Origin: a virus
Taxonomy: Duplodnaviria; Caudoviricetes
DNA length: 64,000 bases
Virus record (IMG/VR): IMGVR_UViG_3300021964_009400
Strand: one strand, 5' to 3'
Part shown: piece by piece, positions 1 to 64,000 of the stretch
How the letters are laid out: every line of letters starts with the position of its first letter
How positions within the stretch are numbered: the first letter of the stretch is position 1
Notes under the pieces: generated by a model
Told to the model about the DNA's origin: nothing
Databases searched by the model: none
The model's input: only the letters and a program-made list of their open reading frames with translations
Position numbers and translations under genes: made by a program

Positions 1-86
1 TCGATGATTCAAGAATGGTTCTAACTGCAGTTGCATTTATGGTAAGAAGAAGTTCAATACAAATTGATGAAAGGACATATCACTAA
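1..86 (+). CDS. 3' end of an upstream gene (partial; probably a neck/head-completion protein from its position)
   Basis: Open frame from position 3 (DDSRMVLTAVAFMVRRSSIQIDERTYH) ends at TAA 84-86, overlapping the next ATG (TAATG). Confidence 0.55.
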   Translation, partial: DDSRMVLTAVAFMVRRSSIQIDERTYH

Positions 87-1246
87 TGGCAGTAGACCCT
101 TTAAAAAAATTACCTAAGAATAGAGCCTTACAATACAAAAAAGAAAGTATTGAACAAGGAAAGGGAGTAAAATTATATGATGTTGATTTTGCAATCGCAG
201 AACATATGATTGATACTGTATTACCTACTGTTGAAATATTCCAAGAAAAACAAAAGATACCAGTTGTATATGGTAATCCTGAAAGATGGAAATCAGTACA
301 AAAAGATGGATTTTTAAGAGATAAAAAAGGAATGTTGCAAATTCCTTTGGTAATGTTTAAAAGAAATTCTATTGAAAGAAATGATGCACTATCAAATACA
401 ATGAATAGACATGTATCTTATCCATCGGTATCAAGATATTCCAAAAAACATAGATACGATAAATTTTCAGCAATGACTTCTACTCAAAAACCAGTTGAAT
501 TGTATGATATCGTAATACCTGATTATGTTACTTTAACTTATGAAGTAATCATTTGGACTGATTTTACAGAACATATGAATAAAATCGTAGAAGCATTTCA
601 ATATGCAACAGATGAATATTGGGGAGATAAAACAGGTTTTAAGTTTAGAGTAAAAATTGATAATTTTGATAATACAACCGAAGTAAGTGAAGGTTCTCAA
701 AGAATTGTAAGAACAAATTTTACAATGGCAGTAAATGCTTATCTATTACCAGAACAATTTGATAATGAGAGTACTCATAAAAAATCAATATCACCAAAAA
801 AGGTAGTTTGGGGGTTAGAAACTGATTTAACTGGTTTAGCTGGTGGAAATGTAACAAACTCAACACTAAAAAAGAATTTAATTAACGAATATTCAGATGC
901 AATTGATTTTTTATCAGTTAGAGGTTCAAAACAAGGTTCATTTGTTGATGCAGATACAATGAAAATAACGAGTGTAGAGCAACCAAAATTACCACCTGAA
1001 CTAATCGGTACATTTAATGAAGATGAGTGGTATAGAGTGTATATAAATGGTGTTTTTATACCTAAAACAAAATATAATGTAGTGTACCAAGATGATACAG
1101 ATGAAGTTTATTTCAATTTTTCAACTGGTTCAGTTTCGGTAGGTGGTGTTTATCCTGATGATTTACAATCAACTTCAAATGATTTAGGTTATATTTTAGA
1201 AAATGATGATGAATTTGGTGTAACTGGTAAATTTATAGAATTATAA
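86..1246 (+). CDS. Tail completion/sheath-stabiliser protein (T4 gp15-like) with a C-terminal extra domain
   Basis: IPVVYGNPERW and PDYVTLTYEVIIWTDFTEHMNKIVE resemble gp15-type motifs; sits at the start of the tail module. Confidence 0.6.
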   Translation: MAVDPLKKLPKNRALQYKKESIEQGKGVKLYDVDFAIAEHMIDTVLPTVEIFQEKQKIPVVYGNPERWKSVQKDGFLRDKKGMLQIPLVMFKRNSIERNDALSNTMNRHVSYPSVSRYSKKHRYDKFSAMTSTQKPVELYDIVIPDYVTLTYEVIIWTDFTEHMNKIVEAFQYATDEYWGDKTGFKFRVKIDNFDNTTEVSEGSQRIVRTNFTMAVNAYLLPEQFDNESTHKKSISPKKVVWGLETDLTGLAGGNVTNSTLKKNLINEYSDAIDFLSVRGSKQGSFVDADTMKITSVEQPKLPPELIGTFNEDEWYRVYINGVFIPKTKYNVVYQDDTDEVYFNFSTGSVSVGGVYPDDLQSTSNDLGYILENDDEFGVTGKFIEL

Positions 1247-1248
1247 CA

Positions 1249-1578
1249 ATGGCAATAAAGGATTTAGTTAGAATATTAAAACAAGTACACGAACCAGATG
1301 AGTATCGATTATCAGCACATGATATGAACCATTCGTTATATTGGATATGGAAACTCAATGATGGAAAGTTGAAAGATTTAGATTTAGAATTAAGAAGTTT
1401 TAGACCAGAACATGCTCGTTTTGATATATTTATTAATGGACAATATGTTTTAGAAAATGATTATATTTTTGAACACTCTGGTAGTAAATTATTAATCAAA
1501 TTTAAAAAAGCTAATTTTGATTATAATTTAGAAGAAAGTGATGATATAAAAATAGAGGGAGATATACAAGTAGGATGA
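1249..1578 (+). CDS. Small virion-associated beta-rich protein
   Basis: 109 aa; RFDIFINGQYV..DY motif resembles the C-terminal domain of 86..1246 and the next ORF. Confidence 0.6.
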   Translation: MAIKDLVRILKQVHEPDEYRLSAHDMNHSLYWIWKLNDGKLKDLDLELRSFRPEHARFDIFINGQYVLENDYIFEHSGSKLLIKFKKANFDYNLEESDDIKIEGDIQVG

Positions 1579-1943
1579 GTTCAAAACCAAAACCAAATGT
1601 AGTAACTCCTTTTGATGATAAACAAAGGTTTAAGAATCTTGTATTGGAAGTTTTTGAAGATATGGAATCATTTTCACATATACCAGATTCTATTAGTTTA
1701 GATGGTGTTTTATTTACTTTAACACTTTCTAATAAGAAATTTGTATATGAAGAAATAAAAGTAGATAATAGTTCAGATTACATTGATGTTTATTTACAAG
1801 GCATCAAAAAAACATCAGATATCTACTCGGTTACTGATAATGGAACAGATATAGTAATTAATTTTACTGAAAGTATTACACTTTCTCCTGAAGATATAGT
1901 GAATACAGATTTTTCAGTAAAAGGAAAGATAGTGAGTAGATAA
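1575..1943 (+). CDS. Small virion-associated beta-rich protein
   Basis: 122 aa; YIDVYLQGIKK..IY motif; ATGA overlap with the previous gene. Confidence 0.6.
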   Translation: MSSKPKPNVVTPFDDKQRFKNLVLEVFEDMESFSHIPDSISLDGVLFTLTLSNKKFVYEEIKVDNSSDYIDVYLQGIKKTSDIYSVTDNGTDIVINFTESITLSPEDIVNTDFSVKGKIVSR

Positions 1944-1945
1944 GA

Positions 1946-4900
1946 ATGGCAACATTAATTCAAAGTAAACAGATACAAGGAGTTGTAACCGCATCGGTAA
2001 TCGAGGGGGATTTCGCTGTAAACGCAGGTTCGGTTAACTTAGCAGCTGCAAGTGGTGTAACTGGTTCATTTAGTGGTTCATTCGTTGGTGATGGTAGTGG
2101 AATACAAGGAATAGATTATTCTCAAATAACGAATACACCAGTATTTCTACCAGGTAATAATATAACAATCACATCTGGTAGTAATATCATTACTATAACT
2201 TCAACTGCAAGTGGTGGTGGTTCAAATGAATCTTTAAACTCATTTACTGCATCTTATTATACTGATTCTGCATCATTTGATTCACGAATTGTAGGTATTT
2301 CTTCAAGTGGTAGTGGTGCTGATTGGAGTACTAATTTACAAAATATTCCAAGTGGAATTGTAAGTGGTTCTATTCAAGTTTTAGGTGGAACCGATATAAT
2401 CAGTAGTTCTGCTCAAATATCATCTTTAGGATTCCTAACATCATCTCATACAGATATATCATCTTTAAATGATTATACATCATCAAATGATTTAAGATTA
2501 ACTAATTTAGAATCAACAACTTCTTCATTAGATACAAGAATTACTCAATTATCAAATTCAACTGGTTCTTATGAAACTGTTGGTAGAGGTATTATAAGTG
2601 GTTCAGAACAACTTCCAAGTGGATTATTTAGTGGTTCACTTGTAGCTGGAGAAAATATAACAATTAACCAAGATGGTGATAACTTTATAATCTCATCTTC
2701 GGCAAGTGGTGGGGGTTCTGTACCAGCAGGAACCATTAGTGGTTCACAACAAATAACAGATTTAGGGTTTATCAGTTCATCGCATACTGATATTACATCT
2801 TTAAACGAATATACTTCATCTACTGATGAAAGATTATCAAACATAGAAGCAGCAACTGGTTCTTATTTAACATCAGAAACAGATTCACAAACACTTTCGA
2901 TAAGTGGAGACCAGTTAACAATTTCAAGTGGAAATACTGTAACCATTCCAACTGGTAGTGAATTACCTGGTGGAACAATTAGTGGTTCAGAACAAATTAC
3001 TGCATTAGGATTTACAAGTGGTTCACATTCTGATGTAACTTCATTAAATACTTTTACAAGTTCAATACAAACTGAAGTAGATGTATTAAGTGCAGCAACT
3101 TCTTCATATCTAACATCTTTAGATAGTGGTATTATAAGTGGAAGTCCTCAATTAACAGATTTAGGTTTCTTAAGTGGTTCTTTATTACCAGGTACAAACA
3201 TTACAATCAACTCTGGTAGTGATGGATTCTTTATTAGTTCTTCAGCAGGTGGTGGTAGTACAAGTGTAACTGTTTCTGATTCAGCACCAGGTTCTCCATC
3301 AGAAGGAGATTTATGGTGGAAATCGGATGATGGTAACCTCTATGTTTATTATGATGGATATTGGGTAATATCAATTGATACTACAAATGCTTTACCAAGT
3401 GGTGTAATTAGTGGTTCACAACAAATTACCGATTTAGGATTTATCAGTTCATCACATACTGTAATTGATTCATTAAATGCTTATACTGCATCAAATGATA
3501 TTAAGATTTCTAATTTAGAATCAACAACTTCTTCATTAGAACAACGAATTGGACAAATTGAATCAAATACAAGTTCATACGAATCACATTCTGATTTAAG
3601 TTCATTAAATACATTTAGTTCATCAATACAAACTGAAGTAGATGGATTATCAGCACAAACTTCATCTTATTTAACAACATTACCAAGTGATTTAGTTAGT
3701 GGAAGTTCTCAATTAACTTCTTCATACGATACAAGATATGCATTAAGTGGTAGTGGTGGTTCTATTCCAAGTGGAACTGTAAGTGGTTCATCACAATTAA
3801 CTGCTTCATACGATACAAGATATCAATTAAGTGGTTCATCTATTCCTTTTGATGGAAATAGAATTGTATCACAAGAAAAATTACCAACGATGTTTACTTC
3901 ATCGTTTAATCCAGGTACAAGTGGTTCTGTTGTAGATTTCTTAAATGCAATATTTTATCCAAACACACAACCATCAATTACAAGTGGTAATCAAACGATT
4001 TCTGAATATAGTGCAAGTTCATCTCCTATATTCACATTAGAAGCAACAGACCCTGAAGGTCAATCACTTACTTTTGGAACTGCATCTGATTATACAGATG
4101 ATTTAGTTAGAGTTGCATCAAATGGTGTTGTAACTTTAAATGCATTGGCAGAATCATCTTCATTTAATACTGATTTAGTTGGTGGTTCACATGGACATAC
4201 ATTTACTGCAACTGCAACTGATACATTTAATTCAGTAGTTGAAAAAGATATAACAATATTTGTAACTCCAAACGAAGCACCGATATTTAGAGAAACTTCA
4301 GTAAGTGGTAACCAAATTACAAGTGTAAGTTCAAATTTAAACGAAAGTTCAACAAATGGAACATTAGTAAAAAGAATATTCTTTACAGATGATGAAAGTG
4401 ATACAATTACAATTGATTCTTCATCAATATCTCCATTTGACCACTTTACAATAACAAAATATTCAACTTATGTTGATATAACACAAAATACAGGTTCACT
4501 TAATTACGAAGTAGACCCATTATATACTTTTAGTATTAGTGCATCTGATGAACATTTCCAAAATGGACAAGATTCTGATTCAATATCAGTTTTACCAATA
4601 TCAATTAGTGTTGTAGATAATGCAACTCCAACTGTAAGTAACCAAACTCTTTCATCTATAAATGAAAATAGTTCAAATGGTGCAGTAGTTGGTTCTATAT
4701 CTGCAACTGATTCAGAAGGAAATACAATAACATTTACAAACTTTAGTTTATATAGATTAGAATTAGATAATGTCTTAGTTAGTAGTAGTTCTTATGGTGG
4801 AACTTCACAATTAACAGACCCACACGAAAATCCATTCCAAATGGATTCATCTGGTCAAGTAACTCGTAAGACAGGAGTTTACTTAAATTCTGATTTAATA

Positions 4901-7900
4901 AACGAATATCAATATACTGTCGAGGTTAGAGATGCATACAACAATAACTCTAACCCAGCGATAGTTACTATACCAATAGATGATGATACACCAGCAACTT
5001 TAACAGATAACTTTGATAATTTATTCATAAAAGAATCTGAAACAAGTGGTACAACTATAAAAACAACAAATTATGGTTCTACAACTGCTGATTTTAATTC
5101 AAATCAAGCTGGAACATTTACATCATCTAATCCAGCAATTTTAATTAATGGTAGTGGTAACTTATCATTGAATGTAGACCTAAGTGGTTCAGTAACTCAA
5201 AGTGGAGAAACAATTGATTCTACAATTACATTTACAAATTCATTTAGTACAACAACTACTCAAGCAATTAGTGTAGAAGTTGTTCCAAATCACCACCCAA
5301 GTGCTTCATTTACATTACAAAATTCAAATCTAAATACAAATTTAGCAACAACAAATACAAACATGGTTCTTGTTTCGATAACGGACACAGAAGGTGATAC
5401 TCCTTATTCTGCTTCTTTATCTGGTACTGATGCAGGAAAGCTTAATATCAATTATACAAACTCAAATTCATCATCTCTGTACATTAGAGCAAATGAGAAC
5501 TTATCTGCAGGAACCATAACTTATAACCTGAGAGTAACTGATGCTTATAGTGAAGTTTCAGATTACACAGGTCAAACAATCCCTATCAACCAAGCTGATA
5601 CGGGTACACTTGGTGGGGATACAACATCATATTTAATAGAATCAACAAGAAGTGGTTCAGTTTTAAGAGATGCAAGTGGTTTTGAAGCAGGAAATGCTTC
5701 ACAATTGACTGTTTCATATTCTGGTTCAGATGGAACTCCATCTGTACAATCATTTACTTCATCAAATGCAGCTATTGATATTGATAATAGTGGTAATCTA
5801 ACACTTGCAGTTGATTTAAGTGGTTCTGCCACATCTTCGGGTGATACAATATCATCTGATATCACATTCTCTGATAACTATGGTAATGTTGGTAGTGGTA
5901 GTTTAACTGTAAATGTATTTGCAAACTCACATCCAAGTGCCTCGTTCACTAATAATACTGGAGTTTACAATACAAACCAAGCAACATCAAGTGCATTGAT
6001 GGTTTCATTAACAATTACAGATGAAGAAACAGATACTCCATTCAGTATGAGTTTAAGTGGAACAGATGCAAGTAAATTTAATATAGAACCACAAAATTCA
6101 AACACTTCTTCAGTTCAATTAACTGCAGAATCTGATTTTGCTGGTGGAACTTATTCATATACTGCTTCAATCTTTGACCAATTTGGTGAAACTTCACAAT
6201 ATGAAAGAGAAATTACAATTGCTGAAGCAGATTTAGGAACTTTAACAATAAATGGAACATTCTATATTATAGAATCAGCAACAAGTACTTCTTTAATTAG
6301 AACAAACTCAAATGGTAGAACTGGTACACAAGGTGATTTAGGAGTTTCTTACTCACCAAACTATGGTTCACAAGTTGTACAAGAATTTACATCATCAAAT
6401 GCATTAATTGCAGTAAATTCAAGTGGTAATTTATCTGTTGGTACAAATATAAGTGGTAGTGGTAATGTTAGTGGTGATACAATTAACTCAAATATAACTT
6501 GGGCAGACCAACATGGTAATGTAGGTAGTGGTTCAATATCAGTTAATGTAACTACAAATAATGCACCAACAACAAGTTCAATTTCAACACAATTTGAAAA
6601 TACAAACCAAGCAACTGGTTCATCACAATTATTAGAATTAACAATTTCTGATGAAGAAAGTGATTCTATACCGAATAGTGGATTAACATGGTCAAGTTAT
6701 AACTCAACTTACTTTGTAGCATCAGTTGCAACACCATACATGAGATTAAGTGTTAATAATACATCAGTTCCGAGTGGAACATATCCATGGGAAGTAACAT
6801 TAGAAGATGTACATGGGTTTAGAACAAGAGTAATAAGTGGTTCATTAGTAATATCTCAAGCAGATACTGGTACACTTAGTGGTGATACTGCAGTTTATGC
6901 AATCGAATCTGCATTAAGTGGTTCAGTATTGAGAGATGCTACTGGATTTGGAAATGGAAATGCATCCGATGTTGATGTTTCATACTCACCGGCATATGGT
7001 TCACCAACTGTTCAATCATTTACTTCATCAAATGCTGCAATTGCAATTGATAGTAGTGGAGCAATGACATTAGCAGTTGATTTAAGTGGTTCGGTAACAC
7101 AAAGTGGAGATACTGTATCTACAACAATAACTTTTGATGACCAATATGGAAATGTTGGTAGTGGTTCGGTAACACTTAATGTGTTTGGTAACTCATCACC
7201 AGCAGCTTCATTTGTATCATCATCAAACTACGAAAGTGATAATGCAACAAGTGGTTCTGATGCAGGTACCTTAACAGTAACAGATACAGAATCTAATTCA
7301 CCATTTACAATTACACTTGCAGGTACAGATGGTGGTAAATTTGATGTAAGTGGTTCATCATCACCATTTGAAATACAACCAACAGGTTCACTTGAGGCAG
7401 GAACATATACAATTGATATAACAGTACAAGATAGTTACTCAGAATCAATAACTTTATCAAGTGAAACAATAATAGTTGACCAATCATCAAATACAGGTGA
7501 AGTATATATTTATTATTCAAACTATGCATCTGATGTGAATTTATCATCAGCATATAACGCAGTAATGGGTGCAAGTACTCTAAATAGTGATACTCCACCT
7601 GAAGTAACTGCTTATACTGCAAATACGGCATCACCGTATTATAAAATTAAAACATCGGTTGGTGATAGTTCATACTCACTTGCTGGTGGTAAAACAATGA
7701 CACTCGCAGCCACTATAAGTGGTTCGGATTTTCCAACAATTGTATCTCAATCAGCAGCTGCAATGAGTTGGGCAAGTGGTGTACAAACTGTGTTTGTTAT
7801 ACCAAGTGGTTCAAGTATGACAAATGTACCAACTTCTATGAGAGATTCAACAGGAGGAAGTACTGCAGGAGAATATGTATTAGTAGAATATGCAGATGGA

Positions 7901-8068
7901 ACATCTGCACCTCTAGGGGGAACTAACTCAACAATTCACACTTTAGATGTTGATGGAACACAAGGTGGATTTGATAAGTGGTTCGTTTTAGGAGCAGGAG
8001 CAAATAATAGTGCAACCAATATGAGGTTAAAAGTAATACCAAGTAGTGGTTCAATAGGAGCATTTTAA
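1946..8068 (+). CDS. Giant fibre/adhesin-like virion protein with cadherin-like and about 210-aa Ig-like repeats
   Basis: 2040 aa; N-terminal SGS-rich repeats; cadherin-type motifs (NEAPIF, INENSSNGAVVGSISATDSEG, LNYEVDPLY); four FTSSNxAI..SGNL..DLSGS units spaced about 630 nt. Confidence 0.75.
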   Translation: MATLIQSKQIQGVVTASVIEGDFAVNAGSVNLAAASGVTGSFSGSFVGDGSGIQGIDYSQITNTPVFLPGNNITITSGSNIITITSTASGGGSNESLNSFTASYYTDSASFDSRIVGISSSGSGADWSTNLQNIPSGIVSGSIQVLGGTDIISSSAQISSLGFLTSSHTDISSLNDYTSSNDLRLTNLESTTSSLDTRITQLSNSTGSYETVGRGIISGSEQLPSGLFSGSLVAGENITINQDGDNFIISSSASGGGSVPAGTISGSQQITDLGFISSSHTDITSLNEYTSSTDERLSNIEAATGSYLTSETDSQTLSISGDQLTISSGNTVTIPTGSELPGGTISGSEQITALGFTSGSHSDVTSLNTFTSSIQTEVDVLSAATSSYLTSLDSGIISGSPQLTDLGFLSGSLLPGTNITINSGSDGFFISSSAGGGSTSVTVSDSAPGSPSEGDLWWKSDDGNLYVYYDGYWVISIDTTNALPSGVISGSQQITDLGFISSSHTVIDSLNAYTASNDIKISNLESTTSSLEQRIGQIESNTSSYESHSDLSSLNTFSSSIQTEVDGLSAQTSSYLTTLPSDLVSGSSQLTSSYDTRYALSGSGGSIPSGTVSGSSQLTASYDTRYQLSGSSIPFDGNRIVSQEKLPTMFTSSFNPGTSGSVVDFLNAIFYPNTQPSITSGNQTISEYSASSSPIFTLEATDPEGQSLTFGTASDYTDDLVRVASNGVVTLNALAESSSFNTDLVGGSHGHTFTATATDTFNSVVEKDITIFVTPNEAPIFRETSVSGNQITSVSSNLNESSTNGTLVKRIFFTDDESDTITIDSSSISPFDHFTITKYSTYVDITQNTGSLNYEVDPLYTFSISASDEHFQNGQDSDSISVLPISISVVDNATPTVSNQTLSSINENSSNGAVVGSISATDSEGNTITFTNFSLYRLELDNVLVSSSSYGGTSQLTDPHENPFQMDSSGQVTRKTGVYLNSDLINEYQYTVEVRDAYNNNSNPAIVTIPIDDDTPATLTDNFDNLFIKESETSGTTIKTTNYGSTTADFNSNQAGTFTSSNPAILINGSGNLSLNVDLSGSVTQSGETIDSTITFTNSFSTTTTQAISVEVVPNHHPSASFTLQNSNLNTNLATTNTNMVLVSITDTEGDTPYSASLSGTDAGKLNINYTNSNSSSLYIRANENLSAGTITYNLRVTDAYSEVSDYTGQTIPINQADTGTLGGDTTSYLIESTRSGSVLRDASGFEAGNASQLTVSYSGSDGTPSVQSFTSSNAAIDIDNSGNLTLAVDLSGSATSSGDTISSDITFSDNYGNVGSGSLTVNVFANSHPSASFTNNTGVYNTNQATSSALMVSLTITDEETDTPFSMSLSGTDASKFNIEPQNSNTSSVQLTAESDFAGGTYSYTASIFDQFGETSQYEREITIAEADLGTLTINGTFYIIESATSTSLIRTNSNGRTGTQGDLGVSYSPNYGSQVVQEFTSSNALIAVNSSGNLSVGTNISGSGNVSGDTINSNITWADQHGNVGSGSISVNVTTNNAPTTSSISTQFENTNQATGSSQLLELTISDEESDSIPNSGLTWSSYNSTYFVASVATPYMRLSVNNTSVPSGTYPWEVTLEDVHGFRTRVISGSLVISQADTGTLSGDTAVYAIESALSGSVLRDATGFGNGNASDVDVSYSPAYGSPTVQSFTSSNAAIAIDSSGAMTLAVDLSGSVTQSGDTVSTTITFDDQYGNVGSGSVTLNVFGNSSPAASFVSSSNYESDNATSGSDAGTLTVTDTESNSPFTITLAGTDGGKFDVSGSSSPFEIQPTGSLEAGTYTIDITVQDSYSESITLSSETIIVDQSSNTGEVYIYYSNYASDVNLSSAYNAVMGASTLNSDTPPEVTAYTANTASPYYKIKTSVGDSSYSLAGGKTMTLAATISGSDFPTIVSQSAAAMSWASGVQTVFVIPSGSSMTNVPTSMRDSTGGSTAGEYVLVEYADGTSAPLGGTNSTIHTLDVDGTQGGFDKWFVLGAGANNSATNMRLKVIPSSGSIGAF

Positions 8069-8084
8069 ATGATAGGAATATAAT

Positions 8085-8672
8085 ATGCCAAGTATAAGTT
8101 CAAAATTAAGTTTAACATCAGCAGCGATAACCGCGAACACGGCTCTTGCAGATGTAGATTATATTAGAGGTGCCTTTAAGGTATATTCATCCTCTGATTT
8201 ATCTGGTATCGCTCCGAGCTATTTTTCGGATGGACAGATAATCTATGTCGAAGATAGTGGTTCATTATATAAAGCTAATGTTCAACTTGCTAATTTTATT
8301 GATGTATTTGAAGATTCAGTATCTTTTTCAGCTTGGTCATTTGATAGTGGTTCATTTGTAAGTGCTTCTTTTGATGGAGTTGCAACACTAACATTCTTTG
8401 GACAAGATATTGAAGGTTCAAATAGAGTATCAATGTCTGTTGATTTATCTGCATTAACTGGTTCTGGTGGAGGTGGTGGAAGTGGTGATATTACTGCAGT
8501 ATTCACATCAGATGAAGGTATTATTGGTGGTTCATCAAGTGGAAATGTTGTACTTGAATTAGACCCAGGAGATGGTATTGTTTTAAATTCAAATGGTATA
8601 AACGTAAGTACAGGCTCTACACATTTTATTGGTGGAGTACAAAAAGTAGAAATTGATGGAGATACTTTTTAG
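8085..8672 (+). CDS. Virion structural/fibre-associated protein
   Basis: 195 aa, Gly-rich linker, C-terminal EIDGDTF motif shared with neighbouring fibre genes. Confidence 0.6.
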   Translation: MPSISSKLSLTSAAITANTALADVDYIRGAFKVYSSSDLSGIAPSYFSDGQIIYVEDSGSLYKANVQLANFIDVFEDSVSFSAWSFDSGSFVSASFDGVATLTFFGQDIEGSNRVSMSVDLSALTGSGGGGGSGDITAVFTSDEGIIGGSSSGNVVLELDPGDGIVLNSNGINVSTGSTHFIGGVQKVEIDGDTF

Positions 8673-8705
8673 TATTAAAAAGATATTTTCATATTTATAT
8701 AATAT

Positions 8706-8740
8706 AAACACTATATAGTGTTTTATAAGGGTATATACCC
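8706..8740. repeat. Tandem perfect palindromes AAACACTATATAGTGTTT (8706-8723) and GGGTATATACCC (8729-8740)
   Basis: Read directly; both are centred on TATATA; intergenic, after an ATATTTATAT motif at 8691. Confidence 0.8.
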
Positions 8741-8828
8741 GTTGAACAATATGTTTCAAACACTTTTTAAATAAAGGTTATATAAAAAAAAACAAATAAT
8801 TAATTAACAAAAAAGGAAAAAATTAAAA

Positions 8829-11435
8829 ATGGCACAAATTATTAAACACAGAAGAGGTAATCTCGAAGGTGTAGCAACGGCAACTACAAGAGCTGGTGAA
8901 CTCCTAGTAGTTACCGGTTCATCTGGTTTAGGAACAATCGCGAATGGTGATAGTTTAGTATTTGTTGGTATTGATGGTTCAACGGCTACACCTGTAAATA
9001 AAATATTACAAGGGACAACCGTACCAGATTTAACTGGTGGAGACTACAACACTCATGTTGATGGTATCCCTTTCTATGATACTGATGATAATAAACTTTA
9101 TATCCTTAACAAAGGTGGAAACATCGAAGTTAAAGCAAGTCCTGAAACAGGTGGAACAGGAATAGTATCAGGTTCATCACAAGTTTCTTTTACAGATTTA
9201 TCTAACTTATCAGCTGGTATAGTAAGTGGTTCAAGTCAAATAGTACTGAATGATGCAGATAAAACAGGATTTGATACTGATGATGTATCTGAAGGTACAA
9301 ACTTATATTTCACTAATGATAGAGTTAAGGCAAGATTAGATGCTGAAACCGTAATTAGTGGTTCATCACAAGTAGATGGTACAACAATTTCAAACAACAC
9401 AATTTCAATTGCTGGTAATTCAACTGCTTTAGGTGGTTCAATAACTGCAGCAAAAATTTTAGAAGGAACAGGAGTTCACTCTGGTTCAGCTCAAGTTGTT
9501 TCAGCACTTTCTAACCAAGCAACCGATTTCGGTACTGGTAGAGTAAGTGGTGATGACTTTGGTGATGTAGATGGAGGTTCAACTTTCACTGGTTCATTCG
9601 AAGGTGATGGTAGTGGATTAACTGGCTTAGCAACTGATTTAACAATTGGTGGTGATAATGGTTCTGACGATACAGTTTCACTTTCAAGTGGTACTCTTAA
9701 CATCGTTGGTACAAGTGGAGTAACTGAAACTACGGTAACTAATGACCAAATTGCAATCGATATAGTTGATAACCCAACACTTACTGGTAATGTTTCTATT
9801 ACTGGTAACTTAAATGTACAAGGTACAACTACAACAATTAACTCAAATACATTAGATGTAGGTGATAATATTATTAACTTAAACTATGGTGGTTCATCTG
9901 TATATGCAGGTTTATATGCAAATGATGCAACTGCACCAAGTACTGTTTCAGGTTCAATTCTTTGGGATGGAACAAATGACCAATGGATTGCAGGACAAAG
10001 TGGTTCAGAAGTTAAAATATTATTAGCAAATGGAGACGGTGTTGTATCTGGTTCTTCTCAAATCACATTCGCTGATTTAGCAAGTTTACCAGGTGGTATT
10101 GTATCTGGTTCAGGTCAAGTAGTATTACAAGATGCTGATAAAACTGGATTTACAGGTGCTAGTTCAATCACAACTTTAGGTACTATATCAACTGGTGTAT
10201 GGAATGGAACTGTTATTGATAAAGCATATTTAGATGATGAGGTATTAAATGCTTCATTAAATGCATATACTGCATCAAATGATACAAACCAATCTGCACA
10301 AGATACAAGATTAGACCAATTATCTGCATTTACAAGTTCTGTAAGTGGAGATTTTGTAGACCAATCTGAATTAGCAGCAGCAACAGGTGCACTTGAAACT
10401 GCAGATTCTGCTTTAGAAGCAAGAGCTGATAATTTAGAATCATATACAAGTTCATTTGCAAGTGATACTGTAACTTTAACTAACAAAACTATTGATGCTT
10501 CAAATAACACTATTTCAAACATTGCAAATTCATCACTTACTAACGATGGAATTACAATTGCAGGTGTTGATACTGATTTAGGTGGAGCAATTACTTATGA
10601 AACAATCGCAGGTGGTAGTGGAACAATATCTGGTTCAGCACAAGTTGTTTCTTCATTATCAAATCAGGCAACTGATTTCGGTACTGGTAGAATTAGTGGT
10701 GATGATATAGGTAATGTTGCAGGTGATACTACATTTACTGGTTCATTTAGTGGTGATGGTTCAAGCTTAACTGGTGTTGCTAGTACATTAGATATTAGTG
10801 GTTCAACTGGTAATGGAAGTGTTTCACTTAAAACACAAGATTTAAGTGTTGTAGGTACGGCAAATGAAATTGAAACTTCAGTTTCAGGTCAAACTATAAC
10901 AGTTGGATTACCAAATGATGTAACAATTGGTAACAACCTTACAGTAGGTGGTAATCTTGTAGTAGAAGGAACAACAACAACTGTTGATTCAACTCAAGTA
11001 ACAATTGGTGATAGAATCTTAGAACTTAACTACGCACAAGGTGCTGGAGATGCTGGTTTATTAGTAACTGACGTTGATGGTACAACTGTAAGTGGTTCGT
11101 TTTTATGGGATTCTGCAACTGATAAGTGGGTTGGTGGAGCATTAAGTTCTGAAAAAGAATTTGCGAGATTAGATTCTTCTCCAACTTCTAATACAGTTCT
11201 TAAGGCTGATGCTAATGGATTATTAGTTGATTCATTGATTACTGATGATGGAACAGATGTAACAATTAGTGGAACTGCAGAATTGAGAATCAATGCTGCA
11301 ACTGCTAACTCGTTTGTTTACTTTGATTCAAACAAATCACTTGAATCAGTTGCGGCTTCAACTGCTGGTGATGTAATTCAATGGAATGGTTCATCATTCG
11401 TTGCAAGTAACGAGATTGATGGAGGTACATTCTAA
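8829..11435 (+). CDS. Tail fibre-like protein, mosaic paralog 1
   Basis: 868 aa; MAQIIKHRRG N-terminus; repeated GIVSGSSQ and NIIxLNY..AGL modules; ends EIDGGTF. Confidence 0.75.
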   Translation: MAQIIKHRRGNLEGVATATTRAGELLVVTGSSGLGTIANGDSLVFVGIDGSTATPVNKILQGTTVPDLTGGDYNTHVDGIPFYDTDDNKLYILNKGGNIEVKASPETGGTGIVSGSSQVSFTDLSNLSAGIVSGSSQIVLNDADKTGFDTDDVSEGTNLYFTNDRVKARLDAETVISGSSQVDGTTISNNTISIAGNSTALGGSITAAKILEGTGVHSGSAQVVSALSNQATDFGTGRVSGDDFGDVDGGSTFTGSFEGDGSGLTGLATDLTIGGDNGSDDTVSLSSGTLNIVGTSGVTETTVTNDQIAIDIVDNPTLTGNVSITGNLNVQGTTTTINSNTLDVGDNIINLNYGGSSVYAGLYANDATAPSTVSGSILWDGTNDQWIAGQSGSEVKILLANGDGVVSGSSQITFADLASLPGGIVSGSGQVVLQDADKTGFTGASSITTLGTISTGVWNGTVIDKAYLDDEVLNASLNAYTASNDTNQSAQDTRLDQLSAFTSSVSGDFVDQSELAAATGALETADSALEARADNLESYTSSFASDTVTLTNKTIDASNNTISNIANSSLTNDGITIAGVDTDLGGAITYETIAGGSGTISGSAQVVSSLSNQATDFGTGRISGDDIGNVAGDTTFTGSFSGDGSSLTGVASTLDISGSTGNGSVSLKTQDLSVVGTANEIETSVSGQTITVGLPNDVTIGNNLTVGGNLVVEGTTTTVDSTQVTIGDRILELNYAQGAGDAGLLVTDVDGTTVSGSFLWDSATDKWVGGALSSEKEFARLDSSPTSNTVLKADANGLLVDSLITDDGTDVTISGTAELRINAATANSFVYFDSNKSLESVAASTAGDVIQWNGSSFVASNEIDGGTF

Positions 11436-11458
11436 TAAGAATTTACTTAAATAAAATT

Positions 11459-11490
11459 AATCCTCCTTGGTAACTTGGGGGATTTTTTTT
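11459..11490 (+). terminator. Intrinsic terminator
   Basis: AATCCTCC...GGGGGATT stem followed by a T-run after the 8829..11435 stop. Confidence 0.65.
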
Positions 11491-11598
11491 ATACTTTTTA
11501 TTTTTTTATATTTATATAGGTGGAAGAATAGTATATTACATAACCAAAATTTAGGTGCAGTATATTTATAAGTAATATAAAAAGGACAATATAATTAA

Positions 11599-14500
11599 AT
11601 GGCTTATACATTAAAATTTAGGAGAGGTACCTCATTTACAGACCCTCAGTTAGCAGAACCGTTTTTTAACACAAATAGTGATACACTACAAGTTGGTGAT
11701 GGTTCTTCTAATATTACACTAGTAAAACTTGGTTCAAATACTGCTGGTGATATTACATTTACAGGTGATGTTAATGCCGATAATTTAACTTTATCAGGTG
11801 ATGCAAATATAACTGGTAACATTATACTTGGTGGTAATATAACTTTAGGTGATAGTGGTAGTGATGAAATACAATTAAATGCTAGTTTAAGTGGTTCTTT
11901 AATACCTGATAGTCCTAGTGTATATGATATAGGTTCTTCAACACGAAAATATAAAAATTTATATGTTGAATCTGCTTCAATAGAAAATCCATCTTTCCCA
12001 GGCTCTGGTTTAGTTTCTACATCACAACAAATTGATGATTTTGGATTTTTACAAGTAGGTGGAGATGGTGTATTTAGTGGTTCATCTCAAGTAACACTAA
12101 ATGATGCCGATAAGACAGGATTTACAGGTGCCAGTTCAATTACTACGGTTGGTACAATTTCAACAGGTACTTGGCAAGGTACTATAATAGATAAAACATA
12201 CTTAGATACTGAAGTATTAAACACTTCACTAAATTCATATACTTCTTCAAATGATAATAATATTACAAATATTCATTCCACAACTGCATCATTTGAAGAT
12301 AGATTAGACCAATTATCAACTGAAACTAGTTCTATAACAACTGAACAAGCAGCACAAGATGTGAGGTTAGACCAACTTTCAGCTGAAACTGGTTCTATAA
12401 CAACAGAACAAGCTGCACAAGATAGCAGATTAGACCAACTTTCAACTGAAACTGGTTCTATAACAACAGAACAAGCTGCACAAGATAGCAGATTAGACCA
12501 ACTTTCAACTGAAACTGGTTCAATTGAAAATGAACAAGCTGCACAAGATGTAAGGTTAAACCAATTATCCACAGAAACAGGTTCAATTGAAAATGAACAA
12601 GCAGCACAAGATTCAAGATTAGATAATGTAGAAATATTTACATCTTCTATTGATATAAACATTTCAAATATTCATTCTACAACTGCATCATTTGAAAGTA
12701 GATTAGATTTACTAAGTGATGTATCTCATTCACATTCTAATAAAACAGAACTTGATACAATTAACCAAAATTTATCAACAACATCAGATGTAACATTTAA
12801 TACTGGTTCCTTTACTGGTAATATGACAATTACTGGTGATTTAACAGTTTTAGGTTCTTCAACAGAAATTTCTTCAACAGAATTAAGAATTGAAGATAAA
12901 TTAATTACAGTTGCAAGTGGTTCGGCAGATTCAGCAGCTGCAGATGGAGCAGGATTAGAGATTGATGGAGCAGGAAAATCATTAAAATGGGACCACAACA
13001 CATCTCAATTTGTATTAGATGCAAAAGTAAGTTCATCGGTAGGATTTAAAGGAGAAGGTGGAGAACTTACAGGTATAGATACAGACCAAGTAACTGAAGC
13101 AGGAAATCTTTATTATACTGATGCAAGAGTAAAACAAAAAATGACTGATGAAGTTGCACACTCTGGTTCATTCCTTGGAACTGCAACAACATCAAATTTA
13201 GATGAAGGAACAAATTTATATTGGACAGAAACAAGATTTAGTGCATCTTTAGATGATAGAGGAGTATTAAGTGGTTCTGCTCACATAAATGATTCTTTAA
13301 ACTCTTATACTGCATCAAACGATACAACTAATACAACTCAAAATAGTAGATTAGACCAATTATCCACAGAAACCGGCTCTATATCCACAGAACAAGCTGC
13401 GCAAGATAGTAGATTAACAAATATAGAAGCAAATACTGGTTCTTATTTAACAACTGTTGATATTTCTGATGATACAAACTTAGCTGTCTCTGATACAAGT
13501 ACAGTTAATATGACTTTAAGTGGTGATACACTTTCTGCTGATGTAATAGGTGGAGTTGTATCTGGTTCAGAACAATTAAGTGGTACATTTTTATCAAAAT
13601 TAGGAGATAGTGTTGTAAGTAGTTCAGCATTTAGTTCTCCATCACAAGGTACAATTAGAGCAACAATCAATGGAATAGATACCGATGTAGATAGTGGATT
13701 ACAAACATCAGATTCTCCATCGTTTGAGGGTATATCATTAACTTCGGTTTCTGAAGTTGATAATGTTGAATATACTGCATTATTTATCAGTTCATCAAAC
13801 TTATTAGGAACTAGAGAATTAGGAACTGCAGCATTCTTACATTATTCTAACTCAATTGCAGATGGTAACTCACAAGTTATTGGTACTGCTCAAGCAACAA
13901 AAAATTATATTGATACAAAAGTTATCGAAGCGGGTGCTGGTGATATTACAGAAGTAAATTCTGGATTAGGTTTAAGTGGAGGAGCATTAAGTGGTTCAGC
14001 AACTCTTACATTAGATACAGGCTCAACTCACTTCTTAAATGGAGTTTCAGCTGCAGGTGCACCAGAAGGAACAATTAGTGGTTCATCACAAATAACTTCT
14101 TTAGGATTTATATCATCTTCTGATTCAACAGTATCTTTAAACGCATATACTGCATCTAACGATATAAACATTACAAATATTCATTCTACAACTTCATCAT
14201 TTGATAGTAGATTAGATAATATAGAAAGTTTCACATCATCTTTAGATGATTCATATGTAACAGAATCAGAATTAGCTGCAGCAACTGGTGCACTTGAAAC
14301 TAAAGATAATGAACAAGATTCAAGATTATCAAATATAGAAAGTTTCACATCATCTTTAGATGATTCTTATGTTACTGAAGCTGAATTAGCAGCTGCAACT
14401 GGAGCACTTGAAACTAAAGATAATACACAAGATACTAGATTAGACCAACTTTCAACTGAAACAGGTTCTATATCAACCGAACAAGCAGTTCAAGACCAAA

Positions 14501-15897
14501 GGTTAAGTGCAATTGAAGCGGATAGTGGTTCTTATTTAAAAACAGTTGATATATCTTCAGATACTAATTTAGCAGTATCAGATACATCAGAAGTTAATAT
14601 GATTTTAACTAATGATACACTAAGTGCAGAATTAATTGGTGGTGTTGTATCTGGTTCTTCACAAGTAATAGATATTTTAAGTTCAATAAACACTTACACA
14701 TCTTCTAATGATAATGATATAACAGAATTATTCTCATCAGCATCAGACCATGAAGGTAGAATAGATACACTTGAAGGGGATGTACATGAGGACCCATTAA
14801 CATTTAATGATACAACAAATGTTGATTTAATTAGAAGTGGCGATGTAATTACTGCAAATCTTAAAGGTGGTGTTGTATCTGGTTCTTCACAAATAAACTA
14901 TTCTGAATTAAGTGGAATAAATAATAACATAATATCAGCATCATCTGATACTTCACAAGTAGATATGATTATCAATGGTGGAAGTATTTCTGCAAATCTT
15001 AAAGGTGGTGTAGTTAGTGGTTCATCACAAATAACATTTGCTGATTTAAATGGATTACCTGGTGGTATTGTATCTGGTTCATCTCAACTTACTTCATCAT
15101 ATGATACAAGATATGTAAATGCAACTGGTAATGAAAGTATTAGTGGAAATAAAACATTTGATAATAATGTTGTAATTAGTGGAGATTTAAATGTTGCAGG
15201 AACAACTACATATACATCAACAAATAATGTAAATATTGGTGATAATATTTTAGAATTAAACTTTGGTGGTTCTGCTACAACAAGTGGTCTTTTAACTAAA
15301 GATTCAACAGGTGGTTCAACTACAAGTGGTTCTCTTTTATGGGATGCCACAAATGATTATTGGAAAGCAGGCAAATTTGGTTCAGAAGCAAAAATTTTAC
15401 TTTCTTTAGGAGATGGTGTAGTAAGTGGTTCAGACCAAATAACAAAAACTTTACAAGAAGTAACAACTGCTGGAAATACTACATCCAATGCAGTATCGAT
15501 TACAAACTCAACGGCTTCAACAACTAAAACGACTGGTGCTCTTGTAGTAACTGGTGGTGTTGGTGTTAGTGGAGCAGTAAATGTTGGTGGTGATGTTGTT
15601 GCTTTTGCATCTTCAGATGAAAGGTTAAAAGACAATATTCAACCAATTTCTAACCCATTAGAAAAAATAAATTTAATTTCTGGTAATAGTTTTGTATGGA
15701 ATGAAGAAAAACAAAATATTTATAAAGGTAAGGATTATGGAGTTATTGCTCAAGAAGTAGAAAAAATTCTTCCAGAATTGGTACAAACACGAGAAGATGG
15801 TTTTAAAGCAGTAAAATATGATAAATTAATATCACTACTTATAGAAAGTGTAAAAGAATTATCAAAAGAGGTTAAAGAATTAAAAGAAAAAAATTAG
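11599..15897 (+). CDS. Long tail fibre with coiled-coil repeats and a C-terminal peptidase S74 intramolecular chaperone
   Basis: 1432 aa; C-terminus ASSDERLKDNI...YGVIAQEVEKILPELV...VKYDKLISLLIESVKEL is the S74 signature. Confidence 0.85.
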   Translation: MAYTLKFRRGTSFTDPQLAEPFFNTNSDTLQVGDGSSNITLVKLGSNTAGDITFTGDVNADNLTLSGDANITGNIILGGNITLGDSGSDEIQLNASLSGSLIPDSPSVYDIGSSTRKYKNLYVESASIENPSFPGSGLVSTSQQIDDFGFLQVGGDGVFSGSSQVTLNDADKTGFTGASSITTVGTISTGTWQGTIIDKTYLDTEVLNTSLNSYTSSNDNNITNIHSTTASFEDRLDQLSTETSSITTEQAAQDVRLDQLSAETGSITTEQAAQDSRLDQLSTETGSITTEQAAQDSRLDQLSTETGSIENEQAAQDVRLNQLSTETGSIENEQAAQDSRLDNVEIFTSSIDINISNIHSTTASFESRLDLLSDVSHSHSNKTELDTINQNLSTTSDVTFNTGSFTGNMTITGDLTVLGSSTEISSTELRIEDKLITVASGSADSAAADGAGLEIDGAGKSLKWDHNTSQFVLDAKVSSSVGFKGEGGELTGIDTDQVTEAGNLYYTDARVKQKMTDEVAHSGSFLGTATTSNLDEGTNLYWTETRFSASLDDRGVLSGSAHINDSLNSYTASNDTTNTTQNSRLDQLSTETGSISTEQAAQDSRLTNIEANTGSYLTTVDISDDTNLAVSDTSTVNMTLSGDTLSADVIGGVVSGSEQLSGTFLSKLGDSVVSSSAFSSPSQGTIRATINGIDTDVDSGLQTSDSPSFEGISLTSVSEVDNVEYTALFISSSNLLGTRELGTAAFLHYSNSIADGNSQVIGTAQATKNYIDTKVIEAGAGDITEVNSGLGLSGGALSGSATLTLDTGSTHFLNGVSAAGAPEGTISGSSQITSLGFISSSDSTVSLNAYTASNDINITNIHSTTSSFDSRLDNIESFTSSLDDSYVTESELAAATGALETKDNEQDSRLSNIESFTSSLDDSYVTEAELAAATGALETKDNTQDTRLDQLSTETGSISTEQAVQDQRLSAIEADSGSYLKTVDISSDTNLAVSDTSEVNMILTNDTLSAELIGGVVSGSSQVIDILSSINTYTSSNDNDITELFSSASDHEGRIDTLEGDVHEDPLTFNDTTNVDLIRSGDVITANLKGGVVSGSSQINYSELSGINNNIISASSDTSQVDMIINGGSISANLKGGVVSGSSQITFADLNGLPGGIVSGSSQLTSSYDTRYVNATGNESISGNKTFDNNVVISGDLNVAGTTTYTSTNNVNIGDNILELNFGGSATTSGLLTKDSTGGSTTSGSLLWDATNDYWKAGKFGSEAKILLSLGDGVVSGSDQITKTLQEVTTAGNTTSNAVSITNSTASTTKTTGALVVTGGVGVSGAVNVGGDVVAFASSDERLKDNIQPISNPLEKINLISGNSFVWNEEKQNIYKGKDYGVIAQEVEKILPELVQTREDGFKAVKYDKLISLLIESVKELSKEVKELKEKN
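12301..12630 (+). repeat. In-frame 63-bp (21-aa) tandem repeat, about 5 copies, unit RLDQLSTETGSITTEQAAQDS
   Basis: Units at 12421-12483 and 12484-12546 are near-identical at DNA level; 21 aa = 3 heptads. Confidence 0.9.
14206..14433 (+). repeat. In-frame 114-bp (38-aa) duplication SRLxNIESFTSSLDDSYVTExELAAATGALETKDNxQD
   Basis: Copies start at 14206 and 14320. Confidence 0.85.
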
Positions 15898-15909
15898 GAA
15901 ACCAAAAGA

Positions 15910-16557
15910 ATGGCACAGATAATAAAACTAAAAAGAAGTCTTGTAGGAGGGAGTAAACCAACAACATCAGATTTAGCAATTGGTGAATTAGCAATGAATG
16001 TAACCGATGGAAAAGTATTCCTTCGTAAAAGTGGTTCTGCTGGTGATAATATAAAAGAAATCGTAACACTTGACCATGATGGGACTTTAAGTGGTTCATT
16101 AAACATTACAGGTTCGATTACTGCATCTGCATTCGTAGGAGATGGTTCAAGATTAACAAATATAACAGTATCTCAAACTGCAACAGTAAAGAGAAATTTT
16201 ACAAATTCCATATCTTGGAGTGTAGAACATAACCTCGATACAGAAAATGCAATAGTTCAAGCATATAATTCTGATAATTATCAATTAATACCAGAAAATG
16301 TAAAAATAGTTGATAGTGATAATATATTAATTACATTTTCAACATCACAAACTGGTTTTGCAGTAGTTGCAAAAGGTGGTCATATTGTAAGTGGTTCAAT
16401 ATCAGCTGATAACATAGATGGTTTAACAGATGCCGTTACAGAAACAGTTGATGGACTTGGAGTATTTAGTGGTTCTGCACAAGTTACTTTAGGTGGAGAT
16501 TTAAGTGGAACTGCAGATAATGCCGTTCTTTCACAAGTAGATGGAGATACTTTTTAA
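15910..16557 (+). CDS. Short fibre-associated protein, paralog of 19312..20538
   Basis: MAQIIKLKRS..GELAMN.TDGKVFL N-terminus; VEHNL..AIVQ..VVAKGGH module; ends QVDGDTF. Confidence 0.7.
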   Translation: MAQIIKLKRSLVGGSKPTTSDLAIGELAMNVTDGKVFLRKSGSAGDNIKEIVTLDHDGTLSGSLNITGSITASAFVGDGSRLTNITVSQTATVKRNFTNSISWSVEHNLDTENAIVQAYNSDNYQLIPENVKIVDSDNILITFSTSQTGFAVVAKGGHIVSGSISADNIDGLTDAVTETVDGLGVFSGSAQVTLGGDLSGTADNAVLSQVDGDTF

Positions 16558-16610
16558 TATTTAATAAAATAAATAGTTATATTTATATAAGAAATAAGGA
16601 AAAATAAAAA

Positions 16611-19211
16611 ATGATTATACACAACCCCATAGTATCAGGTTCATTACAATTCCCATCGGATGAGAATGGTAATTTAATAACCTTACAAGTACAAAACGGT
16701 ACTCTTGAAACCATCACCTTAAATTCAAGTGGTGTTGACCAAGGAATTCAACCAGCCGTTAATTATTCTGGTTCATTTACTGGTTCATTCGTTGGAGATG
16801 GTTCAAGTTTAACAGGAGTAGCCGCAAGTGATTTTAATATTGATATTCTTGATGCACTAGGAGGAGCAACAATTGACCAAGGAGATAATTTCCTTATAAG
16901 TGATGCAGGAACAGAAAAGAAAGTAACTTTTTCAAATTTAGAAGATTCAGTATTTGGAAATGTTAGTGGAGATATTACAATAGCAGCAGGGGGTTCTGCT
17001 ACTTTAGATAATGCATATATTAATACTTCACTAAATGCTTATACTGCATCAAATGATACAACTAATACAACCCAAACTTCAAGATTAGACCAACTTTCAA
17101 CTGAAACTGGTTCAATTTCTACTGAACAAGCAGCACAAGATAGTAGATTAGACCAACTTTCAACTGAAACTGGTTCAATTTCTACTGAACAAGCAGCACA
17201 AGATAGTAGATTAGACCAATTATCTACATTTACTGGTTCTATTAGTGGAGACTTCGTAGACAATGCAGAATTAGCAGCCGCAACTGGAGCACTTGAAACT
17301 AAAGATACTGCACAAGATTCAAGATTATCAAACTTAGAAGCAAATAGTGGTTCTTATTTAACAACTGTTGATATTTCTGATGATACAAACTTAGCAGTTT
17401 CAGATACAAATGAAGTAAATATGATATTAACCGGTGATACTTTATCAGCCGAACTTATCGGTGGTGTAGTATCTGGTTCAGACCAAGTTGCCTCATCATT
17501 CGCACAAAGTATTTTAGATGATGCAGATGCAGCTGCAGTTAGAACTACAATTGGTGTAGATGCAGCAGGAACTGATAACTCAACAGATGTAACTTTAAGT
17601 GGTACACCAAATTATATTACAATTAGTGGACAAGTAATTACAAGAAACACTATTGATATTGGTGATGATACGAACTTAGCAGTTTCAGATACCGATAATG
17701 TTGATATGATATTAAGTGGAGATACTCTTTCCGCAAATCTTAAAGGTGGAGTAGTTTCTGGTTCATCTCAAATAACATTATCTTCAGCTGGTGGATACGA
17801 TGCAAATGAACACATAGACCACACTTCAGTTTCAATAACTGCAGGAACTGGTCTTAATGGTGGTGGTACAATAGCTGCAACAAGAACTTTAAATGTAGAT
17901 TCTGATTATAAAAATGACTCACTTAATACATTTAGTGCATCATTATCTACAAACTTAGCAGATTTAACAGATGCAGAAGTTGCACAATTAGAAAATATTG
18001 GAAGTACTACAATATCTTCAACTCAATGGGGATATTTAGGAGCATCTAATCAAGGAATAACAACAGTATCAAATGTACAATTTGGTAATTTAACATTATC
18101 TGGTAATTTAACTGTAAATGGTGAAACATCTTATATTTCATCTTCAGTAGTACAAATTGGTGATAATATATTAGAACTTAATGGTTCAGCAGGAGCAAAT
18201 GGTGGTATCTATGTAAGAGATGCAGTAGGAACAACAAATAGTGGTTCATTACTATGGGATACTTCAAATGATTATTGGAAAGCAGGAGCAAAAGGTTCTG
18301 AAAACGAAATTTTAACTACTGGTAATGTAGATGCAGATATTAAAACATTCTCTGTACCAGCAAGTACAACAATATCTTCGTTTGGTAAAACACTTGTAGA
18401 TGATGCAGATGCTTCAGCAGCAAGAACTACATTAGGTGTAGATGTAGCGGGAACAGATAACTCAACAGATGTTACACTTGCTAACACTAACTACTTATCT
18501 TTAAGTGGTCAAGAAATTACAGGTGGAACTGTTCCAGTAACAAGTGGTGGTACTGGTGCAACCTCAGCAGCAGCTGCAAGAAGTAATTTAGGTGTAGATG
18601 CAGCAGGAACTGATAACTCAACTGATGTAACTTTATCAGGTACTCCAAACTATATAACAATTAGTGGACAAGTAATTACAAGAAATCAAATTGATTTAGC
18701 AACAGATGTAACAGGTGTGTTACCATCAGCTAATTTAGATTCTGATACTGCACATTTAAGTGGAACACAAACATTTAGTGGTGCTAAATCATTCTCATCA
18801 GCAGTTAACATTGATGCAACTACACAATCAACCTCCAAAACGACTGGAGCATTAATAGTTGATGGTGGTGTTGGTATCGCAAAAACACTTAATGTTGGTG
18901 AAGATATTGTTGCATACGCTTCTTCAGATGAGAGATATAAAGATAATGTTATACCAATCGAAAATCCAAATGATAAAATCAAACAAATCGGTGGATATAC
19001 TTTTGATTGGAATGATAAACATGAAATATTTAAAGGTCAACACGATGTTGGGGTAATTGCACAAGAAATAGAAAAAGTATTACCAGAAATCGTTGAAACA
19101 AGAGAAAATGGTTTCAAGGCAGTTAAATATGAAAAAATTGTTGCTCTTCTTATCGAATCAAACAAAGAATTAATCAAAAGAATAGAAGAGTTAGAAAGTA
19201 AAATATCTTAA
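16611..19211 (+). CDS. Tail fibre with a C-terminal peptidase S74 chaperone, mosaic paralog
   Basis: 866 aa; ASSDERYKDNV...VGVIAQEIEKVLPEIV; carries the same 21-aa repeat as 11599..15897. Confidence 0.85.
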   Translation: MIIHNPIVSGSLQFPSDENGNLITLQVQNGTLETITLNSSGVDQGIQPAVNYSGSFTGSFVGDGSSLTGVAASDFNIDILDALGGATIDQGDNFLISDAGTEKKVTFSNLEDSVFGNVSGDITIAAGGSATLDNAYINTSLNAYTASNDTTNTTQTSRLDQLSTETGSISTEQAAQDSRLDQLSTETGSISTEQAAQDSRLDQLSTFTGSISGDFVDNAELAAATGALETKDTAQDSRLSNLEANSGSYLTTVDISDDTNLAVSDTNEVNMILTGDTLSAELIGGVVSGSDQVASSFAQSILDDADAAAVRTTIGVDAAGTDNSTDVTLSGTPNYITISGQVITRNTIDIGDDTNLAVSDTDNVDMILSGDTLSANLKGGVVSGSSQITLSSAGGYDANEHIDHTSVSITAGTGLNGGGTIAATRTLNVDSDYKNDSLNTFSASLSTNLADLTDAEVAQLENIGSTTISSTQWGYLGASNQGITTVSNVQFGNLTLSGNLTVNGETSYISSSVVQIGDNILELNGSAGANGGIYVRDAVGTTNSGSLLWDTSNDYWKAGAKGSENEILTTGNVDADIKTFSVPASTTISSFGKTLVDDADASAARTTLGVDVAGTDNSTDVTLANTNYLSLSGQEITGGTVPVTSGGTGATSAAAARSNLGVDAAGTDNSTDVTLSGTPNYITISGQVITRNQIDLATDVTGVLPSANLDSDTAHLSGTQTFSGAKSFSSAVNIDATTQSTSKTTGALIVDGGVGIAKTLNVGEDIVAYASSDERYKDNVIPIENPNDKIKQIGGYTFDWNDKHEIFKGQHDVGVIAQEIEKVLPEIVETRENGFKAVKYEKIVALLIESNKELIKRIEELESKIS
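17082..17220 (+). repeat. Perfect 63-bp in-frame tandem repeat (2 full copies plus a partial)
   Basis: agattagaccaactttcaactgaaactggttcaatttctactgaacaagcagcacaagatagt repeated. Confidence 0.9.
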
Positions 19212-19245
19212 TATATATTTGGATATTTTATTAATAATAAAGTTA

Positions 19246-19283
19246 ATACAATACATCTTGATATAAGATGTGTATTGATGTAT
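19246..19283. other. Long intergenic stem-loop
   Basis: CAATACATCTT-GATAT-AAGATGTGTATTG (11 bp with a 2-nt bulge) upstream of 19312. Confidence 0.6.
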
Positions 19284-19311
19284 GTTTTATATAAATTAGA
19301 AAGCTGTATAT

Positions 19312-20538
19312 ATGGCACAAATTGTTAAACTGAAAAGAACCTCGGTATCGGGTAAGATACCTTCTACATCCAATCTTCAACTAGGAGAATTGGCAGTAAA
19401 TACCTATGATGGTAGAGTTTTTTTAGAAAAAGACAGTGGCACTCCTTCGATTCAAGAATTCCTAACTACAAATACAGAACACCCAATAACAGGTTCAGTT
19501 ACCTTAAATGGTGATATATCAGCAACAAACATAACTCTTTCAGGCAATCTAACAGTTGAAGGTACAACAACAACAATAGATTCAACTAACCTTAATATAG
19601 GTGATAATATCATAGAACTTAACTATGGTGGTACTGCTACAACAAGTGGTATTATTACAAAAGATGCAACTGGTGGTTCAACAACAAGTGGTTCTTTACT
19701 TTGGGATGCAACAAACGATTATTGGAAATTAGGAAAATTAGGTTCAGAATCAGAAGTAATAACAATTTCTAATTTAATAACAAACTTACCAAGTGGTACA
19801 GTTAGTGGAAGTTCACAAATTACCATAACTGAATCACAAATTTCAGATTTAGACCATTACACAGATACAGATGTTAAAACCAAATTAGATACAGAACTTG
19901 TATTGAGTGGTAGTAACATAGATGGAATAACTGTTAGCGGTTCATTTAGTGGTTCTTTCCAAGGAGATGGTTCTAATTTAACAGGAATTACAGTAGAACA
20001 AGCAGCAACAGTAACAGATACTTTTACAAATGTATCTTCTAAAGTAGTAACTCACAACTTTGGTACTAAAAATGTAATTGTAACTGTATATGATGAAAAT
20101 GATGGTTATTTTATACCAAATTCAATCGTAACAACAAATGATAATCAAGTAACCGTAACATTTGCATCAACTGAAAGTGGTAGAGTAGTAGTTGCAAAAG
20201 GTGGGCACGTTGTACAAGGTGTTGCATCAGATGCAAACTTATTAGATGGCGAAGATGGAACTTATTACTTAGATTATGATAATTTTACAAATATTCCAAG
20301 TGGAATCGTTAGTGGTTCATCACAAATTACAGATTTAACTACTCACAAAGAAACAGTTAGTGGAGCATCTTCATATGTAGTAGACCACAACTTAAACGAA
20401 CAATATCCAATAGTACAATGTTGGAATACTTCAACTTCACAACAAGAACAAGCAGAATCAGTAACAACAAATTCAGTAAATAGAGTAACTGTAACTTTTT
20501 CTAGTACTTTTACAGGTTTAATCATTGTAAAAAAATAA
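19312..20538 (+). CDS. Fibre-associated protein, paralog of 15910..16557
   Basis: MAQIVKLKRT..GELAVNTYDGRVFL; shares the GSLLWDATNDYWK module with 11599 and 16611, and VTHN..VVAKGGH with 15910. Confidence 0.7.
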   Translation: MAQIVKLKRTSVSGKIPSTSNLQLGELAVNTYDGRVFLEKDSGTPSIQEFLTTNTEHPITGSVTLNGDISATNITLSGNLTVEGTTTTIDSTNLNIGDNIIELNYGGTATTSGIITKDATGGSTTSGSLLWDATNDYWKLGKLGSESEVITISNLITNLPSGTVSGSSQITITESQISDLDHYTDTDVKTKLDTELVLSGSNIDGITVSGSFSGSFQGDGSNLTGITVEQAATVTDTFTNVSSKVVTHNFGTKNVIVTVYDENDGYFIPNSIVTTNDNQVTVTFASTESGRVVVAKGGHVVQGVASDANLLDGEDGTYYLDYDNFTNIPSGIVSGSSQITDLTTHKETVSGASSYVVDHNLNEQYPIVQCWNTSTSQQEQAESVTTNSVNRVTVTFSSTFTGLIIVKK

Positions 20539-20542
20539 ATTT

Positions 20543-21541
20543 ATGGTATATGATGTGTATTATACTACTGGTGGTGGACCTTGGGTAAACGCTGGAACTG
20601 ATACTTGGGTAAATCTATGGATGGAATTGGTTGCACCTAAATTAGATGTAAAACCAATTCTTTTAATTCATAGAAACAAACCCAAAGGTCATGAAGATTA
20701 TCAATTTCCAATTGAAGCCCATTGGCATGGTGATGATATAGAGTTCGCAGAAAATCTTTGTAAAAATGCTAGAAGAATTAATATACTTCATGGACATTAT
20801 ACTCCAATGAAAGTAATTGAAGATAATAAAGATAAAATTCATTCAAATGTTTTACATAATTCAGTAAATCATATTATAAAATCTCAAATGGGTGATGATT
20901 CAAGTTTTGTTTGGCATCCTTATTTAGATTCAAGTTGGGAAAAAAGAATTAATAAATTGGCAACACATTCTATATGGATAGGTTTGTATGATATAATATA
21001 TGAAAATAAAAACATTACTAATTTTTATGAGTTTAAAAAAAATCTTCCTCTTAGTAAATCAAATAAACTTGGATTTGCTGCAAGATGTGAGGGAAGAAAA
21101 AATCCAAGGTATGTAGATGAAATTCCATCTTATATATTTACCAATTCAAAAGAATTTAATGTTATTTGGAAACAAGGAGTAAAGGTAGATACATCAAAAT
21201 CTAAAGTTTATCATTATAAATCAGAATTTAAAGATACATTTTATAATATGGATTGGGGAATATCTCATTCATGTTTTAACAATGAACCATTTGGTTATGG
21301 AATATTTGAAGCCGTAGATTATGGTAAAATACCTATAATTTATACAAATTGGTGTAAAGATTTAGATTATCCTTACAGAGCATCATCTAAAAAAGAATTT
21401 AAAGATATTTATATAAGGTTATGTAATGTCTCTTATGAGGAAAGAAATAAATGGTTTAATAAAATTAAATCTTTTATGATAGATAAATTTTCTAACAAAG
21501 AACAATGGATAAGAGAGTTACTTAATATTTATAATATATAG
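20543..21541 (+). CDS. Glycosyltransferase, GT-B fold (GT4-like)
   Basis: GFAARCEGRKN and NEPFGYGIFEAVDYGKIPI match the E-x-F-G-x4-E-A donor-binding motif. Confidence 0.75.
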   Translation: MVYDVYYTTGGGPWVNAGTDTWVNLWMELVAPKLDVKPILLIHRNKPKGHEDYQFPIEAHWHGDDIEFAENLCKNARRINILHGHYTPMKVIEDNKDKIHSNVLHNSVNHIIKSQMGDDSSFVWHPYLDSSWEKRINKLATHSIWIGLYDIIYENKNITNFYEFKKNLPLSKSNKLGFAARCEGRKNPRYVDEIPSYIFTNSKEFNVIWKQGVKVDTSKSKVYHYKSEFKDTFYNMDWGISHSCFNNEPFGYGIFEAVDYGKIPIIYTNWCKDLDYPYRASSKKEFKDIYIRLCNVSYEERNKWFNKIKSFMIDKFSNKEQWIRELLNIYNI

Positions 21542-21551
21542 GAATTCATAT

Positions 21552-22868
21552 ATGGCAACATTTTCATCAGGCGATACGCTAAGTTTAAAAAATCTAGGTA
21601 CTGCGGTAAGAACAACCGATACAGGTAGTGGAATATCATTAAATGCACTTAATGCAAGTGCAGGAACAATAGTTTCAATGTCAGGTTATGGTATTGATTC
21701 AGTAGATTCAATTACAGGCTTTACTTATGCAGTAGAATCTACAACAGAAACTTATACACTAGGATTTAGTGGAGAAGGAAATAAATTTTCTACCTTAAAA
21801 AGTAAAGGAGGAAATTTTATATGGTCTGTATCACCAAGTTATAATTCAGCAGGAGACAGTGCAGGATGGTTATCATTAGAGGCAGCTGCAGGATATCAAA
21901 ATGATATTACAATTGGGGCTATGAACCCACAAGGTGCTAGTTCACAAACTTCACTAATGGGTGCACAATCACATACTCTTTCTGTAACTTATGCAGATAC
22001 TTATAATGACCATGCAACTAATTATAATACTGCTAGAAACAAAACTGTTTATTCAGTAGATTCTTATGATGGAAATTCAGCGGCACTATGTTTAACTATT
22101 GATTCACCAGTAACTCTTGCAGATGGAACAATTGTAGAAGTAGGAGATTTAGAAGAAGGGGATTTACTACAAGGATATTCTATCACAGGTTTAGGTACTG
22201 ATGAATCAAATTTCCTAGAATGGTCAACTGATACATTAGGAACAGTAGCAAAAGATGTAACACTTGTTGGTATTACATATTCATTTGCTAACAAATATTA
22301 CGATATTAACGATGGTGAGGTAACTGCAACATCAGAACACCCAATGTTAGTAAAAGATGGAAATGATGGTGAATATAGATTTAAAGAGATGTTTAATATC
22401 AATACTAACGATAAATTGATTAGAGATGTTTCTGGTACAATTACTGAAATTGATATTACTTCAATAGAGGTAGTTGAAAAAACAGTTGAGATTGTATCTA
22501 TTGATGTTGAACAAGATGATACTTACTTAGTAAATGGATATATAACTCACAACAAAGGTGGAAATTCTCATTCTGATGAAACTGCACCAAGTGCACCAAC
22601 TTCATTAGCTTGGACAAATGGTACATTAACTCTTTCATGGAGTGGTGATGGTTCAAATGATGTGTATGATGTACAAATAGATAACAACTCAGATTTTAGT
22701 TCACCACTTGTAGATGAAACACAATGGTCTGAAACAACAGTAGTAACAACAACTGATGGGGGTGCGTTTGATATTGGAACTGGTACACGATATGCAAGAG
22801 TAAGACAATATGGAACTAATGGTTTACTAAGTTCTTATAGTTCAACACTTACATTTACAGTATCGTAA
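21552..22868 (+). CDS. Virion protein with an internal Hint (intein-like) domain and a C-terminal FN3-like domain
   Basis: Hint from C180 (CLTIDSPVTLADG, nt 22089) through TSEHP to ITHN334 (nt 22553); then APSAPTSL..LSWSG..YDVQID..YARVR. Confidence 0.85.
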   Translation: MATFSSGDTLSLKNLGTAVRTTDTGSGISLNALNASAGTIVSMSGYGIDSVDSITGFTYAVESTTETYTLGFSGEGNKFSTLKSKGGNFIWSVSPSYNSAGDSAGWLSLEAAAGYQNDITIGAMNPQGASSQTSLMGAQSHTLSVTYADTYNDHATNYNTARNKTVYSVDSYDGNSAALCLTIDSPVTLADGTIVEVGDLEEGDLLQGYSITGLGTDESNFLEWSTDTLGTVAKDVTLVGITYSFANKYYDINDGEVTATSEHPMLVKDGNDGEYRFKEMFNINTNDKLIRDVSGTITEIDITSIEVVEKTVEIVSIDVEQDDTYLVNGYITHNKGGNSHSDETAPSAPTSLAWTNGTLTLSWSGDGSNDVYDVQIDNNSDFSSPLVDETQWSETTVVTTTDGGAFDIGTGTRYARVRQYGTNGLLSSYSSTLTFTVS

Positions 22869-22932
22869 TTTATGTTTTCAAAAAAACTATATATTTATAT
22901 ATAGTAATAAAAATTAACTAAAATATATCAAA

Positions 22933-23238
22933 ATGGCAGAATCAATAAAGTTTACAGAAGAAGAAGTTTCACAGATAAATCAGTTAAGACAAGATGTTGC
23001 TGAAGTGTTTACGAAACTTGGTCAAGTACAAATTGAAAAGAAAAAAAGAATAGAAGAAATTTCAAATGTTGAAAACAAACTATTACAAAAACATTCAAGT
23101 TTAGTACAATTAGAACAAGATATTTTTAAAGGTTTAAATGAGAAATATGGTGATGGTAATTATGACCCAACTACAAACACATTTATACCAGAAGAAAAAA
23201 CAAATGAAGAAACTATTTCTGAAGATACTAAAAAATAA
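22933..23238 (+). CDS. Small coiled-coil protein
   Basis: 101 aa, helical E/K/Q-rich; preceded by the late-type motif. Confidence 0.7.
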   Translation: MAESIKFTEEEVSQINQLRQDVAEVFTKLGQVQIEKKKRIEEISNVENKLLQKHSSLVQLEQDIFKGLNEKYGDGNYDPTTNTFIPEEKTNEETISEDTKK

Positions 23239-23256
23239 TCTTTCGAAAAAGTTGTT

Positions 23257-23266
23257 TATACTTATA
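23257..23266 (+). promoter_or_regulatory. Putative late promoter motif (representative copy before the sheath gene)
   Basis: TATACTTATA; consensus (T/A)ATA(T/C)TTAT(A/T) also at 8691, 11507, 11561, 16578, 21524, 22890, 25658, 26261, 27290, 36055, 40482, 41128, 42336, 44544, 51344. Confidence 0.65.
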
Positions 23267-23310
23267 TAAGAGTATTATTATACAAAAATCATAACAAGGA
23301 GTAATATAAA

Positions 23311-25635
23311 ATGGCAGAAAAAATTGTATCACCTGGTGTATTTACGAGAGAAAATGACCTTTCTTTCTTATCACAAGGAATTGGTGAAATCGGAGCAGCA
23401 ATAATTGGACCTTTCCATAAAGGACCTGCTTTCGTACCAACCGTTGTTAATACACAATCAGAATTTGAAGAAATATTTGGTGTTCCTAATGGAGATTACT
23501 ATACAGGATATACCGTACAAAACTACTTAAGAGAAGCTGGAACTGTAACTATTGTTCGTGTTGGTAATTTAGGTGGTTATACACAAACAGTTCCACTTGG
23601 TATTCAAGCAGGTGGAAAGATAGTTGGAACACTATTCGAAACTCATAATGGAAAAGGAACACTTGGAGGCTCAACTGCAACAAGTGCTTCTGCAGCAGCA
23701 AATGAATTGAATATTGATTTAACTGGTTCAGCAGTAGCTATATCAGCATCTATTGACCCATCAGCTGGAAATGATTTAGAAAGTGTATTTGGAAGTAACC
23801 CAAGAGGAAGTAAAGATGCATATGTTTATAATTACTTCGAAAGTACTGCGGCAAGTGCTTCAGCAGCAACACATGATGATATCCAAATTGTAGAACTAAG
23901 TGATAATGTTTTTTCAAACGATTGTCAATTCGCTTCCACTCCTTACATACAATCACAATTGATTTCTGGTGAAAGACATGACTTATTTAAATTCCACACT
24001 TTAGGTGATGGTACTAACTATAATAAAGAATACAAAATTGGTATTTTTAACGTAAAAGCAGCAGGTTCATCAAATGCTACTGATTATGCAACATTTTCAG
24101 TTGCAATCAGAAAGTATGGTGATATTAATAAAAGACCAAATGTACTAGAAACATTTAATAATTTAAATCTAGACCCTGCATCTCCAAACTACATTAAAAA
24201 AGTAATTGGTGATAGAAATGTAACAATAGATTCAAATGGTAAACAAACAGAAAATGGAGATTACCCAAATTACTCAAGTTATGTAAGAGTAGAATGTGCT
24301 GATGAAGGTTCATTCCCAATTACTGCAGCACCTTTCGGACATGGAGCTTATAGTAATCCAATTTTCCTTGGAAGTGATGAATCTAGAGTACCTGCAGTAA
24401 TATTTGCGACAGGTTCAGAAAACAACACATCATCTAATTCAGTACAATATAGTGGTATTGATTTAGAAACTGCACAAGTTAAAATTAATAATAACAATTA
24501 TCTAGCTCCAATCCCAAGTAGTGCAACTACTGGTGGAAACACTGCTTTCTCATTCGATGCAGCATTTACTGCAATCTCTGAATCAGTAGTTGGAACTCAT
24601 AACTTTGGATATACAATATCTACATCAGATACTTCAGCAGATATTAACAAGAGACAGTTTATCGTTGGATTCCAAAGTGGATTCGATGGTAGTAACCCAA
24701 CAATCAAAGGAGCTAAATATGGTGATTCTGATTGGGGTGATGGAAACTCACAAGGATTTAACTTAGGTGGTACAACTACTAGTGGTTCAGTTGCTTATGT
24801 AAAAGCAATCAACGCAGTATCTAATCCAGATGATTTCGATATCAACTTAGTATCTGTACCTGGTATTGTTAGACATCATCATCCTTATGTATTCGATAAA
24901 GTAACTGACATGGTAGAAGCTAGAGAAGATGCATTCTTTATCGGTGATGTTGTTGATGGTGACCATACTATCTCACAAGCAGTTACACAAGGTTCTGCAG
25001 TAGATTCTAACTATGTAGGTACATACTACCCATGGGTTAAAACAATCGACAGAAACACAAATAAATTAACTTCAGTCCCACCATCAGTATTGATGCCAGG
25101 AATATATGCAGCGAATGATGCTATTGCAGCTGAATGGTTTGCACCTGCAGGTTTAAACAGAGGTGGTATTGTAGGAGCGGTATCTGTACTAAACAGATTG
25201 ACACATGCAGAGAGAGATACACTATATGAAGGAAAGATTAACCCAATCGCACAATTCCCTGGCGAAGGAATTGTTGCTTTCGGACAAAAAACTTTACAAG
25301 ATAAAGCTTCAGCATTAGATAGAATTAATGTAAGAAGATTAATGATTAAAGTTAAGAAGTATATAGCATCTACATCAAGATATTTAGTATTTGAACAAAA
25401 TACTTCACAAACAAGAAGTAGATTCTTAAACACAGTAAATCCTTATTTAGAAGGAATACAACAAAGACAAGGATTGTATGCATTTAGAGTGGTGATGGAT
25501 GAAAGTAATAACACACCAGATGTAATCGACAGAAATATATTGGCTGGACAGATTTTCCTACAACCAACAAAAACTGCTGAATTCATCGTGTTAGATTTCA
25601 ACATATTACCGACTGGAGCATCATTTACGGCATAA
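23311..25635 (+). CDS. Contractile tail sheath protein (T4 gp18-like)
   Basis: VSPGVFTRENDLS N-terminus; WFAPAGLNRG, RDTLYEGKINPI, LDRINVRRL, IFLQPTKTAEFIVLDF C-terminal sheath motifs. Confidence 0.95.
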   Translation: MAEKIVSPGVFTRENDLSFLSQGIGEIGAAIIGPFHKGPAFVPTVVNTQSEFEEIFGVPNGDYYTGYTVQNYLREAGTVTIVRVGNLGGYTQTVPLGIQAGGKIVGTLFETHNGKGTLGGSTATSASAAANELNIDLTGSAVAISASIDPSAGNDLESVFGSNPRGSKDAYVYNYFESTAASASAATHDDIQIVELSDNVFSNDCQFASTPYIQSQLISGERHDLFKFHTLGDGTNYNKEYKIGIFNVKAAGSSNATDYATFSVAIRKYGDINKRPNVLETFNNLNLDPASPNYIKKVIGDRNVTIDSNGKQTENGDYPNYSSYVRVECADEGSFPITAAPFGHGAYSNPIFLGSDESRVPAVIFATGSENNTSSNSVQYSGIDLETAQVKINNNNYLAPIPSSATTGGNTAFSFDAAFTAISESVVGTHNFGYTISTSDTSADINKRQFIVGFQSGFDGSNPTIKGAKYGDSDWGDGNSQGFNLGGTTTSGSVAYVKAINAVSNPDDFDINLVSVPGIVRHHHPYVFDKVTDMVEAREDAFFIGDVVDGDHTISQAVTQGSAVDSNYVGTYYPWVKTIDRNTNKLTSVPPSVLMPGIYAANDAIAAEWFAPAGLNRGGIVGAVSVLNRLTHAERDTLYEGKINPIAQFPGEGIVAFGQKTLQDKASALDRINVRRLMIKVKKYIASTSRYLVFEQNTSQTRSRFLNTVNPYLEGIQQRQGLYAFRVVMDESNNTPDVIDRNILAGQIFLQPTKTAEFIVLDFNILPTGASFTA

Positions 25636-25687
25636 ATTAACAAAAATAAAAGGAAACTATATTTATTAGTATAATAGGAGAAAAAAA

Positions 25688-26179
25688 ATGGCAGAAGTAT
25701 TAGAATTTAACCAGATGTTTTATACCAACTTCGAACCGAAGATGAAGAATAGATTCATCATGGAAATCGATGGCATCCCTTCATATCTTATAAAAACAGC
25801 TAACAGACCTTCAATTCAGTTTGAAACGATAACTCTTGACCACATTAATGTTAAGAGAAAGCTAAAAGGTAAAGGTGAATGGCAAGATGTAGAGATTACT
25901 CTATATGACCCAATCGTTCCAAGTGGTGCACAAGCAGTAATGGAATGGGTGAGAACTTCTCATGAATCTATCACAGGTAGAGATGGATATGCAGATTTCT
26001 ATAAAAAAGATATTCAATGTTATCTATTAGGTCCTGTTGGTGATAAAATCGAACAATGGACTCTTAAAGGTGCATTTATCAACAATGCAGTGTTTAATGA
26101 TTTAGATTGGTCAAATACAACTGATCCAGTTGAAATTACTCTAACATTATCTTACGATTACGCAATTTTAGAATACTAA
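25688..26179 (+). CDS. Tail tube protein (T4 gp19-like)
   Basis: 163 aa directly after the sheath; NRF.MEI, W.DVEITLYDPI, W.LKGAF, LDWS..PVEITLTLSYDYA. Confidence 0.9.
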   Translation: MAEVLEFNQMFYTNFEPKMKNRFIMEIDGIPSYLIKTANRPSIQFETITLDHINVKRKLKGKGEWQDVEITLYDPIVPSGAQAVMEWVRTSHESITGRDGYADFYKKDIQCYLLGPVGDKIEQWTLKGAFINNAVFNDLDWSNTTDPVEITLTLSYDYAILEY

Positions 26180-26202
26180 TATTAATATAATATTTATTAA
26201 GG

Positions 26203-26230
26203 AAAAAGTTCTCTTAGTGAGAACTTTTTT
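26203..26230 (+). terminator. Intrinsic (possibly bidirectional) terminator
   Basis: AAAAAGTTCTC-TTAGT-GAGAACTTTTT perfect 11-bp stem after the tube gene. Confidence 0.85.
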
Positions 26231-26293
26231 TATGTCTATATTTCAACTTTTTAAAAAGTATATATTTATATAAAAACAATTAAAGTTAAGTTT

Positions 26294-27061
26294 ATGGCAA
26301 AATATGAATTTCCAACCGAAATTATAGACCTTCCATCAAAAGGTAAGGTTTACTCACCCGAAAGCCCATTATCAAAGGGTACGATAGAAATTAAGTATAT
26401 GACAGCTCGTGAAGAGGATATACTTGCTTCTCAAAATTTGATAAGAAAGGGGGTGGTTTTAGATAAGTTGTTCGAATCTGTTGTAGTCGAAGAAGGTGTA
26501 GATATCAATGATATATGTATTGGTGATAAAAATGCAATATTACTCGCAACTAGAATATTAGGATATGGTCCTCAATATAGTGTTGAAATAACAGACCCGT
26601 TTACTGATGAATTGCAAAAAACAAATATAGATTTATCTAAAATTCAAATAAAGGAGGTGGATGAATCTCTTTTAAATTCAGAAAATAAGTATGAATTTGA
26701 ATTACCCACTGCTAAAAAGAAAATCATTTTCAAATTATTAACACACAAAGATGAAAAGGATATACAAGCTGAAATATTAGCATTACAAAGATTAAGTAAA
26801 GATAAAGATAGTGTATCAGCTGATGTAAGTACTCGTTTAAGATATATGATACAAGAGGTGGATGGTAATAGTGATAGAGGGTTTATTAATAACTTTGTAA
26901 AAAATAACTTATTAGCAAGAGATACTAGAGCTTTTAGAACCTATGTTTCTACGATATCTCCAGATTTAGATTTGAAATTTAATTTCACATCTGATATCAC
27001 AGGTGACACGGAGGCACTTGATATACCTTTAGGTGCCGGGTTTTTTTACCCTTCCGAGTGA
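26294..27061 (+). CDS. Tail/baseplate-hub assembly chaperone (gp26/gp51-like)
   Basis: IDLPSKG..Y, MTAREEDIL.S, RLRYMIQEVDG, SPDLDL; ends GAGFFYPSE between tube and tape measure. Confidence 0.75.
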   Translation: MAKYEFPTEIIDLPSKGKVYSPESPLSKGTIEIKYMTAREEDILASQNLIRKGVVLDKLFESVVVEEGVDINDICIGDKNAILLATRILGYGPQYSVEITDPFTDELQKTNIDLSKIQIKEVDESLLNSENKYEFELPTAKKKIIFKLLTHKDEKDIQAEILALQRLSKDKDSVSADVSTRLRYMIQEVDGNSDRGFINNFVKNNLLARDTRAFRTYVSTISPDLDLKFNFTSDITGDTEALDIPLGAGFFYPSE

Positions 27062-27269
27062 TTACTCAATTCAACTTCATAACCAAATTTGGGAAATGGT
27101 TAACTATGGTAATGGATTTACTTGGAAAGAAGTATATACCATGCCAATACATTGGAGAGGTTTCTATTTTAAAAAATTAGTTGAGGCTAAAAAGAAAGAA
27201 AAAGAAGAATACGATAAAGTTAGTAAAAAAGGTGGTTCGAGAGGACCAAATGTAAGAGTGAGGAAATAA
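27033..27269 (+). CDS. Overlapping +1-frame ORF, likely C-terminal extension of the chaperone by frameshift
   Basis: The only start is a GTG inside the upstream gene with no suitably spaced RBS; the overlap spans GGGTTTTTTT. Confidence 0.65.
   Translation: MPGFFTLPSDYSIQLHNQIWEMVNYGNGFTWKEVYTMPIHWRGFYFKKLVEAKKKEKEEYDKVSKKGGSRGPNVRVRK
27038..27047 (+). other. Candidate programmed ribosomal frameshift site GGG TTT TTT T
   Basis: Frame 0 GGG TTT TTT TAC; frame +1 GGT TTT TTT ACC, so Phe-tRNAs can re-pair after the shift. Confidence 0.6.
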
Positions 27270-27285
27270 TCCTCACTTTTTTTTT
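27257..27285 (+). terminator. Intrinsic terminator
   Basis: AGTGAGGA-AATAA-TCCTCACT followed by a T-run. Confidence 0.85.
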
Positions 27286-27324
27286 ACCCTATATTTATAT
27301 TAGTATAACTACATAGGAGAAATA

Positions 27325-27555
27325 ATGTCAAAAAAGAAATTAAACGAGTTGAATATGGTTTCTAGATTTATTGGAGATGTCTTTGATAATTTAAAAGATG
27401 GGACAGCCGATAGATTTATTAGAAAACTAAAATCAAAAAAATTCCCTAAAGATATTGTAAATCATTTAGAAAAACTAAAAAAAGATAGTGATGAATTTGA
27501 AAAAAAATTAAAAGCTTTTCAAAAAGATTATGGTCGTAACCCTAACATAAAATAA
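27325..27555 (+). CDS. Small basic hypothetical protein
   Basis: 76 aa; late motif at 27290 and AGGAG at 27315. Confidence 0.7.
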   Translation: MSKKKLNELNMVSRFIGDVFDNLKDGTADRFIRKLKSKKFPKDIVNHLEKLKKDSDEFEKKLKAFQKDYGRNPNIK

Positions 27556-27568
27556 TCAAATTTAGATT

Positions 27569-30082
27569 ATGGCTGAAGAAAGAACAAGATTAAAAGTATT
27601 ATTAGAACTTAAACAAGTACAGGTTGAAATAAATAAACTTGAACAAGAAGGTGCTAAAAAATCTGCAAAAGCAGCTAAAGATTTACAAACTTATAGAGAA
27701 TATGAGTTAGAATTGATGAAAGAATCATCAAAACTACTTGAAAGAAATTTAAAAAAATATGCAGCAGAAGAAAAAAGTATAGGTAGCATATCTAATGCTT
27801 ACCAATCTTTAAAAACATCTCAATTCGAAACAGTCAATATAGCCAAATCAGCCATTGGCTTAAAAGATGAAGAAATTAACCAAGTAACTAATTTACTTTC
27901 ATTATCAAGAGATTTATCAGAACTTACTATCGAGGACGAAATTCAAATAAAAGCAAAAACAACAGAATATGAAAATGCATTAGGAAATCTTTCTAAGAAT
28001 ATAACAGGAAATAAGAAATTATTAACTTCTCTTGAAAAACAAAATGAATTAGCACTTACTTATACAAAACAAACCCAAACTCAAAAAAAAGTAAATGAAG
28101 CAATGATAGATGCTCAAGAAAAAGTTCAAAAAACTTTTCAAGGCATTAGTGAAACAGTAGGAATAACATTACAAAAACTAAAAAGTGGAAGAGGTGCAAT
28201 AGGATTTTTAGTTTTAGGAGCTGGAAAGTTTGCAGAAAAACTTGGTGAAGCAAATAAACAATTAGGTAGAGTTGGTGAAGGATTAGGTGGTGCATATACT
28301 ACTACTGCAGCATTAGGATTTCTTTTCGATAGTAATGTTGAATCAATAAAAGCATTAAGTACAGAATTTGGTGGATTAGAAAAAGCATCAGATAGAATAC
28401 TCGTAAGTACAAACTTAATAGCAAATAACTTTGGAATTAGTGCAACTGATGCAGCAAAATTACAACAACAATTTGCAGCTTTAAATAATGGTTCAATTGA
28501 TATAGCAAATAATCTTATAGAAACAACACAACAATTTGCATTACAAAACAATCTGATACCATCAGCACTTATGGCTGATTTAGCAGCAAATACAGAAAAT
28601 TTTGCTTTATTTGGTAAAGATGGTGGTAGAAATATTTTACAAGCTGCAGGTTATGCTGCTAAACTTGGTATTTCTTTAGATAAAGTTGCTGGTGTTGCTG
28701 AAAATTTATTAGATTTTGAAAGTTCGATTACTAAAGAATTAGAATTAAGTGCTTTATTAGGTAAAACTCTAAATCTTGATAAAGCTAGACAACTTGCATT
28801 TGATAATGATATTGCAGGTGCAACACAAGAGGTATTAAGACAAATTGGTGGTATTGCTGCATTTGAAAGAATGAATTACTACCAAAGAAAACAAACTGCA
28901 GATTTATTAGGAGTATCGGTAGAAGAATTTAAGAAAATGGCACTTAATCAAAACAAAGCAAATAGTTTAGGTGCTATTCAAACTGAACAGTTTTCAAACC
29001 AAAATGAATTTTTGGGAATGATTGGAAATAAATTTGCAGGAACAATATTAAAAGGTGCTGGTAATTTCTTATTATTAATGGCACTTGCAAATAAGAAAAC
29101 ATCAATGTTAGCTGGATTAATGAATGGGATTGGTAAAGCCATTACATTTTTACCAAGAATGATGATAAAATTCATAAAACACCTTGTTACTGCTAATGCT
29201 TTAACAAGAGCACAAAAATTGTATTCCAATAAACAAATAGCAGCAGGCTTTGGAGGAAAAGCAGCAAAAGATATGTTAGCTAAAAAATTAGCTAGTACAA
29301 CAGCTATTTCAAATACTGCATCAACAACAACTGCTACTGCTAGTGCAACATCAGCATCTAAAACTGCTAGTGTAGGTGCAAGTTTAAAAGCATTAGCAGT
29401 GGGATTACGAGCAATGGGTACTAAACAAGTTTTATTTGGTGCATTAAATTTAATACCAACTGCTTTAGGATTTGCTGCAATGACAGTTGGGGCAATTGGT
29501 TTAGCAGCAGTTGCAACACTTGGACCAGCTGCAGGAGTTGGATTAACAAGTTTAGCTAGTGGAATGATTGCTTTAGGAGCCAGTGCTAAAGTTGCATTAA
29601 TTGGAGCTGGAGTATTAGCAGCAATAGGAGTTGCAACAATACCATTAACATATGCATTATCCTTATTAGCACCATTAATAGATTCAGTAGCAAATGGTAT
29701 AGTATCATTTGTAAGTGTGATTACATTAGAAAAAGCAGCTGCAATTGGTTTATTATCACTTGCCTTTTATGGTCTTGCTGCTTCATTGACAGCACTAGGA
29801 ACTGCAGGTATATTTGCTTTACCAACTTTATTAGGGATAGCAGCTGCAGCAGGTGGTCTTGCTATTGTTGCTGATATATTTGGTATAGGTGGTAGTTCAA
29901 CTGAAACAAGTGCTCTTGAGAGCGGTGGTGAAACTTTTGAACAACAATCACTAAAGTTCCAAGAAAGAATGGCAAACGCACTTGAAAGAGGCCATGTAAT
30001 AAAAATGAATGGACAAGTAGTTGGTAAAACAATATTTGGTAAAGAAGATGAAAGTTTAAGTAATAATTCAGGATTAAATTAA
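27569..30082 (+). CDS. Tape measure protein
   Basis: 837 aa; helical N-terminal half and Ala/Gly/Leu-rich hydrophobic C-terminal half; canonical position after the chaperones. Confidence 0.8.
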   Translation: MAEERTRLKVLLELKQVQVEINKLEQEGAKKSAKAAKDLQTYREYELELMKESSKLLERNLKKYAAEEKSIGSISNAYQSLKTSQFETVNIAKSAIGLKDEEINQVTNLLSLSRDLSELTIEDEIQIKAKTTEYENALGNLSKNITGNKKLLTSLEKQNELALTYTKQTQTQKKVNEAMIDAQEKVQKTFQGISETVGITLQKLKSGRGAIGFLVLGAGKFAEKLGEANKQLGRVGEGLGGAYTTTAALGFLFDSNVESIKALSTEFGGLEKASDRILVSTNLIANNFGISATDAAKLQQQFAALNNGSIDIANNLIETTQQFALQNNLIPSALMADLAANTENFALFGKDGGRNILQAAGYAAKLGISLDKVAGVAENLLDFESSITKELELSALLGKTLNLDKARQLAFDNDIAGATQEVLRQIGGIAAFERMNYYQRKQTADLLGVSVEEFKKMALNQNKANSLGAIQTEQFSNQNEFLGMIGNKFAGTILKGAGNFLLLMALANKKTSMLAGLMNGIGKAITFLPRMMIKFIKHLVTANALTRAQKLYSNKQIAAGFGGKAAKDMLAKKLASTTAISNTASTTTATASATSASKTASVGASLKALAVGLRAMGTKQVLFGALNLIPTALGFAAMTVGAIGLAAVATLGPAAGVGLTSLASGMIALGASAKVALIGAGVLAAIGVATIPLTYALSLLAPLIDSVANGIVSFVSVITLEKAAAIGLLSLAFYGLAASLTALGTAGIFALPTLLGIAAAAGGLAIVADIFGIGGSSTETSALESGGETFEQQSLKFQERMANALERGHVIKMNGQVVGKTIFGKEDESLSNNSGLN

Positions 30083-30083
30083 A

Positions 30084-32441
30084 ATGGCAAGAACAATAGA
30101 AGAATTATTTAAAAATAAAAATTCCTATAAATATGGTACTGATTATTCAGATGTAAAACCTGATACAGAAACCCTTATAGAACAAGAAACAACTGGTATC
30201 AGAATAAAGTCTGCAGTTGATTTTAACAATCCTATAATATATGGTAATGAAGCAACTCGTATTACATTAAGAAGTACACCTTCACTTGATACAATGAAAA
30301 CTAGTACTGGTGGTATTGAAGGTGGTGGATTGATTGGCCAAGGGTTAGAAAAGATAACAGGTGGAAATATAACTTCATTGAGTGAACCAAGAGATTATGT
30401 TAATAATAAGTTAGGTATTCCTACTAAATTAATACCAACAAGAGTAAAAAATACAGGTGAATTACAAAAAGGTGAAGAACCTGATACTATGATTACTCTT
30501 TCTAAAATTAGAAAAGATGGTGCAGGAACTGAACTTGGTAAATTTTTACAAAATACTGGTGGAGGTAATTTTTCTACAATAGGTAATCAGGCATTAGGTC
30601 AAGGTATATCTTTAGTTAAAGATAAAGCCCGAACTACATTATTTGGAGACCCAACTACAATTGGTACCAATGATGCTCAAAATAATGTATTTGAACAAGG
30701 ATATAGATATAGTTCAAAACTTCCATATTCAACCCAAATATTAGCTAGAAAACTTGCTGAACCAAATGAAGATGAAATACAAACTCCAACAACTGAAGTT
30801 ACTGATGAAATCAAAAAAACTACTGATGATAAATTAACAGAACAAAAACCAATTGGTGAAAAACAAGAAAGAAAAGATTATTCAAGTGATTTAAAATATA
30901 CATCAGTATTAAAAGATGAAAGAAGATATAAGGAAGAAGGTGGATTTTCATCAGAAACCGAATATAAAAATGATAAACCAATTAATTTTGGAAATGATAA
31001 AATTGACCTAAGAAAAGTATCTCCTGCATATTCAACTATACGAGGTACTGATTTAAGATATGGAACAAGTGAATATGCATTTGAAGCAAAAACAATACAA
31101 GAATCTAGAAACTTAAAAAAAGAATATAATTCTGAAGCACCTTATGTACGAAAATATAGAAATGGTGAAGCCAGTGAACTCAGCAAGGGTACAATATATG
31201 AAGGTGGTTTAGAAAAATTTATGGGATTAGATAAATCCGATGAATTAAACAAAATAAGTGTTGCAGATAATTTAAAACTTGATGAGAATGATGCTTTTAT
31301 AAAAAAAGGAGATGAAACCATTGGAGATTTAATTCCATTGTGGTTTAAAAGAAAAGGTGGAGAAAGTGTTCTTGTATTTAGAGCAATTGTATCTTCTTTA
31401 ACAGAATCTACATCACCATCTTGGAATGGACAGAAATTTTTAGGAAATCCTTATAGTTTTTATTTATATGAAGGTGTTGAAAGAAACATATCATTTAATT
31501 TAAGAGTTGCAGCTGCATCACCAATGGAGTTAGCAAGTATTTGGGAAAGATTAAAGGTATTAACTTCATATACTTATCCAACAATCAAAAATCAATTATC
31601 AAATCCACCTATTATTGAATTTAGATTAGGTTCAATGTATAATCATAAAACATCATTTATTGAACAATTACAATATACTATACCAGATGAAGGGGTTTGG
31701 GAAACAAATGGAGCATTAGGATATTTACCAAAATTTGTTGATGTTCAAATGACACTTAAATTTATTGAAAGTGCTGGTGATGAACAAAGACTTTATGATT
31801 TTAACTTAAGTAAAGAGGCAGTTAAAAAAATAAACGAACAAAGAGAGATTAACTTTTCAACAGAGAGTGTAGCATCAAATGGGACAATTAAACGAGATAC
31901 ACCTATGAAAGTTTCTGTTGTAAAAAAATCATCTGATGTTGAAAAAACTGGTACAGGACCAAAAGCGCCTGTTTTAACAAGTTTAAATCCTAATGTACCT
32001 AATCAAACAATACCTAGTTCTGATGCATCAACAGATGATATTAAAACACAAGCTGCACAATCAGCAGCTTCTGATTCATTAGGAGGAAAAACTCCAATAC
32101 AAGCAACTAAAGAACAACAAAATAAATCAAATATGACTAAACAACAAGCAGAGTATATTCAAAATAAAAAAATAGAATATGGTCCAGATGTTAAAGTTGA
32201 AGTTATACCACAAAATAGTTTACCAAAAGAGGCTGATGATTTTAGATATATAGGAAGAGGTACATTTAATCAGATATTTGTTAAAATAGAAGGACCATCT
32301 CCATCAGGTAAAAATGCATATCAATTTGTTCAATTAAATGCAATGGGTTACCCATACATATTAACTGAAGGAATAGGAGAAACACCATCAAATCAATTAT
32401 CTAAAAGTGATAGCTTATCAAATGCATTAGATAATTTATAA
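30084..32441 (+). CDS. Baseplate/tail-tube initiator-like protein
   Basis: FRAIVSSLTESTSPSWNGQKFLGNPYSFYLYEGVERNISFNL..PPIIEFRLGSMY domain typical of post-TMP tube-initiator proteins. Confidence 0.55.
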   Translation: MARTIEELFKNKNSYKYGTDYSDVKPDTETLIEQETTGIRIKSAVDFNNPIIYGNEATRITLRSTPSLDTMKTSTGGIEGGGLIGQGLEKITGGNITSLSEPRDYVNNKLGIPTKLIPTRVKNTGELQKGEEPDTMITLSKIRKDGAGTELGKFLQNTGGGNFSTIGNQALGQGISLVKDKARTTLFGDPTTIGTNDAQNNVFEQGYRYSSKLPYSTQILARKLAEPNEDEIQTPTTEVTDEIKKTTDDKLTEQKPIGEKQERKDYSSDLKYTSVLKDERRYKEEGGFSSETEYKNDKPINFGNDKIDLRKVSPAYSTIRGTDLRYGTSEYAFEAKTIQESRNLKKEYNSEAPYVRKYRNGEASELSKGTIYEGGLEKFMGLDKSDELNKISVADNLKLDENDAFIKKGDETIGDLIPLWFKRKGGESVLVFRAIVSSLTESTSPSWNGQKFLGNPYSFYLYEGVERNISFNLRVAAASPMELASIWERLKVLTSYTYPTIKNQLSNPPIIEFRLGSMYNHKTSFIEQLQYTIPDEGVWETNGALGYLPKFVDVQMTLKFIESAGDEQRLYDFNLSKEAVKKINEQREINFSTESVASNGTIKRDTPMKVSVVKKSSDVEKTGTGPKAPVLTSLNPNVPNQTIPSSDASTDDIKTQAAQSAASDSLGGKTPIQATKEQQNKSNMTKQQAEYIQNKKIEYGPDVKVEVIPQNSLPKEADDFRYIGRGTFNQIFVKIEGPSPSGKNAYQFVQLNAMGYPYILTEGIGETPSNQLSKSDSLSNALDNL

Positions 32442-32471
32442 GGTACAGACTAATAAAAAATATAAAAAAAT

Positions 32472-32762
32472 ATGTCAAGTAGATATCAAAATAATAGAAA
32501 AAAACAATTGAAAGATGGTAAAACAGTCTTTCGTTCTAAAATTTATCCAAAAATACCAAAAAGAGATAATGATATTTATATCGTAACTCAAGGTGGGGAT
32601 AGATTAGATACACTTGCAAATCAATTTTATAGTGATGTATCACTTTGGTGGATAATAGCAGCTGCAAATAATATCCATGATGCACCCTTTGCACTAACTG
32701 AAGGAACTATATTAAGAATACCAATAGATAAAAATAAAATTTTAAACAATTTTTATAAATAG
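32472..32762 (+). CDS. LysM/tail-X-like baseplate wedge protein
   Basis: YIVTQGGDRLDTLANQFYSDVSLWWIIAAANNI..GTILRIP. Confidence 0.85.
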   Translation: MSSRYQNNRKKQLKDGKTVFRSKIYPKIPKRDNDIYIVTQGGDRLDTLANQFYSDVSLWWIIAAANNIHDAPFALTEGTILRIPIDKNKILNNFYK

Positions 32763-32764
32763 TT

Positions 32765-35665
32765 ATGAGCTTTCCACAACTAGCAAATATCGATAAACGA
32801 ATTTGGGATAGAATGACAGAAAGGGCAGGTAATAATGAACTCATGTCTAAAACTCAATCTTGGGTACGAGTCACCTCAACTTTAGGTAATTATTTAACAT
32901 TAGAATCTTTACCTCAACAAGATAGTTTTGCAGAAAGATATGGTGATACAACTAAAAGTGGTAGAGTTGGTGTAGATAAAAACAATAAATCTATATATGC
33001 ATATAATGAAGATGGAACCGAAAATTCTATTAATCAAGAAATACAAGAAAGAGCATTTAGACCATCACCAATAATTAGTAGTTTAGAAGTATCTCAAGGT
33101 AATGAAGGATTAAGTAAAAAAGTAAATTTTACTATTACTGCATATACAAAAGGACAAGCAAATGCAATTATAGAACATTTCTTAGAACCAGGCGTACATT
33201 GTTTAGTTGAATTTGGATTTAATGAATCACAAAGTGTTAGACAAAAATGTGATTTAAGTGGTGATATCTGTAATGTAATAAAATACAAAAATATAGCATG
33301 GGTGCAACAAAAAAGAAGAAATTCAAATGGTACTTATGATGCTATGTTAGGAATTATTTCAGGTGGTAATACAAACTTTGGTGATGGTGAGAGTTATAAT
33401 ATAGAAGTAGAATGTACTTCAATTGGAGAGTTACCTGCATATTTACAACATCATAAAAATTTACAAACAAATGATTTATCTAGTTTAAAAATGTCAAGTA
33501 AACGATTTAATCCAGACGAGTTTGAACCAGACGCAGATTCGGATGAAACTCCCTCTGGAGAAGAAATCGGAAAGGCATTATTCAAACAAATGTATAATGA
33601 ATTACCAGGTCATAAACGAATTGGTAAGGTAAAAAATTTAATAAATGAACCTTGGGCAACTAACCCTGCTAACTTTGTTAATATAGATAGAGAATTAAGA
33701 AAAGAACTTACTGAAAATGTTAAAAAAGGTGCACTTGCTTTAACATCTAAAGAAAATCTAGAAACACTTCAAAATGAAATAACTGCAAATGAAAGTACTC
33801 AACTTGCACTTGCAAAAGATGGAGAAGAAGCTGCTCCGATACAAAAAGTACCTAACGATGATATTCGTGGTGATAATGCACTTTCATCTACTATTAAAGG
33901 TAAAATACCATCTGACCAACCTTTATTTTCAGATAGAAGGTATATTAGAGTTGCATTAGCTTTTACAATTATGGAAATGCAACCCAATACCACTAATACC
34001 ATACCTATTATATGTGAAGATGGTCAAACAGTATCACCATTATATATTAATTGGCAAGATACTATTTGTTCTGGTCACAGACATATGTATTCTATTGACC
34101 CTAATACATTATTGATTCCAAATCAACATCATCCAAGATTTAGAATCGAAGGTGCATTTCTTAAGCCTCAAAAGGTAAAAAATGAAAATGGTGAAGATGA
34201 AATTGTTGGATTTTCAAATCCAATACCTAATTTAATTTTAACAAAAGGAAATCCTCCAACATTCAACGAGGATGACGGTAATACAATAGTAGATATGCAT
34301 CCAGATTCACATGATATGAGTCCTGAAAAGTTTTCTCATTTTCCTAGTAATGATGCACTTGTATATAATGGTCAAAAAGATAGTGATGATAGTTTTGCAA
34401 TAACGGAAGCAGACGCAAATACTTGGGGATATTTAAGAAATCTTTATATTGATTTTGATTTTTTTATAAATACGATTAATCAAACTGGTTATTTAACAAA
34501 AGATGTTATGTACACTCTTTTAAATGGTTTATCTAATGGTGTAAATAAAATGTGGGAGTTTCAAATAGTTGAAAAACAATCTATTGATTATAATAATTCA
34601 AAGAAAACAAATGGAAATCAAAACGACCCATTTTATCAATGGTATGTTAAAAATAATAGAGGTTGTACAGAAAATACTGCACCAGCACCTGGTCAAGAAG
34701 AATTACATATTGTTGATTTAAGATTTTTTGGTAAAACTTCAGTAGTACCAAAGTTTGGTGTTGCACAATTTCAATCAAGAGGTACAAAATCACCATTTTT
34801 ATCTGCTAATTTAAAGTTTGATATTCCTGCATCAATGAAAGGACAAGTGATTGGCCAACGCAAGAAAAATTCAAATATGGATAATCCAAATCAAGAACAA
34901 ACTGTAAAAAATTATAAAGCAAATAATAAAGATGAAAAAGGTTTGTTTTCTAAATTAATAGATGCTCTTGCTGAAAAGATTTACGCTTTCCAAAAAGATG
35001 AAGAAGAAAGGGTTGACGAGTTTAATAAACAAAAACAAGAGTTAATAGATAAAGGACAAATTCAAAGTGATGAGGATTATAACAAAAAAGTAGAAGATGC
35101 TGATTTGACTGGGGCGGCATATGTATGGGACAAACTTAAATCTGGATATAAAGCCACAAAAAATGTTTTTTTTGAAGAAGAAGATGTTAAAGAAGTAAGG
35201 AACGCAAATTATGAATTAGTTTTAAATAACGCAACAGTAGTTCCAGGTACACAAAATAGAAAAGATAACATAGATTTAATTACAGGTACCTTTGATTTAT
35301 ATACATCAAATAATACAACTTTAGATAAAATTGCTAAAGTTATTTCTTGGAAAGATACTGAACTTTTAAAAACAATCAGAAAATGGGATAATCTATTTCA
35401 ATTTGGAAAAGATGGTTCACCGATGAATGATGTTCCATTACCTATTGAATTTGATTTTGAAGTACCTGGTGTGAGTGGGTTTAAACTTGGAGATACATTT
35501 ACAATTACAGATTTACCAAAATATAATACTAAATTCTTTCAAGTAGTAGAAGTTGGACATACTATTGAACAAAGTATTTGGAAAACAAAAATAAGAGCAA
35601 AATTAAGAAACCAAGAAGCAGATTTAGATGGTAAATTAAAATACTATGAAGATAAAATAAATTAA
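32765..35665 (+). CDS. Baseplate hub-like protein
   Basis: 966 aa after the LysM gene; C-terminal PIEFDFEVPGVSGFKLGDTF..FQVVEVGHTI..WKTKI is a hub/late-D-type ending. Confidence 0.55.
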   Translation: MSFPQLANIDKRIWDRMTERAGNNELMSKTQSWVRVTSTLGNYLTLESLPQQDSFAERYGDTTKSGRVGVDKNNKSIYAYNEDGTENSINQEIQERAFRPSPIISSLEVSQGNEGLSKKVNFTITAYTKGQANAIIEHFLEPGVHCLVEFGFNESQSVRQKCDLSGDICNVIKYKNIAWVQQKRRNSNGTYDAMLGIISGGNTNFGDGESYNIEVECTSIGELPAYLQHHKNLQTNDLSSLKMSSKRFNPDEFEPDADSDETPSGEEIGKALFKQMYNELPGHKRIGKVKNLINEPWATNPANFVNIDRELRKELTENVKKGALALTSKENLETLQNEITANESTQLALAKDGEEAAPIQKVPNDDIRGDNALSSTIKGKIPSDQPLFSDRRYIRVALAFTIMEMQPNTTNTIPIICEDGQTVSPLYINWQDTICSGHRHMYSIDPNTLLIPNQHHPRFRIEGAFLKPQKVKNENGEDEIVGFSNPIPNLILTKGNPPTFNEDDGNTIVDMHPDSHDMSPEKFSHFPSNDALVYNGQKDSDDSFAITEADANTWGYLRNLYIDFDFFINTINQTGYLTKDVMYTLLNGLSNGVNKMWEFQIVEKQSIDYNNSKKTNGNQNDPFYQWYVKNNRGCTENTAPAPGQEELHIVDLRFFGKTSVVPKFGVAQFQSRGTKSPFLSANLKFDIPASMKGQVIGQRKKNSNMDNPNQEQTVKNYKANNKDEKGLFSKLIDALAEKIYAFQKDEEERVDEFNKQKQELIDKGQIQSDEDYNKKVEDADLTGAAYVWDKLKSGYKATKNVFFEEEDVKEVRNANYELVLNNATVVPGTQNRKDNIDLITGTFDLYTSNNTTLDKIAKVISWKDTELLKTIRKWDNLFQFGKDGSPMNDVPLPIEFDFEVPGVSGFKLGDTFTITDLPKYNTKFFQVVEVGHTIEQSIWKTKIRAKLRNQEADLDGKLKYYEDKIN

Positions 35666-35668
35666 AAA

Positions 35669-36055
35669 ATGAGTGTTAGTAGATATAATAGAATAACAAG
35701 AGAAATTTTTGATTCAAATATCAAATTTAAAACTCATATACCTAGACCTACTGATAAAGATTATAAGGCAGGGTATATAAGAAGATACTTTGCTCAAAGA
35801 ACAAATGATAAAAGTTCTCCAATATTTGAAATTGATAAGTTTGTATTTGAAAAATTAAAAAGTACAGTATCATATCAAGTAATTAGTTTAAGATGGAGAA
35901 TATCAGGTTCTAAAATTCCTAAATATGATTTCGATGGAAATCAAATTGATAAAGGGGTTGGAAATTCAAATAGTATTACAATAAAAAACAAATCACATCT
36001 AATACCAAATTTAAAATTGTACTTACCAAATTTATTACAATTTTATAAAATGTAA
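35669..36055 (+). CDS. Hypothetical protein at the end of the tail module
   Basis: 128-aa ORF; PRPTDKDYKAGYIRRYF. Confidence 0.7.
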   Translation: MSVSRYNRITREIFDSNIKFKTHIPRPTDKDYKAGYIRRYFAQRTNDKSSPIFEIDKFVFEKLKSTVSYQVISLRWRISGSKIPKYDFDGNQIDKGVGNSNSITIKNKSHLIPNLKLYLPNLLQFYKM

Positions 36056-36077
36056 ATATTTATTATAAAACAAAGTT

Positions 36078-36833
36078 ATGTCACATCTTACCGATTTAGA
36101 AAAACAACAATTACAATTTGATTGGAGATACAAAGGAGTATCAGTTTTAAATTTACTAACAGATGCAGAAGTAGATTTATATTCTAAAGAATTAGAAAAA
36201 ATTAGAATCCAAAGACAAGAAAATGATACAGAAGGTGAATGGGGTGAATATGACCCATTTATGTATCCACATAAAGAATCTGAATTACTTACTGATTTAA
36301 TGAAACATCCAAAAATTATCGAAGCATGTGAGTTTCTTATGGATTCTAAAATATTTGGTGTACAAACTTGGGCATACTTTAAACCACCAGGTCAATTAGG
36401 AAGAGACCAACATCAAAATATATTTTATACACAATGTAAATCAAACGAAATAATCAATGTTTCTATTGCATTAGATAATCATGACCCAGATAATGGTTCT
36501 GTTTGGTATTTAGAAGGTTCACATAGATTAGGTAGATTACCAATAGAAGTGGATGAAGAAAGAGTAGGTTCAAATCCAAAAAATTGGAGAAATGAAAGAG
36601 GTAAACCTTGTGTATTGCCAGAGGACCATAACTTTCCACATATAAATGGATATTTAAGAAGAGGACAAATTGCACTACTTCATTCAAATGTAGTACATGG
36701 TTCAGAAGCAAATACATCTGATAGATTTAGAAAAGCATTTTTAACTGGTTATATTAAAGAAGGTGCAAACTTCGCATCTGGTAAGCACATGAAAAGAGAA
36801 CCAATTGATGTAGGTTCAGCAAAAATTTCTTAA
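36078..36833 (+). CDS. PhyH-family Fe(II)/2-oxoglutarate dioxygenase-like protein
   Basis: YFKPPG..HQN, VSIALDNHDPDNGSVWYLEGSH, LLHSNVVHGSEANTSDRFRKA. Confidence 0.8.
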   Translation: MSHLTDLEKQQLQFDWRYKGVSVLNLLTDAEVDLYSKELEKIRIQRQENDTEGEWGEYDPFMYPHKESELLTDLMKHPKIIEACEFLMDSKIFGVQTWAYFKPPGQLGRDQHQNIFYTQCKSNEIINVSIALDNHDPDNGSVWYLEGSHRLGRLPIEVDEERVGSNPKNWRNERGKPCVLPEDHNFPHINGYLRRGQIALLHSNVVHGSEANTSDRFRKAFLTGYIKEGANFASGKHMKREPIDVGSAKIS

Positions 36834-36854
36834 AAAAATGTAAAAATAATTAAG

Positions 36855-36893
36855 AAAAGCCATTGTAGTCTCGGCTTTTTTTCGTAGCTTTAG
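36855..36893 (+). promoter_or_regulatory. Repeated promoter/hairpin cassette, copy 1
   Basis: AAAAGCCATTGTAGTCTCGGCTTTTTTTCGTAGCTTTAG. Confidence 0.75.
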
Positions 36894-36918
36894 GGTATAA
36901 TTAATAAACCTTAAAACT

Positions 36919-37245
36919 ATGAAAAATTTAGACAAAAACACTTCAGTAAATTTATTGAAACAAGAAGATAACTTTAGATGGTTATCATGTAATGGAACTA
37001 AATTCAAGCAAGAACTACAATCTTGGGAATCTAAAGACCAAATGATGTGGATTACTTTTGCAGATAATAATTTTGAAAACAAATGGTTCAGATTAGAAAC
37101 TGAAGATTTGGGTTGGATTGAATGGAATGAAGATAATTCAAACGCAATCATGGATATTTGTAGAGAAGAATTCTCTAATGAGAAATGGGGAATTTCTAAT
37201 ACTTCACAAATGTTGATGGGTAACGCAATGAGAGATAACTTTTAA
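36919..37245 (+). CDS. Hypothetical early protein
   Basis: 108 aa downstream of cassette copy 1; leader AAACCTTAAAACTATG. Confidence 0.75.
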   Translation: MKNLDKNTSVNLLKQEDNFRWLSCNGTKFKQELQSWESKDQMMWITFADNNFENKWFRLETEDLGWIEWNEDNSNAIMDICREEFSNEKWGISNTSQMLMGNAMRDNF

Positions 37246-37255
37246 AATATAAAAT

Positions 37256-37456
37256 ATGAATATAGATTACAAAAAAATTACAAATGTAGAAATCGAAGAT
37301 ATATTTAGATTCGATTATCCTGATTTCTGTGATGCATTTATTACCGCAGCAGATTACGATGGTAAACCAATGAGTGAAGAAATGATTGATTATTTAAATG
37401 AAAATGATAATGGATTCATTGGTGAAACGATTTTTGATAAACAATTATATTTGTAA
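37256..37456 (+). CDS. Small acidic hypothetical protein
   Basis: 66 aa; IEDIFRFDYPDFCDAFITAADYDG. Confidence 0.7.
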   Translation: MNIDYKKITNVEIEDIFRFDYPDFCDAFITAADYDGKPMSEEMIDYLNENDNGFIGETIFDKQLYL

Positions 37457-37474
37457 AAAAATGCAAAAATAATT

Positions 37475-37528
37475 GAAAAAAGCCATTGTAGTCTCGGCTT
37501 TTTTTCGTATATTTACTATGTAAATGAG
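37475..37528 (+). promoter_or_regulatory. Repeated promoter/hairpin cassette, copy 2
   Basis: GAAAAAAGCCATTGTAGTCTCGGCTTTTTTTCGTATATTTACTATGTAAATGAG. Confidence 0.8.
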
Positions 37529-37562
37529 TGATAATAAAAGTAAAAATTTAAACCTTAAAACT

Positions 37563-38174
37563 ATGAATAAAAAAGTAAAAATTTCAATTAAACACAATGA
37601 GTTCCTAATCCCTTCTGACTCAATCAGATATGATGAGTATAACAATAACGAACCTTATGTTTATATGAGAGCGAAGTTAGCCGCTTCAATAATCAAACAA
37701 TTTGTTAAAAATAAATACCCTAACTTAGTATGTTCAGCTACCTCTGATGTGTATAGTGGTGGTTCTTCTGTCAGAGTGAATGTGTGTAACAAAAATGGTT
37801 CTAAAGTTGATGAATCAATTTTTCACAATATTTCTGAATGGAAACACATTTTACAAGGTGGTTCTTTTGATGGTATGTATGACATATACAATTATAGAGA
37901 AGATTCTCCAACAACAGATGCCGGAACTCCTATGAAGTATTTCCCATCTTATGTATTCATTGAGAACAAACCAAATTGGGGTTCTAAAGAATATTGGATG
38001 AACGAGTGGAATGAGTGGTGTAGAATCACAGATTACAATTACACTATGACTGATAATCAAAAAGAATGGGTTGATAATGTAGTAAACAAATACGGTGGTT
38101 GGTTAGGATACAACAAACAATTTATGAGTAAATCAGTTCTTAAAAATATTGACTCAATTATGGGTTGTATTTAA
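37563..38174 (+). CDS. Hypothetical early protein (start re-called at 37563)
   Basis: ATG at 37563 has the same AAACCTTAAAACTATG leader as 36919; in frame with the 37524 ORF. Confidence 0.7.
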   Translation: MNKKVKISIKHNEFLIPSDSIRYDEYNNNEPYVYMRAKLAASIIKQFVKNKYPNLVCSATSDVYSGGSSVRVNVCNKNGSKVDESIFHNISEWKHILQGGSFDGMYDIYNYREDSPTTDAGTPMKYFPSYVFIENKPNWGSKEYWMNEWNEWCRITDYNYTMTDNQKEWVDNVVNKYGGWLGYNKQFMSKSVLKNIDSIMGCI

Positions 38175-38184
38175 AATATAAAAT

Positions 38185-38421
38185 ATGAGAATAGGATATA
38201 AAAAATTTAAAGAAATTAAAAAATGGTATGGTTCTTCCAATTTTGAAATTGGATATGATACAGATTCATTAACCCTTAGATTTGGTTATTGGAAACAAGT
38301 TAATTTAAATGGTTTGAAAAAAATATTACCTGACTATTTCACAATAACTGAAAATCTTGTAGATGATGATGATTGTGGAGAACTTTACAATTATACAATA
38401 AAAAGAGAATATAACATTTAA
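38185..38421 (+). CDS. Hypothetical protein
   Basis: 78 aa; leader TTTAAAATATAAAATATG identical to that of 37256. Confidence 0.7.
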   Translation: MRIGYKKFKEIKKWYGSSNFEIGYDTDSLTLRFGYWKQVNLNGLKKILPDYFTITENLVDDDDCGELYNYTIKREYNI

Positions 38422-38432
38422 AATTTAAAATT

Positions 38433-38999
38433 ATGGGAGTAGATGTTTCGGGTAAAAACCCAATAATTCGTTCACCAAAACCAGAAACTCCAAACTGGCA
38501 AACTGCAAGTGAAGAAGAAAAAGAAAAATACTTTAAATTAGATTCAAAGTGGAATAAAGAAAATCCTGGTGATTACTTTAGAAGTAATTGGTGGGGTTGG
38601 AGACCATTATCACAATTATGTAAAACCGTAGATTCAATACATAATCTTGATATTGATTTTTCATATTGGGGTTCTAATGATGGTAGAGGTTTAGAAACTC
38701 AAGAAGAATGTACCAAACTTGCAGATGCATTAGAATCATTTATATCTAAAATTGATTTTGAAGATGATGAAGATTGGTTTGGAATTTACACAGGTTCTTG
38801 GTCAACCTTAGATGGTGGATTTGTAGATGATAAAATCACAAATAAATTAGATGAACAATATCAATGGGGTGATGTTATCAGACAATCAATTATGACTGAT
38901 AGTGGTACAGTTGTAACACCTTCACATAGAGTTTACAAAGGACATATAGATAGATTTATTTCATTCCTTAGAGAATGTGGTGGATTTGAAATTTGGTAA
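38433..38999 (+). CDS. Hypothetical acidic protein
   Basis: 188 aa; YFRSNWWGWRPL..FLRECGGFEIW. Confidence 0.75.
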   Translation: MGVDVSGKNPIIRSPKPETPNWQTASEEEKEKYFKLDSKWNKENPGDYFRSNWWGWRPLSQLCKTVDSIHNLDIDFSYWGSNDGRGLETQEECTKLADALESFISKIDFEDDEDWFGIYTGSWSTLDGGFVDDKITNKLDEQYQWGDVIRQSIMTDSGTVVTPSHRVYKGHIDRFISFLRECGGFEIW

Positions 39000-39023
39000 A
39001 TTCAAAAAAAATTCGTATATTTG
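38992..39023 (+). promoter_or_regulatory. Bacteroidota sigma70-type promoter
   Basis: TTTG (38992)-N20-TATATTTG (39016). Confidence 0.75.
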
Positions 39024-39041
39024 CAAAAAAAAATAATAAAA

Positions 39042-39179
39042 GTGGTAAAATCAGATTTAAAAGAATTAGATGGTATGTATTATGTAGGACACCTCATTGA
39101 TATAGATGGTAGTGGTTATGTAGATGAGGAAACTGCAGAACTAATCCTATTAGAATATAATGCAGGAGTTGCTGAATGA
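39042..39179 (+). CDS. Small acidic ORF not in the supplied track (45 aa)
   Basis: GTG start, MVKSDLKELDGMYYVGHLIDIDGSGYVDEETAELILLEYNAGVAE; its TGA overlaps the polA ATG (ATGA); lies directly after the promoter. Confidence 0.55.
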   Translation: MVKSDLKELDGMYYVGHLIDIDGSGYVDEETAELILLEYNAGVAE

Positions 39180-40483
39180 TAATAGTAGAAACTAATAAAG
39201 AGAAAGAACAATTTCTCGAATATTGGAATAACGAACAATCAACGATTATTCCAATTTGGGAAGATTTGGAAAGACATCCTATGAATAATGGGTTGTCCTT
39301 TCTTTATATTGCCTTTTCCCAAGAACATTTTATCTTACCGTTTAATCACAATGATTGTGAAAAATTAGAAATAGATTTATCAACCTCGAATCAAATGAAG
39401 TTTTGTTGGAATAAAAAAGGATTACTACAAGCAAAACTCAATATAACCAACCTCAAAGATGTACAATCATCTTTATTCTTTAATAAGAATGAATTATATC
39501 CTTTCTATGAGAAAATAGAGGTTCTAACGAACTTTTACCATAGATTGGGTATAAGAGATGATTTAGGTAAATCAATCCCTATAATGAAGTGGGGTGAGGT
39601 TCTACGAGAGATTGTTGGTGAATGGGGAGATATTTCTCCTTCACATCCAAATTATCTTAGAGAATTCCTTAAAGATAATACAACTTGGATTGATGATACG
39701 ATGATTCCTATCCTTTCAGATTTAGAACAAAGTGGTTTGGGGGTCGATAGGAAAAAATTTATTGATAGATGGCCTCAAAACTTAAAACACATTTACCTAC
39801 ATCCACAAGGAGATGTTGTTTATACCGAATATAATCCTTACACAATAACAAGTAGACCTTCAAACAGACATGGTGGTGTTAACTTCTCTGCTCTTAACAA
39901 AAAAGATGGTTCACGAGAATGTTTTATTCCACCCGAAGATTCTCTATTCTTACAATTTGATTACGATGCATACCATGTACGAATTATTGGTAAGTTGATT
40001 GGATATGATTTACCCGATACTTCGGTTCACCAATGGTTGGCAGACCAATATGGTTGTGATTATGATGAAAGTAAAGGAAGAACCTTTAGAATCCTTTATG
40101 GTGGTGTAAGTGATGAAGATAGAAAAATCCCATTCTTTGATAAGGTGGATAAGTTTATACAATCCTTAAATGATAAAGCACTTCAAAATGGATATATTCA
40201 AACTCCAAAAGGAAGAAAAATCCCATTAAGTTGGATTGAAAAACCCAATTCACAAAAGTTATTCAATTATTTACTACAAGCAACCGAAACCGAGTTCAAT
40301 ATCGAGGCGATGAAAAAGTTGAAAGAAAACGACCTACCCCTACCTATCCTTTACACATACGATAGTTTTTTATTTGAGTTCGATAATTCTGAGGTTGATA
40401 CTATTAAAAAGGTTAAGTCCGTCCTTGAAAGTTTTGGATTTCCTGTCAAAGCAGATTGGGGTAAGGATTACTCAAAAATCTAA
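39176..40483 (+). CDS. polA: Compact, divergent family A DNA polymerase
   Basis: TITSRPS, motif A FDYDAYHVR, motif B KGRTFRILYG, NYLLQAT, motif C TYDSFLFE. Confidence 0.75.
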   Translation: MIIVETNKEKEQFLEYWNNEQSTIIPIWEDLERHPMNNGLSFLYIAFSQEHFILPFNHNDCEKLEIDLSTSNQMKFCWNKKGLLQAKLNITNLKDVQSSLFFNKNELYPFYEKIEVLTNFYHRLGIRDDLGKSIPIMKWGEVLREIVGEWGDISPSHPNYLREFLKDNTTWIDDTMIPILSDLEQSGLGVDRKKFIDRWPQNLKHIYLHPQGDVVYTEYNPYTITSRPSNRHGGVNFSALNKKDGSRECFIPPEDSLFLQFDYDAYHVRIIGKLIGYDLPDTSVHQWLADQYGCDYDESKGRTFRILYGGVSDEDRKIPFFDKVDKFIQSLNDKALQNGYIQTPKGRKIPLSWIEKPNSQKLFNYLLQATETEFNIEAMKKLKENDLPLPILYTYDSFLFEFDNSEVDTIKKVKSVLESFGFPVKADWGKDYSKI

Positions 40484-40517
40484 TATTTATATATACATTA
40501 AAAAAAGAAGTAAAATT

Positions 40518-41129
40518 ATGAAATTATTTAAAATATTACTGCTATCACTTGTATTAGTTGGATGTGAAGCAGAAGAAATTGTTGCACAAGAAAAAAGAAC
40601 AGAAGTGATTATTGAAAACCAAGTTTTTAAAGTTTGGTACAATGAAGTAAAAGAACAACCAGAAAAATTGATTTATACATCTACTAATAGACCAAAGAAT
40701 GTAGATAGAGGTTCAATGAACTTTTACACAGAAAGTGAAGTTTATACTTCTAACAATGCAGATTACTATAATAATATATGGGATAAAGGACATCTTGCAC
40801 CAGCTGCAACTTATTCTGATTCTATGGTAAATCTAAAACAAACTTTTTCATTTTTAAATTGTGCTCTACAAGAACAAAACCTAAACAGAGGTGAGTGGAG
40901 ATTATTAGAAGAACAAGAAAGAGAATGGGATGATGAACAAAATCTTACAATCACAGTTGAATTAGTTTGGGATGAGGGATTTGAAATTCTACCGACAGGT
41001 GGTCATATTCCAACTGATATGATAAAACACATTTACTTTGAAAAAGATGGTGAATGGAGATGTTTTGAATTTGAGAATGTAAAACCAACTAAAGGTTGGG
41101 AAGAACACGAAGTAACCCATTCTCATTAA
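40518..41129 (+). CDS. Lipoprotein DNA/RNA non-specific endonuclease (NucA/EndA-type); start re-called at 40518
   Basis: MKLFKILLLSLVLVGC lipobox; WDKGHLAPAA active-site motif; TFSFLNCALQEQNLNRGEWRLLE. Confidence 0.85.
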   Translation: MKLFKILLLSLVLVGCEAEEIVAQEKRTEVIIENQVFKVWYNEVKEQPEKLIYTSTNRPKNVDRGSMNFYTESEVYTSNNADYYNNIWDKGHLAPAATYSDSMVNLKQTFSFLNCALQEQNLNRGEWRLLEEQEREWDDEQNLTITVELVWDEGFEILPTGGHIPTDMIKHIYFEKDGEWRCFEFENVKPTKGWEEHEVTHSH

Positions 41130-41156
41130 TACTTATAGTAAAGAGGAGATTTAATT

Positions 41157-41444
41157 ATGGCTTTCAACTTTCCTGATGGAGCATCAAGTGGACAAACCCA
41201 TACTGCAAGTAATGGTACGGTTTATCGTTATAATGGAACAACATGGATAGTTGATTCTGCGGCTACTACGACAACTTTTGATTCAAAATATTTAAACACA
41301 GATGGAGATGGAATCATAAGTGGTTCATCTCAATTAGATGGATTTGTAAGTTCATCTTCTACTAATATTATAGAAGTAATAACATCTGCATCTTATGCAG
41401 GAATTACACCAGTTAGTGGTACATTATATATCATACAAGGATAA
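41157..41444 (+). CDS. Small virion/fibre-associated protein
   Basis: MAFNFPDG..YRYNGTTW N-terminus and GIISGSSQL as in the fibre genes; late motif and GAGGAG. Confidence 0.7.
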   Translation: MAFNFPDGASSGQTHTASNGTVYRYNGTTWIVDSAATTTTFDSKYLNTDGDGIISGSSQLDGFVSSSSTNIIEVITSASYAGITPVSGTLYIIQG

Positions 41445-41446
41445 CA

Positions 41447-42337
41447 ATGGATAGAAGAATTAATACTGCACAAAACATTTATTTAAATAATGTTTCGGTG
41501 GATGATGTTTATTATAATAATGAACACATCTGGCCAACAGGTAGTAATACTCCTTGGTCACCAAGTTCAGATATAACAACAGTTGCTTGGATTGATGCAT
41601 CAGATTCTTCAAACTATACAACAAGTGGAGCAACTTTAACTTCGGTAACTGATAAAGCAGGAACTTATACAATGACAGTTGGTGGAACTCCAACTACTGG
41701 TAATACTCAAAATGGATTAAATGTATTTGATTTTGATGGTAATGGTGAGTATTTACAAAGTACAACTTACTCTACACAGGTATCATCAGGTAATCATTGG
41801 GCAATTGGTGTATTTAGATTTGAAGGAACAAATAGTACTCAAGATTCTATTTGGAGTTATGAAACAAATCAATCACCAAAACGAGATTATGCAATCAGTA
41901 GTGGTAACTCATCAAACTCATGGCCTGGTGAATTAGACCTCGATGGTTTAGTATTTAACAGAATTAGTACTACAATTGGTAATTTAGAATTGTGGGATGA
42001 TAAAAGTTTAACAAGAAATCAATATCACATTGTTACTTGTTGGTTCAATAAGAGTGGAAACCAAATTGGTGTTAGAGTAGATGGTTCAAATGCATTTACA
42101 CCAGTAAACGATTACGATAATTCATTATCAACAAACCAAGAATTAAGATTGATGAGAAACAGGTCATCACAAGAATTAGATGGTAAGTTAGCAGAGTTCT
42201 TTGCAGTAGCGGATATACCTGGTACAAGTGGTACTGATTTAACACATTTAATAAAAGCAGAAGGTTATCTTGCACATAAATGGGGATTAGAAAGTTCTCT
42301 ACCAAGTGACCATTTATATAAGAATTCTGCACCTTAA
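41447..42337 (+). CDS. Concanavalin-A/LamG-like lectin-fold virion protein
   Basis: WIDASD, NGLNVFDFDG, YHIVT, LDGKLAEFF..LIKAEGYLAHKWG pattern. Confidence 0.7.
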   Translation: MDRRINTAQNIYLNNVSVDDVYYNNEHIWPTGSNTPWSPSSDITTVAWIDASDSSNYTTSGATLTSVTDKAGTYTMTVGGTPTTGNTQNGLNVFDFDGNGEYLQSTTYSTQVSSGNHWAIGVFRFEGTNSTQDSIWSYETNQSPKRDYAISSGNSSNSWPGELDLDGLVFNRISTTIGNLELWDDKSLTRNQYHIVTCWFNKSGNQIGVRVDGSNAFTPVNDYDNSLSTNQELRLMRNRSSQELDGKLAEFFAVADIPGTSGTDLTHLIKAEGYLAHKWGLESSLPSDHLYKNSAP

Positions 42338-42352
42338 TATTTATAGTATAGT

Positions 42353-44464
42353 ATGGATTATAAAGAAATCATAGATAAGTTAGTAAGAGAACTCTCATAT
42401 AGAGTAGGTGTTCCTAATATACATAATAAGGAACATCAATCAATCATGTCCGAAATTCTTTCAGAATGGGGTGAGTATGAAGTAAAAGATACTATATTTG
42501 AATTCCTTACCGAAAAAGATGAAACTTATACTGCAAGAAAAAAAGATACAGGTGAAACATCAGTATTCAAATCTAAAGATGCAAGAGATAATGCAATTAA
42601 AGCAGGAACCCATGAACCCATTGATAAGAAAGATGATAAAAAGAAAACAAAAAAAGATACTCCTAAAGTAAATATTTTTGATAAAACACCTAAAAGTACT
42701 TTAGATAGAACTAATTTTGATAAAAAAGATGATAAAAAATATAAAGATAATCCAGGCGGTCCTACTCGAAAAGAAATTTATGATGATTTAAATAATGGTA
42801 ATATAGATGTTCTTTCGGAATATCAAGATGGAGTATCTATTAATAGAACGAAAAGGATTTCTGGTGCAGGTGGAAAAAAAGCAAGTGAAGGTGAATCAAA
42901 ATTCTGTGGTGCAGTAGATACTAATTTTGAAAAATGGGAGGAAGATAATAAACAAACAATAGATAGAGTACAAATTGAAATTAAAAATAGAAGTAAAACT
43001 GCTGATGAAAACAGAACAGCAATTCAGTTAGGAATGGATGTAGATAGTCCAGAATTCAATAGGTATCTAGCTAAAAGAGAAATTTGGGTTCAACAAAAGA
43101 TTGAAGAAAACAAAGAAACATTAACTTTTGTAAAAGATTTTAGTAGAAATAAAAAAACTAAAGAAAATCCCATGGGTCCATATACCGAATGGATGAATGC
43201 AGCATTTGATGGTGGAATACAAACCCAAAAACATATTAAAAAACTAGATATATTTGATTTATCTAAACCACATAAAACAATTCAATCGACCACAGAAGTT
43301 AATGAAGCAGTTCAGGCACATTTAGAAGATAATCTAAAAAATGCAAAAACTGATGAAGATAAAGCACACGCAAAAAAACAACTTAAAAATTGGAATAAAT
43401 ATAAGAGTTATCATGATACCTACATTATAGGTAAAGATAAAAAAGGTAGGACAACATATTTTGGTATATCAAATAAAAAAGGAGATTCTTTAAAAGACCC
43501 ACAAAACAATAGTACTCCTGCTAAAAGATTTAAAGCCTTAAAAGAAAGATATGGTGAAAAAGTTGCAAAAGGAGTAGCATCTTCATTAGATAAAAACATA
43601 AAACGGGTTGAAGGAGTAAAACAAAAGACTGTAAGAACTGCTAGTACTCTTGAAATTACAGATGATTTTGTAAAGATATGTGAAACATCAAAAATGGAAC
43701 CATATATTCAAAAGTTAAGAGATTTAGGTAAATTTAGAGATTATCTAAAAGCCAAAGGTTTAAATCCAGATACAATGGGTACAAAACAACTTTTAGTTGA
43801 AATGAATAATCATTCACAACAAATACTTAAAGCTGGTGGAAAGCCATCATATGGTACATATGGTAAAATTGCAATTAAGATTGGAGAATTATCACAAGTT
43901 GATAAATTTAAACAAGCAAATCCAAATATAAATTTTGATGATAGTTCTATACAAAAATCTATTGATATAAAACAAACTGAAAAAGAAACAGTTAAAGAAT
44001 CACATAAATCGTTGGTATCTGATTTGGAAGAAGTAGATAGTCCAGATGGATACCATCCAACTAAAAATAAAGATGCAGATAATGGACCTCATCAACAAGG
44101 TTATGTTAGTGGTGTATTAGATGCTTGTCACATTGATTCATATATTGATAGTGAAGATGACAATGGTATGTTAGTTCAAATGGGAATTAATACAGTTACA
44201 CCATCAATGATTAGAGAGTGTGTTGCACAACGAAGTGGATATAAAGGTGATTTTTCAACACCAGAAGGAAAAAGAAAACTTAAAGAACATTTAAGAAAAA
44301 GATGTAGAATTACACCAGGTGAATCATCTGTAAGAATTATGAATGAAGGAAAAGAAGAAGAATTATTTGATGATACTTGGAGAACTGCTGGTGAGAGTCA
44401 AAAAATAGCAACTGGCTTTGGTGAAGGTATGAGAGATTGTTTAATTACTAAAGCAGCAAAATAA
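42353..44464 (+). CDS. Large Lys/Asp-rich hypothetical protein (possible internal virion protein)
   Basis: 703 aa; late motif at 42336; no recognised domain. Confidence 0.6.
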   Translation: MDYKEIIDKLVRELSYRVGVPNIHNKEHQSIMSEILSEWGEYEVKDTIFEFLTEKDETYTARKKDTGETSVFKSKDARDNAIKAGTHEPIDKKDDKKKTKKDTPKVNIFDKTPKSTLDRTNFDKKDDKKYKDNPGGPTRKEIYDDLNNGNIDVLSEYQDGVSINRTKRISGAGGKKASEGESKFCGAVDTNFEKWEEDNKQTIDRVQIEIKNRSKTADENRTAIQLGMDVDSPEFNRYLAKREIWVQQKIEENKETLTFVKDFSRNKKTKENPMGPYTEWMNAAFDGGIQTQKHIKKLDIFDLSKPHKTIQSTTEVNEAVQAHLEDNLKNAKTDEDKAHAKKQLKNWNKYKSYHDTYIIGKDKKGRTTYFGISNKKGDSLKDPQNNSTPAKRFKALKERYGEKVAKGVASSLDKNIKRVEGVKQKTVRTASTLEITDDFVKICETSKMEPYIQKLRDLGKFRDYLKAKGLNPDTMGTKQLLVEMNNHSQQILKAGGKPSYGTYGKIAIKIGELSQVDKFKQANPNINFDDSSIQKSIDIKQTEKETVKESHKSLVSDLEEVDSPDGYHPTKNKDADNGPHQQGYVSGVLDACHIDSYIDSEDDNGMLVQMGINTVTPSMIRECVAQRSGYKGDFSTPEGKRKLKEHLRKRCRITPGESSVRIMNEGKEEELFDDTWRTAGESQKIATGFGEGMRDCLITKAAK

Positions 44465-44583
44465 TTTAAAAACAACAATAAACACTCCTATTTCGAGGTA
44501 ATGTACATAATTTACATTATTTAGTAGTTTCCAAAACCCATTTTATATTTATATAAGAAACAATAGAGAGAGATAGGATTGAT

Positions 44584-44985
44584 ATGCAAACACAGTTACT
44601 CTGTACCTTTACAAATAAAGAGGAACTTCAAAATACCCTACAACTTATTAGAGAAACATATCACATAGTTTACAATTATATTTATGTTTTACAAAATAAG
44701 GGTAACTTAGAAAACCTTTTTGTTACATATAATATAGATACTCAATATAAACCAGATAGACCATTATCTGATACTATTTTGGTACATCGTAAAAAACAAA
44801 GTAATACTTTGTACACAATTAATGCACTCAACGAGTTAGTTAAAGAAGAGAATGGTGGGGTTTTAGATAAATCTTTTTCTATTGATTGGGATAAATTCAA
44901 AAACTCAATCATCGTTACCAATGTAGAAGGCACAAAAAAGATTTCTACAAGAATCTTCGAGGTAATAGAATTTAATCAAAAATAA
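44584..44985 (+). CDS. Hypothetical protein
   Basis: 133 aa; MQTQLLCTFT..TILVHRKKQSNTLYTINALN. Confidence 0.75.
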   Translation: MQTQLLCTFTNKEELQNTLQLIRETYHIVYNYIYVLQNKGNLENLFVTYNIDTQYKPDRPLSDTILVHRKKQSNTLYTINALNELVKEENGGVLDKSFSIDWDKFKNSIIVTNVEGTKKISTRIFEVIEFNQK

Positions 44986-45107
44986 TTTAACAAAACTTTA
45001 ACACTTTTTATTTTTTTATGTCAAAAAATAATCGTACATTTATAATGTAAGTTTTTGAGTGGTTTTCAAACCCTCCATCAAAGAAACAAAAAGATGTAAA
45101 AAGATTG

Positions 45108-45128
45108 ACCCCCTCAAGGGGTTTTTTT
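45108..45128 (+). terminator. Intrinsic terminator
   Basis: ACCCC-CTCAA-GGGGT followed by a T-run. Confidence 0.65.
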
Positions 45129-45151
45129 CTACAATTAAATTAAAAATAATT

Positions 45152-45205
45152 AAAAAAAGCCATTGTAGTCTCAATTTTTTTTCGTATATTTACTATGTAA
45201 ATGAG
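45152..45205 (+). promoter_or_regulatory. Repeated promoter cassette, copy 3
   Basis: AAAAAAAGCCATTGTAGTCTCAATTTTTTTTCGTATATTTACTATGTAAATGAG. Confidence 0.8.
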
Positions 45206-45219
45206 ATAAAACTTAAAGT

Positions 45220-45528
45220 ATGAAAAGTAAATTTGAAATCTGGCTTAACAAGGTCAACGAAGAAAGAAAAAAGTATTGGGATAATAATTTCGATTATAAA
45301 CCCTACACTCCCCTTACAATATCTAAAGGTAAAAAATACATTAAACTTATCGATGAAAGTTCAGTATGGGCTTTTGTTTCTATGTGGGAAGGTGTAAATA
45401 AAGGTTCTCTTGTATGTAAGGGAGATTTATTGAAACCTGCAGGTTCGAGCTCTCCAGCTAAACATTCAAGAGGTAACATCTTTGATGGAACTGATAAATG
45501 GAATTACTATGGACCAAATTACTTATAA
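45220..45528 (+). CDS. Hypothetical early protein
   Basis: 102 aa; GKKYIKL..SVWAFV..GDLLKPAG..PAKHSRGNIF. Confidence 0.75.
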   Translation: MKSKFEIWLNKVNEERKKYWDNNFDYKPYTPLTISKGKKYIKLIDESSVWAFVSMWEGVNKGSLVCKGDLLKPAGSSSPAKHSRGNIFDGTDKWNYYGPNYL

Positions 45529-45531
45529 AAT

Positions 45532-45858
45532 ATGAAAGTACTAATTAAACCTAAAGTAACAAAACCTTGGTCAAAAGAAATGTATGATTACAATGACAAG
45601 GTTGCTGATATGATGAAAAAAGAAATCATCAATTCAATTAAAATAAACAAAAACAATTGGAACGAACTAAATGAACTTATGAGTTTGTGTGGTGGTATAA
45701 GATATGGAGAAGGCTTTTCCATAGAAGATTTATACGAAGATTGTTTATCAGAAGTAGAGAATGTTCAAAACTATTGGTTAAATGATGAATATCCTTATTG
45801 TGTATCAAAAGGATTAGTAAATGATATAGGATATAAATTTGTTGGTTATGGCAAATAG
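45532..45858 (+). CDS. Hypothetical protein
   Basis: 108-aa ORF in the same run. Confidence 0.7.
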   Translation: MKVLIKPKVTKPWSKEMYDYNDKVADMMKKEIINSIKINKNNWNELNELMSLCGGIRYGEGFSIEDLYEDCLSEVENVQNYWLNDEYPYCVSKGLVNDIGYKFVGYGK

Positions 45859-46036
45859 TTGGTATTATAGAGAAATGGGTAGTAGAGATAAGAAAGGTAA
45901 ACTTAAATACTACCAAGTAAGAGTTACAGATTACAAGATTGATGATTGTGAATGTCCAGCAAGGCAATTTCGTTCTTATTCACCTTGTAAACACATGAAA
46001 AGATTAAACGAAAAGTTATCACATTTAACAACATAA
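45848..46036 (+). CDS. SWIM-type zinc-finger protein
   Basis: DCECPARQFRSYSPCKHM (CxC-xn-CxH). Confidence 0.75.
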   Translation: MANSWYYREMGSRDKKGKLKYYQVRVTDYKIDDCECPARQFRSYSPCKHMKRLNEKLSHLTT

Positions 46037-46039
46037 ATT

Positions 46040-46297
46040 ATGAATCCATTAGAAGAGATAATAAGAACTCACTGGTTAGAAATCCTAGGGTGGATAGCTA
46101 ACCTTACTGTGGTAATACAATTTTTACAAAAAGATATGTTTAAATTAAGAGTATGGGGAATTGTAGCAGCTACACTATGGTTTGTATATGCAGTAGGAAT
46201 ATGGAGTTTACCTTTAATGAGTTTAAACATACTAATATTCGGAATACAGGCATATCAACTAAAAAAACTTAAAAATAATTTGTTTAATTCAAAATAA
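46040..46297 (+). CDS. Small membrane protein with 3 predicted TM helices
   Basis: Hydrophobic segments ILGWIANLTVVIQF, VWGIVAATLWFVYAVGI, LMSLNILIFGI. Confidence 0.75.
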   Translation: MNPLEEIIRTHWLEILGWIANLTVVIQFLQKDMFKLRVWGIVAATLWFVYAVGIWSLPLMSLNILIFGIQAYQLKKLKNNLFNSK

Positions 46298-46310
46298 ATT
46301 CGTATATTAG
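46279..46310 (+). promoter_or_regulatory. Bacteroidota sigma70-type promoter
   Basis: TTTG (46279)-N20-TATATTAG (46303), one mismatch to consensus. Confidence 0.65.
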
Positions 46311-46329
46311 CAAATATAAATTTCAAAAT

Positions 46330-46758
46330 ATGGCAGAAGCAATAAAAAAACAAAGTAAAAATCACAAATTTAACCCAATTAAAGTAGAACCTCAATATGA
46401 TGAAATTATTGCATATGATAATCCTGAAATAGTAGAGAAGATGGAAAAAGAATGGCCAGAAATGACTGCGGAATTCAAAAGAATAATGTTCACACAATAT
46501 GAATTGTTTTGTTTAAAACAATCTAACTATGGACCTGATAATATTTCAGTTGGTTCAAAATTAGAAACTGAAGAAGAAAAGAAAGTTTCATTAACTGGTC
46601 TTTGGTTTAGAATGAATGATAAGATTCAAAGATTAAAACAATTAGTTGTACTTGGTAAACAAGATAATATTGGTGAATCATGTGAAGATACATTCCAAGA
46701 TTTATCAGTATATGGAATCATTGCTCAACTCGTTTCAAGTGGTAAGTGGGCAAAATAA
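46330..46758 (+). CDS. DUF1599 / nucleotide-modification-associated domain 1 protein
   Basis: KQSNYG..GLWFRMNDKIQRL..ESCEDTFQDLSVYGII. Confidence 0.8.
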   Translation: MAEAIKKQSKNHKFNPIKVEPQYDEIIAYDNPEIVEKMEKEWPEMTAEFKRIMFTQYELFCLKQSNYGPDNISVGSKLETEEEKKVSLTGLWFRMNDKIQRLKQLVVLGKQDNIGESCEDTFQDLSVYGIIAQLVSSGKWAK

Positions 46759-46774
46759 ATTAAAAAAAAATACG

Positions 46775-46822
46775 AAAAGCCATTGTAGTCTCAATTTTTT
46801 TTCGTATATTTACATAGTAAAT
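46775..46822 (+). promoter_or_regulatory. Repeated promoter cassette, copy 4 (followed by a GTGTGA-GAGT-TCACAC hairpin at 46823-46838)
   Basis: GAAAAGCCATTGTAGTCTCAATTTTTTTTCGTATATTTACATAGTAAAT. Confidence 0.8.
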
Positions 46823-46867
46823 GTGTGAGAGTTCACACTTGATATTAAAATTTAAAAGATAAAAGAA

Positions 46868-47377
46868 ATGAAAAAAGTAAATGTTTTTAAAACTACATTC
46901 CCAAATGGAGAAACTCACTATGGCGTTAGTGAACAAGTTCACTCAATTGAATCATATTTGAGTAAAACAAAAAGTATTGCAATTACCAAATCAAAAAAAG
47001 GATTACATATTAGTAAATTTCAATTAGACTTAGTTAATTTTGAAAACGAATTGGTTATAGAATTATTATTTACATTCGATAATAGTGAAGATGCTAAAAT
47101 AAAACGAGATGAGTTAATTAAAACTGATATAAACTCGATAAATAACTTATCGGCTAACACCAAATCTAAACTTGATTACAAATTAGAACAAATCAAACTT
47201 CCAATTGAAAAAAGTAAATCAATGACATCTAAAAATGGAAATAAGATTTACTTTGTTGACCTTGGATATGCTAAATTAAAAGGTATTCTTGATAAAATCA
47301 ACATAAATTCAAAACACCCATTGTTACCAAACTTTGTAATGGTAAACGAGGGTTCATATAAAGTAGTTAGAGCGTAA
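46868..47377 (+). CDS. Hypothetical protein with a weak GIY-YIG-like N-terminus
   Basis: VNVFKTTFPNGETHYGVS resembles the YxIxxxxNGxxYIG pattern, but the catalytic residues are not clearly kept. Confidence 0.5.
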   Translation: MKKVNVFKTTFPNGETHYGVSEQVHSIESYLSKTKSIAITKSKKGLHISKFQLDLVNFENELVIELLFTFDNSEDAKIKRDELIKTDINSINNLSANTKSKLDYKLEQIKLPIEKSKSMTSKNGNKIYFVDLGYAKLKGILDKININSKHPLLPNFVMVNEGSYKVVRA

Positions 47378-49608
47378 TGATAAACAAATTAAATACATTA
47401 ATAGAAAAAAAAAGAGGTAATATACTCTTTCAGACACCGCTTGATACTAATCTTGAAGTATTTGGTAGATTAGGACAGGGTTTGTATGCTTGGACATATC
47501 GAGACCAATATTTAAGTGGTAAGTTTAAACCAAAGTTTGGTCAATATGGTACATATTCAAACGAAGGTTCAACTCCACAAGAAACAATATCTGGTTATGT
47601 TGGAACTACCACCGATGCAATTGTTATTTTATGGGCAATCAGATTATCAGATGAACAAATTCAAAAATACGGTACAGCATACCAGATAGAACAGAAAGTA
47701 GGACCACATTTGGGTAAAAAAAGTAAATTTGGTTCATCTACTGAGGTATTTGAAACAGATGTTGAAACTATTCAAGAATTGGTAAATTCAATTCTTTATC
47801 CAAGTGAATTTGAAACTTTTTGGAATGTTCGTAAAGAAACATATTTACCTCGTTTAAGACAAGAAGAAGCAATTAAATTATTTGAACAATATTATTTAGC
47901 AAATAAGCTATCATCAAAAAGACAATCACTTGATTTTCTTCTTGGTGCAGTTATGAGATTTGGTAAAAACTTTACTTTTCTTGAAATGGCACGAAAAATT
48001 GTTAAAAAAGGAGGTAATGTTTTAATGATTACAAGTAGACCCGATGTATTTGAATCACTTAAAACCGATGTTAATTCTCATGTAAACTATAATGGTTGGA
48101 TTTATGATGAACTTAAAGATAAGAAGTATAATTGGAAACCATCAAATGAACGAGTAAATGTACTTGCAGTTAGTACACAACTTCTTCTTCATAAAACCCA
48201 CCGAAAAAATTTAGTAAAAATGTTATCTCAATATGATTGGGATATTCGAGGTGTTGATGAAGCTGACACTGCAATGTTAACCGAACTATCAACCGAACTT
48301 CTTGAAAAACTTCCATCCTCTGTTACGATTTGGATTACAGGAACACCTTGGAAGTTACTTTCAACTGGTAAATTTACCCCACACAATTCTTATATTTACG
48401 ATTACATTCAACAACAAGAAGATAAGAAACTTGGTATTGATAAAAGAGCTATATCTCTTGATTGGTATTGTATGGAAGTATTTGATAAAATTAAAGAACA
48501 ACAAAAGTGGTATTCCGATGAAGAAGGATTTACTTTGACAAAGTTATTTTCGTGGAATAAAGAAACTAAAAGATTTATTCACGAGGGGGATGTAACTACT
48601 TTTTTACAATGTGTATTTGGGATAATTCCTAAAACGAGTTTTTCACCCTACAAACTTATACCAGAATTACAACATACTTTTTGGGTATTACCTCCTAATT
48701 CTGATGCAGTTATTCATCTGAAATCTTTAATTGAAAAAGTAACAAATGGAGAGTATCAAGTATTTGCTGCAACTGGTAGTGAGACAGATGATATTTCTGA
48801 AGTTAAAGATTTTTTAAAATTAAATAAAGATAAAAAATCAATAGTACTATCACTTAGTAGATTTACACGAGGTTCAACTGTACCAGAATGGGATGCTACC
48901 TTTTTCTTAAATGATACCGAATCTGCTGAGTTTTATTTTCAAACAGCATTTAGACCAACATCTCCAAAAGATGGTAAAGAAAAAGGATATGTTTTTGATT
49001 TCAATCCAAACAGAACTTTAGTGATGTTGGCTGAATATTCAAGATATTCTGCTCAACAAAGAGGTATTAAAAATCCAAATGAAATTTTAAGACAATATCT
49101 CGATAATTTTAATGTTTATGGTGTTGACGGTGGAGTTGAATTTAAGAAAAAAACATTAGAAGATGTATTATCAGCTATTAGAGATTCAGACTATAATTCA
49201 AAAACTTTAAGAAACTCAGGCCACGATTATGTTATGTTAGATAAAATCTCTGAAAAATTATTTCAAATGATTATGGGATTGGACAAAGAAAAAAGTCGTA
49301 AACTTAAACTTGAAATCACATCTTCAAAAGAATTTATGAAAAAAGGTAAAAATTTAAAACATCTTTCAGAATCAGAAAGAAAACCTTTTGATAAAACTAA
49401 AAGAGATATTATTTCAAGAATAGCAACTTTAATGAGTAGATTGCCTATTATATGTGAACTTGGTTATGAAACAGTTGAAGATATTTTAGAAAATCTACCA
49501 GATAACTTATTTTATGGGGCAACAAAAACTGAAAAATCAGTTTTAAAGTTGTTAGTAAAAGAAAATATAATTGATACATACAAAGTAAATCTTCAACTTG
49601 TACGATAA
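47377..49608 (+). CDS. Restriction-type SF2 helicase/ATPase (ResIII-like) with an N-terminal T5orf172/GIY-YIG-like region
   Basis: Walker A variant AVMRFGKNFT, Walker B GVDEAD, motif III ITGTP, C-terminal TRGSTVPEWD..YFQTAFRP. Confidence 0.75.
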   Translation: MINKLNTLIEKKRGNILFQTPLDTNLEVFGRLGQGLYAWTYRDQYLSGKFKPKFGQYGTYSNEGSTPQETISGYVGTTTDAIVILWAIRLSDEQIQKYGTAYQIEQKVGPHLGKKSKFGSSTEVFETDVETIQELVNSILYPSEFETFWNVRKETYLPRLRQEEAIKLFEQYYLANKLSSKRQSLDFLLGAVMRFGKNFTFLEMARKIVKKGGNVLMITSRPDVFESLKTDVNSHVNYNGWIYDELKDKKYNWKPSNERVNVLAVSTQLLLHKTHRKNLVKMLSQYDWDIRGVDEADTAMLTELSTELLEKLPSSVTIWITGTPWKLLSTGKFTPHNSYIYDYIQQQEDKKLGIDKRAISLDWYCMEVFDKIKEQQKWYSDEEGFTLTKLFSWNKETKRFIHEGDVTTFLQCVFGIIPKTSFSPYKLIPELQHTFWVLPPNSDAVIHLKSLIEKVTNGEYQVFAATGSETDDISEVKDFLKLNKDKKSIVLSLSRFTRGSTVPEWDATFFLNDTESAEFYFQTAFRPTSPKDGKEKGYVFDFNPNRTLVMLAEYSRYSAQQRGIKNPNEILRQYLDNFNVYGVDGGVEFKKKTLEDVLSAIRDSDYNSKTLRNSGHDYVMLDKISEKLFQMIMGLDKEKSRKLKLEITSSKEFMKKGKNLKHLSESERKPFDKTKRDIISRIATLMSRLPIICELGYETVEDILENLPDNLFYGATKTEKSVLKLLVKENIIDTYKVNLQLVR

Positions 49609-50840
49609 TGGAAATTAGAACACGAGAACAATATATTAGTTACATAAGAAGAACATCAACTATCCCTACTGGACAAGATGGTTCTACTCCCATTAAAGTA
49701 ATTGAAGAAATGGTAAATAAATTACCAATAGATTGGTCAAATCCTAATTTAAAAATCCTAGACCCAGGGTTTGGATTTGGTGGTTATTTATTCTTTGTAT
49801 ATTTAAAATTAATTCAATATCATTCAGAAGAACACATATTAAATAATATGTTATATGGTATAGAAATTGAAGATTTTAGATTTGAACTTGTTAATCATAA
49901 ATTAAAAATAAAAAATCTAATTAAAGGAGATTTTTTAGATAATAAAATATTTAAAAATATGAATTTTGATGTAATACTTGGAAACCCACCATATCAAGAA
50001 ACCAGTAAGACGGGTGGTGTTCAACCAAAAGCTCATAATTTATGGAGCAAATTTATTGTTGAATCTTTAAATAATAATTTATCAACAGGTGGTGTTGTTT
50101 CGTTTGTAACACCGACTTCATGGGGAAGTCCTAGCAATGATGTATTTAAATTATTTAAAAAAAACAACTTAGTTTTAATCAATACTGAAATCTCTAATCA
50201 CTTTGATGTTGGTTCTACCTTTTCATATTGGATTGTTAAAAATGAAGCATATATCGGTAATACTAATATAAATGGTGTTAATTTTGATTTAAACAACTTT
50301 GACTATATTCAATCTGATATTAATAGCATATCTACTAAAATACATAAGATATTTAATGAATCACCATTTCCAAAATTTAATTGGGATGGTGATACTACTA
50401 CAAATCACTCATCTAAAAAAGAAAATCAATGGTCTGATAAATATTCTACAACTCATCCATATAAAGTATATCACACGAATGCACAATCATACTATTCAAA
50501 GATAAAATCAAAATCTCATGATGATTTTAAAGTATATCTAACTATTAGTGGGTATTACAATCCTTTATTTGATAATGGTACTATTAGTACAAGTGAAGTA
50601 GTTCCATATATAATTGTCAAATCAAAAAAAGAAGGGGAAAATTTATTAAATATTTTAAATTCTAAATTATACAAATATATTGTTAGTTCTGCCAAATGGA
50701 GTGGTTTTATAAATAAAGATATATTAAGAATTTTACCAAATATTGGAACTAATAAAGAATGGAGTGATGGTGAAATTTATAATAAGTTTGGAATAAAAAG
50801 TATTGAAGATATTAACTACATTGAAAACTATGTTGGATAA
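49608..50840 (+). CDS. N6-adenine DNA methyltransferase (Eco57I/TaqI-like, gamma class)
   Basis: Motif I ILDPGFGFGGY, LYGIEIE, motif IV FDVILGNPPY, then a TRD-like C-terminus. Confidence 0.85.
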   Translation: MEIRTREQYISYIRRTSTIPTGQDGSTPIKVIEEMVNKLPIDWSNPNLKILDPGFGFGGYLFFVYLKLIQYHSEEHILNNMLYGIEIEDFRFELVNHKLKIKNLIKGDFLDNKIFKNMNFDVILGNPPYQETSKTGGVQPKAHNLWSKFIVESLNNNLSTGGVVSFVTPTSWGSPSNDVFKLFKKNNLVLINTEISNHFDVGSTFSYWIVKNEAYIGNTNINGVNFDLNNFDYIQSDINSISTKIHKIFNESPFPKFNWDGDTTTNHSSKKENQWSDKYSTTHPYKVYHTNAQSYYSKIKSKSHDDFKVYLTISGYYNPLFDNGTISTSEVVPYIIVKSKKEGENLLNILNSKLYKYIVSSAKWSGFINKDILRILPNIGTNKEWSDGEIYNKFGIKSIEDINYIENYVG

Positions 50841-51303
50841 TTTTATTGAACATAGTAGAAATCGCTCTTATATGAGTGGTATAGAAAGAGATAAACTTCG
50901 AGTAAAAGAAACGGCTGAAGTATTTACTCCTACACCATTGGTGCAGGAAATGTTGGATAAACTTGAAGAACGAGATTCGGAACTATTTTCAAACTCAACT
51001 AAAACATTTTTAGACCCATCGTGTGGTGATGGTCAATTCCTTTCCGAAGTAGTAATCAGAAAAATGGAAAGAAGTCATTGTACTTTAGAACAAGCACTTT
51101 CTACAACTTATGGAGTAGAACTTATGGAAGATAATGTAAAGTTATGTAAAGAAAGATTGGGAGGACCAAATCCAACTGAAGAAATTTTGGATATCCTTGA
51201 TAAAAATATTGTTTGTGCAGATGCACTTACTTATCATTATAGATTCGATGAAACACCATCAGATGTAAGTGATATTGAAGTAAAATTAAATCAATTTTTA
51301 TGA
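50830..51303 (+). CDS. SAM-binding half of a DNA methyltransferase (no catalytic NPPY)
   Basis: AEVFTPTPLVQEMLD, FLDPSCGDGQF, YGVELMEDN, NIVCADAL; stops before motif IV. Confidence 0.75.
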   Translation: MLDNFIEHSRNRSYMSGIERDKLRVKETAEVFTPTPLVQEMLDKLEERDSELFSNSTKTFLDPSCGDGQFLSEVVIRKMERSHCTLEQALSTTYGVELMEDNVKLCKERLGGPNPTEEILDILDKNIVCADALTYHYRFDETPSDVSDIEVKLNQFL

Positions 51304-51310
51304 TAAAATA

Positions 51311-51383
51311 ACTCAAAAATTCGGTGTATTTTTTGAGTTTTATTATATTTATATATACACCGAGTGTTGTTAGTTTAGCACTC
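51311..51383 (+). promoter_or_regulatory. gp32 upstream region: hairpin, late-type motif, then a second hairpin
   Basis: ACTCAAAAA/TTTTTGAGT stem (51311-51338), TATATTTATA (51344), GAGTGTT/AGCACTC stem (51362-51383). Confidence 0.6.
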
Positions 51384-51436
51384 AAAATTTAAACTTAAAA
51401 TTAATTATTTATTAACAATTTAAAAATTTAAACATT

Positions 51437-52258
51437 ATGGCATTAGACATTAACGCAATCAGAAGTAGGCTGAACAAACTACAAAACACACAAAGAAAAT
51501 CAGACTCTTTGTGGAAACCTACTCCAGGTAAACATCAAGTAAGAATCGTTCCTTACAAATTCGACAAAGATAATCCATTTATCGAATTGTATTTTCACTA
51601 CAACATTAACAACAAAACTTATCTTTCACCACAATCTTTTGGTAGACCAGACCCTATTGTAGAGTTTGCAGATAAACTAAAAAGAATGGGTGATAAAGAT
51701 GATTGGAAAGCTGCAAAAGCTATGGAACCAAAGTTAAGAACTTTCGTACCTGTTGTTGTAAGAGGTGAAGAAGGTGAAGGAGTAAGATTTTGGGGATTTG
51801 GTAAAACAGTATATCAAGAAATTCTTGGATATATTGCAGATCCTGATTATGGTGATATTACCGACCCAACAAGTGGTAGAGATTTAACAATCGAGTATAA
51901 ATCAGCAGAAGAAGCTGGTACTACTTATCCAACTACTACTATTAGAGTTAAACCAAATGAAACACCAGTAAGTGAAGATGCAACAAGAGCAACTGCATTT
52001 ATTGAATCACAAACCGAAATTACAGATTTATATTCTGAATTATCTTATGATGAATTAAAATCAGTATTAGAAGGTTGGTTGAACCCAACTGCAGAAAGTG
52101 GAGGTGACTCAGTTTCTCAAGAAACTCTTTCAACTGCACCTAAAAAAGAAACAACTGTATCTCATGATATGGGAGGTTCTAAAGAAGTAACTGAAAAATC
52201 AGATTCAAAGAAAACTGATGATGTTGCTGCTGCATTTGATGATTTGTTTAACAACTAA
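51437..52258 (+). CDS. Single-stranded DNA-binding protein (T4 gp32-like)
   Basis: WKPTPGKHQVRIVP, PFIELYFHY, GVRFWGFGKTVYQEI, DITDPTSGRDL, acidic tail DDVAAAFDDLF. Confidence 0.85.
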   Translation: MALDINAIRSRLNKLQNTQRKSDSLWKPTPGKHQVRIVPYKFDKDNPFIELYFHYNINNKTYLSPQSFGRPDPIVEFADKLKRMGDKDDWKAAKAMEPKLRTFVPVVVRGEEGEGVRFWGFGKTVYQEILGYIADPDYGDITDPTSGRDLTIEYKSAEEAGTTYPTTTIRVKPNETPVSEDATRATAFIESQTEITDLYSELSYDELKSVLEGWLNPTAESGGDSVSQETLSTAPKKETTVSHDMGGSKEVTEKSDSKKTDDVAAAFDDLFNN

Positions 52259-52269
52259 TTTAAAATTAC

Positions 52270-53394
52270 ATGGCGAAAAAGAAAGCAAAAGAACTAGACC
52301 TAGCAGATATTCTAGCAGGGGAGTTGAATAAATATTCGAAAGACCAAAAGGTTGCATACTTCCTTGATTCAGATGAAGCCCCTACGAATGTAGAAGGGTG
52401 GATATCGACTGGATGTGCTATGTTAGATGTTGCCGTTTCAAATCGTCCCTATGGTGGACTACCAGTTGGTAGAATCACAGAAATTACAGGTTTAGAACAA
52501 AGTGGAAAATCATTACTATCGGCTCACTTGTTAGCGGAAACGCAGAAACAAGGTGGAGTTGCAGTATTGATTGATACTGAAACTGCAGTAAGTAGAGAAT
52601 TTTTAGAAGCAATCGGTGTTGACGTTTCTAAACTTCTTTATGTATCAGCAGATTCGGTTGAACAAATCTTTGATTTTACAGAAACTATCATTGAAAAGGT
52701 TAGAGAAACTTCGAAAGATAAAATTGTAACTATCGTAGTAGATTCAGTTGCAGCTGCATCAACAAAAACAGAATTAGCTGCAGATTACAATAAAGATGGA
52801 TATGCTACTGATAAAGCAATTATTATTTCGAAGGCAATGAGAAAGATTACCAATATGATTGGTAGACAAAAAATCTCATTAGTATTCACTAATCAACTTA
52901 GACAAAAGATGAATGCTATGCCATTCGGAGACCCATGGACTACAAGTGGTGGAAAAGCACTAGCTTTTCACGCATCTGTAAGATTGAGGTTGAAAGGTAT
53001 GGGACAAATCAAACAAAAGGTAAATGGAAATGATAGGACAGTTGGAATGAAAGTTCGTTGTCAAGTTGTAAAAAACCGTATGGGACCACCATTAAGAGCT
53101 GCTGATTTCGAAATCTATTTCGATAGAGGAATCGATAATTATGGCTCTTGGTTGAAGGTAATGAAAGAAAATAAATTAGTAAAACAAGCGGGTGCTTGGT
53201 ACACTTATGTTGATACAGATACAGGTGAGGAATTAAAATTCCAATCTAAAGATTTCATTAAGTTAATGGAAGATAGAGAGGATGTAAAAGAACAAATTTA
53301 CAAAAAAATATGTGAAGAATCTATTTTACAATATAAATCCGATACACTTGATATTGATTCAATGGAAATTGATACCGAAGGTAGCACCGAATAA
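52270..53394 (+). CDS. uvsX: RecA/UvsX recombinase
   Basis: Walker A GLEQSGKS, VVDSVAA, TNQLR, GGKALAFHASVR, VVKNRMGPP. Confidence 0.95.
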   Translation: MAKKKAKELDLADILAGELNKYSKDQKVAYFLDSDEAPTNVEGWISTGCAMLDVAVSNRPYGGLPVGRITEITGLEQSGKSLLSAHLLAETQKQGGVAVLIDTETAVSREFLEAIGVDVSKLLYVSADSVEQIFDFTETIIEKVRETSKDKIVTIVVDSVAAASTKTELAADYNKDGYATDKAIIISKAMRKITNMIGRQKISLVFTNQLRQKMNAMPFGDPWTTSGGKALAFHASVRLRLKGMGQIKQKVNGNDRTVGMKVRCQVVKNRMGPPLRAADFEIYFDRGIDNYGSWLKVMKENKLVKQAGAWYTYVDTDTGEELKFQSKDFIKLMEDREDVKEQIYKKICEESILQYKSDTLDIDSMEIDTEGSTE

Positions 53395-53405
53395 AAAAAT
53401 TAATT

Positions 53406-53633
53406 ATGGATAAAAAGTTATATACAATGTTAAAAAGTAGTGCCGAGGCTGATAAAGCCAAAGCTCTACTTTCTTTAGAACTTCTTGGGAATAAAGCAGT
53501 TGGTATTGGTGACCATTCTACTGAAGATTTCTACAAAAACGCAGAGGAAGCTCTCGTTATGTTAGTAGATGCTGATGATAGATTGAATGCATTAGAAGAT
53601 TACTTTGAAGAAGGTTTAAAAGAAGTTTTATAA
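53406..53633 (+). CDS. Small hypothetical protein
   Basis: 75 aa; VGIGDHS motif; TAATG coupling to the next gene. Confidence 0.75.
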   Translation: MDKKLYTMLKSSAEADKAKALLSLELLGNKAVGIGDHSTEDFYKNAEEALVMLVDADDRLNALEDYFEEGLKEVL

Positions 53634-54688
53634 TGAAAGAACTCTACAAAAACATTCTAGAGTCGGTTGAAAAGAACCGAGACCAAAATATCGATAGACA
53701 CAAGAATTCTCGTGTATTAATTATCGATGGTTTAAACACTTTTATCAGATGTTGGACATCTATTCCAACTTTAAATGATAATGGAGACCATGTTGGAGGT
53801 GTTACAGGTACTTTAAAATCTATTGGATACGCAATAAGACAAGTTCAACCGACTCGTGTTGTTGTAGCGTTTGATGGCCAAGGTGGTTCAAGGAATCGTA
53901 AAAAACTTTTTGAAGGTTACAAAGCTAATCGAGGAAAAAGTAAATTGAGAATGAATCGTGCATATAATGAGTTAATGAACGATGAGGAAGAACGAGAATC
54001 TATGAAAAGACAATATGTTTGGTTAAACGAATTGTTGCATGGATTACCAATTACCACTATGATATATGATGGTGTTGAAGCCGATGATATCATGGCATAT
54101 ATATCAGAACAACTTTTAAAAGAAGATGAACAAGCAGTTTTAATGTCTACTGATAAAGATTTCTTACAATTAGTAGATGAGAAAACTATTATATGGTCTC
54201 CTACTAAAAAGAAGATTTACAATCAGAAAGTAGTACAAGAAGAATATGGTTTACATCCTAATAATATGCTTATTTATAGAATTTTAGATGGAGATAAATC
54301 TGATAACATACCAGGCATATATGGGTGTGGTATTAAGACCCTTTTAAAAAGGTTTCCAGAGTTGACTGATGAACAAACTATTACAGTAGATGAGTTATTT
54401 CAATTAACTGAAAAAAAACTCGAAGAAACGAAAGGTAAAATAAAATTATATAAAGATATTTTAGCTGCCAAAAAACAAATTATTTTAAATGAAAAATTAA
54501 TGCAACTAAAAAATGTTGATATTTCAGGTTCAATAAAAATGAATGTTTTAGATAGATTTAATGAAGATATAACTCCACTTAATAAAATGAATTTTATGAA
54601 AATTTTATTAAAATATAAAGTAGTAAACAACTTTGGAGATATAAATGATTGGTTAAAAAGAACATTTGGAAACTTTATTACAAAATAA
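53633..54688 (+). CDS. rnh: 5'-3' exonuclease / RNase H (T4 rnh, PolI N-terminal-like)
   Basis: LIIDGLN, VVAFDG, YKANR, GVEADD, MSTDKDFLQL, GDKSDNIPGI.G.GIKT. Confidence 0.9.
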   Translation: MKELYKNILESVEKNRDQNIDRHKNSRVLIIDGLNTFIRCWTSIPTLNDNGDHVGGVTGTLKSIGYAIRQVQPTRVVVAFDGQGGSRNRKKLFEGYKANRGKSKLRMNRAYNELMNDEEERESMKRQYVWLNELLHGLPITTMIYDGVEADDIMAYISEQLLKEDEQAVLMSTDKDFLQLVDEKTIIWSPTKKKIYNQKVVQEEYGLHPNNMLIYRILDGDKSDNIPGIYGCGIKTLLKRFPELTDEQTITVDELFQLTEKKLEETKGKIKLYKDILAAKKQIILNEKLMQLKNVDISGSIKMNVLDRFNEDITPLNKMNFMKILLKYKVVNNFGDINDWLKRTFGNFITK

Positions 54689-54720
54689 TTTGGTAGTTTC
54701 AAATATTTTTCGTATATTTG
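54689..54720 (+). promoter_or_regulatory. Bacteroidota sigma70-type promoter
   Basis: TTTG (54689)-N20-TATATTTG (54713). Confidence 0.8.
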
Positions 54721-54742
54721 TACTTATAAATACATTTAATCA

Positions 54743-56104
54743 ATGCAGCAAGATTTAGATACTTTATCAAAATATGGTCAATCTTTTCAATCAAAGGTTG
54801 TATCTTCATTACTTACTGATGGTAAATTTTTAGATACAATATCTGAAGTTACAACTTCAAAGTTTTTTGAAAATGATGCTAATAAATGGATAGTATCTGA
54901 AATACTTGCATATCATGACGATTATAAAAAACCACCTACTCTTGATGTATTCAAAGGACAGTTATCAAAGTTAGATAATGAAATACTTAAAAAAACTATT
55001 GTTGAACAACTCAGACATGTGTTTACTCAAATAGGTAATGTAGATTTAGATTATATAAAAAATGAATTTACAGATTTCTGTATTAATCAAAATCTAAAAG
55101 GTGTTATTCTACAATCGGTTGATTTATTAAAAGCTGGAAATTACGATAGAATTAAAGATTTAGTTGATAAAGCAACTAAAATTGGACAAGATACTGATTT
55201 AGGATTGGATTATAAAGAAGATTTTGATGACCGTATGGAAGATTTAAAGCGTTCAACTGTTCCAACTAATTGGAAACCTATAAATGATTTAATGGATGGT
55301 GGATTAGGACCTGGAGAACTTGGTGTAATTGTTGCTCCTTCTGGTGTAGGTAAAACTTGGATACTTACTGCAATAGGTGCAGATGCCGTTAGAAGAGGTT
55401 TAAGTGTAGTTCATTATTCTATGGAATTATCGGAACATTATGTTGGTGCTAGATATGATACTGTATTTACTCAAATACCTTCCACCGAATTAAAGGAAAG
55501 AAAAGATGAGGTTAAATCAAAAATTCAATCATTACAAGGAAACTTACTTATTAAGTATTTTCCACCAAAGGGAGTTTCTGTTAGAAAGTTAAATCAACAT
55601 ATTGAAAAAATGATAGTTTCTGATAATAAACCTGATTTAATTATAGTAGATTATGCAGATTTACTATTATCAGATTCAAATAAAACTGATTCAACTTATG
55701 CAGAACAAGGTGGTGTTTATATTGATTTAAGAGGTATGAGTGGTGCACTTGAAATACCAGTATGGACTGCATCTCAAACCAATCGTTCGGCTATTGATTC
55801 AGAAGTTATTGAGGCTGATAAAATTGCTGATTCTTATGCAAAGGTAATGAACGCTGATTTCATTATGAGTTGGAGTAGAAAATCAAAAGATAAACTTAAT
55901 GATACTGCTCGGGCTCATATAATGAAGAACAGATTTGGACCAGATGGAATTACTTTCCCATGTAAAATGAATACCAACACAGGTTACATTGAAGTTTATG
56001 AAGGTAATTCACCAGATGGAGTAATTGCACAAAAACAAGCTGCAAGTGGTCAGTTAGAAACAAAAAAACTTTTACATAAAAAGTATGTAGAAAATATGGG
56101 TTAG
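54743..56104 (+). CDS. Replicative DnaB/gp41-type helicase
   Basis: Walker A APSGVGKT, YSMEL, IIVDYADLL, TASQTNR, IMKNRFG. Confidence 0.9.
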   Translation: MQQDLDTLSKYGQSFQSKVVSSLLTDGKFLDTISEVTTSKFFENDANKWIVSEILAYHDDYKKPPTLDVFKGQLSKLDNEILKKTIVEQLRHVFTQIGNVDLDYIKNEFTDFCINQNLKGVILQSVDLLKAGNYDRIKDLVDKATKIGQDTDLGLDYKEDFDDRMEDLKRSTVPTNWKPINDLMDGGLGPGELGVIVAPSGVGKTWILTAIGADAVRRGLSVVHYSMELSEHYVGARYDTVFTQIPSTELKERKDEVKSKIQSLQGNLLIKYFPPKGVSVRKLNQHIEKMIVSDNKPDLIIVDYADLLLSDSNKTDSTYAEQGGVYIDLRGMSGALEIPVWTASQTNRSAIDSEVIEADKIADSYAKVMNADFIMSWSRKSKDKLNDTARAHIMKNRFGPDGITFPCKMNTNTGYIEVYEGNSPDGVIAQKQAASGQLETKKLLHKKYVENMG

Positions 56105-56264
56105 TCTATCAAAAAAATTATTACACCTAAACCAATAAAAAAATTAAATGTATAAAAATAAAAATTAATTGAAAATCTATTTCGTTTTTCAATATATACT
56201 ATAATTATAAACACGACCAGATAGTTGGTCACTTCAAAAACAAAAATTAAAAAAGGAATATTTT

Positions 56265-56435
56265 ATGGCAAATTCACAAGAACTATTTGAACAAATTAAA
56301 GATTTATTCGTTCAATTTGAGGATGAACACAATGGTTCATCTAAAGCAGCTAAATCGAGAGCTAGAAAACACATCGGTGAAATCAAAAAGTTAGTAACAG
56401 ATTACAGAAAAGCGTCAGTAGAAGAAAACAAATAA
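56265..56435 (+). CDS. Histone H1-like (Hc1-type) small basic protein, not in the supplied track (56 aa)
   Basis: MANSQELFEQIKDLFVQFEDEHNGSSKAAKSRARKHIGEIKKLVTDYRKASVEENK; KAAxxRARK..E.KKL..YRKAS matches the Bacteroidota histone-H1-like family as recalled; AAGGA RBS. Confidence 0.75.
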   Translation: MANSQELFEQIKDLFVQFEDEHNGSSKAAKSRARKHIGEIKKLVTDYRKASVEENK

Positions 56436-56444
56436 GGTTATAAC

Positions 56445-57440
56445 ATGAGTAAATTATTCCAAGAAAGAATCCCTTTCAAACCATTCGAATATCCAATCTA
56501 CTATACAGAAGGTTGGTTGAAACAGGCACAAGCATTTTGGCTCCATACTGAGATACCCATGCAAATGGATGTTAAAGATTGGAACGAAACACTTACACCT
56601 GCAGAAAAGAATTTGGTTGGAAATATCTTACTTGGATTTGCTCAAACCGAATGTGCAGTTTCTGATTATTGGACTAACATGGTAACCAAGTGGTTTCCTA
56701 AACATGAAATCAGACAGATGGCTATGATGTTTGGTTCACAAGAAACTATTCACGCTACAGCTTATTCATATCTAAATGAGACATTAGGATTAGAAGATTT
56801 CTCGGCATTTTTGCACGAACCTGCAACTGCTGAGAAATTTGAACTCCTAACTTCAACAACGGCTGATTGGACACATGAAGATTTACAAACCAACGAAAAG
56901 GCAAGACAAGAAGTTGGTAGAAGTTTAGCAATCTTTTCAGCATTCGCAGAAGGAGTTAGTTTATATTCTTCTTTTGCGGTACTTTACTCATTTCAAATGA
57001 GAAACAAACTTAAAGGTATTGGACAACAAATGAAGTGGAGTGTAAGAGATGAATCTCTACATTCTCGTATGGGTTGTCAATTGTTCAGACATATGTGTGA
57101 TGAATATCCAGAATTGTTAGAACAATGTAAAAATTCAATAGAAGAAGCATCTAAACTGATTATTGATTTAGAATGTAACTTTATTGATAAAATGTTCGAA
57201 ATGGGTGATTTAGAAAATCTTGAAAAAGATGATTTAAAAGAATTCATTAAAGATAGAACAAATCAAAAATTACAAGAATTAGGATACGAACCAATTCATG
57301 AATTCAATAAAAAGAAATCAGAAAAGTTAGAATGGTTCTATCATCTTACAGGTGGTCATACTCACACCGATTTCTTTGCTATTAGACCTACCGATTATTC
57401 TAAGGCAAATGAAGGTGAAGATTGGGATGACTTATTTTAA
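56445..57440 (+). CDS. nrdB: Ribonucleotide reductase class Ia beta subunit
   Basis: FWLHTE, ETIHATAY, FAEGVSLYSSF, WSVRDESLH, DFF tail. Confidence 0.95.
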   Translation: MSKLFQERIPFKPFEYPIYYTEGWLKQAQAFWLHTEIPMQMDVKDWNETLTPAEKNLVGNILLGFAQTECAVSDYWTNMVTKWFPKHEIRQMAMMFGSQETIHATAYSYLNETLGLEDFSAFLHEPATAEKFELLTSTTADWTHEDLQTNEKARQEVGRSLAIFSAFAEGVSLYSSFAVLYSFQMRNKLKGIGQQMKWSVRDESLHSRMGCQLFRHMCDEYPELLEQCKNSIEEASKLIIDLECNFIDKMFEMGDLENLEKDDLKEFIKDRTNQKLQELGYEPIHEFNKKKSEKLEWFYHLTGGHTHTDFFAIRPTDYSKANEGEDWDDLF

Positions 57441-57454
57441 ATAAATAATAGATT

Positions 57455-59239
57455 ATGGCAAGTAAAAACTATGGCGAAGAGCTAGGGTGGGAAATTGATG
57501 TTGATTTTCCATCATGGGGTAACACAGAGATATATGTAAAAACTATATCTAAAGGATATTTACTTCCTGGTGAAAAACCTAAAGATGCTTATTGGAGAGT
57601 TGCAACAAGAGTTGCTCAAAGATTAGGTAAACCTCAAATGGCAACTAAGTTCTTCGATTATATTTGGAAAGGTTGGTTGAATTTAGCAACACCAGTTCTT
57701 TCTAATACTGGTACTGATAGAGGATTACCTATATCTTGTTTTGGTATCGATGTTGCCGATTCGATTTATGATATTGGTAAAAAGAATTTAGAACTAATGT
57801 TACTTGCAAAACATGGAGGTGGAGTTGGTATTGGTGTGAACCAAATTAGACCAGCAGGAGCAACCATTACAGGCAATGGAACATCTGATGGTGTTGTACC
57901 ATTTTGTAAAATATATGATTCTACAATCCTTGCTACAAACCAAGGTTCAGTAAGAAGAGGTGCTGCTTCAGTTAACCTTAATATTGAACACAAAGACTTT
58001 GAAGAGTGGTTAGAAATTAGAGAACCTAAAGGAGATGTAAATAGACAATCACTAAATCTACACCAATGTGCAGTTGTAGGTGATAAGTTTATGAGAAAAC
58101 TCGAACAAGGTGAACCAGAAGCAAGAAGAAAGTGGGGAAAATTACTACAAAAAAGAAAAGCAACTGGTGAACCTTATATTATGTTTAAGGGCAATATAAA
58201 CAAACAAAACCCTCAAATGTATAAAAAGAATGGATTAAAAGTTCATATGACAAATATTTGTTCTGAAATTACATTACATACAGATGAGAACCATTCATTT
58301 GTTTGTTGTTTATCTTCAATCAACTTAGCAAAATATAATGAGTGGAGAGATACTGATTTAATTTATACTGCAACTTGGTTCTTAGATGGTGTATTATCCG
58401 AATTTATTCAGAAAGCAAAAAACATGAGAGGATTCGAAAATTCAGTTGCATCTGCTGAAAAGGGTAGAGCATTAGGATTAGGAGTTTTAGGTTGGCATAC
58501 TTACTTACAACAAAGAGGTATTCCATTTGAAGGAATGGAAGCACAATTCGAAACTCGTAAAATCTTTTCACAAATTAAAATCGAATCAGATAGAGCTTCA
58601 AGAGATTTAGCAACAGAATATGGTGAACCTCTTTGGTGTAGAGAAAGTGGATTTAGAAATACTCACCTTAGAGCAGTTGCTCCAACAGTTAGTAACTCTA
58701 AATTAGCTGGAAATGTATCTGCTGGTATCGAACCTTGGGCGGCGAATATATTCACCGAACAAACTGCAAAGGGAACTTTTATTAGAAAGAATACAGAGTT
58801 GGTAAAGATATTGAGAAAAGCAGGTATCAATAATAAAGAAACTTGGGATAAGATTTTAGAAGATGGAGGTTCAGTACAAGATATCAAAGAATTAGATAAG
58901 TGGTGTTACTTAGATGGTAAAATAGTTCTTTGTAAAGATATCACTAATGGTGATAGAGAAAAAATCTACCCTGTCAAGGATGTGTTCAGAACATTCAAAG
59001 AAATAAATCAAATGGACTTGGTTAAACAAGCTGGTGTTAGACAACAGTACATTGACCAAGGAGTTTCATTAAATCTTGCATTCCCTTCGATTGCAACACC
59101 GAAGTGGATTAATCAAGTTACATTAGAGGCTTGGAAACAAGGAATTAAAACTCTATATTATATGAGAACTGAATCAGTTCTTAGAGGAGATATCGCAACA
59201 AGAGCGGTAGACCCTGATTGTGTTGCGTGTGATGGTTAA
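57455..59239 (+). CDS. nrdA: Ribonucleotide reductase class Ia alpha subunit (no ATP cone)
   Basis: PISCFG, QGSVRRGA, TNICSEI, VAPTVSNS, DQGVSLN, TLYYMR, C-terminal CVAC. Confidence 0.95.
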   Translation: MASKNYGEELGWEIDVDFPSWGNTEIYVKTISKGYLLPGEKPKDAYWRVATRVAQRLGKPQMATKFFDYIWKGWLNLATPVLSNTGTDRGLPISCFGIDVADSIYDIGKKNLELMLLAKHGGGVGIGVNQIRPAGATITGNGTSDGVVPFCKIYDSTILATNQGSVRRGAASVNLNIEHKDFEEWLEIREPKGDVNRQSLNLHQCAVVGDKFMRKLEQGEPEARRKWGKLLQKRKATGEPYIMFKGNINKQNPQMYKKNGLKVHMTNICSEITLHTDENHSFVCCLSSINLAKYNEWRDTDLIYTATWFLDGVLSEFIQKAKNMRGFENSVASAEKGRALGLGVLGWHTYLQQRGIPFEGMEAQFETRKIFSQIKIESDRASRDLATEYGEPLWCRESGFRNTHLRAVAPTVSNSKLAGNVSAGIEPWAANIFTEQTAKGTFIRKNTELVKILRKAGINNKETWDKILEDGGSVQDIKELDKWCYLDGKIVLCKDITNGDREKIYPVKDVFRTFKEINQMDLVKQAGVRQQYIDQGVSLNLAFPSIATPKWINQVTLEAWKQGIKTLYYMRTESVLRGDIATRAVDPDCVACDG

Positions 59240-59258
59240 TTAAATTTAGGAGAAAAAA

Positions 59259-59522
59259 ATGATAACAGTAAAAAAATTCTACGCAGATTGGTGTGGTCCA
59301 TGTAAAATGTTAACACCAATTATGGAACAAGTTAAAGGAAAGTTTTCAACAATCAATTTTGAAGATATTGATATTGATTCACAATTTGAAGTTGCACAAA
59401 AGTATTATGTAAGGTCAGTTCCTACGGTAATTATCGAAAAAAATGGTGAAGAAATTCAAAGATTCGCAGGATTACAATCAGAATTGGCATACACAAATGC
59501 ATTAAATGAAATCAACTCGTAA
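59259..59522 (+). CDS. trxA: Thioredoxin
   Basis: FYADWCGPCKML, VRSVPT. Confidence 0.95.
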   Translation: MITVKKFYADWCGPCKMLTPIMEQVKGKFSTINFEDIDIDSQFEVAQKYYVRSVPTVIIEKNGEEIQRFAGLQSELAYTNALNEINS

Positions 59523-59694
59523 TATTCTTAGAGGAGAATCGCATCCAAGAGCAAAACTAAACAATCAACAAGTATATCAAATACGAGATTTATACGAAAA
59601 AGGATTTAGTTCTAATATAATTGCAAGGAATTTTCATATAAGTCCTTGGAATGTAGAAGAAATTGGTAAAAGAAAAACTTGGAAACACTTGTAA
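59506..59694 (+). CDS. Stand-alone HNH-endonuclease-type C-terminal HTH domain
   Basis: GESHPRAKLNNQQVYQIR..IARNFHIS..KRKTWKHL. Confidence 0.7.
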   Translation: MKSTRNILRGESHPRAKLNNQQVYQIRDLYEKGFSSNIIARNFHISPWNVEEIGKRKTWKHL

Positions 59695-59719
59695 AATTCA
59701 AATATTTTTCGTATATTTG
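59688..59719 (+). promoter_or_regulatory. Bacteroidota sigma70-type promoter heading the modification operon
   Basis: CTTG (59688)-N20-TATATTTG (59712). Confidence 0.75.
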
Positions 59720-59741
59720 TATAAACTTAAATTAATAATAT

Positions 59742-59978
59742 ATGGCAGGAATAAAATTTATCCACACAGATGATAAAGAAGTAGTAATAAAAGGGACTCC
59801 AAATGTTCCAATTAACAAAAGTAAAAAACTTAATAGTATAGATGGTTCAGAAAGTTTATTTTATATTGAAACTGAAACGGCATTTAAAATGAAATTAGAT
59901 TCAAAAGTAGATTTTTCTAAAAAACATCCACAAGATGATAACTTTTCGTTAATTACGATTCCAATTAACAGAATTTAA
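59742..59978 (+). CDS. Hypothetical protein, first gene of the modification operon
   Basis: 78 aa directly after the promoter and 1 nt before the TS-like gene. Confidence 0.7.
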   Translation: MAGIKFIHTDDKEVVIKGTPNVPINKSKKLNSIDGSESLFYIETETAFKMKLDSKVDFSKKHPQDDNFSLITIPINRI

Positions 59979-59979
59979 T

Positions 59980-60678
59980 ATGACGGTTATAGAAGCAACC
60001 TCTCCAGGTGATGCTTGGGTAAAAGTATCGAAGCATTTATTAGAAAATGGAGTAAAGGTAGGAAATCTTACAGAAGAACTCAATGTAGTTACTGAAATTA
60101 CAGAATTCAAATCAGATGATTGGTTTGATGGTCACTTCAGAGAAATAATGGGTGATGATAGAATTGATTTTGCTAAGACAGTAACCTTTCTTAAACCAGA
60201 ACAAAAGAAATCAGATAATCCATTTTTTGAAGCAGAAAAAGGATTGGATTATAAATTCATTAAAGACCATTATCATCAATCTTATTGGGGTAGAATGGTT
60301 AGTTGGAGAGGTGAATTCAATCAAGTTGAAAATGTAATTAAGATTTTAAGTAGAGGACAAGCAGTAAAAAGATGTGAACTTATTATCTTTGACCCTACTA
60401 AAGATGCAAGGAACCCTTATTCTCAACCTTGTATGTGTATGATTGATTTAAAACCAAGAAATGGTAAATTATATCTCACATCAATACTTCGTTCAAACAG
60501 AGTATCGAAATCAGGTTATGCAGATTATACTGCATTAACAGAAATGGGACATTTCCTTGCTGAACAAAGTGGATTAGAATTAGGAAAAGTAACTACACTT
60601 GCTTGTTCATGTCACATCGGTGATATGGATAATGAAAAAAAGAAAACAATTAAATTGTTAGAAGTATTAGGTAAATGA
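59980..60678 (+). CDS. Thymidylate synthase superfamily enzyme with a dCMP-hydroxymethylase-like signature
   Basis: Catalytic QPCMC; KLYLTSILRSNRVSKSGYADY aligns to RSxD...N/D; CSCHI. Confidence 0.75.
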   Translation: MTVIEATSPGDAWVKVSKHLLENGVKVGNLTEELNVVTEITEFKSDDWFDGHFREIMGDDRIDFAKTVTFLKPEQKKSDNPFFEAEKGLDYKFIKDHYHQSYWGRMVSWRGEFNQVENVIKILSRGQAVKRCELIIFDPTKDARNPYSQPCMCMIDLKPRNGKLYLTSILRSNRVSKSGYADYTALTEMGHFLAEQSGLELGKVTTLACSCHIGDMDNEKKKTIKLLEVLGK

Positions 60679-61601
60679 AAGTACACAAATCATTTAAGTT
60701 TGAACCCAATCCAAAATGGGCATGGGATTTCAAAAAACTTTTATTAAATAGATTATCAGAAATACCAGATGATTATTCATTATCATTTTCTGCTGGTATA
60801 GATTCATCTATGTTATTATATGGTTTGATGGAGTTAGGTAAGAAACCATCTCAGTTACTTACATTTCAAGTAGAGAATCACGATACAAATGATTTAATTT
60901 ATTCTCGTAAGATTGCAAAAGGATATGGTATTCCATTACAAATTGTAAACATACCTAAAATAAATAAAGAAAGTGCATCAAAAATAATAAAAGATGTTAT
61001 TGATAGAATTGGAATATCAAGAAAAATAGATATTCAATGTTGTTATGCATATTGGTATATGTTGCATTATATTTCGACTCAACATTTAGTTGCTGGATTA
61101 TATGAGGATGTTATATATGAAACGAATGCCAAATTAAGTATTAAATATAGAGATATGTTACGAGGTAATGTTACACGAGAAGAATTTGATAAACATTATA
61201 ATGACCATCGTAGAATGTGTTATGAAGATAAAAATTTTAATGGTAATGTTCATAATCATGTATCAATTAGAAAATACATAAATTCTTTTGGAGTTACTTT
61301 AGATACACCATTGCAGACAGAAAGTATTTACAAACATTTTCAGAATGTAAATTATGAACAAACTAATTTTAAATTTGAAGATGATAAAATAAAAGAAAAG
61401 AAAAAATGGTTTGTAACTGATGTATTATTTAAAGATGAATTTGAAAGATTTGGTAATGCAAAAAACAAATCTAACTTTCATACGAAAAAAGAAAAAGGAG
61501 ATATAAATACACTTCATTGTGAAATATTTGGAGTTGAAAAGAAACAACTTATATCTCATTACAATAAAATTAAAAACGAAGTGCAACACGAATGGTTCTA
61601 A
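60675..61601 (+). CDS. Asparagine-synthase-like PP-loop ATP pyrophosphatase (no glutaminase domain)
   Basis: SLSFSAGIDSSML (SGGxDSS-type), LLTFQV..DLIYSRKIAK..GIPLQIV. Confidence 0.7.
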   Translation: MKVHKSFKFEPNPKWAWDFKKLLLNRLSEIPDDYSLSFSAGIDSSMLLYGLMELGKKPSQLLTFQVENHDTNDLIYSRKIAKGYGIPLQIVNIPKINKESASKIIKDVIDRIGISRKIDIQCCYAYWYMLHYISTQHLVAGLYEDVIYETNAKLSIKYRDMLRGNVTREEFDKHYNDHRRMCYEDKNFNGNVHNHVSIRKYINSFGVTLDTPLQTESIYKHFQNVNYEQTNFKFEDDKIKEKKKWFVTDVLFKDEFERFGNAKNKSNFHTKKEKGDINTLHCEIFGVEKKQLISHYNKIKNEVQHEWF

Positions 61602-62437
61602 CTCCGATAGAAGAATACAAAATAAAAGGAAAGACAGTTCATGTCAAAAGAGATGATTTAGTTGGGGATGGTGTGAACTATCCACGATGGGCTAAGATTG
61701 AAGGTATTAGAAAGATTATAGAATCTGATTATATCGATAAATCAAAACCACTAACACATCTCTCAGTATATGGAAGTTGGACTGGTTGGACATTATCTAA
61801 GATGTGTAAAGAGTATGGTATTGAATTTATTTCATCTTATCCAAACTCTAAAACATATCCACCTCAGATATTAGAAATCATCAAAGGTAATGGTGCAACA
61901 TTGAATCCAATGAAACCAAATATGATGAAACTACTTGAAAATAAATTGGGTGGTATTGCAAAAAAGAATGGTTGGCAACAATTACCGTATGCTTTCAATC
62001 ACCCAGCATATATAAACTATATGCAAGATAGAATGAAACAAGTTTTGGAAAAAGAAGATTTTGACCATCTTGTTGTATCAATTGGAAGTGGTGTAACTGC
62101 ATCTGGTTTGATTAGAGAATTTTTACAATATAAAGATTGGAAAGATATTCTAAAAAATAAAAGACAAGTTCATACAGTTACAATGTCATCTCTTACATCT
62201 ACTCAAAAGATTTTAAATGAAAACAAAGCAGGTGATTTAAATAATATCCACATTTATAAATCAGAATATGATTTTGATGATTTTATGGATGAAGTTACAG
62301 ATTACCCATTTGATATGAATGAATTTTGGGAGCGTAAAATGTGGTGGTGGTTAGAAAATAACATAGAGAAATTAGATGGTAAGATTCTATTTTGGAATAT
62401 AGGTGGTTCTTATAGAAAATCATTAAACTTAAAATAA
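61592..62437 (+). CDS. PLP-dependent fold-type-II enzyme (ACC deaminase / D-cysteine desulfhydrase / TrpB family)
   Basis: VHVKRDDL..AKIEG (Schiff-base Lys region), DHLVVSIGSGVTASGL phosphate loop, LFWNIGG. Confidence 0.8.
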   Translation: MVLTPIEEYKIKGKTVHVKRDDLVGDGVNYPRWAKIEGIRKIIESDYIDKSKPLTHLSVYGSWTGWTLSKMCKEYGIEFISSYPNSKTYPPQILEIIKGNGATLNPMKPNMMKLLENKLGGIAKKNGWQQLPYAFNHPAYINYMQDRMKQVLEKEDFDHLVVSIGSGVTASGLIREFLQYKDWKDILKNKRQVHTVTMSSLTSTQKILNENKAGDLNNIHIYKSEYDFDDFMDEVTDYPFDMNEFWERKMWWWLENNIEKLDGKILFWNIGGSYRKSLNLK

Positions 62438-63684
62438 TGCACGGAGGAGAAGATTACTTTGAACAATTTTATGGAATGAAACCTTATTTAGAAATAAATG
62501 AGGAAGAATGGCAAAACATAAAAGATATGTACACCAAAGATGAAGTAAAGGAAAAACTTGCAGATTTATGCATGACATATCCTCTACCTTATCAGACAGA
62601 AAAATATACAGAAGATGATTGTAGAGCAGATTATTTTAAACTAAAAGGAATTCGTTGGAACGAATTATTGATAGAAGGAAAAGAATGGTTTCAAAGACAA
62701 TCACGAGAATCTAAATACCCACTAACTTATGAAGGTAAACCTCTTTTCTTTAAAAGATACAATGTAGGAAATCTTTCAAGTAATTGGTGGCAAGAAAAAA
62801 ATAGATGGTCAATATGTTCGAGTGGTTATCCAGGTCCAGCAAGGACATGGAGAACAAGAGCATTTATGGTTACTTTAATGGGTGCTGCATATAGTTTGAA
62901 GTTAGATAAAATTGGAAAGAAAGAATTAAGATTAATGATTTCACTTCGTAAATATATTGCATCTCAACACAAACCAAATGTCACTAAATGTTTAACAGAA
63001 TTTTTTGGTTCTGAGACCATGTTAGATTTTTCCGCTGGTTGGGGAGACCGTTTATCGGGTGCTTGTGCTAGTTCAACTGTAAAACATTATGTTGGAATAG
63101 ACCCTCGTAAAGAAAATCATCCTATTTATGAACAACAAAGAGATTTTTATCAAAAACACACTTCTTTCTTTGAAAATCCAACAAAGGTAGATTTACATCA
63201 ATCACCAGCAGAAGATTTTAATTATTGGGAATACCAAGATTATTTTGATTTGGTTTTCACTTCTCCTCCTTATTTTAATGTGGAACGATATGGTGAAGAT
63301 GATACTCAAAGTTGGATAAGATATAAATCAATCCAAGCATGGAATGAATATTTTCTTCACAAAGCATTAGAAAAAATTATACCAACACTTAAAAAAGGTG
63401 GTAAGATAGCAATCAATATTGCAGATGTATATACAAGTGGAGGTGGTGGTGGAAAAGATTGGAAAGAAATAACACAACCAATGTGTGAGTTTTTAGAATC
63501 TAAAGGATTAACATATAAAGGATGTATCGGTATGGAAATGGCAAAAAGACCAAATAGTGGTGGGGCAGGTACTGTAAAAGCATCAGAACACAATGAAAAA
63601 CAATATAAAGAAGAAACCTTGAAAAGTTCAGAAGAAAATCAAGATAAAACTTTTTGTGAACCAATTTGGATATTTGAAAAATGA
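62437..63684 (+). CDS. SAM-dependent DNA amino-methyltransferase (SPPY; N4-C or N6-A)
   Basis: MLDFSAGWGDRL, YVGIDP, FDLVFTSPPYFNVERY, LKKGGKIAINI. Confidence 0.85.
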   Translation: MHGGEDYFEQFYGMKPYLEINEEEWQNIKDMYTKDEVKEKLADLCMTYPLPYQTEKYTEDDCRADYFKLKGIRWNELLIEGKEWFQRQSRESKYPLTYEGKPLFFKRYNVGNLSSNWWQEKNRWSICSSGYPGPARTWRTRAFMVTLMGAAYSLKLDKIGKKELRLMISLRKYIASQHKPNVTKCLTEFFGSETMLDFSAGWGDRLSGACASSTVKHYVGIDPRKENHPIYEQQRDFYQKHTSFFENPTKVDLHQSPAEDFNYWEYQDYFDLVFTSPPYFNVERYGEDDTQSWIRYKSIQAWNEYFLHKALEKIIPTLKKGGKIAINIADVYTSGGGGGKDWKEITQPMCEFLESKGLTYKGCIGMEMAKRPNSGGAGTVKASEHNEKQYKEETLKSSEENQDKTFCEPIWIFEK

Positions 63685-63857
63685 TAGAATTTTTTAGACA
63701 TATATTTGGATTATGTGGTGAACACTTTCACCCTAATATTTGGACTGCAATGGCAAGTTCACCTTTTATCGTAGCAACAATACATTATATTAAATGTAAA
63801 TGTGGTGGTTGGTTTACTCATAAAAAAGATTGTAAAAATTTGGATAATTCAAAATAA
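63681..63857 (+). CDS. Small Cys/His-rich protein, not in the supplied track (58 aa)
   Basis: MIEFFRHIFGLCGEHFHPNIWTAMASSPFIVATIHYIKCKCGGWFTHKKDCKNLDNSK; ATGA overlap with the MTase stop. Confidence 0.55.
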   Translation: MIEFFRHIFGLCGEHFHPNIWTAMASSPFIVATIHYIKCKCGGWFTHKKDCKNLDNSK

Positions 63858-63870
63858 TTTCGTATATTTG
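63839..63870 (+). promoter_or_regulatory. Bacteroidota sigma70-type promoter
   Basis: TTTG (63839)-N20-TATATTTG (63863). Confidence 0.8.
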
Positions 63871-63875
63871 TACTT

Positions 63876-64000
63876 ATGTATCAAAACATTTATTACCAGA
63901 GAGAAAAAAATCTAATCCACTTGTGGGATGACCAAAGAGGATATTCATCTTTTCCTTATACACGATATGCATACGAACCTGCTGAAAGAGGAGAATATAC
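63876..64000 (+). CDS. 5' end of a gene running off the window (possibly a family B DNA polymerase)
   Basis: MYQNIYYQREKNLIHLWDDQRGYSSFPYTRYAYEP..; the PolB assignment is recalled resemblance only. Confidence 0.4.
   Translation, partial: MYQNIYYQREKNLIHLWDDQRGYSSFPYTRYAYEPAERGEY

Follow-up and report, generated by a model that had tools for sequence, protein, structure and literature searches.

Flavobacteria-type ribosomes normally ignore Shine-Dalgarno (SD) sites. Why, then, should the late genes of a phage that probably infects such bacteria carry them? The question is raised by a 64,000-nucleotide stretch of viral DNA (the window), which belongs to a large uncultured marine T4-like phage, probably one of Flavobacteria-type bacteria. 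A sequence-only reading of the window had held that AGGA or AGGAG precedes late genes and is missing from genes behind host-type promoters, and that the phage may switch ribosomes to SD use late in infection. We confirm here that the late-gene SD dichotomy is real, and consider the ribosome switch plausible but unproven.

Promoters and Shine-Dalgarno sites in the window

The window carries promoter motifs of two types, late (phage) and host, as follows:

8690..8703 (+), late-type (phage) promoter motif CATATTTATATAAT
11507..11520 (+), late-type promoter motif
16578..16591 (+), late-type promoter motif TATATTTATATAAG
22890..22903 (+), late-type promoter motif; gene 22933 without SD
23257..23270 (+), late-type promoter motif upstream of the sheath gene; highly conserved block in relatives
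26261..26274 (+), late-type promoter motif; baseplate hub gene 26294 without SD
27290..27303 (+), late-type promoter motif
40482..40495 (+), late-type promoter motif upstream of nuclease gene 40518
44544..44557 (+), late-type promoter motif
51344..51357 (+), late-type promoter motif upstream of SSB gene 51437, without SD
37504..37515 (+), host-type promoter core TTCGTATATTTA, repeated cassette
38992..39023 (+), host-type promoter TTTG-N20-TATATTTG
45181..45192 (+), host-type promoter core, repeated cassette
46299..46310 (+), host-type promoter core
46801..46812 (+), host-type promoter core, repeated cassette
54689..54720 (+), host-type promoter TTTG-N20-TATATTTG upstream of DnaB
59708..59719 (+), host-type promoter core upstream of 59742
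63839..63870 (+), host-type promoter TTTG-N20-TATATTTG, 5 nt upstream of ATG 63876; near-leaderless

Three plus-strand sequences before ORFs match the full Bacteroidota sigma-A pattern (TTTG at −33 and TAnnTTTG at −7, about 19 nt apart), and five near matches all have TTCGTATATTT. The host-type motif is also readable as a general sigma-70 promoter, TTG-N17-TATATT. The SD sites and the three early-class exceptions are these:

70..75 (+), SD AAAGGA, 10 nt upstream of ATG 86 (virion protein); kept in relatives G009 and G001
1558..1561 (+), SD-like GGAG, ATG 1575 13 nt downstream; conserved
8074..8077 (+), SD AGGA, ATG 8085 7 nt downstream; present in G001, absent in G009
8812..8817 (+), SD AAAGGA upstream of ATG 8829, baseplate/virion protein
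11581..11586 (+), SD AAAGGA upstream of ATG 11599, tail fibre of 1432 aa
15896..15899 (+), SD AGGA upstream of ATG 15910, fibre-like
16596..16600 (+), SD AAGGA upstream of ATG 16611, tail fibre
21540..21543 (+), SD AGGA upstream of ATG 21552, virion protein
23296..23301 (+), SD AAGGAG, 9 nt upstream of ATG 23311, tail sheath
25676..25680 (+), SD AGGAG, 7 nt upstream of ATG 25688, tail tube
27315..27319 (+), SD AGGAG, 5 nt upstream of ATG 27325, 76-aa protein
30070..30073 (+), SD AGGA, ATG 30084, 785-aa tail protein; AGGAG in G009 and G001, with a differing leader
41143..41148 (+), SD GAGGAG upstream of ATG 41157
41437..41441 (+), SD AAGGA upstream of ATG 41447
44575..44578 (+), SD AGGA upstream of ATG 44584
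39164..39168 (+), AGGAG, ATG 39176, DNA polymerase part; early-class exception, inside an upstream small ORF
56252..56257 (+), AAAGGA, ATG 56265, 56-aa ORF preceding the RNR genes; early-class exception, not kept in G009
59248..59252 (+), SD AGGAG, ATG 59259, thioredoxin; early-class exception, kept in G009 with a differing leader

Every SD motif cited by the sequence-only reading lies where it had been placed, and the genes it had described as SD-free behind host-type promoters (36919, 37256, 38185, 38433, 45220, 46330, 46868, 54743 and 59742) are so. A further gene, cited at 37563, is likewise SD-free, but its start is placed at 37524. The exceptions at 19312, 22933 and 26294 were borne out as lacking an SD, while SD-type sites before 86, 1575, 30084, 41447 and 39176 had been missed.

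Within the window, AGGA at −17 to −8 (approx. 5–12 nt from the start) precedes 14 of 28 late-module genes versus 3 of 31 early genes (Fisher p = 0.0012). Altogether 17 of the 59 genes bear AGGA against 2.1 expected from shuffled leaders, with 0/2000 shuffles reaching 17, and AGGA start positions peak sharply at −16 to −9. When only first genes are counted, those no more than 150 nt from the phage motif TATATTTATATA have an SD in 10 of 15 cases and those behind TTCGTATATTT in 0 of 7 (p = 0.005). The gap from SD to ATG is 5–13 nt in the window and mostly 5–11 nt in G009. The motifs AAAGGA, AAGGAG, AGGAG and GAGGAG are complementary to (C)UCCUUU of the 16S tail, with AAAGGAG as the longest match; using the 16S 3′ tail sequence given in PMC7797042, their duplex energies are −4 to −9 kcal mol−1.

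This signal belongs to a subset of genes and is not a habit of the whole genome, which is SD-poor overall: mean pairing energy shows no drop relative to internal ATGs. Half of the late-module genes lack an SD, as do the internal genes of early operons. The strongest SDs precede genes for high-copy virion proteins such as the sheath, the tube and, in relatives, the major capsid protein, whereas no SD stands before the low-copy genes of the baseplate hub and wedge.

Conservation in relatives and comparison phages

G009 is a complete relative of 276 kb, for which the promoter motif was the sole basis for assigning genes to classes; an unsupervised count of its intergenic 9-mers yielded only the two promoter motifs. 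SDs are found in 27 of the 69 genes within 1 kb of a late motif versus 3 of 72 for the host-type motif (p = 2e-7), and mean anti-SD pairing energies are −2.8 and −1.1 kcal mol−1, respectively (p = 1e-6). The late-over-early enrichment that had been set as a test of the dichotomy therefore holds genome-wide in this relative.

SD status is kept gene by gene among the window, G009 and G001 despite differing leaders. AGGAG precedes the sheath gene in 78/78 relatives, and an alignment of 42 unique sheath leaders has AGGAGTA as an invariant block, the SD and the promoter being the most conserved blocks. This conservation indicates that the SD sites are kept by selection. Sheath and tube sequences of relatives also occur in RNA libraries (four runs from one study), as contigs that carry neither 5′ ends nor expression ranks. 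A full-text literature search returned no paper on late-gene-specific SDs in Bacteroidota phages; such work may still exist.

Among the three nearest deposited relatives (the others being Mel-JY01 and LR756508.1), the sole Bacteroidota isolate is Flavobacterium phage vB_FspM_immuto (NC_055915). It agrees with the window phage in gene order, in its late motif (ATTTATA) and in its early promoter core (TTCnTATATTT), and the window's early promoters match those of this phage, which was isolated on Flavobacterium; the host phylum is probably Bacteroidota. Neither of the two tests named by the sequence-only reading, on late-over-early enrichment and on the host, thus refuted its idea. Immuto lacks bS21 and is nearly free of SDs, with AGGA in 1 of 58 late and 5 of 164 early genes. 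Small phages with a Tyr-type bS21 have AGGA sites in 1/57. Comparison phages with no bS21, or with the Tyr-type protein, thus lack such sites. Mel-JY01, recorded as a Microcystis phage, is the nearest cultured relative with a bS21, whose residue at the position discussed below is non-aromatic. Its late genes have SDs, yet both gene classes bear them with no clear early/late split, and its host label conflicts with a Bacteroidota host. In the more distant LR756508.1, AGGA/GGAG sites number 0/23 in the tail region, and its bS21 has Met at the same column. A T9SS tail domain was considered as a host marker and dropped, as immuto alone has a clear one, G010 and G011 give weak, sub-threshold matches, and G009 and G001 give none. 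psbA was looked for and none was found.

A phage bS21 in the head module of relatives

bS21 is the most common phage-encoded ribosomal protein among viruses, and the sequence-only reading had proposed searching for it beyond the window. Neither PF01165 nor a clade HMM gave a match in the window's own contig (66.5 kb, the window plus 2.5 kb). The search succeeded in the relatives: each one with sufficient coverage (G001, G002, G004–G006 and the complete genomes G009–G011) has bS21 exactly once, with PF01165 scores of 47–57 bits against a gathering cut-off of 27. Two HMMs run at maximum sensitivity gave no second, host-like bS21 in G009, G001 or Mel-JY01. Synteny would place the gene of this phage approx. 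5 kb upstream of the window. In relatives the gene is part of the head module, with the prohead protease to one side and the major capsid protein to the other; it runs in the direction of its neighbours, and a late motif precedes all 30 distinct copies, which suggests late expression. The gene never has a canonically spaced SD, carrying either none or an AGGAGA that abuts the ATG, as would suit a gene whose first translation depends on SD-blind ribosomes. SD sites accompany bS21 in every covered relative.

Arg occupies the column of Flavobacterium johnsoniae Tyr54, 12 residues after the KPS serine, in each of the 30 distinct copies, and the alignment is gap-free up to the Tyr of Bacteroidia-type sequences and over residues 9–54 of 7jil_z. 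Net charge at the C terminus ranges from +9 to +17 in the phage clade versus −1 to +4 in Bacteroidia-type proteins. The phage protein thus lacks both Bacteroidia-type marks, the aromatic position 54 and the weakly basic C-terminal domain. Its best match among solved structures is from Porphyromonas gingivalis, which agrees indirectly with a Bacteroidota host. A search of 185,579 species genomes for a bacterial source gave no close homologue, only two matches in Bacilli MAGs at 35% identity, and tblastn against deposited phages gave only weak matches to Pseudomonas jumbo phages. Arg or Lys is the commonest state at the Tyr54 column among the bS21 sequences retrieved. Independent Arg-type lineages (P0127, P0124 and P0131) come from contigs of only 1.4–3 kb or as protein alone, and a Tyr-type protein, P0194, from a 917-nt contig.

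A gene of this kind has been described in freshwater Bacteroidetes myophages by Chen et al. (2022, ISME Commun, PMC9723584), where bS21 likewise belongs to a group of head genes, with protease, scaffold and major capsid protein. Its expression there coincides with that of late genes, and replacement of host bS21 was proposed to favour phage late transcripts. Those proteins have an aromatic residue at Tyr54, argued to reflect host mimicry that blocks the anti-SD, whereas Arg is invariant here; their gene is not co-directional with its neighbours, unlike here; and SD use by gene class was not analysed in that study (PMC9723584). For Pelagibacter phage HTVC008M and other marine phages, viral bS21 is described as able to enter host ribosomes (Mizuno et al. 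2019, as cited in PMC9976891). The bS21 of the relatives has no tblastn match in HTVC008M at E ≤ 1e-3. To our knowledge, no link between the HTVC008M protein and SD use has been reported.

A candidate ribosome switch and its alternatives

In F. johnsoniae, Tyr54 stacks on A1534 where the 16S tail turns into its pocket (PMC7797042). The Y54A change alone raises protein from a strong-SD template 3-fold in vitro and by 70% in vivo, and bS21 depletion suffices to free the anti-SD (PMC9976891). Autoregulation of rpsU in this bacterium, through bS21-free ribosomes, follows the same logic as that proposed here: in a ribosome with no functional Tyr54-bearing C-terminal region of bS21 the anti-SD is exposed, and SD mRNAs are translated more actively (PMC7797042, PMC9976891, PMC13000453). 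There, one gene with an extended SD responds to absent bS21; in the phage, dozens of late genes with short SDs would respond to a substitute protein.

The reading we favour, at about even probability, is that the SD sites are real and selected on a subset of late mRNAs, and that the Arg-type phage bS21 frees the anti-SD, favouring those mRNAs. Early genes would be expressed from host-type promoters with the A/T-rich, SD-free leaders typical of Bacteroidia. At the onset of the late phase, the phage would make its own bS21 from the head-module late promoter (the gene is seen only in relatives), and this protein would replace host bS21 on 30S subunits. Carrying Arg instead of Tyr54 and ending in a long, strongly basic tail, it may leave the 16S 3′ tail unheld in the bS21/bS18/bS6 pocket, so that the anti-SD could pair with late leaders and favour late phage mRNAs over SD-less host and early mRNAs. 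We infer entry of the protein into ribosomes, release of the anti-SD and the effect on translation. A stronger form, in which this Arg-type bS21 turns SD-blind Bacteroidia ribosomes into SD-reading ones, opening a private channel for late mRNAs that side-lines those without an SD, and in which the abutting AGGAGA provides negative feedback, is put forward tentatively, at somewhat below even probability. Found in the closer subclade, that AGGAGA might dampen bS21 synthesis once SD-reading ribosomes accumulate.

Several points count against a switch through bS21. bS18 and bS6 likewise hold the 16S tail. LR756508.1 combines a non-aromatic bS21 with no sites in its tail region, and all positive cases lie in one clade, so the association of bS21 with SDs amounts to little more than one evolutionary event. 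Further such points are the lack of a bS21 in this genome's 66.5 kb, the SD-less half of the late genes, and Mel-JY01 with its Microcystis label and SDs in both gene classes. At 4–7 nt the phage SDs are short, whereas McNutt et al. report that stimulation needs an extended SD and that a weak-SD mRNA is helped neither by Y54A nor by ribosomes with C-terminally truncated bS21 (PMC9976891). The switch raised by the sequence-only reading is partly supported: it has gained a candidate part in the relatives' Arg-type bS21, while in published work bS21-mutant F. johnsoniae ribosomes gave no stimulation on short SDs (PMC9976891).

The SDs could instead be ordinary ones read by an unchanged ribosome, in an SD-reading host or by a standing bS21-free subpopulation, with the dichotomy serving to tune yield: abundant late proteins receive an SD, while early mRNAs are very short or leaderless and in low demand. 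The strong SDs of sheath, tube and major capsid protein beside SD-less hub and wedge genes fit this view, as do host-type promoters that end 5–27 nt upstream of the ATG, the SDs in both classes of Mel-JY01, labelled a cyanobacterial phage, and the frequency of Arg/Lys at the Tyr54 column. We nevertheless consider it rather unlikely: internal early-operon genes are SD-less too, a Flavobacterium isolate has matching early promoters, immuto has the same architecture with essentially no SDs, and F. johnsoniae has only one strong-SD gene (PMC13000453). Another route to a freed anti-SD late in infection would be a phage product that removes, degrades or modifies host bS21, bS18 or bS6, leaving the phage bS21 some other role, such as keeping ribosomes active. 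Sufficiency of bS21 depletion in F. johnsoniae and an earlier suggestion of a phage protease against host bS21 (PMC9976891) speak for it, together with the site-free LR756508.1; with no such factor identified, Arg in every copy and bS21 and SD sites together in every covered relative, we regard it as distinctly unlikely.

It is improbable that the motif, short and purine-rich as it is, has a reader other than 16S rRNA, be it a phage RNA-binding activator or repressor, bS1 or a nuclease. T4 RegB, which cuts at GGAG within SDs, counts in favour of such a reader. However, complementarity extending to AAAGGAG matches the 16S tail, spacing is canonical at 5–11 nt, and PHROG scans noted no RegB-like gene. 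An effect of chance or composition in A/G-rich leaders might be expected of motifs of only 4–6 nt in an AT-rich genome, but has next to no probability and was rejected, since no shuffle reached the observed count, the positional peak is sharp and sites are conserved across diverged leaders.

The interest of the switch through an Arg-type bS21 lies in the coincidence of a protein feature, loss of the Tyr that locks the anti-SD, with a message feature, SDs confined to late genes, in a host group that otherwise does not use SDs. The loose notion of ribosome hijacking is thereby sharpened into a specific prediction that is testable in the genetic and in vitro translation systems of F. johnsoniae. 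If true, a virus would alter the mRNA selectivity of its host's ribosomes by swapping a single protein, which would help to explain why Bacteroidia retain a hidden anti-SD.

Promoter classes and gene layout of the window

The window's IMG/VR record is a linear fragment of 66,490 bp, approximately 33% complete (CheckV). Every gene in the window lies on the + strand and the GC content is about 31%. PHROG and Pfam scans gave the following layout.

Gene modules of the window (PHROG/Pfam)
86 to ~36,800, + strand: tail/baseplate/fibre module (sheath gene 23311, tube gene 25688)
36,900-40,500, + strand: small-gene block and one DNA polymerase part
40,500-45,000, + strand: nuclease and four function-unassigned genes, with phage-type promoters upstream
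From 45,200, + strand: replication and nucleotide metabolism (helicases, methyltransferases, SSB, UvsX, exonuclease, DnaB, RNR, thioredoxin, thymidylate-synthase-like)

The DNA polymerase is apparently split, as it is in phage immuto (gp001 + gp199): the window holds a DNA polymerase A fragment of 435 aa (39021-40483), which has an ATGA overlap with a small upstream ORF. The adjacent non-specific endonuclease (PF01223, 40518-41129) carries a lipoprotein-like signal (LVGC) and has a late-type promoter upstream; late synthesis and export of the enzyme are probable.

Two promoter motifs divide the genes. A host-like motif, TTTGG-N16-TTTTCGTATATTTG, lies upstream of early genes at eight window sites, while a phage motif, TATATTTATATAAG, precedes many of the structural genes. 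An unsupervised count of intergenic-enriched 9-mers recovered this pair of motifs and no other in the complete relative G009 (275,970 bp, rated 100% complete), which shares synteny with the window (nucleotide identity 72-88%). A cassette of about 60 nt occurs in three window copies (37464-37523, 45141-45200 and 46761-46820), in each of which an A-run leads into GCCATTGTAGTCTC(GG/AA)C, followed by a T-run and finally by TTCGTATATTTAC. A GCC/GGC hairpin is possible in the first copy, which gives the cassette the look of a terminator joined to an early promoter. Little or no leader is expected on the early mRNAs at 63859-63876 and 37504-37524, since the host-type −7 element there stops just 5-8 nt short of the ATG.

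Shine-Dalgarno sites on late genes

The sequence-only reading had reported Shine-Dalgarno sites (SDs) on late but not host-promoter genes. All of its motif coordinates were correct on re-examination, and the observation holds, both genome-wide and across the clade; literature searches found no published description of such a dichotomy. In the window, AGGA was present on 14/28 late-module genes versus 3/31 early genes (Fisher p=0.0012). When first genes were classed by promoter only, SDs followed the phage motif in 10 of 15 cases and the host-type motif in 0 of 7 (p=0.005). AGGA start positions peak at −16 to −9 relative to the ATG, where the motif is found in 17 of 59 window genes against 2.1 expected from shuffled leaders. 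The genome is SD-poor overall, and the signal therefore marks a distinct gene subset. AGGAG, the strongest form, precedes 27325, 41157 and the genes for sheath and tube. SDs are absent from the baseplate hub and wedge genes, as well as from several further genes.

The same split was found genome-wide in G009, where SDs precede 17/39 late genes versus 1/28 host-type genes lying within 150 nt of a motif, and 27/69 versus 3/72 (p=2e-7) when genes up to 1 kb away are included. Mean pairing energy with the 16S tail was −2.8 kcal/mol for late and −1.1 kcal/mol for host-type genes (p=1e-6). Site types in G009 are AAAGGA, AGGA, AAGGAG and AGGAG; GGAGG does not occur, and 5-11 nt separate the GGA core from the ATG.

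SD status is conserved gene by gene: 14 genes carry a site in both the window and G009, four in the window only, two in G009 only and the remainder in neither, and the leaders surrounding conserved sites are frequently divergent. The sheath SD is present in 78/78 relatives (74-93% protein identity); among 42 unique sheath leaders the AGGAGTA block is invariant and, together with the promoter, forms the two most conserved blocks. The first window gene has relatives (59-92% identity) at 51 examined loci; at every one of these, 20-75% of the neighbouring genes carry an SD, and nearly always at least 29% do. Taken as sequence comparison, these patterns make it very likely that the AGGA-type motifs are functional SDs under selection.

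Thioredoxin (59248-59522) is the sole early-region gene whose strong SD recurs in G009, there in a different leader; its product may still be required late in infection. The two classes also differ in a second feature of start context, a Met-Ala ATGGCA start, which is found in 12/28 late versus 5/31 early window genes (p=0.04) and in 15/69 versus 4/72 in G009 (p=0.006).

A phage bS21 with arginine at the Tyr54 position in relatives

In Flavobacterium johnsoniae, bS21, bS18 and bS6 hold the 16S 3′ tail, with Tyr54 of bS21 stacking on A1534; weak basicity of the bS21 C-terminal domain is a signature of the phylum (PMC7797042). A Y54A change alone was enough for a strong-SD template to give 3-fold more protein in vitro and 70% more in vivo; stimulation required an extended SD, and a weak-SD mRNA was unstimulated (PMC9976891). 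The only strong-SD gene of F. johnsoniae is rpsU (PMC13000453). Chen et al. proposed a role for phage bS21 in steering ribosomes towards late transcripts; their phage proteins retain an aromatic residue at the position aligned with Tyr54, and SD use was not part of their analysis (PMC9723584).

The sequence-only reading had also pointed to phage-encoded bS21. A profile search found none in the window or its contig, but a single PF01165 match was obtained in each of the relatives G001, G002 and G004-G006 and in each of the complete genomes G009-G011. In relatives the gene, encoding 80-113 aa, is flanked by those for the prohead protease and the major capsid protein; synteny with G001 would put that of the window phage about 5.2 kb before window position 1. 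The protein is matched by only 238 cluster representatives among 1.84 billion (E<=1e-3), and scans of 185,579 species genomes found no close bacterial homologue. Among solved structures, it is best matched by Porphyromonas gingivalis bS21.

In each of the 30 distinct copies, the residue 12 positions past a KPS/T motif is Arg, and its column aligns gap-free with Tyr54 of Bacteroidia-type bS21. Phage-clade copies carry a net charge of +9 to +17 in their C-terminal part, versus −1 to +4 in Bacteroidia-type proteins. The late promoter motif lies upstream of every bS21 copy in relatives, and 0 copies have a canonically spaced SD. In the closer subclade (L086:1477-1800 of G001, and loci L097 and L098, all outside the window) AGGAGA abuts the ATG with a gap of 1-2 nt, far below normal SD geometry, and could provide negative feedback as anti-SD-free ribosomes accumulate; in distant subclades the gene has no SD.

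Comparison phages, host and late translation

The closest deposited phages are Flavobacterium phage vB_FspM_immuto, Microcystis phage Mel-JY01 and the uncultured LR756508.1. The complete genome of immuto, isolated on Flavobacterium, differs from the window clade in lacking bS21; AGGA precedes 1/58 late and 5/164 early genes, and the sheath and tube leaders, orthologous to those of the window, have no SD. Small phages with Tyr-type bS21 have an SD on only one of 57 genes, capsid and terminase genes included. Two results run counter to the association seen in these other contrasts: LR756508.1 has a bS21 with Met at the Tyr54 column, yet AGGA/GGAG scores 0/23 in the tail region, and Mel-JY01, whose bS21 is non-aromatic, has SDs on 11/23 late genes with no clear early/late split. 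Late genes of LR756508.1 (484 kb; locus L224) lack AGGA and often have GAGA 8-12 nt upstream of the ATG, which may be a different leader signal.

The host of the window phage is quite probably a member of the Bacteroidota. The window phage and immuto share an early promoter core, TTCnTATATTT(A/G) with a TTG upstream of it, which also fits the Bacteroidota consensus TTTG/TAnnTTTG. A T9SS tail domain is clear in immuto only, and psbA was not found in any relative, Mel-JY01 included. Mel-JY01 (PP395634.1, cultured; loci L213-L223), with a head-module bS21 and a GC-rich intergenic repeat TTCGGGCACAAGTGGA, has a cyanobacterial recorded host (Microcystis), yet carries Bacteroidota-style promoters (TTTG-N19-CGTATATTTG); either its host label or the promoter argument is weak.

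For this single clade with an inferred host, the comparative support points to a coherent, testable hypothesis in which the Arg-type phage bS21 would free the anti-SD to read the SDs of late genes.

What the first reader, a model, noticed from the sequence alone, without database searches (positions are those of the whole stretch)
59688..63857. Candidate new DNA base-hypermodification operon: TS-like + asparagine-synthase-like + PLP enzyme + amino-MTase
Seen: one host-type promoter (59688-59719) heads six genes with abutting or overlapping stops and starts (60675 ATGA, 61592 overlap, 62437 TAATG, 63681 ATGA). They lie directly after nrdB-nrdA-trx and before a probable polymerase. Established: phages build modified nucleotides with thymidylate synthase homologues and elaborate them with ATP-dependent ligases and PLP enzymes (PLP enzymes act in 5-aminoethyl-uracil-type pathways). 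Inference: the TS-like enzyme functionalises C5 of a pyrimidine dNMP, the PP-loop enzyme adenylates and amidates or ligates, the PLP fold-II enzyme supplies or remodels an amino-acid-derived group, and the SPPY enzyme methylates. I do not recognise this four-enzyme combination as a described pathway.
Basis: partly seen in the sequence, partly recalled or inferred. Interest (0 to 1): 0.92.

Follow-up and report, generated by a model that had tools for sequence, protein, structure and literature searches.

The report
Candidate new phage DNA hypermodification island
An uncultured marine jumbo phage carries a tightly packed gene block that joins relatives of two enzymes known to decorate bases in phage DNA with an unusual thymidylate-synthase-like enzyme, but lacks every enzyme known to start those pathways, so it probably makes a modified DNA base that has not been described.

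Summary
Six co-directional, abutting or overlapping ORFs (59742-63857) lie between nrdB-nrdA-trx and a B-family DNA polymerase. A 14-nt promoter-like motif brackets them; it occurs 4 times in the window against 0.09 expected.

Family assignments:
- g2 is a short thymidylate-synthase-fold enzyme with the catalytic Cys and a family-wide signature (ThyA D169 to Arg, N177 to Asp).
- g3 is a glutaminase-less asparagine-synthetase-fold ligase. Its nearest homologues in cultured phages are CmoY enzymes, which join an amine to 5-carboxymethylcytosine in DNA.
- g4 is a full-length homologue of phage M6 gp52, the PLP decarboxylase of amino-acid:base conjugates in DNA.
- g5 is a generic viral SPPY amino-methyltransferase.

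In 39 related viral loci with enough flank, the g4 homologue has an AsnB-family gene beside it in 36 and a g5-like MTase in 35. It has either the TS-like gene (24) or a 2-hydroxyacid-dehydrogenase-like gene (14), never both. A complete 276-kb relative has no 5-hmdU kinase, amino-acid:DNA transferase, CmoA or C5-methyltransferase.

Best reading (about 0.6): a DNA base hypermodification island of a new composition. The final base is unknown. This scan found the block only on this genome.

The parts
59708..59721 (+). Upstream copy of the repeated promoter-like 14-mer TTCGTATATTTGTA.
   Evidence: 4 copies in the window against 0.09 expected, all on the + strand; the three exact copies each lie about 20 nt ahead of an ORF start. 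Promoter function is inferred.
59742..59978 (+). g1, a 78-aa ORF of no known family. It is an accessory gene, present only in some relatives.
   Evidence: only a weak Ppnp hit, E 0.086; found at 59-64% identity in a minority of loci.
59980..60678 (+). g2, a short (232 aa) thymidylate-synthase-fold enzyme. The catalytic Cys is kept (SQPCM). The signature RSNRVSKSGYAD puts Arg at ThyA D169 and Asp at N177 (cytosine type). Ser replaces L143 and Gly replaces Y209.
   Evidence: PF00303 2.8e-6, TIGR03283 1.4e-21 below cut-off. AF2 model pLDDT 80. Foldseek top hits are the phage HY126 dCMP hydroxylase AfhB (9iqu, 9iqc) and the CMP hydroxymethylase MilA. Alignment with T4 gp42, RB69 gp48, M6 gp58 and ThyA. 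The signature is kept down to 45% identity.
60675..61601 (+). g3, a 308-aa AMP-forming amide ligase with the asparagine-synthetase C-domain fold. It has a PP-loop (SFSAGIDSS) and no glutaminase domain, and is CmoY-like.
   Evidence: AF2 model pLDDT 89. Foldseek top hits are ASNS/AsnB, carbapenam synthetase and beta-lactam synthetase. hhalign against S-B43 CmoY: probability 95%, 227 columns. BLASTP 3e-12 to SpCmoY and 3e-20 to the Staphylococcus phage CmoY-like protein.
61592..62437 (+). g4, a 281-aa fold-type II PLP enzyme of the M6 gp52 / ViI gp226 family. K35 is invariant and matches M6 K36. A GSG phosphate loop and the family motifs PFxxNxFW, KxWxWL and FWNIGG are present.
   Evidence: phrog_7093 7e-19, full length. 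tblastn to M6 gp52 1e-14 over 95% of the length. Alignments A1 and A5. Function of gp52 and gp226: PMC8989533.
62437..63684 (+). g5, a 415-aa amino-methyltransferase. Motif I is DFSAGWGDR and motif IV is SPPY, in gamma-class order, after an N-terminal domain of about 170 aa with no assigned function.
   Evidence: PF01555 1.4e-5, 25.6 bits, just under the 26.7 cut-off. Atlas neighbours are viral N6_N4 MTases. 4339 representative homologues. A g5-like gene lies within 4 kb of the PLP gene in 35 of 39 loci.
63681..63857 (+). g6, a 58-aa Cys-rich ORF of no known family. It is an accessory gene, conserved only in the closest relatives.
   Evidence: 72% identity in L006 and L021 only.
63859..63872 (+). 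Downstream copy of the promoter-like 14-mer. It heads the DNA polymerase gene and marks the end of the block.
63876..64000 (+). Start of the B-family DNA polymerase gene (context only).
   Evidence: PolB Pfam hits in relatives.
59506..59694 (+). 62-aa HTH remnant of an HNH homing endonuclease, between trx and the block (context). It marks a site where cassettes are exchanged.
   Evidence: phrog_20467 2.6e-7. Its position varies among relatives.

Best explanation
The block is a DNA base hypermodification island of a composition not described before.

Shown by homology and synteny:
- It pairs a CmoY-type ATP-dependent amide ligase (g3) with a gp52/gp226-type PLP enzyme (g4). In relatives a glutamine-dependent AsnB takes the place of g3.
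- Both families have characterised members that act on side chains attached to pyrimidines in phage DNA.
- The pair is almost always accompanied by an amino-MTase-like gene, and by either a dCMP-type thymidylate-synthase homologue (g2) or a 2-hydroxyacid-dehydrogenase-like gene.

Inferred mechanism:
1. g2 adds its Cys to C6 of dCMP. The Asp at the N177 position points to a cytosine substrate. It then functionalises C5. The invariant Arg where ThyA has the folate-contacting Asp suggests a changed cofactor or co-substrate.
2. The modified nucleotide enters DNA.
3. A side chain carrying an alpha-amino acid or a carboxyl group is built on it.
4. g3 adenylates a carboxyl group of that side chain and joins it to an amine. 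The AsnB1 of relatives would instead use glutamine-derived ammonia.
5. g4 forms a Schiff base with the free alpha-amine of the appended amino acid. It either decarboxylates it, as gp52 and gp226 do, or installs it by beta-replacement, the typical chemistry of its fold.
6. g5 most likely adds an ordinary N4-C or N6-A methyl group, and may or may not belong to the pathway.

The expected end product is a cytosine with an amide- and/or amine-bearing C5 side chain that shields the DNA from host nucleases. The order of steps and the identity of the base are not known.
For: 1. g4 aligns end to end with M6 gp52, including the predicted PLP lysine and the family-specific C-terminal motifs. gp52 and ViI gp226 are shown decarboxylases of base-linked amino acids in DNA (PMC8989533).
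2. The nearest homologues of g3 among 50,697 phage records are CmoY of Synechococcus phage S-B43 and its Staphylococcus phage counterpart. Each sits between CmoA-like and C5-MTase genes. CmoY adenylates 5-carboxymethylcytosine in DNA and ligates glycine. The same paper reports a second ligase cluster that carries a glutaminase domain (PMC12783734). Here the same dichotomy appears at one genomic slot: g3 or the 501-aa AsnB1, which starts MCGI.
3. Conserved neighbourhood. Among 39 viral loci with at least 4 kb on each side, an AsnB-family gene is within 3 kb in 36 and an MTase within 4 kb in 35. TS-like or HacDH is present in 38 and they never occur together. PLP identity ranges from 90% down to 45%.
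4. Location. The block lies in the nucleotide-metabolism and replication module next to polB. In T4-like relatives it lies between gene 43 and uvsX, the slot that holds gene 42 and beta-gt in T4 and the arabinosyl-5hoC genes in RB69.
5. A complete relative has a canonical ThyA (316 bits) and a dCMP deaminase as well, so g2 is an extra TS paralogue.
6. g2 keeps the Cys and the cytosine-type Asp, and carries a family-wide RS[NM]R..D signature unlike folate-dependent enzymes (RSND or RSxD) or flavin 5-hydroxylases (RSQN) (PMC13326640).
7. The genes are translationally coupled and bracketed by a repeated promoter-like motif.
Against: - No chemical or experimental datum exists for any of these proteins.
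- The known enzymes that install a handle are all absent from a complete relative: 5-HMUDK, ADDT, CmoA and C5-MTase. It is therefore unclear how a carboxyl or amino-acid side chain would reach the base.
- That relative has no recognisable dCTPase, dUTPase or MazG. T4-style full replacement of dC is not supported.
- AsnB1 and AsnB2 pass NCBI's general asparagine-synthase model (284 and 294 bits against a 267 cut-off). They keep the SGEGSDE motif and could simply make asparagine.
- The TS-like gene is missing from 14 of 39 loci, so its link to the pair is not obligatory.
- g5 belongs to a huge generic family.
- Amidation and decarboxylation of one and the same carboxylate are mutually exclusive, so at least one enzyme must act differently from its characterised relative.
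Confidence: 0.6

Rival explanations
1. A mosaic of unrelated genes in a recombination hot spot. The TS-like enzyme is an ordinary nucleotide-pool enzyme (a dCMP hydroxymethylase, methylase or hydroxylase acting alone). The AsnB-type gene is an auxiliary metabolic gene that makes asparagine. The PLP enzyme acts on free amino acids. The MTase is a plain anti-restriction methylase. No joint pathway exists.
For: - AsnB1 and AsnB2 exceed the TIGR01536 cut-off and keep the AsnB catalytic motifs.
- The slot is plastic. There is a homing-endonuclease remnant, GroEL or a 525-aa gene is inserted between g4 and g5 in relatives, and g3 and AsnB1 are swapped.
- g5 belongs to a generic family.
- The jumbo relative carries other auxiliary genes such as GroEL and a 902-aa outer-membrane-receptor-like ORF.
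Against: - The AsnB-type and PLP genes stay adjacent across three different architectures and down to 45% PLP identity (36 of 39 loci). This is not expected for unrelated genes in a hot spot.
- g3 is nearer to the DNA ligase CmoY than to AsnB.
- The family of g4 has only DNA-acting characterised members.
- TS-like and HacDH are strictly alternative, 0 of 39 loci with both, which looks like module exchange within one system.
Confidence: 0.2
2. The handle is installed on an exocyclic amine by the MTase-like enzyme, not at C5. g5 and its paralogues would transfer a carboxylated group from a SAM derivative to N4 of cytosine or N6 of adenine. That group would be carboxymethyl from carboxy-SAM, or 3-amino-3-carboxypropyl from SAM. 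The AsnB/CmoY-type enzyme then amidates it and the PLP enzyme remodels it. This parallels CmoX-CmoY, diphthamide synthesis, or the carbamoylmethyl-adenine made by phage Mu Mom. The TS-like gene would be a bystander.
For: - MTase-like genes are the most constant companions of the AsnB-PLP pair (35 of 39 loci). In the T4-like architecture two paralogues are interleaved with the PLP, HacDH and AsnB2 genes.
- An N6_N4 MTase also sits just upstream of the most distant g4 homologue, L025 at 27% identity.
- The TS-like gene is dispensable in 14 loci.
- The known CmoX-CmoY logic pairs a SAM-fold transferase with an AsnB-fold ligase (PMC12783734).
- Class I MTase-fold aminocarboxypropyl and carboxymethyl transferases exist (Tyw2, CmoB). 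This is my own knowledge and was not tested.
Against: - No CmoA homologue is present in the complete relative.
- g5 has ordinary motif I and an SPPY motif IV, and its family is vast and mostly unlinked to PLP or AsnB genes.
- Nothing in the sequence was shown to select a carboxylated cofactor.
Confidence: 0.12
3. The genes make a small molecule, such as an unusual amino-acid amide or a polyamine-like amine. It would be used free, for example for DNA packaging or host takeover, or attached to DNA by an unidentified transferase. The genes would not act on DNA themselves.
For: - A dehydrogenase plus a PLP decarboxylase plus an amidotransferase is a typical small-molecule toolkit, as in the carboxyspermidine route (my own knowledge).
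- The HacDH variant has an NAD-binding GGGRIG motif.
- No DNA-binding domain was detected in g3 or g4.
Against: - The characterised relatives of both g3 (CmoY) and g4 (gp52, gp226) take DNA-borne substrates.
- No ADDT-type transferase is present to attach a free amine to DNA.
- A TS-fold enzyme has no known role in amino-acid or polyamine synthesis.
Confidence: 0.08

Closest known systems
Thymidine hypermodification pathway of Pseudomonas phage M6 and Salmonella phage ViI: dUMP hydroxymethylase, 5-hmdU DNA kinase, amino-acid:DNA transferase, radical-SAM isomerase (M6 only), and the PLP decarboxylase gp52 / gp226 (PMC8989533, PMC5889632)
   Same: g4 is a full-length homologue of gp52 with the same lysine and family motifs. 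A TS-family gene and the DNA polymerase gene lie nearby, as noted for those clusters.
   Different: The complete relative has no 5-HMUDK, ADDT or radical-SAM enzyme, and neither do any of the 39 loci. The TS homologue is of cytosine type (Asp at N177), not uracil type. An AsnB/CmoY-type ligase is present, which the characterised thymidine pathways lack.
CmoA-CmoX-CmoY system of Synechococcus phage S-B43: 5-carboxymethylcytosine and its glycine amide (PMC12783734)
   Same: g3 is a CmoY-family glutaminase-less AMP-forming ligase (hhalign probability 95%). Relatives carry the glutaminase-bearing form, as in the second ligase cluster of that paper. Both lie in the replication and nucleotide-metabolism region.
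   Different: The complete relative has no CmoA and no C5-MTase/CmoX. A TS-fold enzyme and a gp52-type PLP enzyme accompany the ligase here, and neither is part of the CmoAXY system. Identity to SpCmoY is only 23%.
Cytosine-specific TS-family enzymes: T4 gp42 dCMP hydroxymethylase, MilA CMP hydroxymethylase, and the flavin-dependent 5-hydroxy-dCMP synthases RB69 gp48 / HY126 AfhB (PMC13326640)
   Same: Same fold. The catalytic Cys, the phosphate-binding Arg-Ser and the Asp at the N177 position are shared. g2 is short, like AfhB.
   Different: Position D169 is Arg. It is Asp in folate enzymes and Asn in the 5-hydroxylases. The L143 position is Ser, not Asp or Glu. Y209 is Gly. Identity is only 17-23%.
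E. coli asparagine synthetase B and its fold relatives beta-lactam synthetase and carbapenam synthetase
   Same: The g3 model superposes on their synthetase domains (TM about 0.6). The PP-loop is present, and a Glu aligns with E348.
   Different: g3 has no N-terminal glutaminase domain. The SGEGSDE motif is degraded to IYETNAK. g3 scores far below the family cut-offs.

Membership tests
Thymidylate synthase / dCMP hydroxymethylase superfamily (PF00303) | TS alpha/beta fold | tested here: met
   AF2 model pLDDT 80. Foldseek probability 1.0 to AfhB, MilA and many ThyA entries. PF00303 27.1 bits against a 24.3 cut-off.
Thymidylate synthase / dCMP hydroxymethylase superfamily (PF00303) | Catalytic Cys (ThyA C146) and phosphate-binding Arg-Ser (R166, S167) | tested here: met
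   C151 in SQPCM and R171-S172 align with those of T4 gp42, RB69 gp48, M6 gp58 and a canonical ThyA. They are invariant in the family.
Folate-dependent TS and hydroxymethylases | Asp at ThyA position 169, which contacts the pterin | tested here: not met
   Arg in all 29 distinct family members down to 45% identity.
Flavin-dependent 5-hydroxy-dCMP synthases (RB69 gp48, AfhB) | Asn at ThyA position 169, the D169N signature (PMC13326640) | tested here: not met
   g2 has RSNR where RB69 gp48 has RSQN. AfhB is nonetheless the top structural match.
Cytosine-specific TS homologues | Asp in place of ThyA N177 | tested here: met
   D182 is invariant and aligns with T4 gp42 D179 and the RB69 gp48 Asp.
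CmoY-type DNA carboxyl amide ligases (PMC12783734) | AsnB synthetase-domain fold with a PP-loop and no glutaminase domain, and sequence kinship to SpCmoY | tested here: met
   Foldseek to the AsnB, CarA and beta-LS C-domains. SAGIDS loop. hhalign probability 95% over 227 columns and BLASTP 3e-12 to SpCmoY.
CmoY-type DNA carboxyl amide ligases (PMC12783734) | Genomic association with CmoA (Cx-SAM synthase) and CmoX (C5 carboxymethyltransferase) | tested here: not met
   No PF00145 hit and no homologue of S-B43 CmoA in the complete relative G001 or in G000 and G002.
CmoY-type DNA carboxyl amide ligases (PMC12783734) | ATP-dependent ligation of an amine to a carboxylated base in DNA | not testable with these tools
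   Needs an enzyme assay.
Glutamine-dependent asparagine synthetase (AsnB) | N-terminal Ntn glutaminase domain with Cys2 | tested here: not met
   g3 starts at the synthetase domain. The AsnB1 that replaces it in relatives does have MCGI.
gp52 / gp226 PLP decarboxylases of base-linked amino acids | Full-length homology, the Schiff-base Lys (M6 K36) and a Gly-rich phosphate loop | tested here: met
   tblastn 1e-14 with 95% coverage. K35 is invariant and aligned with M6 K36. GSG loop and C-terminal FWNIGG motif are present. phrog_7093 7e-19.
gp52 / gp226 PLP decarboxylases of base-linked amino acids | Co-occurrence with 5-hmdU DNA kinase and amino-acid:DNA transferase | tested here: not met
   PF18748 and PF18724 are absent from G001, G000 and G002. 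0 of 39 loci have them.
gp52 / gp226 PLP decarboxylases of base-linked amino acids | Decarboxylation of a DNA-borne alpha-amino acid | not testable with these tools
   Needs an enzyme assay.
N6-A / N4-C DNA amino-methyltransferases (PF01555) | SAM motif I (FxGxG-like) and motif IV (D/N/S)PP(Y/F) | tested here: met
   DFSAGWGDR and SPPY are read directly in the sequence. PF01555 scores 25.6 bits, just under the 26.7 cut-off. Atlas neighbours are viral N6_N4 MTases.

The most novel reading that the evidence does not exclude
The island defines a third, undescribed route to hypermodified cytosine. The Arg-for-Asp TS homologue would not use folate in the usual way. It would install a carboxyl- or amino-acid-bearing substituent at C5 of dCMP, or a hydroxyl or hydroxymethyl group onto which the fold-II PLP enzyme adds an alanyl group by beta-replacement. 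The CmoY/AsnB-type enzyme then converts the carboxylate into an amide. The result would be a new amide- or amine-bearing cytosine in the DNA of abundant marine and estuarine phages. Swapping the ligase, or swapping TS for the dehydrogenase, would yield a family of related bases.
Probability: 0.2. Interest if true: 0.9.

Novelty: new variant of a known kind. Interest (0 to 1): 0.78.

Why it matters
Phage DNA hypermodifications determine resistance to restriction enzymes and CRISPR nucleases, and they supply new enzymes for DNA chemistry. Two handle-and-decorate logics are characterised for amino-acid or amide decoration: 5-hydroxymethyl, then phosphate, then amino acid; and 5-carboxymethyl, then amide.

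This island recombines one downstream enzyme from each logic with a TS-family enzyme that has a new active-site signature, and it lacks both known handle-installing steps. If it works as inferred, it predicts a new natural DNA base, probably a small family of them given the swapped cassettes.

The phages that carry it occur in estuary, marine and salt-marsh metagenomes from 18 studies. The g4 homologue is found on at least 182 viral contig stretches.

The island also gives a clean experimental design. The natural variants (g3 versus AsnB1, TS-like versus dehydrogenase-like) should give predictable mass differences.

Tried and rejected
- Sigma-70 promoter and terminator scan: no better than shuffles. 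The repeated 14-mer was used instead.
- DNA-level search of cultured phages: only a 76-nt match to a Bacteroides phage.
- Sequence search of the PDB: nothing for g5 or for the 353-aa gene of the T4-like architecture. g4 gave only weak cysteine-synthase and ACC-deaminase hits.
- Pfam, PHROGs and NCBIfam gave nothing for g1, g6, the 353-aa gene or the 525-aa gene.
- Whether AsnB1 and AsnB2 keep the aspartate-binding residues of E. coli AsnB: the SGEGSDE, Arg/Asn and Lys motifs are kept, but one Asp that I recalled as substrate-binding is not. I could not verify the residue roles, so this is inconclusive.
- Sequencing runs: all holders are stored as contigs, not raw reads. No base-modification signal could be looked for. 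The RNA-library contigs covering parts of g1, g3 and g4 do not prove transcription. The 4.1-4.5-kb 'joints' between 59.3-59.7 kb and 63.8 kb have 22-26-nt sides. Those at 59721/59723 abut the upstream promoter-motif copy, and all end 8-26 nt before the downstream copy. I take them for assembly artefacts.
- Clamp-riding idea. AsnB1 and g3 end in conserved aromatic tails (K-W-[IVL], E-W-F) that recall the polymerase tail KFFSF. A complex-prediction job with the g3 tail and the sliding clamp of relative G001 gave no verdict. It counts neither for nor against.
- The contigs of the T4-like architecture could not be searched whole because the records are not held. Whether they carry a TS-like gene elsewhere is unknown.
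- Rejected: a QueC or 7-deazaguanine role for g3. The QueC hits cover only the PP-loop, and the fold match is to the AsnB family.

Full report
**Observation**

- g1 59742-59978.
- g2 59980-60678.
- g3 60675-61601 (ATGA overlap with g2).
- g4 61592-62437 (10-nt overlap with g3).
- g5 62437-63684 (TAATG).
- g6 63681-63857 (ATGA).

Upstream are a 5'-3' exonuclease, a DnaB-type helicase, an Hc1-like 56-aa gene, NrdB, NrdA and thioredoxin. A 62-aa remnant of an HNH/HTH homing endonuclease follows. Downstream, the ORF starting at 63876 matches the start of the 838-aa B-family polymerase of a relative.

A generic sigma-70 scan is uninformative. The 14-mer TTCGTATATTTGTA at 59708 recurs at 39012, 54709 and 63859, always on the + strand; the three exact copies each lie about 20 nt ahead of an ORF start. 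That is 4 copies against 0.09 expected. The block is therefore bracketed by two copies of a repeated promoter-like element.

The window is part of a 66.5-kb IMG/VR fragment estimated at 33% complete. Relatives reach 276 kb, and one of them, G001, is rated complete. GC content here is about 30%.

**What each gene is**

g2 (232 aa) has the thymidylate-synthase fold.
- Scores: PF00303 is just over its cut-off. The methanogen-type TS model TIGR03283 gives 1.4e-21 but is far below its cut-off.
- Structure: the AlphaFold model (pLDDT 80) matches best the phage HY126 dCMP hydroxylase AfhB and the CMP hydroxymethylase MilA, then classical TS.
- Active site: aligned with T4 gp42, RB69 gp48, M6 gp58 and a canonical ThyA, it keeps the catalytic Cys and the Arg-Ser phosphate site. 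It has Asp where ThyA has N177, the established cytosine-specificity determinant (PMC13326640).
- Differences: it has Arg where ThyA has the folate-contacting D169, Ser at the L143 position and Gly at Y209.
- Signature: RS[NM]R[VI]SKSGYAD is kept in all 29 distinct family members down to 45% identity. Folate-dependent hydroxymethylases read RSND here. The flavin-dependent 5-hydroxy-dCMP synthases read RSQN, the D169N signature. g2 fits neither class.
- Paralogy: the complete relative also encodes a canonical ThyA (316 bits) and a dCMP deaminase. The TS-like gene is thus an extra paralogue.

g3 (308 aa) has a PP-loop (SFSAGIDSS).
- Structure: its model (pLDDT 89) superposes on the synthetase domains of human and E. 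coli asparagine synthetase, carbapenam synthetase and beta-lactam synthetase. It has no glutaminase domain.
- Family size: only 34 clusters in 5.8 billion proteins.
- Nearest cultured relatives: among 50,697 phage records the only hits are a Staphylococcus phage gene and the 'putative asparagine synthase' of Synechococcus phages S-B43, S-B05 and RB11-B. In S-B43 and in the Staphylococcus phage, that gene sits between a CmoA-like methyltransferase-domain gene and a DNA cytosine methyltransferase. This is CmoY.
- Function of CmoY: it is the ATP-dependent ligase that adenylates 5-carboxymethylcytosine in DNA and joins glycine to it (PMC12783734).
- Strength of the match: pairwise E-values are 3e-12 and 3e-20. 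The g3 family profile matches SpCmoY at 95% probability over 227 columns. It matches the neighbouring AsnB1 of relatives at 73% over 101 columns.

g4 (281 aa) is a fold-type II PLP enzyme.
- Nearest cultured relatives: 60 phage records, all YuA/M6-like Pseudomonas, Bordetella and Stenotrophomonas phages, at 25-28% identity over 95% of the length. The M6 hit is gp52.
- Function of the family: gp52 is the PLP-dependent decarboxylase that turns C-alpha-glycinylthymidine in DNA into 5-(2-aminoethyl)uridine. Its homologue ViI gp226 decarboxylates O-serinylthymidine (PMC8989533).
- Conserved residues: g4 K35 is invariant in 25 family members and aligns with M6 K36, the predicted Schiff-base lysine. 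The GSG loop and the C-terminal motifs are shared.

g5 (415 aa) carries SAM motif I and an SPPY motif IV, in gamma-class order. It scores just under the PF01555 cut-off. Its neighbours in the protein atlas are viral N6_N4 methylases. Its family has 4339 representatives, so it is a generic viral amino-methyltransferase.

g1 and g6 have no family and are only patchily conserved.

**Surroundings and relatives**

In close relatives the flanks are 83-95% identical, but the slot between g2 and g4 holds one of two genes. One is g3. The other is a 501-aa asparagine synthetase with an intact MCGI glutaminase start. The two align only weakly (22%). Both forms occur in one metagenome (loose end at 60669), and in one contig they are adjacent.

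This mirrors the report that CmoX-linked ligases fall into a glutaminase-less cluster (CmoY) and a glutaminase-bearing cluster.

GroEL or a 525-aa unknown gene can be inserted between g4 and g5.

A profile-guided scan found 182 viral stretches encoding g4 relatives. Among the 39 loci with at least 4 kb on each side:

| Feature near the g4 homologue | Loci (of 39) |
|---|---|
| AsnB-family gene within 3 kb | 36 |
| g5-like MTase within 4 kb | 35 |
| TS-like gene | 24 |
| D-2-hydroxyacid-dehydrogenase-like gene | 14 |
| TS-like or dehydrogenase-like | 38 |
| Both together | 0 |
| ADDT, 5-HMUDK or the M6 radical-SAM enzyme | 0 |

In T4-like marine contigs the order is gp44, regA, polB, MTase, a 353-aa unknown gene, PLP, dehydrogenase-like, AsnB, MazG, uvsX. 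The island therefore occupies the gene 43-uvsX interval. In T4 that interval holds gene 42 and beta-glucosyltransferase. In RB69 it holds the 5-hydroxycytosine arabinosylation genes.

The complete relative G001 lacks all of the following: PF18724 (ADDT), PF18748 (5-HMUDK), a C5-methyltransferase, a CmoA homologue, MazG and both dUTPase families.

**Interpretation**

Two of the four enzymes belong to small families whose only characterised members work on side chains of pyrimidines in phage DNA. The two genes are nearly inseparable across three architectures. The island sits where related phages keep their DNA-modification genes. This makes a DNA base hypermodification function the best-supported reading (about 0.6).

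The TS homologue most likely acts on dCMP, because of its Asp and Cys. It most likely provides the C5 functional group. Its invariant Arg at the folate-contacting position argues for an altered cofactor or co-substrate.

The ligase must adenylate a carboxylate. The glutaminase-bearing variant implies conversion to a primary amide. g3 would use free ammonia or another amine.

The PLP enzyme needs a free alpha-amine. Amidation and decarboxylation cannot both consume the same carboxylate. So either the side chain has two carboxyl groups, or g4 installs the amino-acid moiety by beta-replacement rather than removing CO2, or the two enzymes act on different intermediates.

These steps are inference. 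The handle-installing step is the main gap, because all known installers are absent.

The strict TS-or-dehydrogenase alternation suggests cassette variants that give related but different bases. I cannot derive the chemistry.

**Rivals**

- A mosaic of unrelated auxiliary genes (0.2). This is favoured by AsnB1 and AsnB2 passing the general asparagine-synthase model and by the plasticity of the slot. The conserved adjacency argues against it.
- Handle installation on an exocyclic amine by the MTase-like enzymes, with the TS as a bystander (0.12). This is suggested by the constancy of MTase neighbours, including in the most distant homologue, L025.
- Small-molecule synthesis (0.08).

**Comparison with what is known, and novelty**

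The island shares g4 with the M6/ViI thymidine pathway and g3 with the CmoAXY cytosine pathway. It fails the association criteria of both. Its TS homologue fails the active-site criteria of both folate-dependent and flavin-dependent branches.

Literature searches found no description of this combination. Lee et al. only remark that amidoligases and amidotransferases co-occur with thymidine hypermodification genes.

I class it as a new variant of a known kind, namely phage DNA hypermodification gene clusters. The scan's earlier notes hold this block only for this same genome. Other notes concern ordinary ViI/M6-type decarboxylases.

**Limits**

There are no experimental data. No raw reads were available to look for modification signals. 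One complex prediction gave no verdict.

Noticed in passing
window 60669-61601, and loci L012, L013, L057: The slot between the TS-like and PLP genes holds either the 308-aa CmoY-like g3 or a 501-aa glutaminase-bearing AsnB, in phages whose flanks are 83-95% identical. A DNA contig in run X3 leaves the window at 60669 into a sequence that starts the AsnB form (it translates as M-C-G-I-V-A-T), so both forms coexist in one sample.
   Followed up: partly
loci L006 9767-11386 and L029 6928-8505: In some relatives a GroEL (Cpn60, 7e-70) or a 525-aa protein of no known family is inserted between the PLP gene and the MTase.
   Followed up: partly
locus L006 13244-14713: A 489-aa protein with a GmrSD N-terminal domain plus an HNH domain lies between the g6 homologue and the polymerase in one relative. 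[quoted passage not shown] A phage-borne copy could target rival modified DNA.
   Followed up: no
window 59506-59694: A 62-aa ORF matches only the C-terminal HTH part of HNH homing endonucleases (phrog_20467, 2.6e-7) and overlaps the end of trx. It is probably a decayed homing endonuclease at a cassette-exchange site. Its order relative to g1 differs among relatives.
   Followed up: partly
window 39012, 54709, 59708, 63859: The 14-mer TTCGTATATTTGTA is repeated on the + strand; the three exact copies each end about 20 nt before an ORF start, and the 39012 copy (one mismatch) ends about 150 nt before the next listed ORF. It is a likely phage early or middle promoter with a Bacteroidota-type -7 element. 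Longer matches of 35-49 nt around it occur elsewhere on the contig.
   Followed up: partly
C-termini of g3 (window 61590-61598), AsnB1 (L057 about 9990-10001) and PolB (L057 about 14610-14619): g3 homologues end in H-x-W-F. The AsnB1 proteins end in G-[IF]-x-K-W-[IVL]. Cellular AsnB has no such tail. The phage polymerase ends in K-F-F-S-F. This may be a shared clamp-binding peptide; the complex prediction gave no verdict.
   Followed up: partly
window 56265-56435: A 56-aa ORF matches the histone H1-like protein Hc1 (PF07432, 1.7e-10), between the helicase and nrdB.
   Followed up: partly
L057 15418-17055, 17278-19986 and 20054-20599 (relative G001): Past the polymerase and a 237-aa sliding clamp lie three genes: a second SPPY MTase of 545 aa (31% identical to g5), a 902-aa ORF that looks like an outer-membrane TonB-dependent receptor, and a 181-aa P-loop (GGPGIGKS) kinase-like protein. 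The P-loop protein could be a nucleotide kinase relevant to modified dNMPs. It did not reach the 5-HMUDK model.
   Followed up: no
locus L025 6556-8816: The most distant g4 homologue found (27% identity) also has an N6_N4 DNA methylase gene about 470 nt upstream (ORF 6556-7506 against 7977-8816). It has no AsnB, TS, ADDT or kinase gene within 8 kb.
   Followed up: partly
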